A stretch of 64,000 nt of DNA, from positions 1 through 64,000 of IMG/VR virus record IMGVR_UViG_3300042914_002334; one strand, written 5' to 3'. The number at the start of each line of letters is the position of its first letter. The stretch's first letter is position 1. This stretch comes from a virus. Under the pieces are notes generated by a model. The model had not been told where the DNA came from. It saw only the letters and a program-made list of their open reading frames with translations, and did no database searches. This document shows, in pieces, positions 1 through 64,000 of the stretch. The position numbers and the translations under genes were made by a program.

Positions 1-774
1 GAATCCACTATTATCTATAAATCTATCGTGCTGACACATCAATATAGATGTAGTTGGCATGTCTCTGGTTGAACTTGTTTGATAATCTGATGTATACCAT
101 GATAACGGTCTTAATGGTTCACCAGATGGTATAAAAGTTTTACTAAAATTGTTTCTTACTGAAGAATAATACAGTGGCTCAACTGCATAAGACACAACTC
201 TTAAATTTGATACCAACACATTATTTAAATTTCTACCAACAACAAATTTGTCTGCTGTAAAATATGCAATTATTCCAACTATCGCACTGCTATCTATTAA
301 CGTCCCGCCTTGATAGAGCCATATATTAGTACCATTGGTTGAAAATGCAACATGTGTCCAAACATCTGGGGCACATTTAATTTTTGATGCCGATAAAGTT
401 ATAGTCGTGGTTGTGGTTTTAACTTTTGCTTGTATATATCCGTCGATCAAATACACCTGATATTGAAAGTCACTTTGACTTGATTGTTCTTGACCAAATA
501 ATATCTGACTAAATCCAGTAGTCGAAACTGAGCCAGCACTTGGTCTTATCCAACATTCAGCCGTCAAAATAGGACTATTATCGCTTGAGATATTTGTATG
601 AAAAGTAGTGACATTTAATTCCGAAGACGTTCCCATAACATCGTCGATAAAAAATCGTATGCTATTGGTTGTTTGTGGAATAATTAAATTGCCGCTTTCA
701 GTGAATACATCCACGCCAGCAGTAGCGGCAGTCGTTTGACTGCCTACTCCGGATGCCATTAAAATTCCAGTCAT
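1..774 (-). CDS. LamG/concanavalin-like domain virion adhesin (partial, runs off window start)
   Basis: Not in ORF track. Manual translation from ATG at 774 is open to base 1: MTGILMASG...ILTAECWIRP...VWTHVAFS...VSNLRVV...SILMCQHDRFIDNS, the same module signature as 11434..18108. AAAGGA RBS and ATAAATA (793-799) upstream. Confidence 0.8.
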   Translation of the reverse strand, partial: MTGILMASGVGSQTTAATAGVDVFTESGNLIIPQTTNSIRFFIDDVMGTSSELNVTTFHTNISSDNSPILTAECWIRPSAGSVSTTGFSQILFGQEQSSQSDFQYQVYLIDGYIQAKVKTTTTTITLSASKIKCAPDVWTHVAFSTNGTNIWLYQGGTLIDSSAIVGIIAYFTADKFVVGRNLNNVLVSNLRVVSYAVEPLYYSSVRNNFSKTFIPSGEPLRPLSWYTSDYQTSSTRDMPTTSILMCQHDRFIDNSGF

Positions 775-806
775 TCAAAATGTCCTTTTAACTATTTATG
801 GCTCGT

Positions 807-3800
807 TTAAGTTATACTTCCTGTTAAAATTGCTTCTGTAGCACTGTTAAACCATAATAGTGCAGTTCCTCTTGCAGCAAGAACTAAATTGCCAGTGGTT
901 GTTGTGCCGTCTTTTCTTAAAGTAAGTCCGGAACCCTGAGTTAGTGTTATTGGCGACGCACTATCGTTATAGAAACTAAATGCATCTCCTGCTGCATACA
1001 CATTTGCTGGAATTGTTATTCCCGCAGTCAATGCAACTCTCTTGCCTTTTGCGTTTGCATCAAATGTAGTAGTTCTTGGTAAAACAAGATATCCAATATC
1101 TAATGCAGAAGCACCTGACCCTATCTGTGGAACATTAGTGAAAGAAACTTTATTTGTAGAAGTATTAAATGTAAAGGTATTGCTTGCTGCAAGTGTTCCA
1201 GTAGACGATCTATATTGTATTTCTCCGGCAGCACTGCCTCCGGCACTAACAGTTGGAGTTGACCAAGCAGGAATTCCATTTACTAAAGTCAATACTTGAT
1301 TTGCACTACCGACAGGCAATCTAGATAGTGTATTGCTACTATTTCCTACTAATAAATCTCCATTACTATAACTGGATATTCCAGTTCCGCCCTTTCCAGT
1401 AGTTAGTGTTCCAGTTATATTATCTGGAGTAATAGAAATTGTCTGCCAACTTGCGGTCGAACCGTTGGTAGACAAATATCTTCCGTTGTTAGAAGTTTGT
1501 GTCGGCAATAATGCGTTTATCGCTGCACTGACAGTTGTCGCTCCGGTTCCTCCCTTGTCTACTGGCAATACTCCAGTAAAAGAACTCGCTCCAGTGGAAG
1601 GATTTCCCCAAGAGACATTTGTTCCGTCAGTGACTAATACTTTTCCGCTGTCACCAGATTGTGGAGCAAGTATTGCTCTTGCTGCCGCTGGCTGCGTTGA
1701 CGCCCCAGTTCCGCCCTTGTCTATACCTAGTGTGCCAGAAATATCAGCACTTGTAATTCCAGCAACACTGGTAAATGCATTTGATCCGTTACTCTTTACG
1801 AATCCGGCGGTCAAGAAATTAGCACCAGTTCCGCCGTTTGATACTTTTAGAACTCCACTTAATTCAAATGTTCCAGTGGTCGTTATTGGCCCTCCACTGA
1901 ATATCAGACCAGTTTGAAGTCCTGATACATTCACACTTGTAACCGCTGTTTTCCAAGAAGAGTTTGTTCCATCACTCATTAAGAAATTATTGACTGTGGC
2001 GCCACTTTGAGGTGGCAATATTGCTCTTGCCGCTGCTGCTTGTGTTGAGGCCCCAGTTCCACCGTTGGCTATAGGTAGTGTTCCGCTTATATCAGTTGAG
2101 ACATTTAATTTATCAAGAAGAACATTTGATCCGTCAAATCTCAGAACAGTATTAGCAAGCGCGCCTATCACTCCAGCAAGACTATTAAGACCCGCTTGTC
2201 TGCTTCCGCCTCCTGTTCCGCCGTTTTGATGTGGAATTATACCAGTTATTTGTGTAGTATCTACGATAACTTTATCCCACATAACGACATTTGAATTTGC
2301 GTCCCATTTGAGATATTTTCCGTTATCAGTTGATCCCGGAGTAAGTAGTGCTCTTGCGGCGGCTGCTGGGGTAGTTGCCCCAGTTCCACCCTTGTTTATT
2401 GCTAATGTTTGCGATAATGTTTCTGCCAGGCCCGCCGTTATTTTTTGCCATGTCCCCCAATTGCTAGTACTAGCCCCGCCCTCTTTGAATCTAATCGACA
2501 TTACTGGATTAGTAGCGTTTCTTGGTATTGCTATTTGAGCGGCATATATCTGATTAGAATTCCAACTATAATCACTACCCAAACTTAACATTAGTTGATA
2601 ACTTTGATCATATGGGCTTGGAACTCCAGTTGGGCCGTTAGAATTTCCCGCAACGTATGTTGCGCCCCATTCTCTTACCATATTAAAGTCAGTGACTGTA
2701 GTATGTGATCTCAAATTACCAAAGTTTGCTACATTTTGACTTGCTTGAATTGCAGTAGTTGCTTCTGTTCCTCCATTGGATACATTTAGAGTTCCAGCAA
2801 CTGTTATCTCCGTGTCATTCTTTGTAAACGTTAAACCAGTTGTTCCGCCGTTTATGGTCTGTATTCCTGCTTCCCACGCAGGAGGGAAATTAGGTCCTTT
2901 ATTCGTCAATACATAACCCGCGGGCCCTGCTAATCCGTTAAGTTCCCAAGAACCAGTAGAGGTTATCTTTAATCTATCAGTTAGATTCACACCACTAATA
3001 GTTCTAAGAGTTAAAGTTGAGCCTCCAACTTCAATAGGACTAAATGTGTCAGATGCACGATTTATCGCTCTTATGCTTGAAGAGGTTACACTTGGAACAA
3101 ATTCTATTCCCTCTGCCGAATTTCCTAAAGAAACGCTTAGTGGGGCCTTTGGAGTTGTTGTTCCTATTCCAACTGAACCCGCAACATTAAGATTAGTTAG
3201 TGTTCCTACTTTTGTTAGTGAACTGTTCACAACATTACTTGCAAGAGTTGTCCCAATAATATATTGAGCATCAACAGTGGCGTTTCTCCATTCTGGAGAT
3301 GCGGATGATCCGGAAGATATTAGAACTTGTCCAAGTATTCCAGTGCTTCCATTGATATTCCACGCGCCGTTTGGAACTATAGCGAGTCTATTTACGAGAG
3401 AGGTTCCTGGTCCACTCGTAGTTCTTATAATTACGCTTCCGCCTTGAGAGAAAGTTGAATTTCCACCGTCTAAGTATACCGAACCGCCTTGCGAACCAAC
3501 CCCAGTGGCAGAAGAACCTCCGATAAACACATTTCCTGGAGCGCCGTTAGCCTCTACTTGAGTTCCTGGCTTGAACGAAATTCCCATTGGAGCCAATACC
3601 GAATTGCCATTTCGTTGCCCATTTGGAGTCTTGAAATAGAATAAATCTTGTTTGTTTAGTCCGGAAATAGTTCCCAAAGATAGAGTGTCAATATTATTGA
3701 AAACCATATTTGTTGCCGGAGTCACTGCACCATTCCAGTTATACAACATTTCTCCGTTGTTTCCATTTATTGGTATGGTGTTCATCGACTGCCAAGTTAC

Positions 3801-6800
3801 ATTAGTGCCATCTGACTGTAGGAATCTTCCCTCTCTACCAGTCTGAGAAGGTAATACTTCATTGATTGAAGGCAAGTTGGACCAAGTAGGAGCACTATTG
3901 ATACCATTGGATTTTAGAAATTGCCCGGTATTACCCGTGCTCATAGTTTCTCCGATAGTAAACGCACCTTGTCTGTTTATTCCGAATCTGTGTGTATGAG
4001 ATACACTCGAATCGAGAACGCTGCCACTAATTAATTTGTGTCTTATTGCAAAACTACCACCGTTCGGAGAAGAAGAAATAACAGGCATATCAATATAAAC
4101 ACTTTGACCCGCTGCGCTCGAATTGAAGCCAGGCGTTCCTGATTCCAACATTAAATTTCCACCCGACTGCCCAAAAGTTCCCGCGCCCGCTTTTATAAGC
4201 AAATCTGTTTGCCCGTAATTACCAGAGGGACTGACGATTTCTTTTATTCCAAGCATAGTGACAATATCAGTGTTAGTTCCACTCTTTGCAGCGCCCAAAT
4301 TAGTTCTTGCCTGTTCTGGGGTTGACGCTCCTGTTCCTCCATTGTCAACTAAAACTGTCCCATTTAAACTTGCTACTGAAATAGTAGAAGAATAACTTAG
4401 TGCTGTTCCGTTGCTAAACAAGTATCCAGGAGATGTCGTTGACAATCCAGTTCCGCCCTTTGTTATTGGCAATACTCCGTTAAAAGATACCGTTATATCT
4501 CCGGTTTGTCCAGTTACCGAGATATTGTCTCCCGCTAACAACTTCGTTACTCCACTATTAGTAATGGTGTTTCCATCTACAATTATTCCAGATTCTCCAA
4601 TAAATATTCCAGGGCCAGTAAACTGCGTGAATTTTATTGGTTCTATTCCGACATTTACAATATCGGCAGTCATCACCCATTGAGTGCCAGTGAGATTTCC
4701 CTCGGTAACATACATGGCGGCGCCGCGAATGACTGTTGAATTTGAATTAAAATCTGTTGCTCGTGTTAATATCCAAGGAGTAGAGACAGAAGTTAATATA
4801 TAAATTCCGTTCTCTATAGTATTTGTCTGACTTCTTACTAAGACTCGATCATTTAGATTTAATAATATCCCGTTAACTTCTCCCGGAGATGACGGAAAAG
4901 ACAATGTTGCTCCGACACCATTTGTTCCATTATTGTATGTAGCAGATAAATTAGTTTGTGTCGCGGTCTTCACGGAATCGCGAACTACTAAACCACTTAC
5001 GTAACTATCAACATAAGATTTGTTTACTGCCTCAAGTGCTTGTGTTGGATTATAATTCAGTATCAGTGGTCCACTAATAGTGTCTCCTGATTTAGAAACT
5101 GCATTTAAGTTTGCACGTGCAGTAGCAGCATTATTTGCATTAGTTCCACCCTTTTCTACGGTCACTAAGCCATTAATGTTTTCTGAGTTTATTGTTATAG
5201 TTCCCTGAATGTCACTCAATGGTATTTTACTAACTGCGGTAATGGGGTTTTCTCCAGAACCAACCAAGTATCCAGTAAGTGATGTCGCTCCAGTTCCTCC
5301 TTTATTCACTGGAACAGTATTACTTAGTTTATCGCTCGTTATACTTGGTATGTCTTCTTCTGACAAGAAGGTGCTTGTTATTTCTGAACCGTCTGATTTT
5401 AAAAATCCAGGACCAAAACTTGTTTTCCCAGTTCCTCCGCCACTTATACCAAGTGTTCCCCATGTTGGTGCTTGCGAACTTGCATTACTAATTAAAGTTT
5501 GTCCCTGCGTTCCGATATTAGTGGTTGGCCCAAAACTAACTGCTCCAGTTCTAAGTATTTCAAAATTTTTAGTATATAATATTGAAGGATCAAAATCTAC
5601 CCAAGTTATGTTTGATTCGTTTATCGTGCCCTGTAATTTGCTTCCGCTTAGTGAACCCTCAGTAATTTCAACTACTGGAATTTTATCGTTAGTTATTGCA
5701 TCTTCAAAATCGGAAACAATTGTAAACATCCAAACCACAGGATGATTCTTAAGTGTCATGACATATACGCGATTTTGTGACTGATTATCTTGATTTTTAA
5801 ATAGAATTCTATCACCAACATTGATATCGATATTATCGAATAATGCTAAATCAGAGCCTGCTGATATTTGACGTGTGGTCGCATTTCCTCCAACAAATGT
5901 TATATTTGCAGTAGTAACAGTTCTGCAAGACTCCAACATTGCATATTGAGAATCGTTATATGTGTATATCTTTAATTCTTTTGTTTTTATACTGACATTT
6001 TTTTCATCTGCCGCAATTAGATTTAAATCAGTTGCAGAAATAATATCAAATTTGGCATCAGTTGCAGCACCAACATTCAATTCAGTGTTGTTATATAATA
6101 ATTTTCCAGCAGTAGAACTAACACCATTATCATTAAATAGTATTTGTTTGTTTTGTTGTGAATTTAATGACAGTTTGGTCGTTTTATAGAATCCGGCTTC
6201 GTCTATCTCTGAAACAGCAGAGTCTATTTTAATTCCGCCAAGTTCAGTGGAAGTTGCGGCTGATACATCAAGTGAGTCCCAACTTAGAGTTCCAGCCCCG
6301 TTTGTTGTCAAGAACTTACCAGATTGAGAATCTTGAGTTGGTAATAGTGCATTTATTTTAGAACTAATTACACCGTTAGCAATTGTTATGGTAGTGTTGT
6401 CAACCTTCACTCCGCCCAATACTATATCTGACGCTGTTGGAAGAGTATACTCGCTACCTCCTCCACCCGAACCACCCCCAGAATATTGAGGAATATTAAG
6501 AACACCGTCTACAAGAGTTGCTGGCCCGCTTGTGCCAGTAGTTGTTACCGAAATTGGCGCTTGATAATCTATCCCAGCAACTGCTGAAATAACTTCCCCA
6601 GTAGTTGAATTTCCTTTTAGTAATCCAGACGTAGTAGTGGATATAGTTATATCTACAACTCCATTGGAATTATTTACATCACCTTTGAATCCTTTTTGCT
6701 GATTTACTGCAATACTGCTAATTACAGGAGAATTCCAAGTTGGAATATCACCTACTACCGTAAGTATTTGTCCGGCGGCGCCAACTGGAATTTTACTTAA

Positions 6801-9800
6801 TGTAGTTTCGTCACTGGCATATAGTAAATCTCCTGTTGCGTATTCCGAATGACCTGTGCCTCCTTTTTCGGTAGATAACACTCCGTCAAAGCCAATCGTT
6901 ACATTACCAAATTCATCCTTAGCAGAAACAGTTATGTCGGAACCGCCTGTTATGTTTACTATACCAGTGTTTATGATGTTTCTGTCATTAATGTTTATTC
7001 CTGCACCAGACTGATAAGGAAGTGCGTAGTCGATATCGGCAACTGCTGAAATAACTTCCCCAGTAGTTGAATTTCCTTTTAGTAATCCAGACGTAGTAGT
7101 GGATATAGTTATATCTACAACTCCATTGGAATTATTTACTTCTCCCTTAAAGCCTTTTTGCTGATTTACTGCAATACTGCTAATTACAGGAGAATTCCAT
7201 GTTGGAGTATTACCGACTACGGTTAATATTTGTCCGGCGGCGCCAACTGGAATTTTACTTAATGTAGTTTCGTCACTGGCATATAGTAAATCTCCCGTTG
7301 CGTATTCCGAATGACCTGTGCCTCCTTTATTTGCTTGCAATACTCCGTCAAAGCCAATCGTTACATTACCAAATTCATCCTTAGCAGAAACAGTTATGTC
7401 GGAACCGCCAGAAATACTTAGTATTCCCGTGTTTATGATGTTTCTGTCATTAATGTTTATTCCTGCACCAGACTGATAAGGAAGTGCGTAGTCGATATCG
7501 ACAACAGCAGAAATTACTTCCCCAGTAGTTGAATTTCCTTTTAGTAATCCACCAACAGTTGTGGATATAGTTATATCTACAACTCCATTGGAATTATTTA
7601 CTTCTCCCTTAAAGCCTTTTTGCTGATTTACTGCAATGCTGCTAATTACAGGAGAATTCCATGTTGGAATATCACCTACTACCGTAAGTATTTGTCCGGC
7701 GGCGCCAACTGGAATTTTACTTAATGTAGTTTCGTCACTGGCATATAGTAAATCTCCCGTTGCGTATTCCGAATGACCTGTGCCTCCTTTATTTGCTTGC
7801 AATACTCCGTCAAAGCCAATCGTTACATTACCAAATTCATCCTTAGCAGATGCTGTTATGTTAGAGCCACCATTTATGTTTACGACACCTTTATTATTGA
7901 TTGAGCCGGACAATATTTCTATACCAAGACCCGCTGATAATTGTGAAGGTCCTCCGAACTGTAAATAGACTATTTCTGTAGTTCCAACAGTAATAGTTCC
8001 AGATGTGGCCATTACCCACTGTGTGCTATTCTGAGTTCCATTTTTTACAAAATACGCATCCCCAGCCCGCATAGTATTATTTCCAGCATCTGCGGCTCTT
8101 CTTAATACGAATGGGTTAATAGTTTCGAGAACATATACTCCATTTTGAATACTATTCGTTTGATTTTTTACAAGAACTCTTTCATTTTGCTGTAGACTAA
8201 CTCCGTCTATTAGTGGAAGAGCACCCAACCCAGTCAATGTTGCTCCGCCTACTTCCGCATTATTATATGTTGCACTTATGTTTCCAGTTGTCGCAACAAT
8301 AACTTCTGGCTTTACATTAAAACCAGACAATACATTATCAACATATTTCTTAGTTACGGCATGCAATTCACTTGTCGGCGCTCCGACGAGTGTTAGCGGA
8401 CCAGTCATAGTGTCACCTGCTTTATTGAGCGGAGTAAATCCAAGTAGATTTTGAACTGCCCCCTGCGGAGTAGTAGCACCAGTTCCGCCGCGCTCGACTG
8501 GCAGAATTCCTTCCACATGATTATTGAGACTTACTTTTCCATAAACAGGTCTGACGCCGACTCCATTAGACAACAAAACATTAAATGTCGCTGCTGGTGC
8601 TATAGTTTCGTATGTATTTCCAGCTGATCCAACCAGTAATTCGCCAACACCTATGCCTTGTAATCCAGTTCCGCCTCTTACTACGGGAACAGTATTAAGA
8701 CCAAGACCTATCGCTATCTTTCCAGAAGAAGTTATAGGAGAAGTAGTTACTGATAAATCAGTGCTTGATATTTCTACTTGGTTTACTTTTCCGGTATTAG
8801 TATCAAAATATTGCTTAGTGACAGCGTGAAAAGGTTCTGTTGGATTTACACTAAGCGTTAAAGAACCAGTCATAGTGTCACCTGCTTTATTGAGCGGAGT
8901 AAATCCAAGTAGATTTTCAACTGCCCCCTGCGGAGTAGTAGCACCAGTTCCGCCGCGCTCGACTGGCAGAATTCCTTCCACATGATTATTGAGACTTACT
9001 TTTCCATAAACAGGTCTGACGCCGACTCCTTTAGACAACAACACGTTAAATTCTGCGACAGGTGCTATAGTTCCATATGTAACAATTGCCGCCGGCGGCC
9101 CCCCAACCAGTAATTCGCCAGGAAAAATGCCTTGTAATCCAGTTCCGCCTCTTACTACGGGAACAGTATTAAGATCAAGACTTATCGCTATCTTTCCAGA
9201 AGAAGTTATAGGAGAAGTAGTTACTGATAAATCAGTGCTTGATATTTCTACTTCGTTTACTTTTCCGCTATTTTGCTCAAAATATTGCTCAACATATTTC
9301 TTAGTTGCGGCATGCAATTCACTTGTCGGCGCTCCGACGAGTGTTAGCGGACCAGTCATCGTATCGCCAGATTTATTTACCGGAGTAAATCCAAATAGAT
9401 TTTCAACTGCCCCCTGCGGAGTAGTAGCACCAGTTCCGCCGCGTTCTACTGGCAGAACACCTGCCACATGATTATTGAGATTGACTTTTCCGTAAACAGG
9501 TCTTGCATCGACTCCATTAGACAACAACACGTTAAATGTCGCTGCTGGTGCTATAGTTCCGTATGTATTTCCCGCTGATCCAACCAGTAATTCGCCAACA
9601 CCTATCTGTTGAACCCCAGTTCCGCCCTTGTTTACGGGAACAGTATTAAGACCAAGACCTATCGCTATCTTTCCAGAAGAAGTTATAGGAGAAGTAGTTA
9701 CTGATAAATCAGTGCTTGATATTTCTACTTCAGTTACTGTTCCAGAACCTCCGCCTCCGAAACCGCCATCTCCAGTGGCACTAAGAACTCCATCAGAATT

Positions 9801-11363
9801 TATACTTAGACCACTTCCTACTTTTATCATTCCGAGCCCTTGAGAAGACGCAATTTGAACATTAAGTCCAAATGTTCCGTCTTCATATAAAATGGTCATC
9901 GGCCCCGGTTTTATTCCTCCTAAAGTCTGCGCTGTTGCTGGACTCAAATTGATAGTTCCAGTTGGGGAAATCGTCACACCAATACCAGGCATTACTCCGC
10001 CGAGCGTGTCATTTGAGGAAACGGGCAAAACATACTCTTCTGGAGCAGCAACCCAAGATACACTTGTTCCGTCAGTAGTCAGTAATTTATTTTCATTTCC
10101 AGTTTGATCCGGTAAAATGCTATTTACATTCGCACTTACAGTTCCGTCTTCAGTAATAGTAATAGTTGAACCGTCTGGTTTAACTGCTCCTATACCCTCA
10201 GTGGTCGCTATAGTGCTTGGGTTCGGACTCCAACTTACTGTAGTCCCATCAGTGACTAAAAATTGTCCAGCCTTATCAGTTTGATCTGGATATGTGCTTG
10301 CCCAATTCGCAGTGTTTCCATTTGTTACTAAAACCAGTCCATCTTTACCAGTTTGATCTGGAAGAACATCGTTTAATTCGACTGATGCCCACTCCACTGT
10401 AAAAATTGGTGTAGATGTGGATGTTGCTTTTAAGAATTTACTTGTATTAACTGGTAGTTCTGGTAACACTTTATATAAATCGACCGATATTTGTCCGTCT
10501 ACATTTTTTATAGTAGAACCATCTGCTCTCTTTATATTTGCAGAAATAAATCCAGTACTATCAATAGTCAATCCGCTATTTGCGGCTACCTTTACGCCGC
10601 CCAGCACTGTTGATGTTGCTATAGGCGAAGAAACCCAAATTGGAGGACCATCTGATCCTTGAGAAACTAAAATATTACCAGCAGAACCGACTAATGACTG
10701 GTCTCCTCCAAGTGCCCACGCTCCTGTGTTAGTAATACGAAACGTTTCTGCTTGAATTCGTCCTACTTTGAATATGATGTTACCAGCGGCTCCTTGACCG
10801 AAGCCGCCGCCACCCATAATAATAACATCGCCGGCGGGCGGGGTCGCGGTAGGAAGAGGATTAGCAAATGAATCTCCACCCTTTATCAAAATGGTAGTTC
10901 CAGTATAGGTGTTATCAAACGCATCGACACCCTCTATCTTAAAAGTATCAGATGTTCCACCCCCGACAAACAACACGTCCAAGTTGTTGTATGACATTTT
11001 TGGAGTAGCAGTCAATACATTGTTACTATTAAATTGCAGTTGGCCATCAACGCCACCAGCCTGAATTCCAGCGGCTATAACTGGACTCCAGTATGCAGTT
11101 GTTCCGTCAGTGGTTAAAAAGTTTCCGCTCGCACCAGTTTGTTCTGGTAGTCCGACACCACTCCCGCTGCCCCCGCCTCCAGTGTTTACGATCCATGATA
11201 CAGTAGAGCCATCAGTAGACAGTATTTGTCCACTTTTGCCAGATTGAGACGGTAACAATGCATTTATCGCAGCGCCGGGCGTAATTTGACCCGTTCCGCC
11301 CTGTGCAATCGGGACAACTCCGTTAGTGTTTATAACACCATTACCAGAAAAAATGATAGCCAT
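807..11363 (-). CDS. giant modular tail/virion fibre protein (3518 aa)
   Basis: Many GxLPVxxGGTGAT and LLPxQTGxxGKFLxTDG repeats, GDTMTGPL..ATKxYVD motifs, three RVLVKNQ..NGIY-type domains and two triplicated internal blocks; GGAG RBS. Confidence 0.85.
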   Translation of the reverse strand: MAIIFSGNGVINTNGVVPIAQGGTGQITPGAAINALLPSQSGKSGQILSTDGSTVSWIVNTGGGGSGSGVGLPEQTGASGNFLTTDGTTAYWSPVIAAGIQAGGVDGQLQFNSNNVLTATPKMSYNNLDVLFVGGGTSDTFKIEGVDAFDNTYTGTTILIKGGDSFANPLPTATPPAGDVIIMGGGGFGQGAAGNIIFKVGRIQAETFRITNTGAWALGGDQSLVGSAGNILVSQGSDGPPIWVSSPIATSTVLGGVKVAANSGLTIDSTGFISANIKRADGSTIKNVDGQISVDLYKVLPELPVNTSKFLKATSTSTPIFTVEWASVELNDVLPDQTGKDGLVLVTNGNTANWASTYPDQTDKAGQFLVTDGTTVSWSPNPSTIATTEGIGAVKPDGSTITITEDGTVSANVNSILPDQTGNENKLLTTDGTSVSWVAAPEEYVLPVSSNDTLGGVMPGIGVTISPTGTINLSPATAQTLGGIKPGPMTILYEDGTFGLNVQIASSQGLGMIKVGSGLSINSDGVLSATGDGGFGGGGSGTVTEVEISSTDLSVTTSPITSSGKIAIGLGLNTVPVNKGGTGVQQIGVGELLVGSAGNTYGTIAPAATFNVLLSNGVDARPVYGKVNLNNHVAGVLPVERGGTGATTPQGAVENLFGFTPVNKSGDTMTGPLTLVGAPTSELHAATKKYVEQYFEQNSGKVNEVEISSTDLSVTTSPITSSGKIAISLDLNTVPVVRGGTGLQGIFPGELLVGGPPAAIVTYGTIAPVAEFNVLLSKGVGVRPVYGKVSLNNHVEGILPVERGGTGATTPQGAVENLLGFTPLNKAGDTMTGSLTLSVNPTEPFHAVTKQYFDTNTGKVNQVEISSTDLSVTTSPITSSGKIAIGLGLNTVPVVRGGTGLQGIGVGELLVGSAGNTYETIAPAATFNVLLSNGVGVRPVYGKVSLNNHVEGILPVERGGTGATTPQGAVQNLLGFTPLNKAGDTMTGPLTLVGAPTSELHAVTKKYVDNVLSGFNVKPEVIVATTGNISATYNNAEVGGATLTGLGALPLIDGVSLQQNERVLVKNQTNSIQNGVYVLETINPFVLRRAADAGNNTMRAGDAYFVKNGTQNSTQWVMATSGTITVGTTEIVYLQFGGPSQLSAGLGIEILSGSINNKGVVNINGGSNITASAKDEFGNVTIGFDGVLQANKGGTGHSEYATGDLLYASDETTLSKIPVGAAGQILTVVGDIPTWNSPVISSIAVNQQKGFKGEVNNSNGVVDITISTTVGGLLKGNSTTGEVISAVVDIDYALPYQSGAGININDRNIINTGILSISGGSDITVSAKDEFGNVTIGFDGVLQANKGGTGHSEYATGDLLYASDETTLSKIPVGAAGQILTVVGNTPTWNSPVISSIAVNQQKGFKGEVNNSNGVVDITISTTTSGLLKGNSTTGEVISAVADIDYALPYQSGAGININDRNIINTGIVNITGGSDITVSAKDEFGNVTIGFDGVLSTEKGGTGHSEYATGDLLYASDETTLSKIPVGAAGQILTVVGDIPTWNSPVISSIAVNQQKGFKGDVNNSNGVVDITISTTTSGLLKGNSTTGEVISAVAGIDYQAPISVTTTGTSGPATLVDGVLNIPQYSGGGSGGGGSEYTLPTASDIVLGGVKVDNTTITIANGVISSKINALLPTQDSQSGKFLTTNGAGTLSWDSLDVSAATSTELGGIKIDSAVSEIDEAGFYKTTKLSLNSQQNKQILFNDNGVSSTAGKLLYNNTELNVGAATDAKFDIISATDLNLIAADEKNVSIKTKELKIYTYNDSQYAMLESCRTVTTANITFVGGNATTRQISAGSDLALFDNIDINVGDRILFKNQDNQSQNRVYVMTLKNHPVVWMFTIVSDFEDAITNDKIPVVEITEGSLSGSKLQGTINESNITWVDFDPSILYTKNFEILRTGAVSFGPTTNIGTQGQTLISNASSQAPTWGTLGISGGGTGKTSFGPGFLKSDGSEITSTFLSEEDIPSITSDKLSNTVPVNKGGTGATSLTGYLVGSGENPITAVSKIPLSDIQGTITINSENINGLVTVEKGGTNANNAATARANLNAVSKSGDTISGPLILNYNPTQALEAVNKSYVDSYVSGLVVRDSVKTATQTNLSATYNNGTNGVGATLSFPSSPGEVNGILLNLNDRVLVRSQTNTIENGIYILTSVSTPWILTRATDFNSNSTVIRGAAMYVTEGNLTGTQWVMTADIVNVGIEPIKFTQFTGPGIFIGESGIIVDGNTITNSGVTKLLAGDNISVTGQTGDITVSFNGVLPITKGGTGLSTTSPGYLFSNGTALSYSSTISVASLNGTVLVDNGGTGASTPEQARTNLGAAKSGTNTDIVTMLGIKEIVSPSGNYGQTDLLIKAGAGTFGQSGGNLMLESGTPGFNSSAAGQSVYIDMPVISSSPNGGSFAIRHKLISGSVLDSSVSHTHRFGINRQGAFTIGETMSTGNTGQFLKSNGINSAPTWSNLPSINEVLPSQTGREGRFLQSDGTNVTWQSMNTIPINGNNGEMLYNWNGAVTPATNMVFNNIDTLSLGTISGLNKQDLFYFKTPNGQRNGNSVLAPMGISFKPGTQVEANGAPGNVFIGGSSATGVGSQGGSVYLDGGNSTFSQGGSVIIRTTSGPGTSLVNRLAIVPNGAWNINGSTGILGQVLISSGSSASPEWRNATVDAQYIIGTTLASNVVNSSLTKVGTLTNLNVAGSVGIGTTTPKAPLSVSLGNSAEGIEFVPSVTSSSIRAINRASDTFSPIEVGGSTLTLRTISGVNLTDRLKITSTGSWELNGLAGPAGYVLTNKGPNFPPAWEAGIQTINGGTTGLTFTKNDTEITVAGTLNVSNGGTEATTAIQASQNVANFGNLRSHTTVTDFNMVREWGATYVAGNSNGPTGVPSPYDQSYQLMLSLGSDYSWNSNQIYAAQIAIPRNATNPVMSIRFKEGGASTSNWGTWQKITAGLAETLSQTLAINKGGTGATTPAAAARALLTPGSTDNGKYLKWDANSNVVMWDKVIVDTTQITGIIPHQNGGTGGGSRQAGLNSLAGVIGALANTVLRFDGSNVLLDKLNVSTDISGTLPIANGGTGASTQAAAARAILPPQSGATVNNFLMSDGTNSSWKTAVTSVNVSGLQTGLIFSGGPITTTGTFELSGVLKVSNGGTGANFLTAGFVKSNGSNAFTSVAGITSADISGTLGIDKGGTGASTQPAAARAILAPQSGDSGKVLVTDGTNVSWGNPSTGASSFTGVLPVDKGGTGATTVSAAINALLPTQTSNNGRYLSTNGSTASWQTISITPDNITGTLTTGKGGTGISSYSNGDLLVGNSSNTLSRLPVGSANQVLTLVNGIPAWSTPTVSAGGSAAGEIQYRSSTGTLAASNTFTFNTSTNKVSFTNVPQIGSGASALDIGYLVLPRTTTFDANAKGKRVALTAGITIPANVYAAGDAFSFYNDSASPITLTQGSGLTLRKDGTTTTGNLVLAARGTALLWFNSATEAILTGSIT
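6560..7870. repeat. about 462-bp tandem intragenic repeat, 3 copies
   Basis: aatgtagtttcgtcactggcatatagtaaatctcc recurs at about 6799, 7261 and 7723; protein block GHSEYATGDLLYASDETTLSKIPVG...GEVISAV x3. Confidence 0.9.
8340..9735. repeat. about 475-bp tandem intragenic repeat, 3 copies
   Basis: gataaatcagtgcttgatatttctactt at about 8752, 9226 and 9703; protein block VEISSTDLSVTTSPITSSGKIAI...GDTMTG x3. Confidence 0.9.
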
Positions 11364-11386
11364 TTAAAACTCCAAACTAATAATAG

Positions 11387-11422
11387 TATTTATCTCAATA
11401 TGCACTAAGGCATATTGAGATA
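11387..11422 (-). promoter_or_regulatory. 13-bp inverted repeat fused to late-promoter motif ATAAATA
   Basis: TATCTCAATATGC(11391-11403)-N6-GCATATTGAGATA(11410-11422) overlapping tatttat at 11387-11393. Confidence 0.65.
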
Positions 11423-11433
11423 TTTTATACTAA

Positions 11434-14400
11434 TTATGTTGGTGTAAAGTTGGTGGTATACTTGGCGTAACCTTTGTGTATTCTAAAGTCGTCAACGTAT
11501 CCACGATACAAGTAAGGGATGCTATAGTATCCACCAATTGCTATGTTTGTTCCTGTTATGTTTCCGTTAGCAGTTCTACTGTCAACTGAAGTGCCGTTGA
11601 CGTACAAAGTTACTACACCTGAACTACGAACTACGGCAATGTGTGTCCACGTATTTACAGATACTACTGAAGTTGTAGATCCAACCCATTCACCTGCAAT
11701 ACTTACACATAATGCACCTGTTAGTGCAGTCGAGGTTGTTGTTCCAGTTCTGGCAGTTCCCATTACGAGTGAAATGCCAGTGTTATAACTGGGAGCTAAA
11801 CCTCCAGCAGTAGTAGACGTTTGGAATGTTCCACGCTGCGCGGCTCCACTTACATCCTCACTATACTGCCAACATTCGATTGTAAAGTCGCCAGTTCCAA
11901 ACGCAAGATCAGGATTATTAGCGGCCATATAGTCACCAGTTCCATCAAAGTATATTGATGAGCCGCCACTTCTACTTTGTGTTGTACTGATGGCCGCATC
12001 ACCTACTGTCTCGAAGTTGAAATCACTAACAGCATCGTATACTGCTCCGTTGCGGAAGTTTAGTAATGCACTGGCGCTTGCTGATACTACAGGCGGGACA
12101 GCAGATGGCACAAAGTTAGACACATACTGACAACTACCGCGTAGCACACGAACTCCAGCAATACTACAATTTGTATATAGCGTCGATGCAGTGCGAGAAC
12201 CAACAACTAACGGATTTAGTGTTGCGCGATTTACCGCCGCACTGCTTGTTGCAGTAGAGGTTAACACTCCATTTGCAAAAGATCGTATAGTAGAATTTTG
12301 TCTTGTAACTGCAAGATGATACCAAACATTTGCTCTTGGTGACTGCAACACATTCATATCACTGACCAAGTCATATGTTGCTCCTCCAGAAGAACCTGCA
12401 TAGAATTCAATTCTGGAGTTTGTGCTATTCCAAAAAAATAGCCATCCTCTGGTCCCAGCGTTGTCAGTGCCTAAGAATCCAGTACCTGATCCAGGAATAG
12501 TATTAAACTTTATCCAGCACTCAATAGTAAAATCTTCACTAGTTTGCGGAGCGTATAAATCATTTCCTGGCAAAGTAATGTTGTCTCCGTTGCCGTCAAA
12601 ATATCCTGCACCACCTAATAACAATCCAGCTGTATTAGTTGTAGTGACAGTTCTGTTAGTGGCAAATGGATGTATGGGCTCCATTCGCGTGCCGCTGCTA
12701 TTGAATACATATAGATTGTTTCCACTGTTGTCTAACATATTCATGCACTGACATCCCAAGAAGCCAGTATTAGCACTTGCAACTAATGGGTATGTACTTG
12801 GTGTAAAGTTTGAAGTATAAACAGCAAGACCCTTAGTGATGCGAGCGTTACTGATGTATCCCTTGTAATAACTTACCCCGGAGGCTGGAATTGATCCTCC
12901 AGTTCCATAGTAATTTCCAAGTGTGTGGTTAATGTTGATATACCCACCAGTTGTTGAGTTAGTTACCGTTGATATGCTTGTGCCGTTTAGATACATAGTA
13001 AATGTATTTCCGTTACGAGTAACCGCAACGTGATTCCAAGTACCCATACTAACGACAGTACTTGGAGACATTATTGCAGCATTGGATGGACCCCAGAAGA
13101 ATTCTATTAAATTGGACGAAGTTAGGCGAATTATATATCCAATAACATTGTTATCTACCTGCGACCACTGTGCCATAACTGTTCTGTTAGTAGCACCTGG
13201 GCTCTCAGCATTAAACCAACATTCAATGGTAAAGTCTCCGCTTCTAATGTTAATAGCATTACTATGATTTATAGTCATAACACCGGTTGTTCCATCAAAG
13301 TATGTAGAGTATATTCTATTGAATGGCACAAACTGATTAGTAGTAGTTACACTGGTATTAGTAATAGCGTAATTATTTGCTACATCTACGATTGATTTAT
13401 CGTTGCAAGTTAGCAAGCTTGTTCTGGCAACAACAGGCAAATTATCTACGCTATTAGTGTATGGCGTTGGAGGAGATTGTAAAGTATACAAACAATCTTT
13501 TACGATTCTAAGATTATTGATGTAACCATTGAATCCGTAACCAGCTGTTCTATTAGATCCGATTAAACAAGAATATGCTGATCCTAAGTTGGAACTGATA
13601 GTAACGCGATCTACTAATGTGCCATTTACCCATATGTTAGCAGTGGTTGCTCCGGCTGGGCGTGTAATTGCTAAATGATGCCATTCATTCAAATTGAACA
13701 CATATGACGTTGTGGTTCTTTCTACGTTTACTGGGCCGTCGTAAAATAGTAGATTTAGAGAATTATTAATTCTAACCGTGATTGATTCTGCGAACGGCCC
13801 GGAACGTAAATCAAGTATTGTTCCTACTCCATTAGCGGGATTAGATGAAGGATATACCCAGCACTCAATAGTAAATGCTCCTGTGCCTAATCCAAACGCA
13901 GCATTAGATGCTATTGCCAAACTTGCTGAGCCGTTGAAGAAATAACTATGATAGTTGTCGTATGGATTCTGTGGCTGTCCAGTATTACTAGTATTGATAG
14001 ACACATTAGATGAAGTAACTGTCAAACGATTTGAACTTATGTCATTGAAATTATTGATGCCTGGTATTAGTAATGTTGTTCCAGATTCTGCTGTTAGATT
14101 AGTAGTTGGCGGAATAAAAGGCCCGTTGTAGCGAACGACATTTGAAATTCTAAAGTCGCGTAAATTTCCGTTTGTAAACCACACACTGGTGTCACGATTT
14201 CTTCCAATGTCAAGTGGGGTAGAATTAGGATTTGGTACGGTAGCATTAGTGAATGACCCAGCCGCCATTCCATTGAGATAATATCTCCAACTACTTCCGT
14301 CTCTGCAAATAGCAACATGTGTCCAACTATTTAATGGAACACCGAGAGTTGATGTGCCTACCGTAACGTTAGTATTCATCGTGATTCCAAATTGACCAGC

Positions 14401-17400
14401 AGTGTTTATTCCAGAAATATAAGAGTATCCAGTACTGGCGTCCCACTTAGAAAAAATTATCCCATTTGGACTTGTGTATGATCTTAGATAAACCCAGTAT
14501 TCAATCGTGAACACTGAACCCAATCTAACAGCACTATTATCGGCGATTGATAGAAATGAAGTACTGCCATTGAAGTTCATTGATCCTTTATTCAAGAACG
14601 GATCAAACATTGTTGTCTTGGCATCTCCAGATACAGTAATAGCAAAATTATTCGTGCTATTATCTATAAATCTTGGACCTTGACATGTTAATAAACTGGT
14701 ACCACTTACTGCTGTAAGTTGACTTGTAGATGGAGTAAACGCAGATGTATATAGTGCTGTTCCGTTTACTACACGCACATTAGATATGTAACCAACAAAG
14801 GGATACAAACTACCAGAATCCATACCAATTCTAAAATTGCTTGTCGGGTAACTTGCACTCTGTGTAATAGTACTACCTACTTGTACTCCATTAACAAAAA
14901 ATCTTAGCGAAGAGCCTGATCTGGTAGCTGCCAGGTGATACCACTGATTCATTACTATAGTGTTTGAATTTATAAAACTACCAGCATTTCCAGTGTACCA
15001 GAACTGAAAGTTAGTTCCATATTGATATAATCTAAATGGAGCGGAGGCACCATAATTATCTATACCAAAAATAAGTCTGTAACTTACAGCACTACTTGTT
15101 GGATATACCCAGCACTCGTATGTAAAATCTCCAGTGCCTGGCCCAGTTAAATTGGTAACTGTCAGCATATCGCCGGTACCGTCAAAGTATCCACTCCAAT
15201 TTGTTGTATTGCTTGTTGAGTTAGTGAATGGGTTATTAATTACTGGTCGTGCATCACCGTTAGCAGTAATACTAAATGCGTTAGTGCTATTGTCAATCAA
15301 AGTTGGACTTTGACATGTTAGTAAGCTAGTGTTAGCAACAGCCGTTAGCGGAGATGTTGATGGGGTAAAGTTAGCGGTGTAAACGGCAGTGCCTTTTACT
15401 ACGCGAAGATTTGAAATACAACCAGCATAGTGATCAGTTAAGTTTTTAGCTATAGTGATTACTTTTGAACCTCCTCCGTCAAGTGACGCCGCATTGGTTG
15501 CTGTACCATCAGAAACCCCGTTTAAATATAAAGTAAATGTGTTACTGTTACGAACTAAAGCTACATGATACCAAGTATTAGGAATTATGGTAGTAGACCC
15601 TGTAATTACTGAAGCAGAGGAATTTATGTTAAAAACCCAGAAATTAATCTTATTTACAATAGACGGAGTGGTATTGTTTAGTTGAATGCTCCAAAAGTTA
15701 GCCGCATACGCTACGTCACTTCCTATCAATATAGTTCTTGTTGTAGGCTGAGATGTACTGGCGTTAAACCAAAATTCTATAGTAAACGAGCTATTATCTA
15801 AGCTTAGAGCAACATTTGATGGCGTATTTAAAAAATCACCAGTACCATCAAAATACACACCGTAGCTAGAGGGAGTTGCAATTTGCGTTACTGGAGTATT
15901 AACGATAGTGTTAGTGAATGGGTTATTAATTACTGGTCGTGCATCACCGTTAGCAGTAATACTAAATGCGTTAGTACTGTTGTCAATCAAAGTTGGACTT
16001 TGACAAGTCAATAAACTGGTATTAGCAACAGCAGTTAATGCGGTTGTGAGTGGAGTAAAAGCAGCGGTATATAGTGCGGTTCCTTTTACTAATCTAAAAT
16101 TGCTTATATATCCTGCTGGGAATACACTTGTTCCATTGGCAGCATTAGCCCCAATTGTCAAGTTAGCACCGGAATCAACTACAGTTCCCGCGACTGTAGC
16201 AGTAGCTCCCTGTTGGCCATTTACGAATAGTCTCCATGTATTTCCACTGCGAGTAACTGCTATGTGGGTCCAAGTTTGCTGAATAACAGAAATACTGCTA
16301 TTTATGTTGACATTCCAATTGGTATTATCAACTGAAACTAATAAACGAGGAACACTTGCTCCTTCAAAACCAACTATTATTCCAAGAGAGCTTGCAATTG
16401 CTCGTTTACCAAAAATGTATCCAGTCCAAGGGGCGGGCGCTGCCAAATAAACCCATGCCTCAATAGTAAAATCAGAGCTTCCAACGACTATGGCTGCATT
16501 ACTTGCTACACTCAAATAATCTCCGGCACCATCAAAATAAACACTATGGCTAGCTGGTGTTACAGATTGCGTTGTGATTGCGGTTGGTGTAATTGTAGTA
16601 GTGCTGTTAGCAAACGGACTATTTGCTGTTACTCTTGAATCGCCGACAACAGTAATTGTAAAGTTATTTGAGCTATTGTCAGCAATTACACCACCTTGAC
16701 ATGTTAGTAAGCTAGTGTTAGCAACAGCAGTTAATGCGGTTGTTGAAGGAGTAAAAGCAGCGGTATATAGTGCGGTGTCTTTTACTATTCTGAAATTACT
16801 AATATAGGATGCGGCTATAGGAAAACTTCCGTCTGCTGCTGATGCACCAATGGAAAAAGAAGCAGTATTACTGGGTACCGTTCCACTTAATGTTGCTGTT
16901 ATTCCAACTACCCCATTAACAAATACTCTCCAAGTGCTTCCGCTTCTTGTAACTGCTACGTGATTCCAATTATTAATTATTGCATTTATTGAACTAGTTG
17001 AATTTATTCCCCAACTGCTTCCGTCTACTGTCGCCAGTAAAGTTACAGTTCCAGAAGTTGTCAGTGCTAAGCTAATTCCTCCGTATATCGAGAAGTTGGC
17101 TCTTTTAGTGAAAATCGCACCCGCAGCACTGAATGACACCGGGTATACCCAGCATTCTATTGTAAAGTCACTGGCATTCATGTTTAGTGCCGCATTATTC
17201 GCAATATTTAAATAATCACCAGTACCGTCAAAATAAACACTGCCAGTTGGTATGCTAGTAACTTCACTGCTACCAAACGGTTCAAATGAACTTGTGCGTG
17301 TATCTCCTACTTGAGTTATGGTATGAGCAAATGGACTGTTATCAATAAAATAAGAATTTTGACATGTTAGTAAACTGGTATTGGTGACGGCAGTTAATGC

Positions 17401-18108
17401 AGTTGTAGATGAAGTAAAGTTAGCGGTGTAAACGGCAGTTCCTTTTACAACGCGAAGATTGCTAATATATCCTGTCCAATACAATGGTGTACTAGCAGCA
17501 CCAATACTAACTCCGTTTTGCGACAAATTATATCCGTTAGGATTTCCTCCAGTAGTAAATGCAGTGTTGACTCCATTTATGAACATATACATAGTTCCAG
17601 AACTTCTGGAAACAGCTACATGATACCACACACCCGTGTTAAAAGTTGTTGTAGTTTGAACATTAAAGCCACCCGAAGCATGCGTTCCGAAAAATAAACC
17701 AGTTCCGTTAACCGCAAGAAACCATTTATTATTTGTTGAACTTCCTACTGCATCACTTTGACAGATTGGTTGAATTCCACTACCACCAGTTCTCATTATC
17801 CAAGCTTCAACTGTAAAATCTCCAGTATCGAATGCAAAAGCAGTATTAGCAGGAACGGTTAAGTAATCTCCAGTGCCATCAAAGAAACAACTCCAGTTTG
17901 TGCCGTATGGTCCAGCACTACCTTGTGTGCTATTACCATTAACAGTAATCGGACCATTGAATAATCTGGACTCATCAACAAATATGTTGTTTTTGCCCTT
18001 GTTATACCCGTTGCCGGACATCTTCATTATCAAATACTGCACAGCATCAGTTATTGCTGAAATTCCTGAACTAATTTTTCTCGCAGATACACTCCAAAAT
18101 CCAAACAT
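11434..18108 (-). CDS. multi-LamG (concanavalin A-like, about 10 modules) adhesin, 2224 aa
   Basis: About 10 repeats of F[DN]GxGDYL...FTIECW...WxHxAxxR...YISNxRxxKG...SLLTCQ. Confidence 0.85.
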   Translation of the reverse strand: MFGFWSVSARKISSGISAITDAVQYLIMKMSGNGYNKGKNNIFVDESRLFNGPITVNGNSTQGSAGPYGTNWSCFFDGTGDYLTVPANTAFAFDTGDFTVEAWIMRTGGSGIQPICQSDAVGSSTNNKWFLAVNGTGLFFGTHASGGFNVQTTTTFNTGVWYHVAVSRSSGTMYMFINGVNTAFTTGGNPNGYNLSQNGVSIGAASTPLYWTGYISNLRVVKGTAVYTANFTSSTTALTAVTNTSLLTCQNSYFIDNSPFAHTITQVGDTRTSSFEPFGSSEVTSIPTGSVYFDGTGDYLNIANNAALNMNASDFTIECWVYPVSFSAAGAIFTKRANFSIYGGISLALTTSGTVTLLATVDGSSWGINSTSSINAIINNWNHVAVTRSGSTWRVFVNGVVGITATLSGTVPSNTASFSIGASAADGSFPIAASYISNFRIVKDTALYTAAFTPSTTALTAVANTSLLTCQGGVIADNSSNNFTITVVGDSRVTANSPFANSTTTITPTAITTQSVTPASHSVYFDGAGDYLSVASNAAIVVGSSDFTIEAWVYLAAPAPWTGYIFGKRAIASSLGIIVGFEGASVPRLLVSVDNTNWNVNINSSISVIQQTWTHIAVTRSGNTWRLFVNGQQGATATVAGTVVDSGANLTIGANAANGTSVFPAGYISNFRLVKGTALYTAAFTPLTTALTAVANTSLLTCQSPTLIDNSTNAFSITANGDARPVINNPFTNTIVNTPVTQIATPSSYGVYFDGTGDFLNTPSNVALSLDNSSFTIEFWFNASTSQPTTRTILIGSDVAYAANFWSIQLNNTTPSIVNKINFWVFNINSSASVITGSTTIIPNTWYHVALVRNSNTFTLYLNGVSDGTATNAASLDGGGSKVITIAKNLTDHYAGCISNLRVVKGTAVYTANFTPSTSPLTAVANTSLLTCQSPTLIDNSTNAFSITANGDARPVINNPFTNSTSNTTNWSGYFDGTGDMLTVTNLTGPGTGDFTYECWVYPTSSAVSYRLIFGIDNYGASAPFRLYQYGTNFQFWYTGNAGSFINSNTIVMNQWYHLAATRSGSSLRFFVNGVQVGSTITQSASYPTSNFRIGMDSGSLYPFVGYISNVRVVNGTALYTSAFTPSTSQLTAVSGTSLLTCQGPRFIDNSTNNFAITVSGDAKTTMFDPFLNKGSMNFNGSTSFLSIADNSAVRLGSVFTIEYWVYLRSYTSPNGIIFSKWDASTGYSYISGINTAGQFGITMNTNVTVGTSTLGVPLNSWTHVAICRDGSSWRYYLNGMAAGSFTNATVPNPNSTPLDIGRNRDTSVWFTNGNLRDFRISNVVRYNGPFIPPTTNLTAESGTTLLIPGINNFNDISSNRLTVTSSNVSINTSNTGQPQNPYDNYHSYFFNGSASLAIASNAAFGLGTGAFTIECWVYPSSNPANGVGTILDLRSGPFAESITVRINNSLNLLFYDGPVNVERTTTSYVFNLNEWHHLAITRPAGATTANIWVNGTLVDRVTISSNLGSAYSCLIGSNRTAGYGFNGYINNLRIVKDCLYTLQSPPTPYTNSVDNLPVVARTSLLTCNDKSIVDVANNYAITNTSVTTTNQFVPFNRIYSTYFDGTTGVMTINHSNAINIRSGDFTIECWFNAESPGATNRTVMAQWSQVDNNVIGYIIRLTSSNLIEFFWGPSNAAIMSPSTVVSMGTWNHVAVTRNGNTFTMYLNGTSISTVTNSTTGGYININHTLGNYYGTGGSIPASGVSYYKGYISNARITKGLAVYTSNFTPSTYPLVASANTGFLGCQCMNMLDNSGNNLYVFNSSGTRMEPIHPFATNRTVTTTNTAGLLLGGAGYFDGNGDNITLPGNDLYAPQTSEDFTIECWIKFNTIPGSGTGFLGTDNAGTRGWLFFWNSTNSRIEFYAGSSGGATYDLVSDMNVLQSPRANVWYHLAVTRQNSTIRSFANGVLTSTATSSAAVNRATLNPLVVGSRTASTLYTNCSIAGVRVLRGSCQYVSNFVPSAVPPVVSASASALLNFRNGAVYDAVSDFNFETVGDAAISTTQSRSGGSSIYFDGTGDYMAANNPDLAFGTGDFTIECWQYSEDVSGAAQRGTFQTSTTAGGLAPSYNTGISLVMGTARTGTTTSTALTGALCVSIAGEWVGSTTSVVSVNTWTHIAVVRSSGVVTLYVNGTSVDSRTANGNITGTNIAIGGYYSIPYLYRGYVDDFRIHKGYAKYTTNFTPT

Positions 18109-18133
18109 AATAATTCCTAAATGCTAATAGTAA

Positions 18134-18162
18134 TATTTATCAGGGCTGTTTACAGCCCTGAT
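18134..18162 (-). promoter_or_regulatory. 11-bp inverted repeat fused to late-promoter motif ATAAATA
   Basis: ATCAGGGCTGT-TT-ACAGCCCTGAT (18139-18162) overlapping tatttat at 18134-18140; no U-tract. Confidence 0.65.
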
Positions 18163-18166
18163 GTTA

Positions 18167-20671
18167 TTAGAAGTTCAAGCCTGCTGTGAACCCATACCAG
18201 TTAGTTCCACCATCGTGTGTTACCAAAGTAAGAATGTCGGTCTTGCTTCCAGTGGTAGTTAGTGTCGGAGCAGTTCCTCCAGACCATTTAACAGAACCTG
18301 GCCAAGCAATAGTTTTTGAACCCGCCGCGTCTTGATTGACAAACAATGTCATACTATAAACACGACCACTAGCGGGCACATTGCTTAGTGTTAAAGTAGT
18401 AATGCTGGCATTCATAGTAATGTTAAACACGTTGCTCAAACTACAATCAAGTGTAGTGCTTGCAGAAGCAGTCACATTAGTACGAGTTTCTGTGTAGTTA
18501 GTACCGAATGTCAATCCACCACTTAGTGTCAGCGAACTTAATGTGCCCACGCTGGTTAGTGAACTACTTACAACATTGCTTGCCAATGTAGTTCCAGTTA
18601 GTGAGTTGGCGTCGGCGTTAGAAGCAGCAGCAGCCCAAGTTGGAACTCCACCGCTGACTGTTAGAACTTGATTGGAACTACCAATTGCTAACTTGTTTAG
18701 AGTATTTGAACCACTTGCATATAACAAATCACCAGTTGTCCAACTACTTTGTGCAGTACCACCATATGTAGCATCAACAACAGTACCTTGCCAAATACCA
18801 GTACCGATTGTACCAACGCTGGTTAAACTAGAGCCAGTAACGCCAGAACCTAATGTTGTCGCATTTAGTACACTGGTACCGTTAATGTAAAATGCTTTGC
18901 CACTGGCTAGGTCTAAGTGTTCACTGCTTGTCCACGCATCAGTTGAATCGACCCAATTAAATGTCTTGTCTGTTGCACCCTTTAATGTAATACCACCGCC
19001 GTCTGCTGTTATATCTGTAGGAGTAGCCACATCGCCCAATACAATGTTTTTATCATCAACCACTAACGTGGTGCTGTTAATTGTAGTAGTAGTACCATTG
19101 ACCGTTAAGTTTCCAGTTACAGTTAAGTTAGTACCAACTGTGGCGCTTCCACTTGTGCTGATGTCTGCAAAATTAGCAGTTCCAGTGAACGTTGGACTGG
19201 CAGAACGAACAGTGCTTCCAGTTCCAGTTGATGTAGTGGTTCCAGTTCCACCGTTTGCTACTGCTAATGTTCCAGTTATGTCACTTGCAGAGACTGAAGT
19301 TGGCATATTCAACGCGGTTAGCGTTGGACCTGTAGTGCTGTTTGTACCAAATACAGAATAGTTTCCACCACGAACATATACAGAACCTGCCGGACCGTAA
19401 ACTGTATAGCCGGAACCAAGAGAAACGTTAAACGCACATCCAGTGGCGACAAACGTTGATGTTGATGAAACAGAAACTCCATTACCGTTTGCTTTAGTAG
19501 AATTAAACGCTGAATAGCCGACATTTATTGTGCTTGTTCCTGCCAATGTTAATACATTTGTAGATGTGGCTGTTGTTAATTGAATTACTCCAAGTGTACA
19601 AGTTGTGTTTGTAAACTTCCAAGCATCACCGGTACTTGCAGAATTGGAGTTAATGTTTGAAATAACTCCGTTGTTTACGTTAGTGATGTCTACGGCAGGT
19701 GCATTTCCGGCAGCCACTATTTCGCAGTATGGAACACGAAGTTTATTACCGCTGGCAGCAGTATTGTTTACTAATAGTGGTGATCCTGTTCCTGCTGTAT
19801 ACAATGAACAGTTGTTAACTTCTAAAGTAGTTGCGATTGTTCCAGATAGTACAACGGCGCTGTTATTGCTGCCTCCTGCAATGAATAAATTATTCAGCGT
19901 GACAGAGTTTTGAAATACTCCGCTATGATCAACTGCTCCATTAATTGTTACTGTTCCAGAAATTCTGGTTGCTTTTGATTTGCCTTCATATCCCCAAATA
20001 TTTGTTAAAAATCTTGTAATCGTGATGTCTTCAACGTAATTTCCTGGAGCCAACATAATCATAATTTGTTCACCAGAATTTGATCCTTGTGGGAAATTAG
20101 TGTTGATGTAACTTAATGCGGCGCCGATTGTTAAGAATGGTCTGGTAATACTGCCGTCTCCGGTGGTGTCATTCCCACCCTTTGACACATTAATAACTTG
20201 AGTTACTCCTAATGAAGACCAACTGGTTGTTGTTCCGTTTGTAGTCAGTACTTTTCCAGAATTGTTTGTTTGACTTGGAAAAGCATCTACTGAACCCCAA
20301 CTTACTACAGACCCATCTGTTGTAAGAAACTTACCACTGTTAGTGATCTGAGTAGGAACAAGTGCATTGATTGCATCGCTGACAGTTGTGGACCCAGTAC
20401 CGCCATTTGCTATGGCTAATGTTCCAGCAAGAGTAATTGTTCCGCTGGCAGTAACTGGACCTCCACTTGTAGTAAGTCCTGTAGTTCCTCCGCTTACTTC
20501 TACACTGGTAACAGTTCCGCTTGTTTGACCACCAACTACGATACCACCAGCGGTTGTTCCATCGCCAACATATAGTCGTTGCGTGTCAGTAGTAAAAATT
20601 AACTCACCCGTCGCCGGAGTGATGTTTGTTCTATTTGTGCTTAAGCCTCTTCTTAGCTGTAATGATGGCAT
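18167..20671 (-). CDS. fibre protein: Mtd_N-like N-terminus, beta-helix (pectin-lyase-like) domain, C-terminal cap domain
   Basis: MPSLQLRRG..GELIFTTDTQRLYVGDGTTAGG; VSKGGNDTTGDGSITRPFLTIGAAL..LAPGNYVED; C-terminal WPGSVKWSGGTAPTL..DILTL..GGTNWYG. Confidence 0.8.
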   Translation of the reverse strand: MPSLQLRRGLSTNRTNITPATGELIFTTDTQRLYVGDGTTAGGIVVGGQTSGTVTSVEVSGGTTGLTTSGGPVTASGTITLAGTLAIANGGTGSTTVSDAINALVPTQITNSGKFLTTDGSVVSWGSVDAFPSQTNNSGKVLTTNGTTTSWSSLGVTQVINVSKGGNDTTGDGSITRPFLTIGAALSYINTNFPQGSNSGEQIMIMLAPGNYVEDITITRFLTNIWGYEGKSKATRISGTVTINGAVDHSGVFQNSVTLNNLFIAGGSNNSAVVLSGTIATTLEVNNCSLYTAGTGSPLLVNNTAASGNKLRVPYCEIVAAGNAPAVDITNVNNGVISNINSNSASTGDAWKFTNTTCTLGVIQLTTATSTNVLTLAGTSTINVGYSAFNSTKANGNGVSVSSTSTFVATGCAFNVSLGSGYTVYGPAGSVYVRGGNYSVFGTNSTTGPTLTALNMPTSVSASDITGTLAVANGGTGTTTSTGTGSTVRSASPTFTGTANFADISTSGSATVGTNLTVTGNLTVNGTTTTINSTTLVVDDKNIVLGDVATPTDITADGGGITLKGATDKTFNWVDSTDAWTSSEHLDLASGKAFYINGTSVLNATTLGSGVTGSSLTSVGTIGTGIWQGTVVDATYGGTAQSSWTTGDLLYASGSNTLNKLAIGSSNQVLTVSGGVPTWAAAASNADANSLTGTTLASNVVSSSLTSVGTLSSLTLSGGLTFGTNYTETRTNVTASASTTLDCSLSNVFNITMNASITTLTLSNVPASGRVYSMTLFVNQDAAGSKTIAWPGSVKWSGGTAPTLTTTGSKTDILTLVTHDGGTNWYGFTAGLNF

Positions 20672-20684
20672 CTTTTTCTCCTAA

Positions 20685-23600
20685 TTAAAATGAGCCCATA
20701 TCTAATGTGAACCCTGCTGGTTGATCGAAGGTTCCAAAATCTAATCCGCCAGCGGAAGAAATAGTAGCCCAACTTAACACTCCCGCGCCGTCCGTGGTTA
20801 AATATTTACTATTATTACCAGTCTGACTTGGCAATAAATTGTTAGCAGCGTCTGCTGCCGTTGTTGCACCGGTTCCGCCTTGTGCAATACTAAGTGCTGT
20901 TGTCAGTCCACTTATACTTGTAATGTCGCTATTGGCACCACTTGCCGCCGCACTTAGATTATTACGTGCAGTCGAGGCATCAGTTGCTCCAGTACCGCCG
21001 TTTGCTACTGGCAATGTTCCAGATACTTGTGTAGTCAAACTTACATCACTTAGTGTACCGCCTAATGTTAGATTTCCACTGGTAGTAACGGAACCAGTTA
21101 AAGTAATACCGTTTATGCTTCCTGTTCCTCCAACACTGGTAACAGTTCCATTGCTCGCTACATCCCAACTTAGTGTTCCACTACCGTCAGTCTTCAAGAA
21201 CTTTCCAGTGTGTGTTGCTTGATTTGGAAGTAAGTTAGTTATGGTGTTGACAGTTAAATCTACTGTTACAGAACCAGTACTGGCACTTACACTAACACTG
21301 TTGCTGCCGGCAGCGATTGAAGTAACGCCAGTGTTACTTATAGCGTTATTGATTATACTAATTCCAGTACCAGCACTATAAGTTCCAGGCCCACCAAACT
21401 GAGTGAATACTATGTTGCTGGTACCGATAGTAATGGTGCCAGTAGTGTTCATTACCCACTGTGTTCCACTCTGCGTACCCTCTTGAATATAGGTTGCATC
21501 TCCGGCTATTACTTCACCAGTGGCATCAAAATCACCCGCACGACTTAAAGTCCAAGGATTACTTGTTTGAGTTACGATATAGATGCCGTTTTGTTTGGCG
21601 TCAGTTTGATTTTTAACAAGAACGCGGTCGTTTACATTTAACGTTACGCCATCAATTGTTGAAAGTTCTTCAGAACCAATCAAAGTGGCTCCTACTCCAT
21701 TGCTACCATTGCCATAAGTCGCAGACAAATTAGATGTAGTAGTCACACGACATGCCAGATGTACATTTAATCCACTTGCAATATTGTCAACATACTGTTT
21801 TGTCGCAGCACCAAGTCCTGTACTTGGATCGGCATTCAATATTAGTGCGCCAGTCATTGTGTCGCCGGCAATATTTACTGCACCTAAATTACTACGTGCT
21901 CCAGCAGCATCAGTTGCTCCAGTTCCGCCGTTTGCTACTGCTAATGTTCCTGCAAGTGTAATTGTTCCACTACTGGTAATTGGTCCACCGCTTGTTGTTA
22001 GTCCCGTGGTTCCACCACTTAGTGCTACGCTTGTAACCGTGCCAGCGCCAGCAGAAATTGTGGTCCAGGTAGGAGCACTACTACTTCCATTACTCGTTAA
22101 TACTTGTCCGCTTGTTCCGTAATTTGCGCCACTTAAACCCCATGCTCCAGATGGTATTATTCGTAGTCGTTCAGTATTTACAATATTAAAATACAAACTA
22201 CCATTTCCACTTACGCCAGATCCACTTTTTAGTGTTACATCACCGCCAGTAGACGGAAGACCAACATCCGCAAGCGCCCCGGCCCCGCCTGTTATAGTTA
22301 CACTACCACCCTGTCTGTAGACACTGGCTCCGCCAGTTATATTGATTGATCCACCCTGCCCGGCTGCGGAGCCGGCGCCATTAGGGAAACTTCCTGCTGT
22401 TATACTAATACTTGAGTTTGAAGTTCCCGCTATTGTAAATGGACTTCCGGCTATTGTTAGTTGATTTGTTCCATTATACGTGAGACTGCTGCTACCAGTT
22501 AGTGATCCGGCGCTGTTATAAATTAGTTGCGTATTAGAACCTGCTGTTGTGGTTGGAGTCGCCCAAGTGGGAACACCACCGCTAACGGTTAATACTTGTC
22601 CAGTTGTTCCTATAGTGCGCTTAGTCAATGTGTTAGTAGCACTGGCATATAAAATATCTCCAGTAGCGTATGTAGTTTGACTGGTTCCGCCGTTTGCTAC
22701 TGCTAATGTTCCTGCAAGTGTAATTGTGCCGTTTGTGGTAATTGGTCCTCCACTTGTTGTTAGACCTGTAGTTCCTCCGCTAACTGCAATACTCGTTACG
22801 GTCCCAACTCCGCCAGCGGCCGCCCATTTGACTCCTTCTGTTGTAGTAGAATCGGCAGCAAGAACTTGTCCATCGGAACCAGCGGTCAATCTTACATTAT
22901 TAGTTCCGTTAAAGACGATAATGTCGCCTTTTGTTGTTAGCGGAGATAACCCATCAAAGGCTCCAGTTTTAGATGTAGCACCAGTTCCACCCTGTGCAAT
23001 ACTTAGTGCAGTGGTCAGACCACTTATACTTGTAATGTCGCTGTTAGCGCCGCTCTTTGCAGCACTTAGATTGCTACGTGCAGTGGCAGCATCAGTAGCA
23101 CCAGTTCCACCGTTTGCTACTGCTAATGTTCCAGCAAGAGTAATTGTTCCACTACTTGTGATTGGGCCGCCACTTGTAGTTAGTCCAGTTGTACCTCCAC
23201 TTAATGCTACACTGGTTACTGTTCCAAGTCCACTCAGTGTTTGCCAAGTAGGAGCACTACTGCTTCCACCACTCATCAACACTTGACCGTTTGTTCCATA
23301 GTTGGCGCCGCCAAGTCCCCACGCTCCAGCCGAAGTAATACGCAATCTTTCTGTTAGCGTTTCTCCAGTTGAGATAAAAACAGAACCTGATCTAAATGAC
23401 CCCGAACCGGCTTGTAGATATACATCGCCGCCGGCGCCATAATATGGTGCCCCTGGACCGCCCTTGATATAAACATTTCCTGGGTCTCCTCCTACTACCG
23501 AGGTATTTCCCGATTGTCCGGCAACTACGATAATATCAGAGCCTCCACTAGCAGTGTTGGCTCCGGGTGCACCAGCAATAGTAAATGTCCCTTCGCTTAA

Positions 23601-23999
23601 TCCAACTGTGAGAGTTGAACTGCTGTAACTCATTAATGATGTTGCATCAAATGCACCGCTGTTGTTAAACAGTAGTTGTCCCGATGATCCAGCAAGAGAA
23701 GAACGCCCAGTTCCACCCTGTGCTACACTTAATGCTGTTGTTAGACCAGTTAAACTTGTAATATCACTGTTTGCACCACTCTTTGCAGCACTTAGATTAC
23801 TACGTGCAGTCTCGGCATCACCTGCTCCAGTTCCACCGTTTGCAAGAGCCAGTGTTCCCTGAGTGATATTACTTGCGTTAGACGCAAAATTTTTAGTCGC
23901 AGCGTCTTGTGCGTTAGTTGGGTCAGCCAAGTCAGTAATTGGAGCATCAGATACACTAATACCCGTCGTAGTTGTAAATGGAACCTTAATACTACTCAT
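20685..23999 (-). CDS. fibre shaft protein with doubled C-terminal DxGxF motif
   Basis: GGTTGLTTSGGPIT..GTLAVANGGT x3, GANSDITS x3, RVLVKNQ domain; ends LDFGTFDQPAGFTLDMGSF. Confidence 0.8.
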   Translation of the reverse strand: MSSIKVPFTTTTGISVSDAPITDLADPTNAQDAATKNFASNASNITQGTLALANGGTGAGDAETARSNLSAAKSGANSDITSLTGLTTALSVAQGGTGRSSLAGSSGQLLFNNSGAFDATSLMSYSSSTLTVGLSEGTFTIAGAPGANTASGGSDIIVVAGQSGNTSVVGGDPGNVYIKGGPGAPYYGAGGDVYLQAGSGSFRSGSVFISTGETLTERLRITSAGAWGLGGANYGTNGQVLMSGGSSSAPTWQTLSGLGTVTSVALSGGTTGLTTSGGPITSSGTITLAGTLAVANGGTGATDAATARSNLSAAKSGANSDITSISGLTTALSIAQGGTGATSKTGAFDGLSPLTTKGDIIVFNGTNNVRLTAGSDGQVLAADSTTTEGVKWAAAGGVGTVTSIAVSGGTTGLTTSGGPITTNGTITLAGTLAVANGGTSQTTYATGDILYASATNTLTKRTIGTTGQVLTVSGGVPTWATPTTTAGSNTQLIYNSAGSLTGSSSLTYNGTNQLTIAGSPFTIAGTSNSSISITAGSFPNGAGSAAGQGGSINITGGASVYRQGGSVTITGGAGALADVGLPSTGGDVTLKSGSGVSGNGSLYFNIVNTERLRIIPSGAWGLSGANYGTSGQVLTSNGSSSAPTWTTISAGAGTVTSVALSGGTTGLTTSGGPITSSGTITLAGTLAVANGGTGATDAAGARSNLGAVNIAGDTMTGALILNADPSTGLGAATKQYVDNIASGLNVHLACRVTTTSNLSATYGNGSNGVGATLIGSEELSTIDGVTLNVNDRVLVKNQTDAKQNGIYIVTQTSNPWTLSRAGDFDATGEVIAGDATYIQEGTQSGTQWVMNTTGTITIGTSNIVFTQFGGPGTYSAGTGISIINNAISNTGVTSIAAGSNSVSVSASTGSVTVDLTVNTITNLLPNQATHTGKFLKTDGSGTLSWDVASNGTVTSVGGTGSINGITLTGSVTTSGNLTLGGTLSDVSLTTQVSGTLPVANGGTGATDASTARNNLSAAASGANSDITSISGLTTALSIAQGGTGATTAADAANNLLPSQTGNNSKYLTTDGAGVLSWATISSAGGLDFGTFDQPAGFTLDMGSF

Positions 24000-24040
24000 A
24001 TTTTCTTTCCTTATCCAATATAGTATTTATTCCATTCTCG

Positions 24041-25747
24041 TCAAACATTTATACAGGTTCTAATGGCACGAATTGTGGTAACTGCATTTGTTGGAGTTAC
24101 TCTTAATTGAATTGTTCCATTAGTGTAATTTGCATTAAATGTTGCGAGTGCGGTGCCAGTGTTTATGTTAGCAAATTCAGTGTAATATGCCACGGAATCA
24201 TCATGTGTAATCAACATTTCACTTGTTTGATGAGAACTTCCACTACTTACTTGTATAACATACTTTACAGTTCTATAGGTCGTTCCACTAACACTATCTA
24301 TTACTTGATTGGCAGCATTTGTAGTAGTAATTAGAGTGATCGTTCCAATATTTCCTTGATTTACACTCAATACCGGAGCATAAAGTGTTCCTGTGTTTGG
24401 ATTATATTTTAGATTAGCGGTTGTGTTGAGTGCCTGTGCTGTAGTTGTATTGTTTTCAATAAACGGCAAATAAAAATTAGCATCAGTAGTTACTGCTCCG
24501 GTATTTTGAACCGTGTTTGCTGATCCAACTGATCCAGTGATATCGCCAGCACTAATTGTGCTGCTACTGATTAGTGCAGTTCCATTACTTTTTATGTATC
24601 CAGCACTGAAACTTGTTTGTCCAGTTCCGCCCTGTGCAATACTGAGTGCAGTTGTTAAACCGCTTAGACTTGTAATATCGCTATTGGCTCCACTCTTTGC
24701 TACACTTAAATTAGTTCTTGCATCGCTGGCAGTTGTTGCACCAGTGCCTCCACTCGCTATTGGTAGAGTTCCACTAAATGATACAGTAATACCTCCAGTT
24801 GAGGCAGAAACTCCTATATTTGTTCCACCAGTCAAACTCGTAACGCCAGTGTTATTTACAGTTGTTCCGTCGATTGAAATCGCGGTTCCTGCTACAAATG
24901 TTCCTGGACCTCCAAACTGTGACCAAACAATTGCAGAACTGCCAATTGTTATTGTTCCAGAAGTGGACATTACCCAGTGAGTTCCAGCAAGAGTTCCTTC
25001 TTGAATATAAACAGCATCACCTGCTACTATCTCGCCAGTTGGACTACCATCGAAGTCTGATGCACGGGTTAGAACCCAATTATCCACCGTAGTGGTAACT
25101 ACATATATACCATTTTGTGATGTAGTTGATTGTGATTTTACAAGAACTCTGTCATTGGTTGTTAAGGTAACACCGCTGATTTGTGGCAAACTTCCAGTTC
25201 CGGTTAGTGTTGCTCCAACACCGCTGGTTCCATTATCGTAAGTTGCAGTTAGACTTGAAGAAGTCGCAGTTCTACAAGCCAAATGTATGTTAAGTCCAGT
25301 TGCAACATTATCAACATATTGTTTTGTTGCTGCATGCAGTGAAGAACTTGGATTTGCACTAAGAGTAAGTGCTCCAGTCATAGTATCGCCTGCTTTATTT
25401 ACTGGGGTATAACCAACTATGTTTTGTAGAGCTTCTGCTTGTGTAGTTGCTCCAGTTCCGCCCTTGCTTATAGATACCGTGTTTAGTGATAAACTAATGC
25501 TTCCACTTGTGGTTACGGGACTACCAGATACAGTCAAGTCGCTACTGCTGATACCAACACTGGTAACAGTTCCGCTGCCTCCGCCACCCCCGCCAGCGGC
25601 ATTTAACTGTTGTATTGAGTTGTCTGAACGCTTGTAAAACAATTTACCATCAGCGTAATTTATGGCTAACTCGCCATAATCCAAATCTTGTGCGGTTGGA
25701 ACTTTGCCTTGCACAGACGATTTTTTAATCGTTATTTTATTTGCCAT
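24041..25747 (-). CDS. fibre protein with gp37-N-like N-terminus
   Basis: Start moved to ATG 25747 (AGGTG RBS); MANKITIKKSSVQGKVP..GELAINYADGKLFYK; RVLVKSQ domain; C-terminal VIDS..YRTVKYVIQ beta domain. Confidence 0.8.
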   Translation of the reverse strand: MANKITIKKSSVQGKVPTAQDLDYGELAINYADGKLFYKRSDNSIQQLNAAGGGGGGSGTVTSVGISSSDLTVSGSPVTTSGSISLSLNTVSISKGGTGATTQAEALQNIVGYTPVNKAGDTMTGALTLSANPSSSLHAATKQYVDNVATGLNIHLACRTATSSSLTATYDNGTSGVGATLTGTGSLPQISGVTLTTNDRVLVKSQSTTSQNGIYVVTTTVDNWVLTRASDFDGSPTGEIVAGDAVYIQEGTLAGTHWVMSTSGTITIGSSAIVWSQFGGPGTFVAGTAISIDGTTVNNTGVTSLTGGTNIGVSASTGGITVSFSGTLPIASGGTGATTASDARTNLSVAKSGANSDITSLSGLTTALSIAQGGTGQTSFSAGYIKSNGTALISSSTISAGDITGSVGSANTVQNTGAVTTDANFYLPFIENNTTTAQALNTTANLKYNPNTGTLYAPVLSVNQGNIGTITLITTTNAANQVIDSVSGTTYRTVKYVIQVSSGSSHQTSEMLITHDDSVAYYTEFANINTGTALATFNANYTNGTIQLRVTPTNAVTTIRAIRTCINV

Positions 25748-25811
25748 TGTGTCACCTAATAAGGATGTCAAAGAAATAATAATTTCTTTAGTATTTGTAT
25801 TTAGCAGAAAT

Positions 25812-25842
25812 AAAAAAAAGAGAGAAATTAATTTCTCTCTTT
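25812..25842 (-). terminator. intrinsic terminator (AGAGAG family)
   Basis: AAAGAGAGAAAT-TA-ATTTCTCTCTTT with a T8 tract on the minus strand, just after the 25860 stop. Confidence 0.75.
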
Positions 25843-25859
25843 AAATATTGTTTGATATT

Positions 25860-26990
25860 TTAAAATCCAGGGTTTGTTGGCAAGGATCTAATAGAAGGAA
25901 TTGTTCCTATATTTGTACTGGTAGTATAAGCAAGAGACGCAGTGGTAGGACTCTTAGTTACAATCCACTCATTATTATTAGAAAATGGATTCATTGACGC
26001 CGCATTAAATCCTGAAATAGGAGAACCACTGTTTAGTCTAGTATTGGGTCCGTATCTTAACGGAGCATTTCCAAAAGAACTAGACGCACTTCTAACTGCC
26101 GCAATTAATCCCTTGCCTTGAATATTAGTAATAGTATTACCTTGAACAGTAAAACGAACTTTATTTGTGTTCCAAGAAGAATTCATTGTAACAAAAGAAT
26201 CTGTTTCATTTGAGATATTATTGATAACAATCAAATCATAAAATGCCGTGTTTCCAGCAGGATTAGAAAAGTTTTCATTAAATATAAAGTGACGAGATTG
26301 TCCCTGTTGTAACTGATTGTATGCTATCATCAAAACTCCAGCAGTAGGACTGACATTCACTACATTAAAATTAGTTGCATTTAAATTATTTCTAAAATAA
26401 TTTTGATAGACAAAAGATGTTCTTAGCATACTCGTGTCGATTAATGATTGTATTTTAACACCGTGATACCCTCCACTATTATTAGTAGAACCGTGCATTT
26501 TATAAAAATAACAGTTGTATATTGTAAATCCTACACTGTTAGTAGTTATTCCAGCGTGATCAAATTCAATATTACAATCTCGCACAACTACGTCTGGTCT
26601 AGTAATACTAATAGCACCCACTGACCCGCCGGCAGAAGTTTGACGTATAGTCAATGACCCAAGCACAATATTGGGCGCGTCACAACGAAATAAAGTTCCG
26701 GAGCCTTGAATAATAACAGAACTACTTTCTCCCCAAATTTGTACTGACTTAGTTATTGGTACACTCATAAAAATATTCGTGTATGTGCCATTTTTGATAA
26801 CGAGTTTATGTCCGTCTTTTACTCTACTATCTGATAGCGCCGCAGTTAAAGTTGTAAAATCAGATCCAGAACCCGATGGTCCAACTCTCCAATTTGTTTT
26901 TGGAGGTGGAGGTGGTGCTGGAGGAGGCGCAGCCATTTTGACGGTTCCAGTAGTTTTAACGTTTTGAACTGTGATACGTTTAGTTGCCAT
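25860..26990 (-). CDS. right-handed beta-helix (pectin lyase/pectinesterase-like) protein with poly-Pro linker
   Basis: VGPSGSGSDFTTLTAAL..LVIKNGTY..ITKSVQIWG followed by Asn-rich beta-helix repeats; AAPPPAPPPPP linker. Confidence 0.65.
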   Translation of the reverse strand: MATKRITVQNVKTTGTVKMAAPPPAPPPPPKTNWRVGPSGSGSDFTTLTAALSDSRVKDGHKLVIKNGTYTNIFMSVPITKSVQIWGESSSVIIQGSGTLFRCDAPNIVLGSLTIRQTSAGGSVGAISITRPDVVVRDCNIEFDHAGITTNSVGFTIYNCYFYKMHGSTNNSGGYHGVKIQSLIDTSMLRTSFVYQNYFRNNLNATNFNVVNVSPTAGVLMIAYNQLQQGQSRHFIFNENFSNPAGNTAFYDLIVINNISNETDSFVTMNSSWNTNKVRFTVQGNTITNIQGKGLIAAVRSASSSFGNAPLRYGPNTRLNSGSPISGFNAASMNPFSNNNEWIVTKSPTTASLAYTTSTNIGTIPSIRSLPTNPGF

Positions 26991-27016
26991 AATTTTATTC
27001 CTTTTAGTATTTATGT

Positions 27017-27047
27017 AAAAAAAGAGAGAAGATATTTCTCTCTTTTT
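27017..27047 (-). terminator. intrinsic terminator (AGAGAG family)
   Basis: AAAAAGAGAGAA-GATAT-TTCTCTCTTTTT. Confidence 0.75.
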
Positions 27048-27064
27048 ATTCAGATAATCAAATA

Positions 27065-28933
27065 TTAATACTCTCCGCCATCTATATCAGAGACGGCGGC
27101 AGTAATTGTTTGATCAACATAATACTTGTTTGTCAAATCATTATTAGCTAATCCAGTTGCATAGTCTGCGGCAACAGGACCAGCAATACTCATCTTGTTT
27201 GTTGTTTCTGAACCCTCTGGCGCTGCTAATGTCACTACAATGTCACCAGCCCCTGATTGTAAAGTAAGACCAGCAGTACCAATAATACTTAGTGTATCAC
27301 CGGGACCAGATTCTATCTGACTGGAACTACTGTTAGGTGCGTCAAATACAACATTATCAGTTTGAATTACCACACTTCCAGTTCCATTTGGAAGTAGTTT
27401 CAAGTCTGAATTTTCGCCTATGGTAGATATTGTTACGTCACCGTTAGCAGCAGTAGCAATCGTTGCTCCGCCAACAGTTAATGTATCAGTTGTTCCATTC
27501 CAAGCAAGTCCATCGACAGTAGAAACAGGATCAGTTCCATTTCCAAGTAGTATACTACCAGCAGTTAATGTTGATGCTCCAGTACCGCCTTTACTAACAG
27601 GTAGTGTTCCAGTTACTTTATCTGTTGTTAGATCAACAGCACCAGTAGCTAATTTAGCCGAAGTAATTGCTGCATCTTTAACTTGCAGTGCATCGCTACC
27701 ATTAACTTCAATAGTAGAATCATCTACTAAAACGTTAATTGTGTTGCCAGTATCCGATAATCCAGCACCCCATACATATGTTCCAGCACCACTAAATTGT
27801 ACCCACGTAACACTGTCAGTTCCAACACTAGATATAGTGGCCGTTTGTGTCCAACCCGTTGACTGCCAAGTTGATCCTTCTTTGACGTAAACTGCGGCAC
27901 CGTCAAATTCTGCTGGATCACTCATATCTTCTGCACGAACTGCTCCAGTTAATGAAACAATATAAATGCCATTTTGAGACGCGGTAGGTTGATTCTTAAC
28001 AAGAACACGATCACCAGATGCTAATGTTACACCGTCAACTGTATCTCCAGCCTTTAAGTCTGCCACTACCGTTATTGCCGCTGTAGTTGCGACTCTGACT
28101 GCATTTTTCCAAGACAGACCAGTTGTTAGTGCATCAACATATCCCTTAGTAACAGCGTGTGTAGAAGAAGACGGAGCACCAGTTATTGATACGCTATTGA
28201 ATGTGACATCAGCATCAGTTGCAACTGATTGTCCGATTGCAATTGCGCCGTCAGTAATCGTAACACCGGTTCCTTCTGTAAAAGCACCGCGAATATCAGC
28301 ATCTGTTACTTTAGTAAAGGTAAATATTCCAGTTGATGAACTGTAAGATATTGCTCCATAACCAGTTCCGCTATTAGCAGCACTTACGGCAGCCTGAGCG
28401 AGAGCGTTACTAAACCACTTGTTAGTTGCTCCTACTTCTTGAGAAATGTCATCTGTGTTTAGTGTTACACTGGAACCCAAATCAACTGACTTACCGTTAA
28501 TTGTAATACTCTTGTATGCCAACATAGTATTGGTAACAGTTCCAGTGTCGCCATTTCCAATTAAAGTTCCAGATGTTGATGGCAACGTGAAACTAGTTGT
28601 CCCGGCTGCTACTGGAGCTATTAAAGTAGCGGTTCCGCTTGTTGATCCAGAAAAAATGGCTGATGATAACCCGACGGCGCCAAGACCAGAAACATTCTTA
28701 GATGCGTCTATAATAACTGCTTTGCTCGCAGCAGCAGTACCAGCAGTTACATTGCTTAGTAGACCGGTGTAGTAGGCCCCGCCAGCTTCTACAATCTCTA
28801 CACTTGTTCCATTGGTGCTGCTACCAAAATATAACTTACCAGAACCAGATGAGTATGCTAACTCACCGAATGCTAAGCTTGTTGGTGCTGCTAAACCAGT
28901 AGAACGCTTGATTTTAATAGTTGATGATGACAC
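27065..28933 (-). CDS. fibre protein with N-terminal gp37-N-like domain and C-terminal DGGEY
   Basis: GTG start, AGGAG RBS; TIKIKRSTG..LAFGELAYSSGSGKLYFG; RVLVKNQ domain; ends DIDGGEY. Confidence 0.8.
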   Translation of the reverse strand: MSSSTIKIKRSTGLAAPTSLAFGELAYSSGSGKLYFGSSTNGTSVEIVEAGGAYYTGLLSNVTAGTAAASKAVIIDASKNVSGLGAVGLSSAIFSGSTSGTATLIAPVAAGTTSFTLPSTSGTLIGNGDTGTVTNTMLAYKSITINGKSVDLGSSVTLNTDDISQEVGATNKWFSNALAQAAVSAANSGTGYGAISYSSSTGIFTFTKVTDADIRGAFTEGTGVTITDGAIAIGQSVATDADVTFNSVSITGAPSSSTHAVTKGYVDALTTGLSWKNAVRVATTAAITVVADLKAGDTVDGVTLASGDRVLVKNQPTASQNGIYIVSLTGAVRAEDMSDPAEFDGAAVYVKEGSTWQSTGWTQTATISSVGTDSVTWVQFSGAGTYVWGAGLSDTGNTINVLVDDSTIEVNGSDALQVKDAAITSAKLATGAVDLTTDKVTGTLPVSKGGTGASTLTAGSILLGNGTDPVSTVDGLAWNGTTDTLTVGGATIATAANGDVTISTIGENSDLKLLPNGTGSVVIQTDNVVFDAPNSSSSQIESGPGDTLSIIGTAGLTLQSGAGDIVVTLAAPEGSETTNKMSIAGPVAADYATGLANNDLTNKYYVDQTITAAVSDIDGGEY

Positions 28934-28985
28934 TTTTTTCTCCTAAGTTAGGTATGGTATATATCCTAAAGTATTTATCCAAAAT

Positions 28986-29015
28986 AAAAAAAAGAGAGTG
29001 ATAACTCTCTTTTTT
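28986..29015 (-). terminator. intrinsic terminator (AGAGAG family)
   Basis: AAAAAAGAGAGT-GATA-ACTCTCTTTTTT. Confidence 0.75.
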
Positions 29016-29045
29016 ATTAAATCAAACTAAGTTGATTAGATTTGA

Positions 29046-30935
29046 TTAGTATGTGCCGCCGTCAAGGTCAACATCTACAACACCGTCAGTGACAGTGAAG
29101 TGATTTGGATTGAATGCAGCAACACCCTTTGTTCCAGTTGTTGTAGCAACAGCAACACTTACGGTTACTGTGTTAGCAGTAACAGCAGTAGAGATTGCTC
29201 CACTTCCAGAAATTGCTAGAGATTCGCCTAGAGCAACAGCGTCAGAACCAGAACCACCAGTTAGAGTGATTGAGCTATTAGCCAACTTAGCGTTGGTAAC
29301 AGCACCGTCAGCGATCTTTGCTGTTGTTACAGCGTCACTAGCGATCTTGACTTCTGTTACAGCAGCAGAATCTAGTTCTGGTGTTCCAACACCACCTGCC
29401 TTGATTGCTACATGGCCACCAGCAACAGAGAAGTTAGTTGAATAGAAACTTGCAATACCCTTGTTAGTATCACTTGCGTCTTCGCCGCTTACTGTGATTG
29501 TTACGTCGCCGTTAGAGATTGTAACAGCGGTATCAATGCCTTCTCCGCCAGCTACTGTTAGTGTCTTGCCGTTAGCAAATGTTTCGCTTCCTGTGTCACC
29601 GGCAGCAGTGAAACTTGTAGAGATGCTTGCAGTGCTTACTGCGGTTACTAGACCCTTAGCGTTAACAGTTACAACTGGAACTGCTGAAGATGAACCATAT
29701 GTTCCAACGTTTGTGTTGACTGTAGCTAGCTCTAGAGCTAGATCAACTGCCGCTGAACCGTCAAAACTTACAGCGGAAGCAGAAGCATCACCACTAGCAC
29801 TGAAGTTACGTGCTGTCTGTAGTGCGGTTGCGGTGTCAGCGTTACCTGTTAGAGCACCAGTAACATTGCCATAAACTCTACCGACGGTTAGATCCTTGTT
29901 TAGGTTCCAACGATCATCTGCACTTGAGTATGTTAATGTCGCTGGAGTTTCTGGACCTTCAACTGTTAGACCAGCACCATTAGCAGCAGCAGCAGTAGTA
30001 GCGCCCTTGGAAACAACGATGTTCTTGTCGGCAACTTCTAGAGTTGTAGAGTTAACTGTTGTTGTAGTACCATTTACAGTTAAATTGCCAGTTACAGTCA
30101 ATGCGCCTGTAACAGTAGCTGCACCAGAAATGCTAATACTTTCAGCAGTAATGTCATTAGAGTTTAGTGTGCCATCAACGGTAACGTTGTTGAACGTTAC
30201 GTTAGAAGTTGTACCAACTGCTTGACCAATAGCAACTTGACCGTCGGTGATAGTAACACCAGTTCCAGCACTGAAGTGTGCGCGAACTTCGCTTGCGCTT
30301 GGGCCAGTATAAGTAATTACACCAGTAGCAGCGTTGTATGACATGCTGCCATCGCCGCCTGCGTCAGTTACACTGATTGAGTCGCGAGCACGAGTTTGAG
30401 TGAAATATAGATTAGTAGTACCTTCAGCAATGTCGTCTGTGTCTAGATTGTTCAACAATTGTGAATCACTAAATGAGAACTTACCAGTAGCACTATCGTA
30501 TGTTAGTGCATCACTGCTTCCAGCAGCAACTCCTACTGAATCACGAGCACGAGTCTGTGTGAAGTATAGATTTGCATTTAGTCCAGTTCCCTCAGCTAGA
30601 GAGTTGGTGTTATGATTACTGATATCAGAAACTGTACCAGTTACATTACCAGTTAATGCACCAACGAAACTTGATGCGGTAACTGTTCCCAGGTTACCAA
30701 TATTTCTGCTTGCATCAACGATAAGAGCCTTGCTTGCGCTTGCTGTACCAGCAGTTACATCTAGCAAGTCTGCTAAATATGCGCCACCGATTAATGTGAC
30801 GGAAGAAGTTGTTCCATCTGTGCTGCTACCAAAATATAGCTTACCAGAACCAGATGAGTATGCTAACTCACCGAATGCTAAGCTTGCTGGCACTGAAGAG
30901 CCAGTAGAACGCTTGATTTTAATTGTATTTGCCAC
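29046..30935 (-). CDS. fibre protein with N-terminal gp37-N-like domain and C-terminal DGGTY
   Basis: GTG start, AGGAG RBS; NLYFTQTRARD x2, AVTxxKIA repeats; ends DLDGGTY. Confidence 0.8.
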   Translation of the reverse strand: MANTIKIKRSTGSSVPASLAFGELAYSSGSGKLYFGSSTDGTTSSVTLIGGAYLADLLDVTAGTASASKALIVDASRNIGNLGTVTASSFVGALTGNVTGTVSDISNHNTNSLAEGTGLNANLYFTQTRARDSVGVAAGSSDALTYDSATGKFSFSDSQLLNNLDTDDIAEGTTNLYFTQTRARDSISVTDAGGDGSMSYNAATGVITYTGPSASEVRAHFSAGTGVTITDGQVAIGQAVGTTSNVTFNNVTVDGTLNSNDITAESISISGAATVTGALTVTGNLTVNGTTTTVNSTTLEVADKNIVVSKGATTAAAANGAGLTVEGPETPATLTYSSADDRWNLNKDLTVGRVYGNVTGALTGNADTATALQTARNFSASGDASASAVSFDGSAAVDLALELATVNTNVGTYGSSSAVPVVTVNAKGLVTAVSTASISTSFTAAGDTGSETFANGKTLTVAGGEGIDTAVTISNGDVTITVSGEDASDTNKGIASFYSTNFSVAGGHVAIKAGGVGTPELDSAAVTEVKIASDAVTTAKIADGAVTNAKLANSSITLTGGSGSDAVALGESLAISGSGAISTAVTANTVTVSVAVATTTGTKGVAAFNPNHFTVTDGVVDVDLDGGTY

Positions 30936-31029
30936 TTTGTTTTTCTCCTAGGTTAAAGTGTTTTGTGATAAAAAATTTCTATTAGAAATTCTATTTTTAT
31001 TTATCACGATATATACTTTTTGAGTATTT

Positions 31030-31509
31030 TTATGTGTAATTTCCAGCATCTAAAGTAATACCAGTCAATGCTGTTCTTGCCACCCATTTTTGCGTGGCAA
31101 CATCATATTGCAATACTGATCCGTCTGTAATTGGTGCAGCGGCATCAACATTTCCAATATCCTCTAATTTATTTACAGTAGAATTCACTGTAAATAAAGT
31201 CCAGTTGTCTTCCGAATTAGGCATAGATCCAGTAGTCGTGTTTCGACTCTGACCATTTAACAAACTGTATTTGTAGTAACTGTCAGGATCGCGAGTCACG
31301 CTTCCAACGGTGTATCCATTTTTAAGATACACCAACATACCCTCGGTCAGTCGCTGACCAGTTATGTTTGTTAATCTGTCACCTGCATCACCGCTGATAC
31401 TTTGTAAAGTACCACGAACTTCAGTGTCCAATACTATTGGATGATCGCCAGTTGAACTCCAAGTTCCAGTCCACGTATTTCTTGTTAAGCCGTCGTAATT
31501 TGTGCTCAT
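31030..31509 (-). CDS. small fibre adaptor protein ending DAGNY
   Basis: ATGA-coupled to upstream gene; LEDIGNVD..DGSVLQYD..KWV fibre motif; ends TLDAGNYT. Confidence 0.7.
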   Translation of the reverse strand: MSTNYDGLTRNTWTGTWSSTGDHPIVLDTEVRGTLQSISGDAGDRLTNITGQRLTEGMLVYLKNGYTVGSVTRDPDSYYKYSLLNGQSRNTTTGSMPNSEDNWTLFTVNSTVNKLEDIGNVDAAAPITDGSVLQYDVATQKWVARTALTGITLDAGNYT

Positions 31510-34500
31510 GATATACTCACATATGTTGTTCCAGGCTGCAAGGTTATGCCATACAGCGTGTATTGTTCAGCAACATATCCTGCTGGAGGGGTCGTTGGCT
31601 GCAAACTAACAGTGTTTCCAGATGTCACGCTTACATCCGATAACAACGATGAGGTTGGACCAGTTTTGAACGATGTTGGCTGACTTGCACTTGAGCGAAT
31701 GGCGAACCAAAATGCTCTTGGTGTGCTCTCAGAATTGGTTACGTTACCAGCAAATACTTTTACCGCATTTCCAAGTGCAGTAACTCCAGCAACAAAACTT
31801 GTTACAGTAACAATGTTTTCGACAGTCGGAGGACTACTTGTAGCAGCCGTAAATAACCACAAGCTTGGGTATGTAAATGTAGCACTGGCACTTGCAGTAG
31901 TTGAACTGAGGTTTGCAGTATATGAAGTTCCAGTTACACTTGCTGGGCGAGTAAATGTAGTAGAAACACTTACCGTTCTTGTAGTTGCTGTGTTATTTTT
32001 ATGTATAGGATCAGTAAATGTAAATGTTCCGCTTGCGGTAGCACTACTTGTAGTTCCGCCAACTGCGGTCACGCTATTAGCATAATTTGATGTGCTTGAC
32101 ATTCCAGTTACAGTAACTGTATATGCTACAGAGTTATAACTTTGTAGGAATGTGTTGCCAGTTAGACTTCCAAGTGTTGCGCTCAGTGTTGGCGTCGCCC
32201 AAGTAACTGATATATTAGCAGTTGACGTAGTATATTCAGCGGTGGTAGTTCCATTGTAGAAATTGAATGCTATGGTTCCTGCTGCACTTCCGCCTGCTAT
32301 AGTAGTGCTTGTTGATCTGATAAATGAATCGGCATCAGTTGTAAATGTCTGTGTCCAATCTACAGTTCCCGCTGGAGTAGCAGATTGACTTCCTGCGCTA
32401 AATGTATTCAATGCACTTATTGAACCATTTGTAGCAGTTATACTTCTAACGCTTGAGATATATTGATCGGTAATGTCATCTGGGTTTACTGCATTTACAG
32501 CAAACGATGTAATTGGTTGATCCCAACTTGGAGATGCTGGTGAAATCGTAGCACTGAGAGTTGGGGTAAAGGTAGCAAGCGTTAAACGAAGTTTGTTGTT
32601 AAAGAATTCTGCTACGCGAACTGGAGAAGTAGTCCCATTCTCTTTGTATCCAGTAAGAGTTCTGTATGTTCCACTTGTAGTCCAAATAAGAGGACTATTA
32701 TCAGTTTGTGTGGCAACATCTACCCAACTTAGTGTTCCTGCGCCATCTGTTCCTAGAACTTGACCGCTGGTTCCACCGCCAATACTTATGTTATTGACTC
32801 CCCCGAACGATACTTTGTTGCTTGTTGCCGTTACATTAGTTACGCCGCCCGGAGTTCCATTATTGTTGTATTGTAGTTGTCCGTTTGTGCCACCAACTAA
32901 TGATAGTGACACGGGCCCCCACTTCTGCGTGGCAGAATCATATGCAAGAATCTGTTTATCTTCTGGTGTGCCAACTACATCCAATAGAGCACTAAGTAAA
33001 CCAGATGTTGCTACCGTAGCAAATGTTGGTTTATTTTGTATATTGTTCCAAGTCAAATCTTCGCTAATTACGTAATTAGCATCGTTAGTGAATGTGCTTA
33101 GTCCAGGTGCTGTTCCAGTTATATTTTCCCAAGTTACACTTGATACTGTTATGTAATTCGAATCATTGGTAAATGTGCTTAGTCCAGGTGCTGTTCCAGT
33201 TATATTTTCCCAAGTTACATCTGTTAGTTTTATGTATCCAGTGATTGTGTTGTCGAATATTCCAACAGATGGCGCAGTGCCGGTAAGATTTTCCCAAGTA
33301 ACTGCATCTGATTTAATGTATCCAGCGGTGTTAGTAAAATCACTTAAATCAGTTGGTTTGTTTGTTAAATCATTATAATTACGACTTACACTAATTACGC
33401 CTTCTGTCGTGACATCTATATTAGCGCCTATCTTTACACCACCACGAACGGTAGAAGAGGCAACGGGAACAGGAATACTACTGGTCCAAGAAACATTCAA
33501 TCCATCAGTAATTAAGAACTTGTTCGACTGTCCCTCTTGTGCTGGCAATAAGTTATTGATTGCGGCAGTTGCATTAGTTGCTCCGGTTCCGCCGCTTTCT
33601 ACTGGTAGTGTTCCAGTGAATGATACTGTTATACCTCCAGTTTGTCCGCTAATTGCAATATTACTTCCAGCAGTAAGCGAGGTTACACCAGTGTTGTTTA
33701 TCGTGTTGTCAACGATGCTTATTCCGGTGCCAGCAGTATATACTCCAGCAGCACCAAACTGCGACCACTCGATATCACTCGTTCCAATTTCTATAGTTCC
33801 AGAAGTAACCATTATCCACTGAGTGCTCTTTTGTGTCACTCCGTTTTGTATGAATGTGAAATCGCCAGCACTTACTTCGTTTGCAAAACTGTTGTCAAAA
33901 TCACTTGCTCTAATTAGAGTCCATCCGGATGTGATTGATGCGAGTGTGTATATGCCATTTTGTTTTTCGTCTGTTTGATTTTTTACTAAAATTCTCTGAT
34001 TTAGTTGTATTGTGACACCATCTATTTGTGGGAATGCACCAGAGCCAGTAAGGGTTGCACCTATTCCAGAACTACCGTTGTTATAAGTTGCACTTAAATT
34101 AGTAGTAGTGGCAGCAACGCAAGCCAAATGAACATTTAATCCAGTGGCTACATTGTCAACATATTCTTTTGTTGCGGCTTCGTATGCGTTGATTGGGTTT
34201 GCATATAGAACCAATGGGCCAGTCATTGTATCGCCGCCGATATTTACTGGAGTAAACCCAAGTCCGCCAGTAATTTGACTTGTATTGATGTCAACCCATA
34301 CCGGACTTCCATCTAATGATGCCAATACTTTTCCGTTCGCTGATCCTTGTGATGGCAGCAAATTATTGATTGCTGACGCTGCGCTGGTTGCGCCGGTGCC
34401 TCCGTTAAATATGCCAAGTGTTCCGCCTACTGTAAATGTTCCAGTGGTCGTTATTGGACCGCCACTAAATGTTAGTCCAGTTGCTCCCGGGTCGATACTT

Positions 34501-34679
34501 ACTGATTTTACTGTTCCGTAATCTGGTTTTGCATTAAAGAAGTCAATTGCACCCAAATCAGTTTTGTAAAATAACTTCCCATCAGCGTAGTTGATAGCAA
34601 CTTCACCAAATGACAAATCGGTTGTTAAAGGCTGTTTACCACTAACACCCGAACTTTTTAATACAATCGTTGTTGTCAT
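31506..34679 (-). CDS. fibre protein with gp37-N-like N-terminus (1057 aa)
   Basis: MTTTIVLKSSGVSGKQP..GEVAINYADGKLFYK; RILVKNQ domain; TWENxTGTAP repeats (81-bp DNA period near 33090-33220). Confidence 0.8.
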   Translation of the reverse strand: MTTTIVLKSSGVSGKQPLTTDLSFGEVAINYADGKLFYKTDLGAIDFFNAKPDYGTVKSVSIDPGATGLTFSGGPITTTGTFTVGGTLGIFNGGTGATSAASAINNLLPSQGSANGKVLASLDGSPVWVDINTSQITGGLGFTPVNIGGDTMTGPLVLYANPINAYEAATKEYVDNVATGLNVHLACVAATTTNLSATYNNGSSGIGATLTGSGAFPQIDGVTIQLNQRILVKNQTDEKQNGIYTLASITSGWTLIRASDFDNSFANEVSAGDFTFIQNGVTQKSTQWIMVTSGTIEIGTSDIEWSQFGAAGVYTAGTGISIVDNTINNTGVTSLTAGSNIAISGQTGGITVSFTGTLPVESGGTGATNATAAINNLLPAQEGQSNKFLITDGLNVSWTSSIPVPVASSTVRGGVKIGANIDVTTEGVISVSRNYNDLTNKPTDLSDFTNTAGYIKSDAVTWENLTGTAPSVGIFDNTITGYIKLTDVTWENITGTAPGLSTFTNDSNYITVSSVTWENITGTAPGLSTFTNDANYVISEDLTWNNIQNKPTFATVATSGLLSALLDVVGTPEDKQILAYDSATQKWGPVSLSLVGGTNGQLQYNNNGTPGGVTNVTATSNKVSFGGVNNISIGGGTSGQVLGTDGAGTLSWVDVATQTDNSPLIWTTSGTYRTLTGYKENGTTSPVRVAEFFNNKLRLTLATFTPTLSATISPASPSWDQPITSFAVNAVNPDDITDQYISSVRSITATNGSISALNTFSAGSQSATPAGTVDWTQTFTTDADSFIRSTSTTIAGGSAAGTIAFNFYNGTTTAEYTTSTANISVTWATPTLSATLGSLTGNTFLQSYNSVAYTVTVTGMSSTSNYANSVTAVGGTTSSATASGTFTFTDPIHKNNTATTRTVSVSTTFTRPASVTGTSYTANLSSTTASASATFTYPSLWLFTAATSSPPTVENIVTVTSFVAGVTALGNAVKVFAGNVTNSESTPRAFWFAIRSSASQPTSFKTGPTSSLLSDVSVTSGNTVSLQPTTPPAGYVAEQYTLYGITLQPGTTYVSIS

Positions 34680-34691
34680 TTATTTTTCCTT

Positions 34692-35666
34692 TTAACCAAA
34701 TGTTCCGCCATTTATCGAACTTACCAAGTTGTCAACATAATATTTATTGACCAAATCTGCATCTGCTAACCCATTAGAATACTGCACTGGTGTTGGACCG
34801 ACAACCGTAACTTTATTGATCGCATCGCTTGCTAATATCATAGCAGTATCTCCTGACTGTGATATTAGATTTAATCTCGAATTTGTTGCTTGTATGTTTA
34901 ATTCTTCGCCTGCATTTGTTTGAAGCGTTGAACTGCCGGTGCCGCTAACTACTATTTTTCCAGTTCCATTAGGTAACAACACCAAATCAGAATCTTCTGC
35001 CCCGGCAGATATCGTGGCATTATTTCCGTTTATTACTACTGGTCTTGTTCCGCCGGCAGTTAGTGTATTTTGTGCTGGATCAAAAGTAAGATTTGAAGAT
35101 TGTCCTACAAATTCTGCTCCAGTTCCATACATTAGTTGATTCTGAACTAATGAAGTTACGCCAGTTCCACCCCGACTGACCTGAACTGTTTCGAGATTGA
35201 TAGTTACTTCTTGATCTGTAACTGTAATTGATAGACCGCCAGTTGCTGTAAAAGTAAGTGCTTGTCCTATTTTTTCCCAAGCACTACCATTGTAAAATTC
35301 TGCAAAGGGTGGAGTAGTCTGATTGTTTATGCGAACCATTCCAACCTGAGCATCTTCTGGTCTGTGTGCGTTGTTTCCAACAGGAATACTAAGTGCTTTG
35401 TTTCCGTTAAACTTTAATACACCCGATTGAAGCAAACTTATTTCAGTTCCATCGATGTCAAAAACGCCATCTGCGCGACTTATAGAAATGTTTCCAGTTT
35501 CAGCAGTTATTGAACTGCCTACGATATTCGCATATTCTGTATCAGTTACTTGTCTTGCACTGAACGTAGAAGTAACGGAATCATAAAATATGAATCCGCC
35601 CTCTTTTCCAAATTGAATCTCATCCGATATGCCAGATAAGCCATAATTTTTTGTATAAGTGGTCAT
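34692..35666 (-). CDS. virion fibre/adaptor protein ending NGGTFG
   Basis: SIPVGNNAHRP..GMVRIN..EFYNGSAW motif; C-terminus homologous to 27065..28933; perfect TATAAATA upstream. Confidence 0.7.
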   Translation of the reverse strand: MTTYTKNYGLSGISDEIQFGKEGGFIFYDSVTSTFSARQVTDTEYANIVGSSITAETGNISISRADGVFDIDGTEISLLQSGVLKFNGNKALSIPVGNNAHRPEDAQVGMVRINNQTTPPFAEFYNGSAWEKIGQALTFTATGGLSITVTDQEVTINLETVQVSRGGTGVTSLVQNQLMYGTGAEFVGQSSNLTFDPAQNTLTAGGTRPVVINGNNATISAGAEDSDLVLLPNGTGKIVVSGTGSSTLQTNAGEELNIQATNSRLNLISQSGDTAMILASDAINKVTVVGPTPVQYSNGLADADLVNKYYVDNLVSSINGGTFG

Positions 35667-35686
35667 GTCTTATTCCTACCTAATAA

Positions 35687-35694
35687 TATTTATA
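35687..35694 (-). promoter_or_regulatory. T4-type late promoter TATAAATA
   Basis: Exact T4 late consensus 20 nt before the ATG. Related (A)TAAATA copies lie at 793, 11387, 18134, 24024, 25798, 27008, 28972, 30998, 41526, 42546, 43296, 48749, 59589, 61469, 62313, 62809 and 63873 (minus) and 48766 and 51036 (plus). Confidence 0.75.
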
Positions 35695-35705
35695 TCAAAG
35701 ATTTT

Positions 35706-37796
35706 TCAAACATATGTGATGATTATTTTTGCCGCGCCTTGAGTAACGCCGGCCATCGCTAAGTTTCCAGTAATTAGAATGTCTCCATTTACATTTGCTC
35801 CAGTAGTGCCACCAATTCCAAACTTAGTAGTCCCGTCAATTATATATTTTCCTACCATTTTTAAATCAAACAAATTGTTTGTTGCCAGACCGTCTGCGGA
35901 AACTACTTCAGGAGTTGAAGCAATTTCATATCCTAAACTCATTATTGGAGTTCCGTTAAATGCGGCTGTAACATCTATCAGTATAGACACAATACGAGTT
36001 CCAGTTGTCAATTGTCCGATACTAAACGTTTGAGGTGTGATGTTACTAATACTGTAAGAAAGTGTCTTACTGTCAACAGTCGCAGAACTTTCTCTTCCTA
36101 TGATTGACCAAGCAGAGCCGTTCCACAACCACATACTCCATTGATCTACATAGTTTCCACTTCCGTCGGCGCTGTCAATCACATACGCTTGATCGCCAAC
36201 GAGTGGTCTTAGAGCATCGCGAGCCGTAATATTTGCTACGACTGACGTGTTTCCATTTCTTAGACCCTGTTCGATAAACAAGCCAAGAGCATAGTGTCCG
36301 TTTTGTCCGCTTACTACACCGCAAGTTGTCAAGAATGAACCCTGCTTGTCAATGATAGTCATAGGACCACCATCGTCTCTGCTTAGTTTCAATACTTCGT
36401 TAGCCGTATTAGCAGCAACACTTAGCGCCAAACTTGATGTGCTATTTGGACCCGCAAATGGGTTGTTATCAGCGTCATTTATGCCATTTTGTATAGTTAT
36501 TGATCCGCCAACTTCATTTTTGACAACCAGATTTCCACTATCGTCAGCATATGCTATTATGTTTGGAATATTTGCTTCATTGATGTCTATCGCCATATCT
36601 CCGGCGGCACAGTATGTTAAATCTGCAAAATTGAGTGAGGCATATATATTTGTCTTGAATGACACTGTTACTCCGTTTATCACGGCGGTTGGATTTGGGC
36701 CTGACTGTGGAAGTTTTAGTGCCACGAATTCATATGCACTTCCTAATCCACCAATATTACTTGTAATAATAGTAGCAGCGTTTACTTTTGATGCGGTTAG
36801 TTTATGTTGAGAAGACCCCGCGTTGATTGCATTGATTGCAAAAGTTAAATCATACGTAGCAGATGACGTATTGTTTAATGTTACTTCAACGCCATTCAAT
36901 TGAATAACATCACCAGAATTACCAGTTGGATTTGACCCAGTTCCTATAGAATAGGTTGGGTTAGCGGCGGCAATTTTCATTAGAATTGGTCTTCTACTTT
37001 CATCGCTTGTAGTTAGACCTCCCAAACCATCAGTAGTAGGATAAATGTAATCTCCGACGTTGCCTGGAAGCCCTGGAATAAAATCTACTATTCCGTTTCC
37101 TGGTCTTAGTATGAATTGATTTGGTCCAGGACCTGCACTGACAACTGTTCCAATAAACTTAGACACATTGTCAGCGTCACTCTTTACAAATTGCCCGTCT
37201 TCTATACAAATAGCATCGCCCTGTTTGAAATTATTATCCTTTTTCTCCAATATATAGTTTGTAAGTGGATTCATATAGTTAAATCTGGCCATAACATTAG
37301 AGCCAAATGTAACGCTAATAGTCGGAGGAGAAGGATCAATCATTGGCACTCCTAATTCATTTATTTGAAAGAATACCACATCCCCAACAACGCCAAATAA
37401 TCCGTTTCCTGATGTACTTAAAAAGGTATTGTACCTTAATCTATCTTCAACGATTGCAACTACTTCAGAGTCATTTTTACTGACTATACTAACAACTTGA
37501 AGTACCTTTGCATCCTGTGCTCCTGCAACAAAATCTCCGACTTCTACATCATTACCATTATATTGAAACGGTATTCTTGTTAGATTACTACCGTGTTGCA
37601 TTGGTATTGGAACACTAAAAGTAACCTTCCATCTGTATGGCTTTGGATTTGTACCGAACGCATAGTATGGGTCGCCACTTGAATTTGAATATGGCCAATA
37701 CGCATCTGGAATAGATGCAGTGGCCAAGGCAGAAATTACTTTTGGAGGTTTATTAAGACCTATAAAACTGGTTTTCCAGACATTTATTCCACTCAT
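35706..37796 (-). CDS. putative virion structural protein (696 aa)
   Basis: Within fibre block; VANITARDAL..GDQAYVID..WLWNGSAW motif; beta-rich. Confidence 0.55.
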   Translation of the reverse strand: MSGINVWKTSFIGLNKPPKVISALATASIPDAYWPYSNSSGDPYYAFGTNPKPYRWKVTFSVPIPMQHGSNLTRIPFQYNGNDVEVGDFVAGAQDAKVLQVVSIVSKNDSEVVAIVEDRLRYNTFLSTSGNGLFGVVGDVVFFQINELGVPMIDPSPPTISVTFGSNVMARFNYMNPLTNYILEKKDNNFKQGDAICIEDGQFVKSDADNVSKFIGTVVSAGPGPNQFILRPGNGIVDFIPGLPGNVGDYIYPTTDGLGGLTTSDESRRPILMKIAAANPTYSIGTGSNPTGNSGDVIQLNGVEVTLNNTSSATYDLTFAINAINAGSSQHKLTASKVNAATIITSNIGGLGSAYEFVALKLPQSGPNPTAVINGVTVSFKTNIYASLNFADLTYCAAGDMAIDINEANIPNIIAYADDSGNLVVKNEVGGSITIQNGINDADNNPFAGPNSTSSLALSVAANTANEVLKLSRDDGGPMTIIDKQGSFLTTCGVVSGQNGHYALGLFIEQGLRNGNTSVVANITARDALRPLVGDQAYVIDSADGSGNYVDQWSMWLWNGSAWSIIGRESSATVDSKTLSYSISNITPQTFSIGQLTTGTRIVSILIDVTAAFNGTPIMSLGYEIASTPEVVSADGLATNNLFDLKMVGKYIIDGTTKFGIGGTTGANVNGDILITGNLAMAGVTQGAAKIIITYV

Positions 37797-37805
37797 TTTT
37801 ATTCC

Positions 37806-40800
37806 TTAAGTAAACATAACAAACTCAATAACTGCACTTGTCGCCCCAGTTCCGTTTGTCCCTGTTGCCGATTTTGTAAGACTAAGCTTCATAGTATGTA
37901 TTCCAGGATTAAACGCCGAGAATGCAGTTCCGGATCCGTTTGTTCCTATAGTTCCCGAAACCAATAGTTTCGTACTAGTGCCTTCAGAAAATGATCTAAT
38001 GTTATATGCGCCCCCCGATTTTTGTATTCCATAATACAGTATTGATAATGGGGGCGAGCTATATCCAGTAAAGGTAAATGTTACTTCGCAGGCGGTCGAG
38101 GCTACAGTGGTATAGACCGCAGTTCCTGTTCCAGCAAGAATAGTTGGTGTCCCAGCCAAATTACCACTTCCATCGTAATAAATTTCTACAGCAAATCTTG
38201 AGAGATTTCCAGCACCTCCGCCACTCCCTCCGCCACCGCTATACTGAGGAATGTTCAGTGTTCCGTTTGAGAATGTTGCAGGGCCGCTACTTCCAGTTGT
38301 TGTCAGTGTTATAGGAGCTTGATAGTCAGTTCCAGCCGAAGCAGCAGAAACTCCAGTTCCATTACCCTTTAATAGTCCATTTACAGAAGTTGTAAGTGTT
38401 ATTGCTGGAGTAGTTGTGCTATTGGAAACTGTTCCGCCAAATCCATTAGCAGATGTAACGCTTACAGCAGTAACTGTTCCACTGCCACCACCTCCAGTAG
38501 CATCGGTGCTGTTGACCCAAGCAGTTCCGTTGTATTTTAGAACTTGTCCGTTTGATGGAGAAGTAATGGTTACTGTTCCCAAATCAGCCAGATTTATTGT
38601 CGCGGAACCTCCAAGTGAGGCAGAGCGACCGTTAAATGTAACGCTGCTATTTGTCAGGGCGCTGTTAGATATGCCAGATAATGTTCCGCCAAGCGTTAGA
38701 CTTCCACTTGATGTCACGGTTCCAGTTAGTGTTAGTCCATTTACCGTTCCAGTTCCACCGACACTTGTAACGGTTCCGCTTCCACCATCACCAGTTGCAT
38801 CCGTGCTATTTACCCAATTACTTCCATTGTATTTTAGAACTTGTCCGTTTGTTGGAGAAGTGATGGTGACTTGATTCAGATTATTAAGACCAAAAGTCGT
38901 AGAACTTCCAAGAGCAATAGTAGTGCTGTTTATGGTAATGCTATTGTTCGTTAGTGCAGTGTTTGGTATGTTACTTAATGAACCACCCAATGTAATATTT
39001 CCGCTGCCAGTGACCGTTCCAGTTAGTGTTAGTCCATTTACCGTTCCAGTTCCACCGACACTTGTTACCGTGCCGCTTCCACCACCGCCAGTAGCACTCA
39101 GTGTGCCATTACTGTAAGAAAGTCCAGAACCAACAGTAACAGTTGTGAATCCGGAACCATTTCCTGCAACTATACCGTTTAAGGTGGTTGATACTGCAAT
39201 ATTTCCACTCGAAGTTACGGGTGAATTAGATACTGTGAAACCAGTTGGCATAGATAAACCAACACTGGTCACTGTTCCGCTACCGCCACCAGTTACTGTT
39301 CCCCACTCTAAAGCAGTTCCGGCAGAATTTACACGCAATACCTGATTCGCAGTTCCAATATTTGTTAAACCAGTTCCGCCGGAGGTTGTTGGAACGGTAG
39401 ACTGTGTGAACCCAAGTGTTACCGCTCCGTTAACGGTGGTTGCACTTACTGCGCCGCTTCCAGTTACACTTAAAACTCCCTTATTACTAATAGTAGTTCC
39501 ATTGACCTCTATTCCAGTCCCTCCAGTATAGGTTCCTGGGCCGCCAAACTGCGTGAACTCTACATCAGTAGTTCCAGTGTTTATTGCTCCAGTAGTCGTC
39601 ATTATCCATTGTGTGGTGGCAAGAGTTCCTTCTCCAACGAAGAAGGCATCGCCGGCGTTCATGTTTAAAGAATTATTAAAATCAATTGCTCTGGTCAACT
39701 CAAAAGGATTTGATGCAGTCATCAAATATATTCCATTTTGTGATTTAGTTGTTTGATTTTTAACTAAAACGCGATCACCGACATTTACTGTCAATCCACT
39801 AATAGTGTCCAGCGGGCCGGATCCAGTTAGTTTTGCTCCGACTCCATTTGTTCCATTAGTGTAGGTGCCACTAATATTTGATTGAGTTGCTACACGAGCG
39901 GCTTCTTTTATAAACAAGCCAGATACTAAATTATCTACATACTGTTTTGTTGCTGCTTGTAATGATGCGGTAGGATTTGCATTTAATGTTAGTGGGCCAG
40001 ACATAGTATCGCCCGTTTTAGCAACGCCGCCCAGATCAGCAAGAGTTATTGTTCTTGATCCACCAAGCGCAACAGCAGTTCCGTTTATAGTAATGCTGCT
40101 GTTTGCTAATGCACTGTTTAGTATGTTACTTAATGAACCACCGAGTGTCAAGTTACCACTTGTGGTAATCGTTCCCGTTAGAGTTAGTCCATTTACTGTT
40201 CCAGTTCCACCGACACTTGTAACTGTGCCGCTTCCACCACCGCCACCACCGCCAGTAGCACTCAGTGTGCCATTACTGTAAGAAAGTCCAGAACCAACAG
40301 TAACAGTTGTGAATCCAGTTCCATTTCCAGCAACTATGCCGTTTAATGAAGTTGATACTGCTAAAGTGCCGGCCGCAGTTATTGGTGATCCTGTCACGGT
40401 AAACCCAGTTGGCATACTTAGACCAACGCTGGTAACTGTTCCGCCTGTTGATCCTCCACCTCCTCCAGTGCTTGATATTTCTATTGTCTGAGTGTCAAGA
40501 CGATTGATGACCATATTGGCGCCGGCTTTCAACTTGACACTACTAATATGTGTTCCATCAGTGTCGCTACCAGTCAAACGAATTATTGCTCCGTCTGCTG
40601 TGCTTTGAGCTGTTGCAGTATAAACTACGCTCGCGTATGAACTTATTACACCCATTGGGTTTATAAGTATGCTGGTTCCGTCTACTCTTACTCCGCCGAG
40701 TGCAGAGTTTTGACCTGTGCCGGCTGTTGGCAGCGTATAAACAGTTGACGCAAATTCAAGTGCTGTTCCAGCAGAATTTACTTTTAGATATGAATTTGGT

Positions 40801-41477
40801 GAGCCAACTATAGTTAAACCAGTTCCGCCGTGCTCTATGTTTAATACACCATCAAGAGTGAAGTTTCCAGAACTTGTTATTGGATTAGTGGTGCTTGAAC
40901 TAACAGTTAAACCAGTTACGCCAGTGTCAAATCCAACACTTGTTACCGTTCCAGTTCCAGATGTGTTGCCCCAATATACTTGCCCACCGCCTTTAGTAAG
41001 TAATACTTGTCCTGCTGTTCCGCCAGCAATTGACAATTTGGTTATATCTGGCATAGATATAGTTTCACTTACTGTCAAGTTAGCAACAGTTAGCGTATTA
41101 GTGTTCTTGTTATACGCAAAGGTATCATCGCCGCCAAGATCGCCATTGTCATTGAACTGAATTTGTCCGTTAGAACCTCCTGGTTCATCTACATTCAATA
41201 CTTGTTGAAAAGAACGCTGATCAACGCCAGTAATGTATATGTCTTTGTCTGTATTATAGATGCTAACAGTATCGACTGTGACATAATTAGTTTCAGTCGC
41301 GGTTAATCCAGCAATAATTACAGATTTATCTGCTGCTCCGCTCAGTGCGAGTGAACCGGTGTTTAGTCCGCCAAGAGACGATGCATTAATTACAGTTGGA
41401 TTCGCAGTAGAGGTCGTAACAGTAGAAAACGGATCGTCAACTGATACTATTGTTTGGGTTGGGGTAATAATTGCCAT
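37806..41477 (-). CDS. Gly/Thr-rich fibre protein (1223 aa)
   Basis: GTVTSVGGTGTVNGLTLTG x3, GTVTSVGLSMPTGF x2, NGQVLKYNGxxWVN x2, RVLVKNQ domain. Confidence 0.8.
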   Translation of the reverse strand: MAIITPTQTIVSVDDPFSTVTTSTANPTVINASSLGGLNTGSLALSGAADKSVIIAGLTATETNYVTVDTVSIYNTDKDIYITGVDQRSFQQVLNVDEPGGSNGQIQFNDNGDLGGDDTFAYNKNTNTLTVANLTVSETISMPDITKLSIAGGTAGQVLLTKGGGQVYWGNTSGTGTVTSVGFDTGVTGLTVSSSTTNPITSSGNFTLDGVLNIEHGGTGLTIVGSPNSYLKVNSAGTALEFASTVYTLPTAGTGQNSALGGVRVDGTSILINPMGVISSYASVVYTATAQSTADGAIIRLTGSDTDGTHISSVKLKAGANMVINRLDTQTIEISSTGGGGGSTGGTVTSVGLSMPTGFTVTGSPITAAGTLAVSTSLNGIVAGNGTGFTTVTVGSGLSYSNGTLSATGGGGGGGSGTVTSVGGTGTVNGLTLTGTITTSGNLTLGGSLSNILNSALANSSITINGTAVALGGSRTITLADLGGVAKTGDTMSGPLTLNANPTASLQAATKQYVDNLVSGLFIKEAARVATQSNISGTYTNGTNGVGAKLTGSGPLDTISGLTVNVGDRVLVKNQTTKSQNGIYLMTASNPFELTRAIDFNNSLNMNAGDAFFVGEGTLATTQWIMTTTGAINTGTTDVEFTQFGGPGTYTGGTGIEVNGTTISNKGVLSVTGSGAVSATTVNGAVTLGFTQSTVPTTSGGTGLTNIGTANQVLRVNSAGTALEWGTVTGGGSGTVTSVGLSMPTGFTVSNSPVTSSGNIAVSTTLNGIVAGNGSGFTTVTVGSGLSYSNGTLSATGGGGSGTVTSVGGTGTVNGLTLTGTVTGSGNITLGGSLSNIPNTALTNNSITINSTTIALGSSTTFGLNNLNQVTITSPTNGQVLKYNGSNWVNSTDATGDGGSGTVTSVGGTGTVNGLTLTGTVTSSGSLTLGGTLSGISNSALTNSSVTFNGRSASLGGSATINLADLGTVTITSPSNGQVLKYNGTAWVNSTDATGGGGSGTVTAVSVTSANGFGGTVSNSTTTPAITLTTSVNGLLKGNGTGVSAASAGTDYQAPITLTTTGSSGPATFSNGTLNIPQYSGGGGSGGGAGNLSRFAVEIYYDGSGNLAGTPTILAGTGTAVYTTVASTACEVTFTFTGYSSPPLSILYYGIQKSGGAYNIRSFSEGTSTKLLVSGTIGTNGSGTAFSAFNPGIHTMKLSLTKSATGTNGTGATSAVIEFVMFT

Positions 41478-41563
41478 TATATTTTTCCTTATTCAAGTCG
41501 CAATGCGACGAATTACTCATACATATATTTAGCAAAATCCCATATTTTTAATTATACCAATAT

Positions 41564-41597
41564 GAAAAAAACAAAACCGTCACGAGGACGGTTTTGT
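41564..41597 (-). terminator. intrinsic terminator
   Basis: ACAAAACCGTC-ACGAG-GACGGTTTTGT followed by a T tract on the minus strand. Confidence 0.8.
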
Positions 41598-41615
41598 AGT
41601 AGAAGTGCAGAATTT

Positions 41616-42506
41616 TTATTGCGTTGCTTCTGCGGAATCCTCAATCAACTTGATTTTCCCAGCATTCTTCATTGCTTCGAGATATGCCTGACCAAGACTG
41701 CTAATTAGAGCGTCTTGAACGCTTGCTGAGTAGGAGAAGTTTCCACGCTGAGATAGCATTACACGCTTGTCAACATAAATCTTCCCGCCCATTGAGCGCC
41801 AGTTATCGCAGAAATTCCAGTCGTCATTTACATACAACTCATTTTTGACACCAGACTCAAAGTAGGTTCTTAGAACTGGTTGTTCGGTGCCGACTTCGCC
41901 TTCGTTCTTGTATTGAACGACAGATGGATGCTTAGAAAGCGTATCAAATACTTCACGCTTTACTAACATAAATCCGCTACCAACACGAGAAACTTCGTGA
42001 AGACCGTCTTCACCCTCTTCTGCACCTTCAAAGGTGTTTACTACCCATCTGATTGGAATAGTTTTAGTAGGATACAAACCACCGATAACATCAACTTTTC
42101 TGTTGAGAAGAACCATTAAGTGCCAAGGCTCCCAAGCAATTTCACCGTCGATAAACATCAAGTGAGTGCTATCTGGTTGCTCAAGAAACTTAGATACCAA
42201 GGTGTTCTTTGCACGAGGCAATAGAATATCATTGGTTGAAGTTCCAATAGACCACTCTAAACCGAATTGACGAGCCGCATTAGAGAATTTGATAAAACTA
42301 ATGAACGCTGCTTCGGAGATAGTTCCATTGTTGCAAGGAACAACAATATGAATCTTAGTGGTTCGTAGATAGTCCATATCTACTTTTACAGCATCTTCGG
42401 ATTCTGATGCTACTTCTGGTGTAGCGGTTTCTGCCGCCGGGGTTTGTGCTACTTCCTGTGTGATTTCTACAGGTGCTTTTGACTTTTTGGTCTTTTTAGT
42501 TGCCAT
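41616..42506 (-). CDS. GT-A fold glycosyltransferase-like protein (motifs degenerate)
   Basis: PRAKNTLVSKFL..THLMFIDGEIAW..GGLYP..GSGFMLVKREVF..DDWNFC..GGKIYVD pattern. Confidence 0.65.
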   Translation of the reverse strand: MATKKTKKSKAPVEITQEVAQTPAAETATPEVASESEDAVKVDMDYLRTTKIHIVVPCNNGTISEAAFISFIKFSNAARQFGLEWSIGTSTNDILLPRAKNTLVSKFLEQPDSTHLMFIDGEIAWEPWHLMVLLNRKVDVIGGLYPTKTIPIRWVVNTFEGAEEGEDGLHEVSRVGSGFMLVKREVFDTLSKHPSVVQYKNEGEVGTEQPVLRTYFESGVKNELYVNDDWNFCDNWRSMGGKIYVDKRVMLSQRGNFSYSASVQDALISSLGQAYLEAMKNAGKIKLIEDSAEATQ

Positions 42507-42572
42507 ATTTACCTTTCTGTGAGTGTAATAAAGTTATGATAACAATATTTAACAGCAAAGTCAATGGCTAAT

Positions 42573-42752
42573 TTATTTTTCATCTAAATAATCAGCGTTT
42601 TTGGATACACTGGTCTTTTCTTGTTTGTTCTCTTTAAGAACACGAAGAGATTCCTTGATTGTCTTCATCAATTTTAGTTTTTGCTCCATGCTGGCAGATG
42701 CAAGCAAGCCTCTGCTTTCCTGTATTAGTGTAAGAACTTGTTTTCTCTCCAT
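42573..42752 (-). CDS. small hypothetical protein (59 aa), possible head-internal peptide
   Basis: Below the ORF-track cutoff; MERKQVLTLIQES...IKESLRVLKENK...DYLDEK; starts 1 nt after the upstream stop. Confidence 0.6.
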   Translation of the reverse strand: MERKQVLTLIQESRGLLASASMEQKLKLMKTIKESLRVLKENKQEKTSVSKNADYLDEK

Positions 42753-42753
42753 T

Positions 42754-43104
42754 TTAATAACTCACAGTAACAAAATTGATGTTTCCTTCGGCCCAGTCAG
42801 TGACTTTGGCTCTAAACAAAACAAAATTACCAGTAAAATTCAAGAATCCATTTTTTGAAGCGGATAAATCAAGTTGCTCTACATCAAACCAATCCGTTTC
42901 TGTTGGTTCTGAATATAGAGTTGCCTGTAAAAATACATTACCAACAAAAGAGTTAGAGAATGACCAAGCAAAAGTTTGCAGCGATCTTCCAGCCACATAG
43001 TAACTTGCTGCTTCTTGTGAATCACCAGTAAGTTGCATAAACTCTCCAGCTGGAGAAGTATGACTACTTGCCGATAACAAATTGATAGCAGTTGTTTGTG
43101 CCAT
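42754..43104 (-). CDS. hypothetical beta-rich protein (116 aa)
   Basis: TAATG-coupled to upstream ORF; LQATL..ETDWFDV..FTGNFVLFRAKV. Confidence 0.7.
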   Translation of the reverse strand: MAQTTAINLLSASSHTSPAGEFMQLTGDSQEAASYYVAGRSLQTFAWSFSNSFVGNVFLQATLYSEPTETDWFDVEQLDLSASKNGFLNFTGNFVLFRAKVTDWAEGNINFVTVSY

Positions 43105-43271
43105 TATCCTCTCTCTACTTCGACTATTACATCATTGCCAAGCAATTCTTGAGCAACTTGCTCAATCGCTGCAATAGTTTCTTCGCTTACTAATTCAATA
43201 TCGCCCTGATCATTGGTTTTAGCTAACTTGCTCACTATGATCACTATCGATTGTTCGTAGATTTTCGCCAC
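43104..43271 (-). CDS. small hypothetical protein (55 aa)
   Basis: Not in track; GTG start, GAGGT RBS, ATAAATA at 43296-43302; MAKIYEQSIVIIVSKL...VIVEVERG; stop overlaps next ATG. Confidence 0.7.
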   Translation of the reverse strand: MAKIYEQSIVIIVSKLAKTNDQGDIELVSEETIAAIEQVAQELLGNDVIVEVERG

Positions 43272-44034
43272 AATTTACCTCATCTGTTTCTGTAGTATTT
43301 ATTCTTTTTTCAATTTTACAAAGTTTCAATACTATTCCTGGATACAACATATTTAGATATGTGGCGTGATAATCATTATTCATATCTATCGTCATACCAT
43401 ACCAAATTCCGTAAGTATTTCTATGTCTCATCCATCGAATAGCAGATAGATTGAGTTTTATATCATTATTTTTGTCAATCAAATATTCTCTCACACAAGT
43501 GAGATCGTTATTTTGTATACGTCGAGTCGCTGATCCAAAATACATTCTGTATTTGTATTTTGGATTTACTTGATAGATGACTCCCTTTTCGAAGTTATCT
43601 AATTTTGTAGAATACAGCAATTTTATACCGAGTTTTGGAGTTTTTATTTCGTCGTATAATGACACGAGTTTAGAAATCAACTCTTGAATCTTGTTTTTTG
43701 TTTCTTCGTGATGATATATCACGATGCTATTTGCCCCGCAAAACACAACTTTTATATCAATCTTAGCGGAAACAAGATCAAGAATGAATTTTTTGATTTC
43801 TACATTTATATCAGAATAATTACTCATTACTTCCAATACTGATTTCTTAGTATAAGATGAGTAACTTACGTAACAATCTTCATTCAGATATTCATTTAAA
43901 TTCTCGATGTTCTTTAGCCGGCGCAACAAGAATAAATTCTCGGTGCGAATATATATTTTGTATTTGTATTTGTCAAAGTAATAATTTGTTTTACTTTTTT
44001 CAAGTGCGTATTCAGTGTAGTGTGATAATTCCAT
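43219..44034 (-). CDS. hypothetical protein (Tyr/Lys-rich, possible internal duplication)
   Basis: KYKYKIY and KYKYRMY motifs; overlaps clpA stop. Confidence 0.6.
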   Translation of the reverse strand: MELSHYTEYALEKSKTNYYFDKYKYKIYIRTENLFLLRRLKNIENLNEYLNEDCYVSYSSYTKKSVLEVMSNYSDINVEIKKFILDLVSAKIDIKVVFCGANSIVIYHHEETKNKIQELISKLVSLYDEIKTPKLGIKLLYSTKLDNFEKGVIYQVNPKYKYRMYFGSATRRIQNNDLTCVREYLIDKNNDIKLNLSAIRWMRHRNTYGIWYGMTIDMNNDYHATYLNMLYPGIVLKLCKIEKRINTTETDEVNCGENLRTIDSDHSEQVS

Positions 44035-46291
44035 CTTGTCCTACCATACCAGTTAGTTCTACGATCTTATTGATAACAACAAACTCGATTTTGTCGTTGA
44101 TTAGATTTGCAACAATATTTGCGTTCTTCAACTTTTCGAAGATAATCTTTTTACTCAACGGAACTCTAATCAGTTCATCAATTTTACGAGCAAGAGGTCT
44201 TGCACCCATCTTATCGTCATAACCGACCTTTGCAAGATGCTCAATTACATCTTCGCTTAGTGTCAATGTAATAGCATGCTGATTAGTCAATTGCTTTTTA
44301 AGATCATTTGCAAACTTGACAACGATCTTTTTGATTGCCAGTGTGTTCAACTTGTTGAACTTGCAAACCAAATCAATACGATTACGCAATTCAGGCTTAA
44401 AGAATTCCTTTAATGCTTTTTCATCAGAATCAGTTTTGCGTTGATCGCCGAAGCCAATATTGTTTCGCTCACTATCGGCTGCGCCCATATTGCTGGTCAT
44501 GATAACAATAGTATTTTTTGCATTTACTCTCTTACCATTTGTTCCAGTGATAGTTCCCTCGTCGAGTAACTGCAAAAACAAGTTATAAACATCCGGGTGT
44601 GCCTTTTCGACCTCATCGAACAACAAAATAGCATATGGGTTCTTACTCAAGTCGTTGATGATCTTGCCGCCGCCAAGATTGCTGTCTTCATATCCTACAT
44701 ATCCAGGAGGTGCGCCGATCAAGCCTGCAACGCTATGCTTTTCTTGATACTCACTCATATCATACTTGAGTAGTTTCATATCCAGATGTTCGCTTAACAG
44801 ACGAGCCAGTTCTGTTTTACCTGTTCCAGTGGGTCCAAGAAACAAGAAACTTGCCATGGGCTTCTTTTCATTTGCGATTCCAGCATAACTGACATAAATT
44901 CTATCAAGAACAGAGTCCACCACATGTTCCTGACCGTATAGTTTTTCCTTGATGTTGATATCGATGACTGTAATACGCTCGTTCTTGTCGTGATCCAACT
45001 TGTCTTCCGGAATGTTGGCCATCTTGCTAATTTGTTCTCTGATATCATCGGCCGTAATAAACGCACCAACATTATTTTCGACTCGTTGCTTTGCACACGC
45101 AGCATCAAGCAAATCTATGCTCTTGTCTGGATTCTTTTTGTCGTGAATGTATCTGCTGCCGTATTCGATTGCACTTTCGATTGCATCATCTTGAATGGTA
45201 ACGCTATGGAAAGTGTTCAACTTATCGCTCAAGCCATGCAGAATTTTCTTTGTAGTTTCAAGTGATGGCTCATCCACACTTACACGATAGAATCGACGCA
45301 TAAGAGCACGATCCTTTTCAAAACTATCGTAGTATTCTTCCCAAGTGGTGCTGGCTATGATTTTTAGAGTGCCCTTGGTGATCGCAGGCTTGATCATATT
45401 TGAGAAGTCAATGCTACTGGTAGAACTTCCGCCGGCGCCTCGCATAGTGTGTGCTTCGTCAATAAACAGAATGACATTCTTTTTAGTGTTTAGCGCATCA
45501 AGAACATTCTTGACCTTTTCTTCAAAGTCACCTCGATACTTACTCCCAGCAAGCAAACTGGCAATCTCAAGAGAGAACAACTCGTGTTCCTTTAAGAAAT
45601 CAGATACATCATCATTCACGATTTTGTGTGCAAGACCCTCTGCGATTGCGGTTTTACCAACACCGGGTTCTCCAACCATCAATACATTACTCTTGTATTT
45701 CTTGGCAAGAATATTTACGATGTCATAAATCTCGGTGTCGCGACCAATAACTGGATCAATCTTTCCGTCTCGTGCCAACTGAGTTAGATTCACGGTATGT
45801 TCAGCGAGAACTTCATCTGCTTGTTCTTCTGTCATTTTTGCAGACAACTTTGCATTCTTTGCACTCTTTTGCCAGTGAGCAATAAATTCGTTTCTGGTCA
45901 CACCCCACTTTAGCAAGAAGTAGTGAGCATGAGTATTGGTTTCAGCCATGATACTCAAATACAAGTCAACGATCTCGATCTGACGACGACCAGTGAATAA
46001 CACTTGCGTTACCGCACGATTGAACATTCGTTCCAAAGCAGTAGTTCTTTTTGGATGATAATCGTCAGTTACATTTTTTGCGGCCAAGTGTGTTTGTTGC
46101 TCAAGAAATGCAGTTAGATCAATAATCATTGCGTCTACATCAACGCCAAATGATTCAAGAGTTTTCTTAAAAGAGTTCTGCGATACCAAACTCAGCAAAG
46201 TATGCTCTAAGGTAACATATTTGTGTTTTAGTTTTTTGGAAAAAATTACTGCGTTTTCGATTATTTGCTCAATTTCTGGATTATTGATCAT
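44012..46291 (-). CDS. clpA: ClpA-like ATP-dependent Clp protease ATPase subunit
   Basis: Clp N-domain; GEPGVGKT, AGSKYRGDFE, LFIDEAH; GPTGTGKT, DMSEY, GAPPGYVGY, FDEVEKAH, IGF loop, GARPL; no long middle domain. Confidence 0.9.
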   Translation of the reverse strand: MINNPEIEQIIENAVIFSKKLKHKYVTLEHTLLSLVSQNSFKKTLESFGVDVDAMIIDLTAFLEQQTHLAAKNVTDDYHPKRTTALERMFNRAVTQVLFTGRRQIEIVDLYLSIMAETNTHAHYFLLKWGVTRNEFIAHWQKSAKNAKLSAKMTEEQADEVLAEHTVNLTQLARDGKIDPVIGRDTEIYDIVNILAKKYKSNVLMVGEPGVGKTAIAEGLAHKIVNDDVSDFLKEHELFSLEIASLLAGSKYRGDFEEKVKNVLDALNTKKNVILFIDEAHTMRGAGGSSTSSIDFSNMIKPAITKGTLKIIASTTWEEYYDSFEKDRALMRRFYRVSVDEPSLETTKKILHGLSDKLNTFHSVTIQDDAIESAIEYGSRYIHDKKNPDKSIDLLDAACAKQRVENNVGAFITADDIREQISKMANIPEDKLDHDKNERITVIDINIKEKLYGQEHVVDSVLDRIYVSYAGIANEKKPMASFLFLGPTGTGKTELARLLSEHLDMKLLKYDMSEYQEKHSVAGLIGAPPGYVGYEDSNLGGGKIINDLSKNPYAILLFDEVEKAHPDVYNLFLQLLDEGTITGTNGKRVNAKNTIVIMTSNMGAADSERNNIGFGDQRKTDSDEKALKEFFKPELRNRIDLVCKFNKLNTLAIKKIVVKFANDLKKQLTNQHAITLTLSEDVIEHLAKVGYDDKMGARPLARKIDELIRVPLSKKIIFEKLKNANIVANLINDKIEFVVINKIVELTGMVGQDGIITLH

Positions 46292-47057
46292 TATGATCCT
46301 TTCGTGTTTGATTTCGTTCGTTGTTTATTGCCAAAAGCAGTTCATCGCTTATATTATCAGGAATTTCTGCTTTAATCAAGATATATTGGTCACCTACTCG
46401 TGAATTATTTTTTAGTCCTCTGCCGGGAATTCTCAATTGATACTCTGGCTTAGTATTAGGTCTAATAGTAATTTCCAAATTGGTTCCATCCAAAGCAGTA
46501 AATTGTATTTTTGTTCCAATTATCAAATCGAATACATTGATAGGAACTACTGAGTGCAAATCCAGTCCGTGTCTGCGAAATTTTAGATGCTCGGTAATTA
46601 GAAATGTGATTTGTAAACTGGCATTAGGAATAACATTCTCATATCTGATTGCCTGCCCATGATCTATCCCTTTTGGAACATTTATTTCCACATACTTCAT
46701 TCCTTGTGGAGTGTTGATTTGTAGCGTTTTTACGCTATCGACCAATATATCTTCAAGCGACAAGTGAATTGCAAAATTATACATTTGCACATTCGTAAAA
46801 TTACGCATATTGAACATACTATTAAATATGTCATTTATGGAATCAAAACCTCCACCGAAGTGCTCGTGATGTGGGTTATCATAAGCAGATCGCTTTTCAG
46901 GATCGCTCAATGCGTCATATGCTGCTTGAATTTGTTGGAAAGTTTTTGTGTCGCCGCCACGATCAGGGTGATGTTTTGCCGCTAACTTTCTATATGCTTG
47001 TTTTATTTCCTCTTGAGAGGAGTTCTTGGATACTCCAAGAGTTGCGTAGTGATCCAT
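46281..47057 (-). CDS. dnaJ: DnaJ-class co-chaperone without Zn finger (CbpA-like)
   Basis: Start at ATG 47057; DHYATLGV..IKQAYRKLAAKHHPDRGG..AYDALSD; C-terminal LRIPGRG..GDQYI. Confidence 0.9.
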   Translation of the reverse strand: MDHYATLGVSKNSSQEEIKQAYRKLAAKHHPDRGGDTKTFQQIQAAYDALSDPEKRSAYDNPHHEHFGGGFDSINDIFNSMFNMRNFTNVQMYNFAIHLSLEDILVDSVKTLQINTPQGMKYVEINVPKGIDHGQAIRYENVIPNASLQITFLITEHLKFRRHGLDLHSVVPINVFDLIIGTKIQFTALDGTNLEITIRPNTKPEYQLRIPGRGLKNNSRVGDQYILIKAEIPDNISDELLLAINNERNQTRKDHNDQ

Positions 47058-47070
47058 TATTTTATTTTTG

Positions 47071-47119
47071 TGTTGAGTATTACTCAACAAAATATATCAC
47101 AATGTTGAGCAAAAATCAA
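47071..47119 (-). promoter_or_regulatory. sigma70-like promoter plus downstream palindrome
   Basis: TTGATT-17-TATATT with extended TG; TGTTGAGTA-N-TACTCAACA at 47071-47089. Confidence 0.55.
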
Positions 47120-47571
47120 TCTTTTCCGGCAATTTTTTCTTTTGTGCGGCCGTATGCAGTAATTCCTATACAAGCACCCATAGATATATGAAACAGCCCT
47201 GCGCCCTGCAAAGTCACGGGTTGCCATTGGCTGACTACACTTCCATTGCTTATTGCTTGTAGTATGGACCATAATACAGGAAATAACATAAAGTCGGTAA
47301 TACATGCTGCTATATAGACCCAGCCCAGCATGGGTCTCCATCTTTTGTTTACCCAATCTTTGTTATCGTTGTCTACCAATACTTCTGCATTTTGAGCAGC
47401 GTTGTCGCCGGCAGTAGTGAGATTCAATTGAGGTTGAGCGGCTCGGTGAGTGCTATCATAACTACTTGATTGAAATTGTGGCATTTCTGGATCAGCGACA
47501 AGCATTTCATATGCTACATCATTTGTGGCCACTGATGCATTACAGTTTCTTTTTGCTAATAGTGTAGTCAT
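47116..47571 (-). CDS. holin, 3TM/GTA-holin-like family
   Basis: WVNKRWRPMLGWVY..DFMLFP..hydrophobic helices..GRTKEK. Confidence 0.7.
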   Translation of the reverse strand: MTTLLAKRNCNASVATNDVAYEMLVADPEMPQFQSSSYDSTHRAAQPQLNLTTAGDNAAQNAEVLVDNDNKDWVNKRWRPMLGWVYIAACITDFMLFPVLWSILQAISNGSVVSQWQPVTLQGAGLFHISMGACIGITAYGRTKEKIAGKD

Positions 47572-47572
47572 A

Positions 47573-48109
47573 TCAATTTATCCCCGCTTGTCGTTGTAAA
47601 TTCAAGATGTCCTCATCGGTTTCGTAAACCTTTGATGTTTTTATTCCAGCGATTTCTCTCCACTCGTTCAAATCTTTGTCATTTTCTTTTTTGTAATCTT
47701 GTGAAGTAAGAGAAATATTATTCGCTATGTTTTCTCTTGTTGCCGGAAATTTGTCGCTCTTAATTTTTAGAGTCCAGTCTTCGCCCTTTACGCCAGTTAA
47801 AGTATCAATATCGTCAAGTATTTCCATTATTTTTCTTGGTGAACTTGGTCTGCGATTTAATTCGGCAAAAACATAGTATTTACCACGCTCCACTTCACCT
47901 GGACTAATATCTGCGTCTATGATAAACTCATAGCCACGTTCAAGCCAAGTAACCAAATCTTCACCTGCTTCTTTTGCAGTGACCATAAAACTCAGCGTGA
48001 TGATTTCGCTGTCATCGCCAATTCTTGACTTGAACTCATCTATTCCGAGCGTTGTGATCAGAATGTCTTTTAAGTCAAGATGTTTTAGGCTTTCATTTAA
48101 TTGAATCAT
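47573..48109 (-). CDS. hypothetical phage protein
   Basis: Acidic; MIQLNESL start; ATGA-coupled. Confidence 0.7.
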   Translation of the reverse strand: MIQLNESLKHLDLKDILITTLGIDEFKSRIGDDSEIITLSFMVTAKEAGEDLVTWLERGYEFIIDADISPGEVERGKYYVFAELNRRPSSPRKIMEILDDIDTLTGVKGEDWTLKIKSDKFPATRENIANNISLTSQDYKKENDKDLNEWREIAGIKTSKVYETDEDILNLQRQAGIN

Positions 48110-48741
48110 ATCGGTGGTAATCCAGCCAAATCAGGCGGTAATCCGCCCATAGGTCCTCCCATTGGACCGCCCATAGGGCCTCCCATTGGACCGCTCATAC
48201 CCTGTTGCCCCAGTTCTTGATCCTTTAATGACTCAGTATCATAATCCTTTTGATATGCGTCATCCAAGTCTCCAAGATCAATGGTTTGATCTGCGATATC
48301 TACACTACCTTCTCTTATATCTGACATCAACTGCTTTGGAACGCATATGTTGATGAGCCACACCGTTATAGAGATCATTTTTGGATAGTGTGATCCTGGT
48401 TTGAAATCGCTTGCGCTTTTTATTTCAATGGGTATTTTTATTTTTGTTTTCTTGAATGCCACTTTGCATCCAAGTGGTAGTAATCTTTTTGCTCCTCGTG
48501 GATCAGGCATCAGTGATTTTGGCCACATAAAAGTACAAGATACATCGTATCTGTTTACTACTGGACCATCCACTAATTCTCCGAGTTGCCAATTCTTAAA
48601 CGCATAGATGTCTGCTTCATCCAGAACTCTTTCGAAGTCAAGTAAAGTAGACATTGTTCCATCACTGGTGTATATGCCTTTGATATTATTGACAATTTCG
48701 CTCCAATCTGGAGAATCTAAAAAGGTATACTTCTTTGTCAT
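48106..48741 (-). CDS. hypothetical phage protein with (GGPM)n tail
   Basis: Start moved to ATG 48741, 7 nt after TAAATA; tail MSGPMGGPMGGPMGG. Confidence 0.7.
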   Translation of the reverse strand: MTKKYTFLDSPDWSEIVNNIKGIYTSDGTMSTLLDFERVLDEADIYAFKNWQLGELVDGPVVNRYDVSCTFMWPKSLMPDPRGAKRLLPLGCKVAFKKTKIKIPIEIKSASDFKPGSHYPKMISITVWLINICVPKQLMSDIREGSVDIADQTIDLGDLDDAYQKDYDTESLKDQELGQQGMSGPMGGPMGGPMGGPMGGLPPDLAGLPPI

Positions 48742-48746
48742 GATAG

Positions 48747-48774
48747 AGTATTTATCAAACCTCTGATAAATACT
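48747..48774. promoter_or_regulatory. back-to-back divergent late promoters forming a palindrome
   Basis: AGTATTTATCA-N6-TGATAAATACT between divergent genes. Confidence 0.7.
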
Positions 48775-48797
48775 ATTAAACAATAGTGAGACAAATC

Positions 48798-49106
48798 ATG
48801 AAGGTCACCGAATTACTAAAACAATTATCTCAGATGATGTCTGATGTTGATACCACCGAAGTAGTTGAGCCAGAAGAGCCACAACCAGAAGTTGGCGTCT
48901 TTATGCCTCCATTACAAGCAGAATTGGAATTATTCAAAAAATCAAATAATTTGGATAATGTTTATGACAACGAATCTTGTGATGAGCCAGTTGATTACAA
49001 AGAAGAATCAGATGCGGCTCCAGAAGATGAACTTGATCGAATGAAAAAAATGGCTGGTATAGAACCAACCATTATAGTGAAAACTTCTAACACTCCAACT
49101 TTCTAA
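48798..49106 (+). CDS. small acidic hypothetical protein
   Basis: MKVTELL..FMPPLQAELELFKK..ELDRMKKMAGI; ATG 48798 follows GAGAC. Confidence 0.7.
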   Translation: MKVTELLKQLSQMMSDVDTTEVVEPEEPQPEVGVFMPPLQAELELFKKSNNLDNVYDNESCDEPVDYKEESDAAPEDELDRMKKMAGIEPTIIVKTSNTPTF

Positions 49107-49107
49107 A

Positions 49108-50955
49108 ATGGGCACACTCCAAAGAATATTCAGTAGCAGAAGTGCTGCCGATGCTAATTCTTATATAGGGCGCGCTGGTCATATTTTTTACGAAGAAAGC
49201 GATACGCCCGGAGTTGCTCCAATTATAAAATATAGCGACGGTATCACACCTGGTGGTATTCCTATTTCTGGAAATTCAGGTGGCAGTGGTAGCGTGAACA
49301 GCATAGAAGTGAGCGGAGGAACTACAGGACTAACAACAGACGGCGGTCCAATAACCTCATCGGGAACGATAACATTAAATGGAGTCTTGAATGTCGCTGC
49401 CGGCGGGACTGGCGCAAACAATCCAGTAACCGCAAGAACTAACTTGGACGCAGCAAGAAGAGGCAATAACAACGACATAACAAGTTTGAGTGGGTTGACA
49501 ACTCCACTATCCGTCGAACAGGGCGGAACTGGAGCGAATTCATTGGCTGGATATCTCAGAGGAAACAATGCAGATTCATTTACTGCAACTACTACCATTC
49601 CATTCAGCGACATTACTGGAGTTGTTCCAGTTAGTCAGGGCGGAACTGGGCAAAGCACGCTTTCTGCTGGTGTTTTAGTAAGTGATGGAACTACAATCAG
49701 CACCACTAATTTTATATCTGGGTCCGTCATTGACGGAAACATAAGCGGAAACTCTCTAAATGTCACCGGCGTAGTAGAAATAAATCACGGGGGAACTGGT
49801 GGCAATACTCCAAGCAGTGCAAGAATCGCGCTTGGAGTAGCAAAGAGTGGAGCCAACGGGGACATAACAAGTTTAAGTGGACTTACTACTCCTCTTAGTA
49901 TTGATCAGGGCGGAACCGGCGCATCAACTTCCTCAGATGCACTATCGGCTTTACTACCAAGTCAGACCGGAAATACAAATAAAGTTTTGATAACAGACGG
50001 AACCAGTGCAAGTTGGGGTAGTTTTTCTCAGAGTAGAGCCGCAAGAGTGTTAGTAGTAGGAATAGACGCGGCAACCATACAAGAATGCATTGATCTTGCA
50101 AGTAATGTAAGCGCCGCTAATGCATATATAGTTCAAATTCCACCAGGAAGATATATAGAGAACTTGACTTTGCGCGGTGGTGTAATGATTCAAGGTATGG
50201 GTAATCAAGCAGACCCAACCAGTGTTGTTATTACTGGGTATCATACATTAAATGGGGCGGCACTGAATGCACTCAGCAACACAGTATCAGTTGCCAATAT
50301 AGTATTTGCGGCTGATACATCACTAAATCCTGTATTCAGTATTAGCGGAACAACGGCAACACAGTTTAATGTTCAAGGATGCTACATTCAGAATACTAAT
50401 ATCAATACCTCTGCACACGCATTTCAGATTGGCACTAATGTATCACTTTATCTTGACAATTGCAACATTCAAATGGTGGCTGGATCAGGAACTCAATTCA
50501 ATATGAGTGGTGGATCAATATATCTAAGAAATGTTAGATCAAATAGCGGTAGCAAAATCATCAACATGTCGGCGCCTGCATATGCAGAACTTACATACTC
50601 TACTTTAAGTTGTGCAGGAACATCCGAGGCAATTACCGTATATGGAAACGGGGCTGCTGAACCATTTCCACTAAGTGGATTAGTCAGTGCTGGGTGGACC
50701 TCAATACAAAATACAGCGTCAAATGGTAACGGAGTAAATCTTGCTGCAAGTGGAGCAAGCATGCTTGCGTATTCTTGTTCGTTTGATGTGTTGGCTGACG
50801 CTTCTAATTATGTAGTGACTGGGGTTGCGGGAACCAGTTTTGTTCAACTAAACAACAATTACGCTAATATTCCCGGTATATTGTCCAGAAACATAAAGAT
50901 TAAAAATACCGTCGCATTGCTAACCCACAGCAGTTCACTGAGTAGCAGTGCTTAA
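49108..50955 (+). CDS. fibre protein with Mtd_N-like N-terminus and beta-helix domain
   Basis: YIGRAGHIFY..KYSDGITPGG; shared GGTTGLTT..GGPIT and DITSLSGLTT modules; ATIQECID..IPPGRYIENLTL. Confidence 0.75.
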   Translation: MGTLQRIFSSRSAADANSYIGRAGHIFYEESDTPGVAPIIKYSDGITPGGIPISGNSGGSGSVNSIEVSGGTTGLTTDGGPITSSGTITLNGVLNVAAGGTGANNPVTARTNLDAARRGNNNDITSLSGLTTPLSVEQGGTGANSLAGYLRGNNADSFTATTTIPFSDITGVVPVSQGGTGQSTLSAGVLVSDGTTISTTNFISGSVIDGNISGNSLNVTGVVEINHGGTGGNTPSSARIALGVAKSGANGDITSLSGLTTPLSIDQGGTGASTSSDALSALLPSQTGNTNKVLITDGTSASWGSFSQSRAARVLVVGIDAATIQECIDLASNVSAANAYIVQIPPGRYIENLTLRGGVMIQGMGNQADPTSVVITGYHTLNGAALNALSNTVSVANIVFAADTSLNPVFSISGTTATQFNVQGCYIQNTNINTSAHAFQIGTNVSLYLDNCNIQMVAGSGTQFNMSGGSIYLRNVRSNSGSKIINMSAPAYAELTYSTLSCAGTSEAITVYGNGAAEPFPLSGLVSAGWTSIQNTASNGNGVNLAASGASMLAYSCSFDVLADASNYVVTGVAGTSFVQLNNNYANIPGILSRNIKIKNTVALLTHSSSLSSSA

Positions 50956-51086
50956 TCAGCAATTCTACGCACAGAATAATATTTATCAAAATACTTGACG
51001 AAATAAGTGCATCAGTGTCACATATCACCTGAACTTAAATACATTGTCATCGTCACAATGACATTTAACAAAACAGGAGATATACC

Positions 51087-51869
51087 TTGGGAAGAAGACG
51101 AAACAACGCGATGCGTAAGGAACAAGAGCAATTCAGCATGATCAGCAATAAGCAGACAAAAGCATTTTATCAAAAGCATCAAACAAAACAGGAGTCAAAT
51201 ACTATTCCATTTAATGCAACAAAGATAAAGCGTCAAATTGATTTAATTCCAAAAACACGAAATCAAGAAGCATATATATTGGCCCTTACTAATCCCTCAA
51301 CAGATGTAGTAGTGGTTAGTGGGCCTGCCGGAACAGGTAAAACTTATCTGGCCATGTTGGCTGCAATCAAAGCACTAAAAAACAAAGAGTGTGAGCGTAT
51401 AATTCTTAGCAGACCTGCGGTTGGGGTCGATGATGAAAAACACGGATTCTTACCTGGTGACTTAAATCAAAAAATGGAGCCTTGGACTCGTCCACTTCTT
51501 GATGTGTTGCGTGAGTATTACTCAGTGAAAGAAATCGAGTATATGCTTGATGAACAAATCGTAGAAATCGCTCCACTTGCTTTTATGAGAGGTAGAACTT
51601 TTAAGAATAGTTGGATCATTTTAGATGAAAGTCAAAATGCCACACCAAGTCAAATGAAGATGATACTTACAAGAATTGGCGAAAACAGCAAGATAATAGT
51701 GACAGGCGATATTGAGCAAACAGATCGCAAACGCTTGGACAACGGTCTTCTTGATCTTGAAGATCGTCTTAAAAAGCACAATGTCCCTGGATTAGAGATT
51801 TGCAAATTCGATCTAAAGGATGTTCAGCGACACTCTATCATAGAACATGTGATAAAAATGTATAATTAA
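51087..51869 (+). CDS. phoH: PhoH-family ATPase
   Basis: GPAGTGKT, LSRPAV, GFLPGDL, PLAFMRGRTF, LDESQN, TGDIEQ, RH; TTG start with AGGAGA RBS. Confidence 0.95.
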   Translation: MGRRRNNAMRKEQEQFSMISNKQTKAFYQKHQTKQESNTIPFNATKIKRQIDLIPKTRNQEAYILALTNPSTDVVVVSGPAGTGKTYLAMLAAIKALKNKECERIILSRPAVGVDDEKHGFLPGDLNQKMEPWTRPLLDVLREYYSVKEIEYMLDEQIVEIAPLAFMRGRTFKNSWIILDESQNATPSQMKMILTRIGENSKIIVTGDIEQTDRKRLDNGLLDLEDRLKKHNVPGLEICKFDLKDVQRHSIIEHVIKMYN

Positions 51870-51878
51870 ATTGTGACA

Positions 51879-51904
51879 AAAAAGCCTGCTTAAGCAGGCT
51901 TTTT
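51879..51904. terminator. bidirectional terminator between convergent genes
   Basis: Perfect palindrome AAAAAGCCTGCTT/AAGCAGGCTTTTT overlapping the 51890 stop. Confidence 0.8.
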
Positions 51905-52162
51905 AGTTTCTTTGGTTTCGTTCAGTAGCAACAATTGTTCTATCAATTCTGGATATACTTTCTGATAGTAATCATTCATTTTCTCGAAACTGGTTGGCAT
52001 AACAGAGCCTCCTATTACACACTTGACCACTTTGCGCTCTTTGTAATCAAGAATTACATTACAAGTTGTCTCGTCATTTTTCTTTAGTCTCTTGCTAAAC
52101 CCAATCTGTTCGTCGATCTGATTGTTGGGTTTTTTATAGTATGTTACAAGTAAGTATCTCAT
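51890..52162 (-). CDS. hypothetical protein (90 aa)
   Basis: ATGA-coupled to clamp loader gene. Confidence 0.7.
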   Translation of the reverse strand: MRYLLVTYYKKPNNQIDEQIGFSKRLKKNDETTCNVILDYKERKVVKCVIGGSVMPTSFEKMNDYYQKVYPELIEQLLLLNETKETKKPA

Positions 52163-53091
52163 TGCGTCAACTCAATAATCGTAGCACTTACGCTTATCTC
52201 TGGAATTCCAACTAAACTTAAATTGGCCAATCCATTTCTAATCGTAATGATGGCGGCATCTTTTTTCTCTTGTGTTTTGCCCCACAAGTTCAAATTGGAA
52301 TACATCCATCGATATAGGTCTTCTACTCGCGTTGGATTCAAACTCAAAAATTGAAGTAGTTGTTCACGACCTTCTAAAACTTTACCAGCCTTGAATGAAT
52401 TAGTTATCTCTACCAACAGTGCGTCTTGATCGTTTACGGTATTCTGCGCGGCAAGCAATACTCCAGTGCTGCTATTTACTTGAAGTAAATTCAAACACTT
52501 TCTTAAGTCTGGGTAAGTTGCTGCGACATAATTGTCAAGAGTATCTAACTCAAACTCGATATTTTCTGTCATTAGAACCGTTGCTGCTCTGGCAGTGAAT
52601 TCGATTCTATCCGCTTTTGTAATGGTAAAAACAGGACAACGAGATTTTAACGCTGGAATAATTTTGTGTTCGTAATTACAAGTCAGAATAAATCTGACAC
52701 TACTGCTGTATACCTCAATATCTCCACGCAACATTGCTTGCCCGTTTGGAGTAAGATAGTCTGCCTCGTCAAGCAATACAATCTTGAACTTACCAAATGG
52801 TAATGTTTGAACAAAACTCAACACCTTGTCTCTGATAACTTCTACGCCGTTTTCTCTACTGGCGTTTATTTCGAGAACATCATAATCGTTCACACCCAAT
52901 TCAGCAATTAGAACTTTTGACAAGGTCGTCTTGCCAGTGCCAGGCTCTCCACTGAGTGTTATGTTTGGAATAGTGCCGTTTTTTATCCAATCTTTTACTT
53001 GCTGTTGAAGTCGTTCATCAACAAATACATAATCATTGATGTTGTTCGGGCGATACTTTTCCACCCACAATTTGTTTTTCATGTTCATCAT
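52159..53091 (-). CDS. sliding-clamp loader ATPase (RFC small subunit / gp44-like)
   Basis: LWVEKYRP, GEPGTGKTT, EINAS, LDEAD, FILTCNY, LKSRC. Confidence 0.92.
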   Translation of the reverse strand: MMNMKNKLWVEKYRPNNINDYVFVDERLQQQVKDWIKNGTIPNITLSGEPGTGKTTLSKVLIAELGVNDYDVLEINASRENGVEVIRDKVLSFVQTLPFGKFKIVLLDEADYLTPNGQAMLRGDIEVYSSSVRFILTCNYEHKIIPALKSRCPVFTITKADRIEFTARAATVLMTENIEFELDTLDNYVAATYPDLRKCLNLLQVNSSTGVLLAAQNTVNDQDALLVEITNSFKAGKVLEGREQLLQFLSLNPTRVEDLYRWMYSNLNLWGKTQEKKDAAIITIRNGLANLSLVGIPEISVSATIIELTQ

Positions 53092-53378
53092 GAACGAAGC
53101 GCCTGTATAGTAAGAATGTGTGCTATTTTTTGTCCAATATCTTCTTTGTCAGTGATTATATACAATTTCGTGACAGATTCGTCGGTCGTTCTGTTATAAG
53201 TGCTGAAGTGCAATACATAACCACCTTCTGCGTGATGTAGACAGAAGTTAAACGGGTTAGATGAACTAATTACATTCGGTTGTTCGCCTTCATATTCCAA
53301 AATTGGTCTTATTTTATGTTTCTTTGATTTTGTATTCCAATGAAATGAAGAGAATACATTTTTTATTGTGTTAAACAT
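53088..53378 (-). CDS. hypothetical protein (96 aa)
   Basis: Translationally coupled on both sides. Confidence 0.65.
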   Translation of the reverse strand: MFNTIKNVFSSFHWNTKSKKHKIRPILEYEGEQPNVISSSNPFNFCLHHAEGGYVLHFSTYNRTTDESVTKLYIITDKEDIGQKIAHILTIQALRS

Positions 53379-53737
53379 TATATTACCTTGTCACTGAGTG
53401 TGTCATCAATTACGGGCGTGTCACTAACTAACATGATGTCTTTTACATCAACACGACGAACGGTGTGAATACCAGTGTCGTCCTGAATTTGTATTCCTCT
53501 TGTCCAGCGACCGTGCTCTATCAAAATCCATTGTCCAATTTTTACGTCCCGCTGATCTGGGCCGATAGCATACACTTCTGCCCAACGAGGTCTGATGCCG
53601 CTGTTTTTGGCATCGTCGCTAACCAATACGATTCCAGAACTGGTGGTTCGTTCTTGAAAGTTCATATCTTTTACGATAACTGCATCACGCAGTGGTTTGA
53701 GACTTTTTATTTTGTTTGGTTCGTAACTGTGTTTCAT
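53378..53737 (-). CDS. groES: GroES-like co-chaperonin
   Basis: LKPLRDAVIV..ERTTSSGIVL..AEVYAIGP..VKIGQWIL..DIM. Confidence 0.85.
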   Translation of the reverse strand: MKHSYEPNKIKSLKPLRDAVIVKDMNFQERTTSSGIVLVSDDAKNSGIRPRWAEVYAIGPDQRDVKIGQWILIEHGRWTRGIQIQDDTGIHTVRRVDVKDIMLVSDTPVIDDTLSDKVI

Positions 53738-53738
53738 A

Positions 53739-54128
53739 TTATTTTTTCACTGGTTGTTCATCAAATTCATTAAACTGATTCATTTCTTCGTGAGACAAGT
53801 CTGGTTGCGGAGTCTTTGTCTTTTTTGTCTTAGTTATCTTTGTTGTTTCAGCAACCACTGTCGGCTGAACTACTTTTTCAGCGGGAACTGGTACGCTTCC
53901 TGGTGCAGGCGCAGTTCCATTGCCACTGGCTCCTGGGTTAGCAGTAGTATTTGCGTAAATACGATTTACTCGTTTGGTAACATCACTGATTATTTGATCG
54001 TTGCTGTCAATAACATCTCCTCTGGCATTTACATTCATATTACCAATAGCACGAGTTTTTTCATTCTTTAGAATCAAACTTGCCATATCAAGTGATTTGC
54101 CCATTGCTGTTTTGTAATGTCTACTCAT
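53739..54128 (-). CDS. hypothetical protein (129 aa)
   Basis: YKTAMGKSLDM..RAIGNMNVNARGD; AGGAG RBS. Confidence 0.7.
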   Translation of the reverse strand: MSRHYKTAMGKSLDMASLILKNEKTRAIGNMNVNARGDVIDSNDQIISDVTKRVNRIYANTTANPGASGNGTAPAPGSVPVPAEKVVQPTVVAETTKITKTKKTKTPQPDLSHEEMNQFNEFDEQPVKK

Positions 54129-54166
54129 TATTATTTCTCCTATTTTGTTGTGAATATATTTGCGGC

Positions 54167-54673
54167 TTATTTAAGAAAGTCGGAAATAGCCAGGTCAAAG
54201 TAGATACTATTTATACGATGTATTCCGATCAAGTATAAAACATAACTGGCAACACTACTTCCACGGCCTACTCCCCATACGATGTTGTTTTTTCTCATTA
54301 CATCTACCAGATATTTTAGATATTGAAGTAATGGAAATGCGTTTCTGTCGAGATATAGAAGTAGTTCCTTGCCGACTCTGTCACGCTCAACATCAGTAGT
54401 GCATTGATTTAGCAACCATTCTGCGATATCTAAGTTTTTATATTCTTCTGGCATATGCCAATTAGATTGACATCTTTCATCAAATTCTGACTCAGATAAT
54501 TGCTCTGAGTGATATCGTATCAGTTCGGGAATATTGTCAATATTTAATTCTTTAGATATGTTTGGAACGAAATCCATCAAGCACTTTTTTAGTTTAGAGT
54601 CGGAATTGACCATCAATTGGTTGATGATATCAGATTCACTAAGTATAATTTGTCCGTATGCGTCTATCTTCAT
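54167..54673 (-). CDS. stand-alone fragment of DNA polymerase III alpha (DnaE-like)
   Basis: W.MPEEY, RVGKEL, YLVDVMR..WGVGRGSSVASYVLYLIGIHRINS..FDL..FL matches the DnaE GxGRGS region; start at ATG 54673. Confidence 0.75.
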   Translation of the reverse strand: MKIDAYGQIILSESDIINQLMVNSDSKLKKCLMDFVPNISKELNIDNIPELIRYHSEQLSESEFDERCQSNWHMPEEYKNLDIAEWLLNQCTTDVERDRVGKELLLYLDRNAFPLLQYLKYLVDVMRKNNIVWGVGRGSSVASYVLYLIGIHRINSIYFDLAISDFLK

Positions 54674-54679
54674 AGAGAT

Positions 54680-54708
54680 AGTATATAGAACAGATAACAA
54701 ATATTCAA
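54680..54708 (-). promoter_or_regulatory. sigma70-like promoter, leaderless
   Basis: TTGAAT-17-TATACT-6nt-ATG. Confidence 0.65.
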
Positions 54709-54718
54709 TTGATTTTGG

Positions 54719-54952
54719 TCAATTGATATCTATTTTAGACTTTAAGTTGTCCTGTTTTTTGTTGAACAGTTCGGCTTGTCTCTTGCTGTATTCCTGTTTG
54801 TAAGAATTCAATACCATAATCAATTGATTCATCATGGCTTGATTGTGCATGCGACTTGCAAATGAAACTTTATTGCCTAAATTGGTGATCGTGGTTTGTA
54901 ATTCTTCCAAACTTTTTTCTGAAAGATCGCCTACTAATGGATGTGTAATCAT
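54719..54952 (-). CDS. hypothetical helical protein (77 aa)
   Basis: HPLVGDLSEKSLEELQ.. coiled-coil-like. Confidence 0.65.
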   Translation of the reverse strand: MITHPLVGDLSEKSLEELQTTITNLGNKVSFASRMHNQAMMNQLIMVLNSYKQEYSKRQAELFNKKQDNLKSKIDIN

Positions 54953-54954
54953 AA

Positions 54955-55416
54955 TTAAAACGATATGCTACTAATTTCTATTGTTTGCGGTGATGGCAAT
55001 AAAGACGGTCTGGTAGGCCAGACAACCGACTCTGGAAATGTAGATTGATCAGTAATGTCCAATAATTGCTGTCTGTAATTTTGCAGTTCATTTTTTTGTT
55101 CATCAGTAAAAGATGCCCAACGCATTGGATTCATAACGAGATTATCTAATTCTACCAAATATCCATTTCTTATATTTCTAATGCGAGAGGCTTTTTCTTC
55201 GTTCGTCGGGTCAACAATAGGAATAGGTTCAAATGCCTCTATTTCTCCAAACTCGTTATTTACTATTCTATTGAATATTTCTTTTCCGTGTTCCTCGTTG
55301 TCATATTTATAAGCAACAAAAGGAACTTCTCCAAGTTGATCAAAGTTTACCAAGCAACTAATATATTCACCAGATGCGTCTAAGTATTTGGGATTTTTTA
55401 TCGTTGTATATTTCAT
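54955..55416 (-). CDS. tail fibre assembly chaperone-like protein
   Basis: VPFVA..D.EEHGKEIF; RNIRNGYL..YRQQLLDITDQ..FP..VVWPTRP; directly downstream of a fibre gene. Confidence 0.75.
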   Translation of the reverse strand: MKYTTIKNPKYLDASGEYISCLVNFDQLGEVPFVAYKYDNEEHGKEIFNRIVNNEFGEIEAFEPIPIVDPTNEEKASRIRNIRNGYLVELDNLVMNPMRWASFTDEQKNELQNYRQQLLDITDQSTFPESVVWPTRPSLLPSPQTIEISSISF

Positions 55417-55430
55417 GTCTTATTCTCTAT

Positions 55431-58400
55431 TTAAGCTACTCTAATCGCCAAATATACAATGTATGGCATAATTACAACGCCGGAACTTGCTCCAGCAGAA
55501 ACAACAGTATTATTTACAAAATCAACCACTATGTCGGTGGTTCCTACCGCACCACTCATTATTTTCCATGTTCCGGATAGTTGATGTGTTGACTTTATAA
55601 ATGGTGAAGTAGTATTTTTTGGGTATACCGCAAACTGATTCTCACCAAGGGTAAGATTTAGCGTTGGGGATTCAAATAACACGCCGAAAGAAGTTATCGT
55701 GCCTCCGCGTGTCCATCCATTGGCAGCAGTAACGAGAGTATTAGTGGCTACTTGTTGTGATCCAACTATCATTGAGTAAGCACCTACTGACGTCGATTCA
55801 ATCTGAGATACTGGGGTGTATCCTCCGCTAACTGAACCGACATCATTATCAGTTAAAATTCTTGTCCAAGGTGACCAAGTAGTCTTGTCTTCTGTATCGT
55901 CATTAGTTCTAAAATACACACCAGTTGGAGTTCCACCATTGTCATCCCAATTGAATGCCAATTGCGAAGAGTATACTCGATTTAGACCATCAGACTGACC
56001 ACTTATTGTGATTCCAGAGAAATAATTTCCCGGGAAGTCAGAAGAAGAATAAGCAACAAATCCTCTTATATTGTATTCTGGGAAAAAACTCGGCGTTGGA
56101 CTCGGAGATGCCAATTGAAACAAATCAAATCCAGTAGTCGGACGCGCTGATATCCAATTTACTCCATTCCAAGCAATAATATGTCCTGGTTGTTTGTTTG
56201 TAGTGCTTACATTTAGTAATTCATCCAACGTGTCTCTTTGTCTGATAATATAATCGGTCTGACTTAATATGCTTGTCTGATTAGTTACCATTTTAGATGC
56301 CAACACTCTTTCAAACGAGTTAGGCAACGCGATGTCACTTACTCTTATACCAACTGAATTTCTTGATTCTGGATTCTTAACCAGATAAATGTAATTTGTA
56401 GCATTTGGATTTAACTGAACTGTTTGTGTTGGAACACTGGTGTAATATCCACCTATAAACAGCGGATAATCAACGGTGTATGCAACTAAACCGGTTGTGC
56501 TTTCTGTGCTCAAATAAATCTGATGTCTGGGCGCGGTAGCATTGAACCATTGATCCTCGGTCAATTCTGCGCCCACACCTCTTATATCTTTAGACGAAAT
56601 AAAAACCATTCCAACATAGGCTATTATAGAAGATGCACGATAGTATCCAAGCGTAGTGCTATAACCGAAAGTGCTTCCTGGCCATTGGAACACCGATTTG
56701 TAACCACCTTCTCCCGTTGATTGCGAAGAGAATCGTGTTACGTCGCCAGTGACTACCGCAGCAGAATTTACGTCATAAGATGCCCAGTAGAAAGTTCTTC
56801 CGCCAATAGTAGAAATTGAGAAATTAAATAGTATTCGTCCGTTATTACTCCATACTGGATGTCCAGAATCTAACGCAAGAAATATTTGATTTTCCTGATC
56901 GTTTCTGTTTTGTTTTCCAGCATCTATTTCTGTTTGTAATATATTTGCAGTAGTCAGTGACCAAGCAGAGTTTTGATATCTTGCCATATACACCAGACCA
57001 CTTGAATCTCTTACCGTTGCATATAGTATTGGAGTTGATGTATTTCCATTCCACAAAGTAATACCTACTACGGTTACTCCAGTTTTTCCATCAAGCGTTG
57101 CAGAAACCGCAGGAAACTGAACACCGGTGTCAGTATAAGTTCTTACGTTATTACTTGATGCAGTTATCGTGTATATGTTAAATCCAGGTCTTGACCAGTA
57201 ATATATTGGCGTTGTCCCAGACACAGTAATACCAAATGCGCCCGGAGTCTGATTATCTTTAATAAATTGTGGTGCACCATTAAATGAGTCTACTGTAGAG
57301 GTGGTCGGATCAAGTTTAAAGGTATCATTTGTTTGACCCAGCGCAACTGAACTAAATTCTGTGGTGCTGAATGACGCTTGAATCACTTTCTGACCATATC
57401 TTGTTGATTCACCAGCAAAAAGAATATTGTTGTCGATTATATGTGCAAACTGACTATATACACCCTTAGACCACATTGATCCGTCGGGAATGTATTCTAC
57501 GGCCTTTGTATATTTAGATTCGTTGTTGTTACCAAATGTCTTATATACATATGCATTGCTATAAGACAATCTGTAGATCGTTGCTGCAACAATTGTTGTC
57601 CCGGTGCTGCGAACAGAGTAGTATATATTGCCTTCGTATTCGTCAGTGACTAATGTTGAAACAATACCAGCGCCACCTATAGTGTCACTCATTCCACCAG
57701 TATCAGTGTTCCAAGTGCTGTCTTTTAGTAAGTTGTAGCGGAATGTTCCAGATTTTTGCGGTATCAAAGAAGAAACTGTTCCTGTGCCATTTTCTATCCA
57801 TGTTTTTGGAATAGCCCATGACAAATCCAATGCAACCGAGGCCCCGACATTGTTTCCGCTGTTGTTTTGATAAACATACCATATAGGGAATTGCTGGTGA
57901 AATGTTTGCGTAAATGGATTCCAAGTAAATGAAATATATCCATATGGAGCATAACTTAGTAAAGGGACACTCGATGGCGCTACTCTTCCCTGTCCTGTGG
58001 TATCGGAAGTGTTGAGCATTGCTGCACTATCATACAACACTTGCGTTCTTTGTTGAACTAATAGATTATTGTAGACCGTCAACACGACTTGAGAACTGTC
58101 CGATGCCACCGTAGAGGCTATTATTCTGTCGCCGCTTGAGGTTGGAACTAACGCAAAGTTTGTTCTTCCATTTGCATATTGAGTAACATCGTTTGCAAAA
58201 GTCCAGTCTGCTGGATTAGAAGAACCGTATGTTTTTGCAATTACAATTCGAGTTTGATTCTGTGGATAAGCAATAGTTGCAACTCTTAATGTGACAAAAT
58301 ATGTTCCAAGATTAAGTATGTCGCTGACTTTTTCGGTGGAAGACAAAAAGTTCGGTCTGACCAAGTTATTATCGTATACGAATGGTTTTGTAATGTCATA

Positions 58401-59516
58401 TCTATACGCTCTGGCGACTGATCTGTTTCCTGTAGGTGTATCTACTGAAAAATACAATACCTGTTTTGATTCGCGATCAATAAAGGTAAATGCCATAGAA
58501 GACCACGCGCCCTGAGAGAACGGGAAACTTCCATATATAGGAACAATATTGTCTTTTAGATATCCGGCATACGGAGAGAAGTTCAAATAGTCGCTTGTAT
58601 CTACATACTCTTTAGTTGCGCCGTCTGTTATTCCGTATCCTGCTATTGTTGTTGGCTTGCTTGATATGTCAGCGAAAGGAATAGTAGCAGATGCGGTAAA
58701 GGGCGCGGTTCCGGCACCTTTAACATATCCAGTAAGTGTTGATGCTCCAGTTCCGCCGTTTGTTACCGCTAATGTTCCACCAACAGTAAAAGTTCCGGAT
58801 GCTATTATTGGACCTCCGCTAAATGTCAGTCCGGTTGTACCCGGGTTTATTTGAATATAGGTAACGGTTCCGTTGTTTATCGTGCTTAGATTTGAATTTC
58901 CATCTATTTGTAGTCCATTACCAACTTTTATTCCACCCAATACTGTAGCAGATGCAACAGGGAACTCTCCATATTCCAAGTCAGTTCCTGCAACATTTAC
59001 TCTAAGATATGTTCCGGATGGACCAACTGAACTCTTTCCAGTTCCTCCATTGGCAATTGGCAATACTCCACTTACATCAGTTTCTAACGCAACTTTAGCA
59101 AGCGTGATGTTTGCTCCGTCACTACGAAGAACGGTATTTGGAGTTAGCGTGTTTGCTGCTAACGCATTTATTGCATCTTGTCTTGTTGATTTTCCAGTTC
59201 CACCCTTAGATATTGATAGAGGCGCAGATGATTCTCCAACAGAAAGAGTTCCAAACTCGTCAATTTCAAGTCCTGAACCGACTCTTATTACTCCAACGGC
59301 TGTCGTTGTCGCTATTGGAACTAATTCCCCAGAAATACTCTCGCTTGTAATAATTTCTGTGTTTCCGGGGGTTAGATTATTCTCAGTAGGTTCATTTCCT
59401 ATGTATAATTTTTTCTCGTCATACGCCCAACCCAATTCTCCAGAATCAAGTTGAGGGACTCCATCTGATGCGCTTCCTTTTCTGTTGATAATTTTACTTA
59501 TCTGAACTACTGCCAT
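55431..59516 (-). CDS. tail fibre/receptor-binding protein with gp37-N/Mtd_N-like N-terminus
   Basis: Start at ATG 59516 (GGAG RBS); MAVVQISKIINRKG..PQLDSGELGWAYDEKKLYIGN; GGTG repeats; large aromatic beta-rich domain; YFRT..WSPWTRIL knob. Confidence 0.8.
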   Translation of the reverse strand: MAVVQISKIINRKGSASDGVPQLDSGELGWAYDEKKLYIGNEPTENNLTPGNTEIITSESISGELVPIATTTAVGVIRVGSGLEIDEFGTLSVGESSAPLSISKGGTGKSTRQDAINALAANTLTPNTVLRSDGANITLAKVALETDVSGVLPIANGGTGKSSVGPSGTYLRVNVAGTDLEYGEFPVASATVLGGIKVGNGLQIDGNSNLSTINNGTVTYIQINPGTTGLTFSGGPIIASGTFTVGGTLAVTNGGTGASTLTGYVKGAGTAPFTASATIPFADISSKPTTIAGYGITDGATKEYVDTSDYLNFSPYAGYLKDNIVPIYGSFPFSQGAWSSMAFTFIDRESKQVLYFSVDTPTGNRSVARAYRYDITKPFVYDNNLVRPNFLSSTEKVSDILNLGTYFVTLRVATIAYPQNQTRIVIAKTYGSSNPADWTFANDVTQYANGRTNFALVPTSSGDRIIASTVASDSSQVVLTVYNNLLVQQRTQVLYDSAAMLNTSDTTGQGRVAPSSVPLLSYAPYGYISFTWNPFTQTFHQQFPIWYVYQNNSGNNVGASVALDLSWAIPKTWIENGTGTVSSLIPQKSGTFRYNLLKDSTWNTDTGGMSDTIGGAGIVSTLVTDEYEGNIYYSVRSTGTTIVAATIYRLSYSNAYVYKTFGNNNESKYTKAVEYIPDGSMWSKGVYSQFAHIIDNNILFAGESTRYGQKVIQASFSTTEFSSVALGQTNDTFKLDPTTSTVDSFNGAPQFIKDNQTPGAFGITVSGTTPIYYWSRPGFNIYTITASSNNVRTYTDTGVQFPAVSATLDGKTGVTVVGITLWNGNTSTPILYATVRDSSGLVYMARYQNSAWSLTTANILQTEIDAGKQNRNDQENQIFLALDSGHPVWSNNGRILFNFSISTIGGRTFYWASYDVNSAAVVTGDVTRFSSQSTGEGGYKSVFQWPGSTFGYSTTLGYYRASSIIAYVGMVFISSKDIRGVGAELTEDQWFNATAPRHQIYLSTESTTGLVAYTVDYPLFIGGYYTSVPTQTVQLNPNATNYIYLVKNPESRNSVGIRVSDIALPNSFERVLASKMVTNQTSILSQTDYIIRQRDTLDELLNVSTTNKQPGHIIAWNGVNWISARPTTGFDLFQLASPSPTPSFFPEYNIRGFVAYSSSDFPGNYFSGITISGQSDGLNRVYSSQLAFNWDDNGGTPTGVYFRTNDDTEDKTTWSPWTRILTDNDVGSVSGGYTPVSQIESTSVGAYSMIVGSQQVATNTLVTAANGWTRGGTITSFGVLFESPTLNLTLGENQFAVYPKNTTSPFIKSTHQLSGTWKIMSGAVGTTDIVVDFVNNTVVSAGASSGVVIMPYIVYLAIRVA

Positions 59517-59615
59517 AAATTGCTCCAAATCTATTTAGATTGAACTGTTATCGCATCTACTATTTTAGATAGTAGATGAACTATTATGTATTTATTCAGG
59601 CAGGAATAATTATCT

Positions 59616-60332
59616 CTATGCGTGTTTTAGATAGTATTGCTCTACTCTGCGCCACCACATATCACGATACTTAGAATATTCTGACCCTTCGAGAATAAAT
59701 TCTTGATACTCTGGGTCTTTGACAATTATTCCTCTATCATTTACCTCAGGCTTCACGCACATCATTACAACACCGCGATTTATGTTTGTATTATGTATCT
59801 CATTGTGAGCCTCGGCATAAGCACACAATTGAATAAAGTAGTCATCAATCCATTCTCGCTTTTTTGGCTTGTTTGTCTGCTTAAAGTCAATGATGCTTTC
59901 TTGATTTGTGTGAATACCTGCACAATCAGTTGTTCCAGCATATATCTTAGGGAAATATAAAGGAACTTCTATGCCCCAAAACTCATTGCAGTTTATCAAT
60001 CCGCTATTGATAACTACTCCTGCCATGTGCCAACTCGGTTGATGAAATGGATTTTTAGGCTTTTCATCAATCTGGCCGTTGCGTATGTAGGTTTCTAAGA
60101 AAGTGTGCATTTTGGTTCCACGATTAGCCGCTTCGGTTGTAATCTGCTGTGCCTTTTCTACCCCAACTCTCTTTTTCCATTCGTTTAGAACTTTAACTTT
60201 TTCTGGAGGTTTAGTAGCATCAAGTATGGTAGTGACGCTTGGAAGATATTCACCGTTGGGATCAACATATCTTCTTTTGCCATCTATCTCTTTTTTGTTT
60301 AGTGGTTTGTAATTGAATTTTGGATTATACAT
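59616..60332 (-). CDS. PD-(D/E)XK exonuclease-like protein
   Basis: LPSVTTIL, ANRGTKMH, EVPLY..YAGTTD, IIDFKQ, QLCAYA; start at ATG 60332. Confidence 0.85.
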   Translation of the reverse strand: MYNPKFNYKPLNKKEIDGKRRYVDPNGEYLPSVTTILDATKPPEKVKVLNEWKKRVGVEKAQQITTEAANRGTKMHTFLETYIRNGQIDEKPKNPFHQPSWHMAGVVINSGLINCNEFWGIEVPLYFPKIYAGTTDCAGIHTNQESIIDFKQTNKPKKREWIDDYFIQLCAYAEAHNEIHNTNINRGVVMMCVKPEVNDRGIIVKDPEYQEFILEGSEYSKYRDMWWRRVEQYYLKHA

Positions 60333-60334
60333 AT

Positions 60335-60370
60335 AAAAACAGCATAACAAATTGTTATGCTGCGTGTCAA
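60335..60370 (-). promoter_or_regulatory. terminator hairpin overlapping a sigma70-like promoter
   Basis: CAGCATAACAA-N-TTGTTATGCTG plus TTTTT; TTGACA(60365-60370)-18-TATGCT with extended TG. Confidence 0.65.
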
Positions 60371-60381
60371 GTAATATGGTA

Positions 60382-60711
60382 TTATTTTTTTAGAGTGCTC
60401 TTTGCCATCTTATCAACTAAGTCGGCTTGTTTCTCACCATCTGGTTCTGATTCGACATCATCTGCGCCCTTAAAAACTATATTGTCTCCATCTACATTCG
60501 CAACAATATTGCTTAGTGGGGGATTCTTTATCATTTTAAGAAACAATTCTTTGTCTACATTTAGACCGCGCTCATTTAGAGCGTTGAGAACAACATCCAA
60601 GTTGATTCTGTTTTTGTAACCTGTATCTTCGGAACGATTTTGATATTGACCTACAACTCCCGTGAGAATGGTAGCGTCAACTGATTCAGGCTCAAATTCG
60701 TATAACTTCAT
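60382..60711 (-). CDS. hypothetical protein (109 aa)
   Basis: MKLYEF start; TAATG-coupled. Confidence 0.7.
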   Translation of the reverse strand: MKLYEFEPESVDATILTGVVGQYQNRSEDTGYKNRINLDVVLNALNERGLNVDKELFLKMIKNPPLSNIVANVDGDNIVFKGADDVESEPDGEKQADLVDKMAKSTLKK

Positions 60712-61427
60712 TATCTGCGCTCGCGTCCGAGTCCGCTCATACGCTGCTTTGGTTCTTCTTCTGGTTCTTCTGGCAACTCTGGCATTTCTCCGCCCATTTC
60801 TGGTTCTTCCATGCCACCCATGTCGTCCATGCCTTCTGGGCCACCGATGTCACCCATGTCGCCCATTTCTCCAGTAGGCATTCCGCCATCACCAGTTACC
60901 GTATCCAACGCACCATTTAGTCCGTCTTTAGCGGTTTTTAGAGCCTCTTGCAAAGAAGACAATGCTTCTCCCGCAGCACTATTAAATTGCTCGGCTTCGT
61001 TTGCTCCAAATTCGCCAGAATTTTTCATACTTTCTACTACAGCATTCAATTCTTCTACATTCATCTTACTGACTTGTTCTATCATTTTTTGAATGTCGTC
61101 GATCATACTCTTTGCAGCAAGTATTACTTGTGATTTTTGAACTTCTTCGTTTTCTACAACGATTCGAGTTTGTGAGCGTAATTCTTGCAGATGCCCAGAA
61201 AGTGCTTGTTCCATCATTAGTAATTTCATATACGCAGGATTTTTGTGACTGCGATAATTACCAGTTGATGTTTTTGATTCTATAATCAAACCTCTAACTT
61301 TTGTTAGCATGCTTGAAGTTTTTTTGATGTTCATGTTGCTCAAAGATAAGTCGTAATCAAAAGATTCTTTTAGCACTTTAGATGCCAACTTGCTCTTTTT
61401 GTTTTCTTGAAGATCGGTTAAGTTCAT
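60711..61427 (-). CDS. helical acidic protein, putative prohead core/scaffold
   Basis: Coiled-coil body, Gly/Met/Glu-rich tail ending GLGRERR; ATAAATA (61469) and GAGG RBS. Confidence 0.5.
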   Translation of the reverse strand: MNLTDLQENKKSKLASKVLKESFDYDLSLSNMNIKKTSSMLTKVRGLIIESKTSTGNYRSHKNPAYMKLLMMEQALSGHLQELRSQTRIVVENEEVQKSQVILAAKSMIDDIQKMIEQVSKMNVEELNAVVESMKNSGEFGANEAEQFNSAAGEALSSLQEALKTAKDGLNGALDTVTGDGGMPTGEMGDMGDIGGPEGMDDMGGMEEPEMGGEMPELPEEPEEEPKQRMSGLGRERR

Positions 61428-61869
61428 TTTGAAATCCTCGTTCTTGGCATATTTTTGCCATTGTAATGTATTTATCTAATTCTCTCTGAAATGTATTTTG
61501 TCTTAAAATGTCTTGATCATGCTTGGTTGTATATATCATATACTCTTCAAGAGTGCCCTTTCTCATTTTGCTGTGAATCATTCTGTCTACGTTTATACTT
61601 TCCAATTTATGATCCAACTCTAATATTCTTCCGGCTTCATAAAACTTGTTATGTTTGTCCAGTATTGCCCATGCCGTGGCGTTTTTTACTCGATTGAACA
61701 AAAAAGTTTTTTCATCTCCATATCTGAATACTACCACATTATCTTTTTGCTTTGTCAAAACATACTTTTCAAACAACACATATGTGTTATTATTTTCTGG
61801 ATAAATCACACAATTTATCAAAGACGAATTTAGTAGCGTCTTAAAACTGGAAATAAGATTGTCATTCAT
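61378..61869 (-). CDS. hypothetical protein
   Basis: ORF track; start moved to ATG overlapping the upstream stop. Confidence 0.6.
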   Translation of the reverse strand: MNDNLISSFKTLLNSSLINCVIYPENNNTYVLFEKYVLTKQKDNVVVFRYGDEKTFLFNRVKNATAWAILDKHNKFYEAGRILELDHKLESINVDRMIHSKMRKGTLEEYMIYTTKHDQDILRQNTFQRELDKYITMAKICQERGFQNELNRSSRKQKEQVGI

Positions 61870-62308
61870 TGTTGTCAACTTCAAAGTGTATATTTTTATA
61901 TTCTGCTGTGGTATTTAGACGAGATATTAAACTCTTACATTCTTCCAAGTTTGTTATCATTGGAACATCATTGCAGTCTAAAATCAAGTTTCCGAGTTCA
62001 TTTACTCCATCGTCAAATACTCCAGACTGATAAACCGTAAACGAAAAACTCCACATACTTTGATTGTCATAAATGTCTTTGTATTCTGACCCCCATTTCG
62101 TGTCATTCGCTGATATCTTTTGTTTTTTAGAATCAGTAATATTTTCTGGCTGACTTCTCAAACTTATTATTTGTATAACTGTTTCGTAATTGACTTGTTG
62201 ATTTCTTTGCTTGACATACTCTGCCGTGCTTTCCATAGTGTTTGGCTTTCTTCTGCCAATATTGGTTTTTGTTATGTCAAAAAGAGTGTAGCATCTTATT
62301 TTAATCAT
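61862..62308 (-). CDS. hypothetical protein (MIKIRCYTLFDIT...)
   Basis: Track start lies across a terminator; ATG 62308 is 4 nt after TAAATA. Confidence 0.7.
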   Translation of the reverse strand: MIKIRCYTLFDITKTNIGRRKPNTMESTAEYVKQRNQQVNYETVIQIISLRSQPENITDSKKQKISANDTKWGSEYKDIYDNQSMWSFSFTVYQSGVFDDGVNELGNLILDCNDVPMITNLEECKSLISRLNTTAEYKNIHFEVDNNE

Positions 62309-62328
62309 AGAGTATTTACTGGATAATA

Positions 62329-62357
62329 AAAAACCCAGGAATAAATCCTGGGTTTTT
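62329..62357 (-). terminator. intrinsic terminator
   Basis: AAAAACCCAGGA-ATAAA-TCCTGGGTTTTT. Confidence 0.8.
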
Positions 62358-62375
62358 GTTTTCTTCAAACAGTAA

Positions 62376-62765
62376 TTATGCTAAGCCGCCCAATGTGACT
62401 GTTGCACCAGACAAGTCATATGTGTTGACTGTTCCAAGTGCGCGAACTGCTGTTTGCAATGCAGCGGCAGCATCGCCACCTGTTGGATACATAGCAACAC
62501 GATATGTGCCATCGTTGTTGAACTGATACATATGTAGTGTGCTCATTTGTGTCATTACACGCAATACAGCCTCGACTGCGCCGCCAGGACCGAATTGTGA
62601 CTGAACGCCAGTACCACCCAAATCGCCAACATAGAAGTCCAACTTTGGACCCTGTGGTTGAATTGGAATACCAGCGGAACCAGTTGTTGTTCCGTTTACA
62701 TATGCGCCTACATCATATACGGCTACGCCACTTGCATCACCGTTAGTTCTTGTAAAACCTGCCAT
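62376..62765 (-). CDS. small putative abundant virion protein (129 aa)
   Basis: Own late promoter, 5' hairpin, AAGGAG RBS and terminator; Gly/Ala/Thr-rich with few charges. Confidence 0.6.
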   Translation of the reverse strand: MAGFTRTNGDASGVAVYDVGAYVNGTTTGSAGIPIQPQGPKLDFYVGDLGGTGVQSQFGPGGAVEAVLRVMTQMSTLHMYQFNNDGTYRVAMYPTGGDAAAALQTAVRALGTVNTYDLSGATVTLGGLA

Positions 62766-62844
62766 TTTTAAATCTCCTTAATGTTGTGAGGTTAGTTTCC
62801 TCTACAATTATTTATCACTTTGTCAAAAAAACAAGCAATTAGGA

Positions 62845-63624
62845 TTATATTTGGTGTTCTATTCCGTAATACTTATAGTATCCCGCGTTCAGATATTTGA
62901 TAGTATCAATATCAGAAACTTGAAGTGGCTTAGTGGCGTCGGTAACATCAATCCACTTATCCTCAGTGAAGTTGAACTCGAATGTTCTATTTTGAGTTAT
63001 CAGTGTCGGTTTGTCTGGAATCGGTTTGCCTACTCCAGAACCAGTTGTTGGAATAATGCTTCCGTTGGTTGTCTTGTATGCATTCCAGGATGCCTCTGTT
63101 GGCTCAGAGTTAAGTGCCTTTGCAGATGGAGGGGCCGGCGCTGGCTCAGGACTAGTTGCTCGTTCTTCATTGTATATTGCCCAATATTGATTAGCCAACA
63201 TGTCAGATAATTGACGAGTTAGTCTTTTAGTTGTTCTGTATTGACTACCAAATCGTGTTATAACAGAGTCTAATTCAGTTTCTTGTTCTGGACTGAGTGT
63301 TGCAACTACATTTGCTTCCTTTTTTAGCATATTCAGAATAAATGATTTTACTGCAAACTCTACCGTTCCAGCAGTAAACGCTTCTTTAAGAATTTTTGCT
63401 TCTAATATTGACTCAAAGTGATGATAGTCGGTGAATTCTGTTAGATTTGGTTTTGATCTTAAATATCTATCCAACTCAGCGAAGAACTTGTCATAAAACA
63501 TTTTCTCTGCCATTTCAGAATCTCTTCTTTGAAATGCCAATCGTTGCTGCATGCCACCTAATACGCCGCTGCGTTTAATGGCATCAACAAAACTGCCTTC
63601 ATTGAGAAATTCTTTGCTCTTCAT
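62845..63624 (-). CDS. hypothetical protein, possible internal head protein
   Basis: MKSKEFLNE start; ILEAKILKEA. Confidence 0.6.
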   Translation of the reverse strand: MKSKEFLNEGSFVDAIKRSGVLGGMQQRLAFQRRDSEMAEKMFYDKFFAELDRYLRSKPNLTEFTDYHHFESILEAKILKEAFTAGTVEFAVKSFILNMLKKEANVVATLSPEQETELDSVITRFGSQYRTTKRLTRQLSDMLANQYWAIYNEERATSPEPAPAPPSAKALNSEPTEASWNAYKTTNGSIIPTTGSGVGKPIPDKPTLITQNRTFEFNFTEDKWIDVTDATKPLQVSDIDTIKYLNAGYYKYYGIEHQI

Positions 63625-63867
63625 TTACTTCTCGTTTCGTTTTAGACTTCTTGTGAATTTTCCTTGATCGCGATTTTTTATAGCAATCAATAGTTTCTTT
63701 TCTAAGATGGCAGCCTGCTCCGAACCAAAGTTTCTTTCAATTACTTCCATTAAATGAATGGCACTTGAAATAACATTGATCGCACGATTTTCAATAATGT
63801 GCTTGGTGTCAACATTTCTGCTAATGGATTCTAATTCTTCCAGTAGACTGCGCGTTTTGTTCTTCAT
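63625..63867 (-). CDS. hypothetical protein (80 aa)
   Basis: ATAAATA 5 nt before ATG. Confidence 0.7.
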   Translation of the reverse strand: MKNKTRSLLEELESISRNVDTKHIIENRAINVISSAIHLMEVIERNFGSEQAAILEKKLLIAIKNRDQGKFTRSLKRNEK

Positions 63868-63899
63868 AATAATATTTATCGATTTCAGGCTAAATCAGA

Positions 63900-64000
63900 T
63901 TATTGCTTTTTTAGATTGTTCAACATTGCTTTTAATTTTGAACCCTGAGCACTGGCAACGACAGTCTTTTCTGATTCTGTCTGCGTTATTTCTCCTGTGT
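63900..64000 (-). CDS. C-terminal end of a gene entering from outside the window
   Basis: ..TGEITQTESEKTVVASAQGSKLKAMLNNLKKQ*. Confidence 0.5.
   Translation of the reverse strand, partial: TGEITQTESEKTVVASAQGSKLKAMLNNLKKQ

Follow-up and report, generated by a model that had tools for sequence, protein, structure and literature searches.

Introduction

Phage host choice is decided by tail fibers, and in T4, the long tail fiber is built from four proteins. One of these, gp36, ends in ..QDFGYY, and another, gp37, starts with ..IQFKRS..GELAINL; both ends, as given in a preliminary description of the locus studied here, proved correct when the sequences were checked. Five divergent genera of the Straboviridae share the C-terminal motif, hereafter termed the plug (for example, as IDFGSY, LDYGTF, and IDFGTF), and in them the distal piece, encoded by the next gene, begins with ..I[QK]F[KL]RS..GELAINL (hereafter, the socket). 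In T4, gp36 is a trimer and attaches to the N-terminal part of gp37 (PMC3004832). In phage Aeh1, in which gp36-37 is fused, the plug motif is absent at the fusion. The literature searched contained no paper on a sequence signature of the gp36-gp37 joint, and no solved structure of it was found in the PDB; the atomic picture given below is a prediction.

Here, we describe a fiber gene cluster of a large uncultured phage, contained in a 64,000-nt window (positions 1 to 64,000 of the IMG/VR virus record IMGVR_UViG_3300042914_002334), in which joints of this kind probably recur. The nearest cultured relative is the Pseudomonas jumbo phage PA5oct (Arenbergviridae), with a clamp loader that is 53% identical. 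Searched at near identity, the DNA of the cluster matched cultured phages only as 50-nt scraps in cyanophages.

Results

All genes of the cluster lie on the minus strand (Table 1). At four of the five proposed junctions, the gene that follows a plug gene is a socket gene (324>1057, 159>629, 629>622, and 1104>834), while at the fifth (622>576), a 376-aa gene intervenes, and the gene coordinates thus match the order claimed in the preliminary description. The 1057-aa gene starts 12 nt past the 324-aa stop, and the 834-aa gene 13 nt past the 1104-aa stop.

Table 1. Plug and socket genes of the window, with the intervening gene; coordinates are window positions.
Feature	Coordinates	Strand	Evidence
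324-aa adaptor, C-terminal plug	34692..35666	-	translation
1057-aa fiber, N-terminal socket, no plug	31506..34679	-	profile 72.6 bits (profile seed)
159-aa small adaptor, plug	31030..31509	-	translation
629-aa double-ended segment, socket and plug	29046..30935	-	translation, homologue alignment, model
622-aa double-ended segment, socket and plug	27065..28933	-	translation, homologues, model
376-aa gene, neither plug nor socket, between the 622- and 576-aa genes	25860..26990	-	
~568-aa fiber (listed as 576 aa), socket, no plug	24041..25747	-	alignment, profile, PHROG 1699
1104-aa fiber, no socket, tandem double plug	20685..23999	-	translation
834-aa fiber, Mtd_N socket, no plug	18167..20671	-	Pfam, PHROG
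1365-aa protein, divergent orphan socket	55431..59516	-	Mtd_N E 0.014; outside the cluster coordinates

All five plug C-termini claimed earlier could be read from the translations. Specifically, [DN]xGx[FY] closes the fiber proteins of 324 aa (..SSINGGTFG, within ..NKYYVDNLVSSINGGTFG), 159 aa (..ITLDAGNYT), 629 aa (..VDLDGGTY, within ..GVAAFNPNHFTVTDGVVDVDLDGGTY), 622 aa (..SDIDGGEY, within ..NKYYVDQTITAAVSDIDGGEY), and 1104 aa (..GGLDFGTFDQPAGFTLDMGSF, with the motif twice in tandem). One residue trails the motif in two of the five (324 and 159 aa); in a tally of 96 plugs, 95 had no such residue. Over the whole 141-kb contig (44,773 aa), the motif is present 48 times, and chance would place it within two residues of a C-terminus in 0.33 proteins contig-wide and in 0.06 proteins among the 16 fiber-like ones, against the five fiber proteins observed; the motif definition came after inspection of the data. 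Residues D625, G626, and G627 of the 629-aa protein are invariant among 16 aligned homologues with an overall identity of 38%, and a DGGx[YF] ending was present in 35 of 36 homologues that had been recruited by the socket alone. None of the plug proteins matched the Pfam family Phage_T4_gp36 (PF03903), the terminal motif being the sole shared feature, and a homologue search with the C-terminal 68 residues of the 622-aa protein found nothing beyond the cluster of the query itself.

Six N-termini (1057, 629, 622, 576, 834, and 1365 aa) align as a single gp37-N/Mtd_N-like domain with the consensus [ILV]x[ILV]K[RK]S..P..L..GE[LV]A....KL[FY]. The individual forms include TIVLKSS..FGEVAINYADGKLFYK (1057 aa), ..TIKIKRSTG..FGELAYSSGSGKLYF (629 aa, nearly identical to that of 622 aa), KITIKKSS..YGELAINYADGKLFYK (576 aa), and ..ISKIINRKGS..SGELGWAYDEKKLYIG (1365 aa, where the upstream gene has no plug). 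HMM comparison, one of the checks proposed in the preliminary description along with structure prediction and a survey of adjacency in other genomes, linked the sockets to gp37-N through a custom profile and one of them to Mtd_N above the Pfam cut-off. The 834-aa protein alone exceeded the gathering cut-off of Pfam Mtd_N (PF18454; 47.1 bits, 2.2e-12, cut-off 26.3). The 629-aa (12.6 bits) and 1365-aa (15.7 bits, E 0.014) proteins scored below it, and the 1057-, 622-, and 576-aa proteins had no match to this family; all five are under the Pfam cut-off and are tied to Mtd_N only via our custom profile. In a leave-one-out profile, the 1365-aa protein scored 15 bits, making it a weaker socket. With every T4-like sequence left out of its making, the socket profile still recovered all T4-like gp37 N-termini at 25-35 bits (E <=1.6e-5, Z=1e5) and nothing else among ~250 ORFs, which supports, at the sequence level, the two motifs forming the same kind of joint as gp36-C/gp37-N. 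The preliminary description had counted seven sockets; these six stand, while the 615-aa protein had no match to the profile at any threshold and is not counted. By eye, the 615-aa N-terminus could be a very divergent Mtd_N.

The 324-aa protein carries an N-terminal anchor domain common to the unsplit fibers of relatives and to PA5oct gp179. It aligns with a 984-aa unsplit fiber (L005) in two blocks, with its residues 6-150 pairing with 5-150 of that fiber and its residues 156-312 with 705-865. Its plug replaces the covalent tip of that fiber (~119 aa), exactly at the site of tip attachment in relatives; by alignment, then, it is a split form of the unsplit fiber, and the 1057-aa protein is the probable distal piece docking on this adaptor. 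The same arrangement of these two genes is conserved in a 341-kb relative (L011), in which the order and the ends of the cluster are the same, while the middles differ in length. There, the 1104-aa protein corresponds to one of only 410 aa that keeps both ends, double plug included; the 576-aa protein corresponds to one of 329 aa with both ends the same; the homologue of the 159-aa protein ends in ..SELDGGAF; that of the 834-aa protein combines Mtd_N with Phage_phiTE_241_C; and another gene, encoding 499 aa with PKD and Laminin_G_3, stands in place of the 376-aa gene.

The 159-aa protein had no tblastn match in cultured phages, and small proteins like it (..YDxxxxKW..[DN]GGx[FY]) precede GELAYS-type sockets in many viral contigs. 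The 576-aa ORF (TTG at 25771) most likely starts at an internal ATG (25747, MANKITIKK), as does its counterpart in the 341-kb relative; residues 16-99 fall in PHROG 1699, "long tail fiber protein distal subunit," and the resulting ~568-aa fiber is a probable chain end. The 834-aa protein, which matches PHROG tail-fiber C-terminal families and has a C-terminal tail-fiber domain, is the probable distal piece docking on the 1104-aa protein. The 376-aa protein, with no match in Pfam or PHROG, comprises a right-handed parallel beta-helix (pectin-lyase/NosD-like; Atlas structure matches at TM 0.6-0.66) behind a proline-rich linker, and is possibly a polysaccharide-degrading enzyme.

We modeled a single pair, 629>622, which is one of the five proposed junctions, as three C-termini plus three N-termini. 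The complex scored an ipSAE of 0.84 (0.82, 0.85, and 0.84 in separate runs), against 0.02 for the best of three controls, with a partner pLDDT of 91 and at least 95% contact agreement between runs. Among 80 solved complexes, 58 score at or above the pass mark, as do 2 among 110 mismatched pairs; these rates apply only roughly here because of the user-supplied alignments and the 3+3 assembly. In the model, the interface comprises residues 610-614 and 622-629 of the 629-aa protein and residues 1-12, 15, 17-18, and 26 of the 622-aa protein. The terminal plug strand (622-629) is predicted to run parallel to the first socket strand (residues 4-12, TIKIKRST), with D625 near K7 and the terminal Tyr near K9, R10, S11, P17, and A26, while residues 610-614 form a second patch against socket residues 1-4. 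No relevant PDB entry turned up in sequence searches with gp36, the N-terminus of gp37, or the socket, so that, as judged by sequence, the high score does not derive from a solved complex of this kind. The model is blind to the choice among 629>622, 629>629, and 159>622 because the contact residues of the two sockets are almost all the same.

Adjacency was also surveyed without bias, by scanning viral contigs for the pattern [LIVFM]DGGTY-TAA, which represents one codon-specific plug version only. At least 120 stretches matched; where the match closes an ORF of 100 codons or more (53 matches), a socket gene comes next in 36. The plug-to-socket gene-pair table (52/38/24/444), which spans 42 sequence clusters, gave an odds ratio of 25 (p 3e-30), whereas a permuted control pattern returned 13 stretches and zero sockets; samples collected from the socket side had a plug gene upstream there too. 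These counts are underestimates, since some canonical sockets of the Mtd_N kind (L042 and L046) escaped our profile. Sockets are N-terminal in 90 of 90 proteins, beginning at Met1, with internal socket domains in 0 of 90 and no fused plug-socket ("Rosetta stone") proteins. When simple regular expressions were used to correlate plug and socket sub-types, most plugs were left unclassified. Chains of three to four pieces are present in unrelated small contigs.

Discussion

We propose, with a probability of roughly three in four, that this cluster encodes multi-piece tail fibers held by non-covalent, trimer-on-trimer joints of the T4 gp36-gp37 type. As a pattern in sequence, the joint is real; it is probably physical as well, with binding, stoichiometry, and the choice of partners being predicted. 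Because plug C-termini are followed by a gene that starts with a socket, separate fiber pieces are probably clipped end to end. The proximal piece would end in a beta-hairpin-like module finishing in [DN]-x-G-x-[FY]-COOH, and the distal piece would begin, at residue 1, with a ~45-residue gp37-N/Mtd_N-like cap. Conserved basic residues of the socket may hold the carboxylate left free at the C-terminus as well as the conserved Asp, a contact that would account for the need to have the motif at the very end. Under the most likely topology, the baseplate-anchored 324-aa piece would carry the 1057-aa piece; the 159-aa piece would carry 629 and/or 622, which in turn would carry 576; and the 1104-aa piece would carry 834, leaving the plug-less 1057-, 576-, and 834-aa proteins as putative distal, receptor-facing ends.

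Alternatively, the socket proteins might be independent fibers, their Mtd_N-like N-termini docking straight on the baseplate or tail, with DGGxY serving as a folding, capping, or chaperone-recognition element and adjacency reflecting the mere clustering of fiber genes. Such fibers would account for the 1365-aa socket with no plug gene upstream, for a family of 77- to 79-aa mini-proteins that end in ..IDGGTY with no socket after them, and for the 24 sockets without an upstream plug gene and 38 plug genes without a socket next in the scan loci, although some of these non-pairs are profile misses or are interrupted by a small gene. Nevertheless, the odds ratio inside fiber-rich loci and the strict plug-then-socket order exceed clustering alone, the model sets plug on socket with high confidence while its controls fail, and gp36 of T4 does bind the N-terminal region of gp37 (PMC3004832), such that we regard independent fibers as quite unlikely. 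The 24 sockets without an upstream plug gene and the 1365-aa orphan suggest that sockets may also dock on other partners. It is hardly credible that a plug gene and its socket gene are two parts of one gene, split by sequencing or assembly error or bridged by recoding, with no joint between proteins. This would fit the correspondence of the 324-aa protein to an unsplit 984-aa fiber and the fusion in Aeh1, but each junction, in this cluster and in independent assemblies alike, has a stop, 12-112 nt of spacer, and a start codon of its own for the second gene; sockets invariably begin at Met1; unsplit fibers have neither plug nor socket sequence at the fusion point; and T4 gp36 and gp37 are known as separate proteins.

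A further reading accepts the joint and makes it promiscuous, with one plug serving several sockets and the 629- and 622-aa segments polymerizing or competing, which would yield very long or mixed fibers. The plug core hardly varies among the five proteins, the 629- and 622-aa sockets are identical at nearly all modeled contact residues, and six sockets face five plug proteins, one of which has tandem motifs. However, the second contact patch (residues 610-614) could supply specificity, and the gene order conserved in the 341-kb relative, together with chains elsewhere that end plug-less, fits defined, finite chains; promiscuity therefore appears rather unlikely to us. The very long or combinatorial appendages of the preliminary description are not supported. 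Since three socket proteins (1057, 576, and 834 aa) are plug-less and resemble chain ends, a set of short chains is the simpler reading, and several fibers of two to four pieces are more likely. Nor is there support for this phage itself having generalized the joint, as had been suggested: the multi-joint design is widespread, as seen in the abundant matches to a single codon-specific plug and the multi-piece chains of unrelated contigs, and the joint is common among uncultured phages rather than special to this one.

Our results suggest that a terminal DxGx[YF] and an N-terminal cap form a simple code for junctions between fiber proteins, and that many uncultured phages use the joint several times per genome. 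If confirmed, fiber architecture (that is, which protein is the proximal piece and which the tip) could be read from gene order by annotators, the exchange of distal receptor-binding pieces without disturbing the baseplate anchor would be explained, and fiber-swapping in laboratory phages would gain a defined interface. A bolder and doubtful possibility is that peptide and cap are a near-universal, low-specificity "click" connector, for which distal pieces compete and to which double-ended pieces add repeatedly, giving fibers of mixed composition or variable length. Were that true, one genome would produce mixed fibers as built-in host-range bet-hedging, and unrelated phages would have a ready-made interface for swapping receptor-binding pieces.

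Among cultured phages, PA5oct encodes homologues of the 1223-, 696-, and 324-aa proteins in the same order (gp179-gp182), identified as virion proteins by MS, but its gp179 (894 aa) is unsplit and, unlike here, the region has neither plug nor socket. Branched receptor-binding protein systems of jumbo and Klebsiella phages have been described with T4 gp10-like branching and anchor domains. The connector here is instead a terminal peptide plus a cap, and none of the nine proteins had a Pfam match to a gp10-like or anchor-branching domain, a sequence-only and thus weak test. Clustered fiber genes that form a composite adsorption apparatus are likewise a feature of phiKp24, RaK2/phiK64-1, and CBA120-type phages (PMC9700779, PMC10253068). 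Bordetella phage BPP-1 shares Mtd_N with the 834-aa protein through Mtd, the founding member of that family (PDB 1YU0), and mtd lies 15 nt after a putative tail-fiber gene, bbp9, whose product has a plug-like end (..ADLGGIA); this end lacks the aromatic residue and falls outside the motif, unlike the plugs here, and Mtd is a receptor binder diversified by a DGR, with nothing of that kind seen in the present locus. The closest parallel is with T4, in which, as here, a DxGx[YF] plug is followed by a socket in the next gene, with the sockets being detectably homologous. The plug proteins here, unlike the T4 proximal piece, are not gp36 homologues, and both partners are known to be trimers in T4, whereas trimer-on-trimer docking is predicted here. 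Finally, T4 uses the joint once, whereas the present cluster appears to use it five times, with two of its proteins double-ended.

Results

The 141-kb contig, whose first 64 kb form the window, comes from an uncultured phage and is probably a piece of a jumbo-phage genome, since metagenomic contigs of 239 and 341 kb carry its closest relatives. The clamp loader shares 53% identity with its counterpart in the Pseudomonas jumbo phage PA5oct. On the minus strand, large Gly/Thr/Ser-rich structural genes run without a break between 41.5 kb and 0.8 kb. PA5oct carries homologues of the first three proteins of this cluster (1223, 696, and 324 aa; fibre proteins are named here by length) in the same order, annotated as virion proteins and detected by mass spectrometry. 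Two giant ORFs, neither with a plug or a socket (defined below), extend the cluster downstream of the 834-aa gene. Further, a DnaJ and ClpB/Hsp104-type gene pair, which also adjoins the fibre cluster in two related viral contigs (L006 and L007), may aid the folding of very large fibre proteins.

Two terminal elements recur in the cluster: a C-terminal [DN]xGx[FY] peptide (the plug) and an N-terminal gp37-N/Mtd_N-like domain (the socket), which the preliminary description had read as the joints of a fibre chain. Its sequence statements were all reproduced, except for the last of its seven sockets. Specifically, the five plug proteins (324, 159, 629, 622, and 1104 aa, the last with a tandem plug) all end in the motif with 0 or 1 trailing residue. 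The contig's 44,773 residues contain 48 copies of the motif, and chance would place it at the C-terminus of 0.33 proteins contig-wide, or of 0.06 among the 16 fibre-like proteins, as against the five found. Six proteins (1057, 629, 622, 576, 834, and 1365 aa) open with one alignable domain of ~45 residues, the 1365-aa protein retaining 15 bits in a leave-one-out test of the socket profile, but the 615-aa protein had no match with that profile. The 834-aa protein also passes Pfam Mtd_N, whereas the other five sockets fall under the Pfam cut-off. In four pairs, the socket gene comes next after the plug gene, across a spacer of 12-112 nt; in the fifth, 622 to 576, the 376-aa gene lies in between. 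The 629- and 622-aa proteins are double-ended pieces (socket and plug), and the 1365-aa socket is an orphan. A second short motif, N-x-G-[KR]-[YF]-L-(x)-x-[DN]-G-x(4-5)-W, recurs internally in several fibre proteins and, across viral contigs, just upstream of many plugs (..GKILQSNG..YGDIDGGTY).

Coordinates of the features discussed (window coordinates unless a contig or locus is named)
Feature	Position	Strand	Remark
3518-aa ORF	807-11363	-	Giant ORF of fibre cluster; N-x-G-[KR]-[YF]-L motif at residues 3013 and 3292
2224-aa ORF	11434-18108	-	Giant ORF; homologue in the 341-kb relative (L011) has Laminin_G_3 domains
834-aa protein	18167-20671		N-x-G-[KR]-[YF]-L motif at residue 111
1104-aa protein	20685-23999		N-x-G-[KR]-[YF]-L motif near its end
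376-aa beta-helix protein	25860-26990	-	Between 622-aa and 576-aa genes
ClpB/Hsp104-type double AAA+ chaperone, full-length, 759 aa	44012-46291	-	Directly downstream of DnaJ homologue
DnaJ homologue, 269 aa	46281-47090	-	Directly upstream of ClpB/Hsp104-type gene
84-aa ORF	G000:C1 (the phage's own contig) 89023-89277	-	Outside window; opens with a different, widely seen fibre N-terminal motif, ..GTQANDRQGDPLRVAFQKINSNFTELY
Aeromonas phage Aeh1 gp36-gp37	L017 2501-5483		Fused in one ORF
Bordetella phage BPP-1 bbp9-mtd	L158 3438-6125		Mtd follows putative fibre gene bbp9 after 15 nt

Conservation points to the same two ends. Searching with residues 1-70 of the 622-aa protein found 36 proteins of 482-893 aa and, although this query was the socket alone, 35 of the 36 end in DGGx[YF]; the exception, of 482 aa, may be a truncated gene call. 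Invariant positions in a 16-sequence alignment (mean column identity 38%) gather at both ends, including D-G-G at the C-terminus. Gene order, plugs, and sockets are all the same in the 341-kb relative, while the middles change drastically (1104 to 410 aa and 576 to 329 aa). Such fixed ends on variable shafts are what a docking module would predict. The 324-aa protein suggests how one joint arose: its residues 6-150 and 156-312 align with 5-150 and 705-865 of an unsplit fibre, 984 aa long, from related contigs, in which a tip of ~119 residues follows covalently after the shared ..NKYYVD. Here, the chain stops 12 residues past NKYYVD, with a plug, and the 1057-aa socket protein is encoded next. 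The plug replaces the covalent tip and thus sits exactly at the attachment place of the distal module. To judge from these alignments, the arrangement would be a fission event; PA5oct gp179 has the unsplit form.

For one pair, three copies of 629 residues 560-629 and three of 622 residues 1-110, each with its own alignment, were modelled together. The score was 0.84 (0.82, 0.85, and 0.84 over runs), against 0.02 for the best of three controls, with a partner pLDDT of 91 and at least 95% of contacts common to the runs; the tool's mark, which 58 of the 80 solved complexes and 2 of the 110 mismatched pairs attained in its calibration, is only roughly valid for a 3+3 assembly with user-supplied alignments. 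The predicted interface comprises residues 622-629 and 610-614 of the plug protein and residues 1-12, 15, 17-18, and 26 of the socket protein. Modelled contact pairs rise together (624 with 5-7, 626 with 7-10, and 628 with 9-12), which would place the plug's terminal strand parallel to the IKIKRS strand. The plug of 629 is thus predicted to bind the socket of 622, and the model cannot tell 629>622 (plug>socket) from 629>629 or 159>622, since the two sockets have nearly the same contact residues.

The 376-aa protein is a right-handed beta-helix in its Atlas model, and the 341-kb relative has a different gene at its position. Its N-terminus has a short strand (..KRITVQNVK..) and then a poly-proline linker. 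Speculatively, this strand might suffice to bind a plug, in which case this possible enzyme may be carried, too, by the 622-aa protein through its plug.

An IMG/VR scan for DNA encoding [LIVFM]-D-G-G-T-Y and then TAA, which selects by plug only, returned at least 120 stretches. Among the matches listed (81 in 80 loci), 53 lie at the end of an ORF of 100 or more codons, and 36 of these have a socket gene within 400 nt downstream, at least 250 nt beyond the stop being available for only 45 of the 53. With the codons permuted at unchanged composition (xGDGTY-TAA), a control pattern gave 13 stretches, one ending a long ORF and none with a socket next. Among all adjacent gene pairs in the scan loci listed, a socket gene came next after 52 plug genes and not after 38, as against 24 and 444 for genes lacking a plug (odds ratio 25, p 3e-30), with a profile that misses some canonical Mtd_N sockets. 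The 52 pairs form 42 sequence clusters, and many carry plugs outside the scan pattern (DGGNF, NGGNY, NGGTF, DAGDY). The socket was N-terminal in 90 of 90 cases, and the plug lacked a trailing residue in 95 of 96. Loci selected by socket alone also had a plug gene upstream and formed chains (203 > 727 > 291 > 229 aa in L139; 87 > 894 aa in L143), and in an unrelated small contig a 424-aa protein (..IDGGTY) directly precedes a 476-aa socket protein. Hence, the design is widespread, and the claim that this phage had itself generalised the joint was not borne out.

As for the plug and socket genes that stand unpaired, several contigs place a small coiled-coil gene between plug and socket, and sockets may have partners besides plugs. 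In L071, L073, L042, and L024, this protein (~110-125 aa, MDEKLINEYINNL..-type) directly follows some plug genes, with the socket gene beginning just past it in L071 and L073; perhaps it acts as an assembly factor. Mini-ORFs of 77-79 codons (..ASPTFTGTVT..TGTIDGGTY; L019, L039, L043, L051, L060, L097, and others) make up a family that ends in a perfect plug, and is followed by a 300-600-aa Gly-rich protein, not a socket gene.

Discussion

Judging from the order of the genes and from the proteins that are plug-less, we propose a topology in which the fibre pieces would be joined through 324>1057, through 159>629 and/or 622>576, and through 1104>834. The double-ended 629 and 622 pieces may follow one another in series, compete for the 159-aa adaptor, or polymerise. 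The very long or combinatorial appendages envisaged in the preliminary description go too far, while its view of the joint as being of the T4 gp36-gp37 type was right. The T4 ends it named are correct: gp36 ends in ..VIKDSVQDFGYY and gp37 starts MATLKQIQFKRS..GELAINL. Divergent Straboviridae keep both ends (gp36-like C-termini IDFGSY, LDYGTF, QDFGYYS, and IDFGTF), and the next gene starts with a socket in every case, including that of a 496-aa 'gp36'. Scored with the socket profile, whose seeds come only from this phage and its metagenomic relatives, every T4-like gp37 N-terminus reaches 25-35 bits (E <=1.6e-5, notional database of 100,000), with no other match among ~250 ORFs. No T4-like sequence seeded this profile, and the socket is thus homologous to the N-terminus of gp37. 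The proteins that carry the plugs were also considered as gp36 homologues and rejected; they have no Pfam match to gp36, and only the terminal module is common.

The N-terminal region of gp37 is bound by trimeric gp36 (PMC3004832), and sequence searches of the PDB returned no chain of gp36 or of the N-terminus of gp37. At the Aeh1 fusion point, neither plug nor socket sequence is recognisable. In BPP-1, home of the founding Mtd_N protein, Bbp9 ends in ..ADLGGIA, which is plug-like but without the aromatic residue. We found no description of a plug-socket sequence code or a modelled interface in the literature, and the interest of the joint rests on these two, apparently new, elements. We read the finding as the T4 gp36-gp37 joint in fivefold use, with double-ended segments.

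What the first reader, a model, noticed from the sequence alone, without database searches (positions are those of the whole stretch)
27065..30935. Two double-ended subunits (socket plus plug) that could polymerise head-to-tail
The 629-aa and 622-aa proteins each have both the N-terminal socket and the C-terminal DGGxY, with nearly identical sockets and no obvious receptor-binding tip. Each has its own promoter, 5' hairpin, strong AGGAG RBS and terminator. By eye the 629-aa gene favours GCT/GGT/AAC codons, suggesting high expression. Inference: these are repeatable extender units making a variable-length filament capped by socket-only adhesins.
Basis: inference. Interest (0 to 1): 0.75.

Follow-up and report, generated by a model that had tools for sequence, protein, structure and literature searches.

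The report
Double-ended tail-fibre connector segments
Two neighbouring genes of an uncultured marine jumbo phage encode tail-fibre middle pieces that carry both halves of the joint that links gp36 to gp37 in phage T4, so they most likely clip between other fibre proteins in a fixed order, although self-joining of the highly expressed 629-aa piece is not excluded.

Summary
The 629-aa and 622-aa proteins (minus strand) both start with a gp37-N/Mtd_N-like cap ("socket", 33/40 residues identical). Both stop right after DGGTY or DGGEY ("plug"). Each gene has an ATAAATA box, an AGGAG ribosome-binding site and a terminator. The 629-aa gene has the strongest codon bias after the major head gene.

The joint is the T4 gp36-to-gp37 type: gp36 homologues end in D-[FY]-G-x-[YF], and a profile of the sockets finds the gp37 N-terminus. 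This scan has reported the same joint in at least 48 other genomes.

New here:
- Double-ended proteins form a large unannotated family (more than 4,800 hits).
- They sit in a conserved three-gene unit, adaptor, then double-ended shaft, then socket-only tip. Cultured Limnohabitans phage DC31 has it.
- Only this jumbo-phage lineage has two such genes in tandem, as conserved, distinct paralogues.

My best reading (0.55) is a defined chain in gene order: 324, 1057, 159, 629, 622, 576. Open-ended self-polymerisation is neither shown nor excluded (0.2). In this lineage the adaptor's plug looks like the shafts' own plugs, and 629 appears to be over-expressed.

The parts
29046..30935 (-). 629-aa double-ended shaft, paralogue 1 (DE1): socket, repeat shaft, canonical C-terminal module KGVAAF..F.V.DG.V.V.LDGGTY
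   Evidence: Orthologues of 608, 560 and 631 aa in L001/L004/L005, L087 and L088.
27065..28933 (-). 622-aa double-ended shaft, paralogue 2 (DE2), a mosaic. Residues 1-257 resemble 629 (44% identity). Residues 247-455 are a knob domain. Residues 443-622 resemble the C-terminus of the 324-aa protein (37%).
30765..30932 (-). N-terminal socket of 629 (residues 2-57), a short-loop variant of the GELAYS class
   Evidence: Socket profiles: class A E = 3.8e-21, class B (gp37-N type) E = 4.3e-6. Pfam Mtd_N gives only 12.6 bits.
28760..28927 (-). N-terminal socket of 622 (residues 3-58)
   Evidence: class A E = 1.1e-20, class B E = 1.7e-6. 33/40 residues identical to 629, and 29 of those 33 use the same codon.
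29049..29063 (-). C-terminal plug DGGTY of 629, directly before the stop codon
   Evidence: Invariant D, G, G and Y in 70 relatives.
27068..27082 (-). C-terminal plug DGGEY of 622, directly before the stop codon
   Evidence: Homologues end DGGVY, DGGQY or DGGEY.
30998..31004 (-). ATAAATA late-promoter-like box upstream of the 629 gene
30965..31007 (-). Hairpin upstream of the 629 gene (-10.5 kcal/mol, z = -3.1). Its 5' arm overlaps the ATAAATA box.
30945..30949 (-). AGGAG ribosome-binding site of the 629 gene, 9 nt before the GTG start
28988..29015 (-). Intrinsic terminator after the 629 gene (12-bp stem, T-run)
28972..28978 (-). ATAAATA box upstream of the 622 gene
28940..28944 (-). AGGAG ribosome-binding site of the 622 gene, 6 nt before the GTG start
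27019..27047 (-). Terminator hairpin after the 622 gene, followed by a T-run
   Evidence: z = -3.0
31030..31509 (-). 159-aa adaptor with a plug only (ends LDAGNYT). Its C-terminal module is homologous to the 78-122-aa adaptors found upstream of double-ended genes elsewhere. Presumed donor to the 629 socket.
24041..25771 (-). 576-aa protein with a socket only (class B, gp37-N type). Presumed acceptor of the 622 plug, that is, the distal piece.
   Evidence: E = 1e-30
31506..34679 (-). 1057-aa protein with a class B socket only. Its stop overlaps the start of the 159-aa gene.
   Evidence: The pairing of a ..TLQPGxTYVxI[SG] end with a 159-like N-domain recurs in L046.
34692..35666 (-). 324-aa protein with a plug only (ends INGGTFG). 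Its C-terminal region is homologous to that of 622. Presumed donor to the 1057 socket.

Best explanation
The 629-aa and 622-aa proteins are middle segments of a multi-protein tail fibre. By analogy with other phage fibres they are presumably trimers. Each has two joint halves.
- An N-terminal cap domain of about 55 residues, homologous to the N-terminus of T4 gp37, receives the C-terminal tail of the preceding fibre protein.
- Its own last residues, D-G-G-x-Y with a free carboxyl end, are received by the cap of the next protein. T4 gp36 homologues end in the same kind of motif (D-[FY]-G-x-[YF]), and the gp36 trimer binds the N-terminal region of gp37.

The two genes are an old tandem duplication of the single 'shaft' gene of a widespread three-gene unit: adaptor, then double-ended shaft, then socket-only tip. 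They most likely sit in series in gene order, giving a defined heteromeric chain: 324, 1057, 159, 629, 622, 576. This would not be an open-ended polymer.

Shown: the motifs, their homology to gp37-N, the gene-order rule, the conservation of the paralogue pair, and the codon bias. Inferred: physical docking, trimer state, the exact order, and the absence of self-joining.
For: 1. T4 parallel. T4 gp36 ends ..QDFGYY-stop and gp37 starts ..[28 protein letters not shown]. Four divergent gp36 homologues end IDFGTY, LDYGTF, IDFGSF and QDFGYY, each followed by a gene that starts with the socket. [quoted passage not shown]

2. Homology. A profile of metagenomic class B sockets hits gp37 residues 5-57 (E = 1.7e-14), 622 (E = 1.7e-6) and 629 (E = 4.3e-6). 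hhalign of class A against class B gives 97.3% probability.

3. Gene-order rule in 43 non-redundant double-ended genes from 80 viral contigs.
- The upstream gene ends in a plug in 41 of 43 cases.
- The downstream gene starts with a class B socket in 37 of 39 cases.
- Examples are L002 and cultured Limnohabitans phage DC31 (92 aa ..ESGQY, then 589 aa, then 118 aa).

4. Plug type co-varies with socket type.
- E-x-G-Q-[FY] plugs go with long-loop GELAYS sockets.
- D-x-G-[TSIV]-[YF] plugs go with class B sockets.
- D-type adaptor plugs without Gln go with short-loop GELAYS sockets (window, L001, L088, L103).

5. The same terminal DGGxY follows two unrelated C-terminal modules. It is therefore a separate element.

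6. The pair, paralogue 1 followed by paralogue 2, is conserved in the window, L001/L004/L005, L087 and L088. In L087 the paralogue-1 socket has an insertion and the adaptor plug has an extra SGV, while paralogue 1's own plug is unchanged.

7. Fibre length varies in evolution through blocks inserted within the gene (438-700 aa) and through gene duplication. L088 has three sockets of this type in a row.
Against: No binding or structural evidence was obtained.

The 629 gene has codon usage like that of the major head gene: ENC rank 2 of 61 and CAI rank 1 of 77. The same excess is seen in its orthologues in L001 and L087; in L088 both shaft paralogues, and a third partial socket gene, score about equally high. 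A strictly equimolar chain does not explain this.

In this lineage the adaptor plugs (LDAGNYT, LDGGAF, IDGGSYSGV, LDGGIFT) cannot be told apart from the shafts' own plugs by their five terminal residues. In L104 both joints use DGGTY. No sequence barrier to self-joining is therefore visible.

Counting by class does not give one-to-one pairing. There is one adaptor plug for two class A sockets, and three DGGxY/NGGxF plugs for two class B sockets.

The L087 co-variation is a single case.
Confidence: 0.55

Rival explanations
1. The 629-aa protein, perhaps with 622, joins its own plug to its own socket. This gives a filament of variable length that starts on the 159-aa adaptor and is capped by socket-only proteins. 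The ratio of 629 to the caps would set the length.
For: Both ends are on one protein and the two sockets are nearly identical. In this lineage the adaptor plug that the socket must accept is D[GA]Gx[FY], the same pentapeptide type as DGGTY. At the position where the window has a class B socket gene (576), L088 has a class A short-loop socket gene after a DGGEY plug. The 629 gene is its own transcription unit, with a strong ribosome-binding site and the most head-gene-like codon usage in the genome. That bias is conserved in orthologues.
Against: In 43 loci, carrying both ends is simply the state of the middle piece of a three-part fibre, and those loci use distinct plug and socket classes at the two joints. 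The lineage keeps two, and in L088 three, distinct paralogues in fixed order, which would be unnecessary if one unit could repeat. In L087 the paralogue-1 socket changed together with the adaptor plug, not with its own plug. Codon bias measures expression, not copy number in the virion.
Confidence: 0.2
2. Parallel alternatives. 629 and 622 compete for the same adaptor plug (159), and each carries a class B socket protein (576 or 1057). The phage would then make two kinds of fibre rather than one long chain.
For: In the common unit, DGG[TS]Y plugs go to class B sockets, not to GELAYS sockets (37 of 39). 629 has that canonical C-terminal module. The C-terminal module of 622 matches that of the 324-aa protein, which is always followed by a class B socket gene. 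The two sockets are nearly identical, with signs of gene conversion (29 of 33 identical codons).
Against: In L088 the only sockets in sight for the plugs of the 631-aa and 601-aa proteins are of the 629 type. The fixed order, paralogue 1 then paralogue 2, in all lineage members fits a series, as does the T4 precedent where gene order equals assembly order. The contig is short, so class B sockets could lie elsewhere.
Confidence: 0.15
3. The end motifs are not intermolecular joints. The N-domain would anchor each protein separately to the baseplate, and the C-terminal DGGxY would be a folding, trimerisation or chaperone-recognition tag. The proteins would then be independent short fibres.
For: No structure of the joint exists. 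Neither gp36 nor the gp37 N-terminus has a match in the PDB copy searched. Mtd_N-type domains are common N-terminal anchors of fibres.
Against: Plug-ending genes are followed by socket-starting genes in 41 of 43 and 37 of 39 cases, across unrelated sipho- and myophage backgrounds. Plug type co-varies with the socket of the next gene. In T4, gp36 binds the N-terminal region of gp37. Tips of only 74-155 aa, consisting of little more than a socket, make no sense as baseplate-anchored fibres.
Confidence: 0.1

Closest known systems
Phage T4 long tail fibre, distal half: gp36 trimer joined to the N-terminal region of the gp37 trimer (PMC3004832; PMC5537660)
   Same: The donor protein ends in D-x-G-x-[YF]-stop. 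The acceptor starts with I.[FIL]K[RK]S...P....GE[LI]A.N...[LI][FY].K. The donor gene lies directly upstream of the acceptor gene. The socket profile finds gp37 residues 5-57 at E = 1.7e-14.
   Different: In T4 no protein carries both halves. gp36 has only the plug, and its N-terminus binds gp35. gp37 has only the socket and ends in the receptor-binding tip. Here both halves are on one polypeptide, twice in tandem. There is no overall sequence similarity to gp36 or gp37 outside the ends.
Unannotated three-gene fibre unit (adaptor, double-ended shaft, socket-only tip) of uncultured aquatic phages, and of cultured Limnohabitans phage DC31 (PQ492658.1)
   Same: 629 is a full-length member of the shaft family: more than 4,800 hits, and 83 of the best 120 carry both ends. 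The C-terminal module of the 159-aa protein matches the adaptors, and 576 matches the tips.
   Different: The common unit has one shaft gene. It uses E-x-G-Q-[FY] adaptor plugs, a long loop in the socket, and D-x-G-[TS]-Y plugs that go to class B sockets. The window's lineage has two shaft paralogues, a short-loop socket and D-type adaptor plugs.
Bordetella phage BPP-1 Mtd N-terminal domain (Pfam PF18454)
   Same: The motif layout is the same (hydrophobic-x-hydrophobic-K/R-R-G/S ... GE ... LY.G). The 834-aa neighbour is a true member (E = 2e-12). hhalign of the 629-type socket against that class gives 85% probability.
   Different: 629 scores 12.6 bits against a cut-off of 26.3, and 622 does not score at all. 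They are distant relatives at best.
Tail fibre of Legionella phage LME-1 (orf22, PDB 9EFK; PMC12407071)
   Same: The internal knob domain of 622, which has seven further copies in the window, matches orf22 residues 232-431 at E = 1.5e-27.
   Different: LME-1 is a T7-like podophage. Its fibre attaches directly to the adaptor and nozzle. The distal part that holds this domain was not modelled.

Membership tests
T4 gp36-to-gp37-type fibre joint | The acceptor has an N-terminal domain homologous to the N-terminus of T4 gp37 | tested here: met
   The class B socket profile hits gp37 residues 5-57 (E = 1.7e-14, 43.5 bits), 622 (E = 1.7e-6) and 629 (E = 4.3e-6). hhalign of class A against class B gives 97.3% probability.
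T4 gp36-to-gp37-type fibre joint | The donor ends in D-x-G-x-[YF] at the very C-terminus, as gp36 does | tested here: met
   gp36 homologues of T4, RB69, Marfa, a Tegunavirus and PM2 end DFGYY, DFGYY, DFGTY, DYGTF and DFGSF. 629 ends DGGTY and 622 ends DGGEY.
T4 gp36-to-gp37-type fibre joint | The donor gene lies directly upstream of the acceptor gene | tested here: met
   41 of 43 upstream genes end in a plug, and 37 of 39 downstream genes start with a socket. The window order is 159, 629, 622.
T4 gp36-to-gp37-type fibre joint | The donor C-terminus physically binds the acceptor N-domain | not testable with these tools
Neither gp36 nor the gp37 N-terminus has a match in the PDB copy.
Pfam Mtd_N (PF18454) | Score at or above the gathering cut-off of 26.3 bits | tested here: not met
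   629 N-terminus 12.6 bits (E = 0.13). 622 has no hit. The 834-aa neighbour scores 47-51 bits.
Double-ended shaft family of the three-gene unit | GELAYS-type socket, conserved core (..TTTVNSTT..ADDRWNLNK..), and a C-terminal KG.A.F..F.V..G.V...DGGxY | tested here: met
   629 aligns end to end with 69 relatives, with 42 invariant columns including D625, G626, G627 and Y629. 622 shares only the socket region and the final DGGxY.
Self-polymerising head-to-tail subunit (open-ended filament) | The subunit's own donor end fits its own acceptor end | not testable with these tools
   At the level of the five terminal residues there is no visible barrier in this lineage. Docking could not be modelled.
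Self-polymerising head-to-tail subunit (open-ended filament) | The subunit is present in molar excess over its partners | tested here: inconclusive
   Codon bias of 629 is rank 1-2 in the genome. Its orthologues top their clusters in L001 and L087; in L088 both shaft paralogues and a third partial socket gene score about equally high. This is a proxy for expression, not virion stoichiometry.

The most novel reading that the evidence does not exclude
In this jumbo-phage lineage the specificity that keeps the two joints of the common three-part fibre apart has been lost. The highly expressed 629-aa shaft would then join to itself (and to 622) several times per fibre. The result would be a tail fibre whose length is set by expression ratios and capped by socket-only tips, that is, a phage fibre built by open-ended polymerisation.
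Probability: 0.2. Interest if true: 0.8.

Novelty: new variant of a known kind. Interest (0 to 1): 0.45.

Why it matters
Tail fibres decide which host a phage can infect, yet how multi-protein fibres are put together is known in detail for very few phages. A short, readable end-to-start code would let fibre architecture be read from uncultured phage genomes. Here that code is a plug pentapeptide plus a 55-residue cap, shared with T4 gp36/gp37. The double-ended shaft family is large (thousands of proteins), unannotated and present in a cultured phage, so the code is directly testable. If the 629-aa protein really repeats, it would be a fibre whose length is set by how much of the subunit is made, which I have not seen described for phage tail fibres.

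Tried and rejected
- AlphaFold2 monomer of 629 with a 70-sequence alignment: mean pLDDT 60, C-terminal third below 50. Foldseek against the PDB gave no match with E <= 0.001.
- AlphaFold2 of the 622 knob domain with 8 paralogous copies: pLDDT 36, unusable.
- Sequence searches of both proteins against the PDB: only chance hits.
- Profile of 29 sockets against the PDB: only summed weak repeats in designed propellers, which are spurious.
- T4 gp36 has no match in the PDB copy. The first 200 residues of gp37 matched only an internal repeat of a gp34-type chain (residues 98-166), not the N-terminal socket.
- Pfam: no family for either protein.
- Full-text search for DGGTY, DGGSY, IDGGTY or DGGTF: nothing about phages.
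- The search for related loci with 622: no further members of the lineage.
- P0123 (1060 aa) considered as a possible fusion of the two paralogues: it is a mosaic with modules of both in a different order, so it says nothing about the order.
- Sigma-70 promoter scan: not above chance.
- The idea that the window is a T4-like cyanophage (first megablast hits) was dropped. Only short modules are shared.


Full report
**What is there.** The window is part of a 141-kb contig of an uncultured marine phage. A block of fibre genes lies on the minus strand from about 18.2 to 41.5 kb. The two ORFs of the finding are 29046-30935 (629 aa) and 27065-28933 (622 aa).

Both start with xxTIKIKRSTG..P.SLAFGELAYSSGSGKLYFGSST. 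The two share 33 of 40 residues here, or 40 of 57 over the longer stretch. They end LDGGTY-stop and IDGGEY-stop.

In the whole genome, 6 of 330 ORFs of at least 60 aa end in [DN]xGx[YFIW] followed by 0-2 further residues. Five of the 6 lie in this block: the 1104-, 622-, 629-, 159- and 324-aa proteins. The N-terminal motif occurs in five proteins: 834, 576, 622, 629 and 1057 aa.

**Gene signals.**
- Both genes use GTG starts, with AGGAG 9 and 6 nt upstream.
- Both have an ATAAATA box (T4 late-promoter type) 37-63 nt upstream. The total count of this heptamer in the window equals chance. However, 19 of 21 copies are on the coding strand, and at least nine lie 18-63 nt before an ORF start.
- Both are followed by a stem-loop with a T-run.
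- The 5' hairpin is significant only for 629 (z = -3.1). For 622, z = +0.6.

**Codon usage.**
- On a GCT/GGT/AAC/TAC/TTC score the 629 gene ranks 2 of 94.
- Its ENC is 38.5, rank 2 of 61.
- It ranks 1 of 77 on a CAI built from the top-ranked gene. That gene is the major head protein (phrog_138, E = 1.6e-97).
- Ala and Gly codon choice differ from the rest of the genome at p = 7e-10 and p = 3e-9.
- The orthologues of 629 top their clusters in L001 (0.69) and L087 (0.74). In L088 the orthologue (0.56), its paralogue (0.56) and a third, partial socket gene (0.55) score about equally high. The bias therefore looks conserved rather than a sign of recent import.
- The 622 gene is ordinary (ENC 46.5, rank 34).

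**What the ends are.** T4 gp36 ends ..VIKDSVQDFGYY-stop. T4 gp37 begins [41 protein letters not shown]. Homologues of gp36 in RB69, Klebsiella phage Marfa, a Tegunavirus and Pectobacterium phage PM2 (37-74% identity) end DFGYY, DFGTY, DYGTF and DFGSF. In each, the next gene starts with the same N-terminal motif.

A profile built only from metagenomic 'class B' sockets finds gp37 residues 5-57 at E = 1.7e-14. It finds the N-termini of 622 and 629 at about 1e-6. The 629-type (class A) and class B alignments match at 97.3% hhalign probability.

[quoted passage not shown] The distal rod is (gp36)3-(gp37)3 (bioRxiv 10.64898/2026.03.06.709160). So the 'plug and socket' is the gp36/gp37 joint. Its atomic structure is not in the PDB copy, so docking of the terminal peptide into the cap remains an inference.

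This scan has already reported the same joint on other DNA: 53 notes in at least 48 genomes. I reached the T4 link after seeing 'gp37-N' in the title of a note on this genome, and then tested it myself.

**The double-ended family.** A search with 629 gave more than 4,800 hits. Of the best 120, 83 carry both the socket and a terminal DGGxY. D625, G626, G627 and Y629 are invariant in 70 aligned members.

The same DGGxY follows two unrelated C-terminal modules, so it is an element of its own:
- KG.A.F..F.V..G.V.., as in 629.
- ..NDL.NKYYVD.., as in 622 and the 324-aa protein.

In 80 viral contigs I found 43 non-redundant double-ended genes.
- The gene just upstream encodes a small protein that ends in a plug in 41 of 43 cases. 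Most of these are 78-122 aa; a few are longer (140 and 210 aa). The plug is E-x-G-Q-[FY], with E in 35 of 41 and Q in 38 of 41.
- The double-ended protein ends D-x-G-[TSIV]-[YF], with D in 43 of 43 and Y in 41 of 43.
- The gene just downstream starts with a class B (gp37-type) socket in 37 of 39 cases.

The backgrounds are unrelated. L002 has a lambda-like tail, with a tape measure protein and a GpJ-like protein. Cultured Limnohabitans phage DC31 has the same unit, all annotated as hypothetical: 92 aa ..ESGQY, then 589 aa ..DGGTY, then 118 aa starting ..IILKKSS..GELAVNYTDGKLFYKK.

Carrying both ends is therefore the normal state of the middle piece of a three-part fibre. It does not by itself indicate a polymer.

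**What is special here.** Only the window's lineage has two double-ended genes in tandem. That lineage comprises the window, L001/L004/L005 (153-341-kb contigs), L087 (356 kb) and L088.
- They are distinct, conserved paralogues in fixed order. Paralogue 1 is the 629 type and always ends DGGTY. Paralogue 2 is the 622 type and ends DGG[EVQ]Y.
- 622 is a mosaic. Residues 1-257 resemble 629 (44%). Residues 247-455 are a knob domain that also occurs in the 576-, 1057-, 1104-, 1223- and 3518-aa proteins. Residues 443-622 resemble the C-terminus of the 324-aa protein (37%).
- The knob matches the tail fibre of Legionella phage LME-1 (PDB 9EFK orf22, residues 232-431, E = 1.5e-27) and a capsid decoration protein (9NX3). 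It lies mid-fibre and is not a tip.

**Series, parallel or polymer?**

For a defined series in gene order:
- T4 sets the precedent, since genes 34-37 lie in assembly order.
- The paralogue order is fixed in all lineage members.
- L088 has an adaptor, a 631-aa and a 601-aa protein, and then a third socket of the 629 type, with no class B socket in sight.
- In L087 the socket of paralogue 1 has an insertion and the adaptor plug has an extra SGV. Paralogue 1's own plug is unchanged.
- L046 supports a further joint type, which links 1057 to 159. There a socket-B protein ending TLQPGITYVDIG is followed by a protein that starts like the 159-aa protein.
- Together these give the chain 324, 1057, 159, 629, 622, 576.

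For self-joining:
- In this lineage the socket has lost the 12-residue loop of the common class.
- The adaptor plugs are LDAGNYT, LDGGAF, IDGGSYSGV and LDGGIFT. They have D instead of E and no Gln, so they are the same type as the shafts' own plugs.
- L103 shows the same pairing: a DAGAF plug with a short-loop socket.
- In L104 both joints use DGGTY. The five terminal residues therefore do not carry the specificity. Either neighbouring surfaces do, or the joints are promiscuous.
- The head-gene-like codon usage of 629 is not explained by an equimolar chain.

For parallel use: the C-terminal modules of both 629 and 622 are of kinds that elsewhere feed class B sockets.

Monomer models were poor.

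**Verdict.** The head-to-tail joint is well supported and is of a known kind. The double-ended tandem pair is a new variant of it. Open-ended polymerisation remains an untested minority reading.

Noticed in passing
window 31506-31509; L046:12142-18667: A second type of joint. The 1057-aa protein ends ..TLQPGTTYVSIS and its stop overlaps the start of the 159-aa gene. In the unrelated locus L046, a 777-aa socket-B protein ending ..TLQPGITYVDIG is followed by a 1395-aa protein whose N-terminus matches that of the 159-aa protein.
   Followed up: partly
window 27578-28228, 24737-25405, 7764-8516, 4410-5081, 5169-5921, 39342-40124, 21225-21866, 33564-34232 (all minus strand): A knob domain of about 210 aa occurs eight times in six fibre proteins. 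It has no Pfam family. It matches the LME-1 tail fibre (PDB 9EFK orf22, E = 1.5e-27) and a capsid decoration protein (9NX3, E = 5e-6).
   Followed up: partly
window 30816-30932 versus 28811-28927: The socket-coding regions of 629 and 622 use the identical codon at 29 of 33 identical residues. Between orthologues in different genomes the figure is 21-22 of 35. This hints at gene conversion between the two 5' ends in this genome.
   Followed up: partly
window 25860-26990 (minus strand): A 376-aa gene with a proline-rich N-terminal linker sits between 622 and 576. It has its own ATAAATA box and terminator and has neither plug nor socket. L088 has a homologue (367 aa), whereas L001 has a PKD/Laminin_G protein at that place. 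Its codon bias is the lowest in the block.
   Followed up: no
window 25747 versus 25771 (minus strand): The listed TTG start of the 576-aa ORF is probably wrong. The socket motif begins right after an ATG eight codons downstream (MANKITIKKSS..).
   Followed up: no
L093 (Limnohabitans phage DC31, PQ492658.1) 3209-5679: A cultured phage carries the canonical unit of adaptor, double-ended shaft and tip. All three genes are annotated as hypothetical proteins.
   Followed up: partly
L104:5195-5887: A 230-aa protein combines a class B socket with an adaptor-type C-terminus ending DGGTY. This is another kind of double-ended connector. The next protein also ends DGGTY.
   Followed up: no
L006, L016 and 18 other loci, third gene of the unit: In 20 loci the ORF after the shaft gene runs 75 codons upstream of its socket motif. 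This is either a mis-called start or an N-terminal extension in front of the socket.
   Followed up: no
window 20685-20750 (minus strand): The 1104-aa protein ends with two plug copies (..LDFGTF......LDMGSF). These are of the D-[FM]-G type, like T4 gp36. The next gene is the only true Pfam Mtd_N protein (834 aa). The same pairing of a DMGAF plug with that socket type occurs in L068 and L079.
   Followed up: partly
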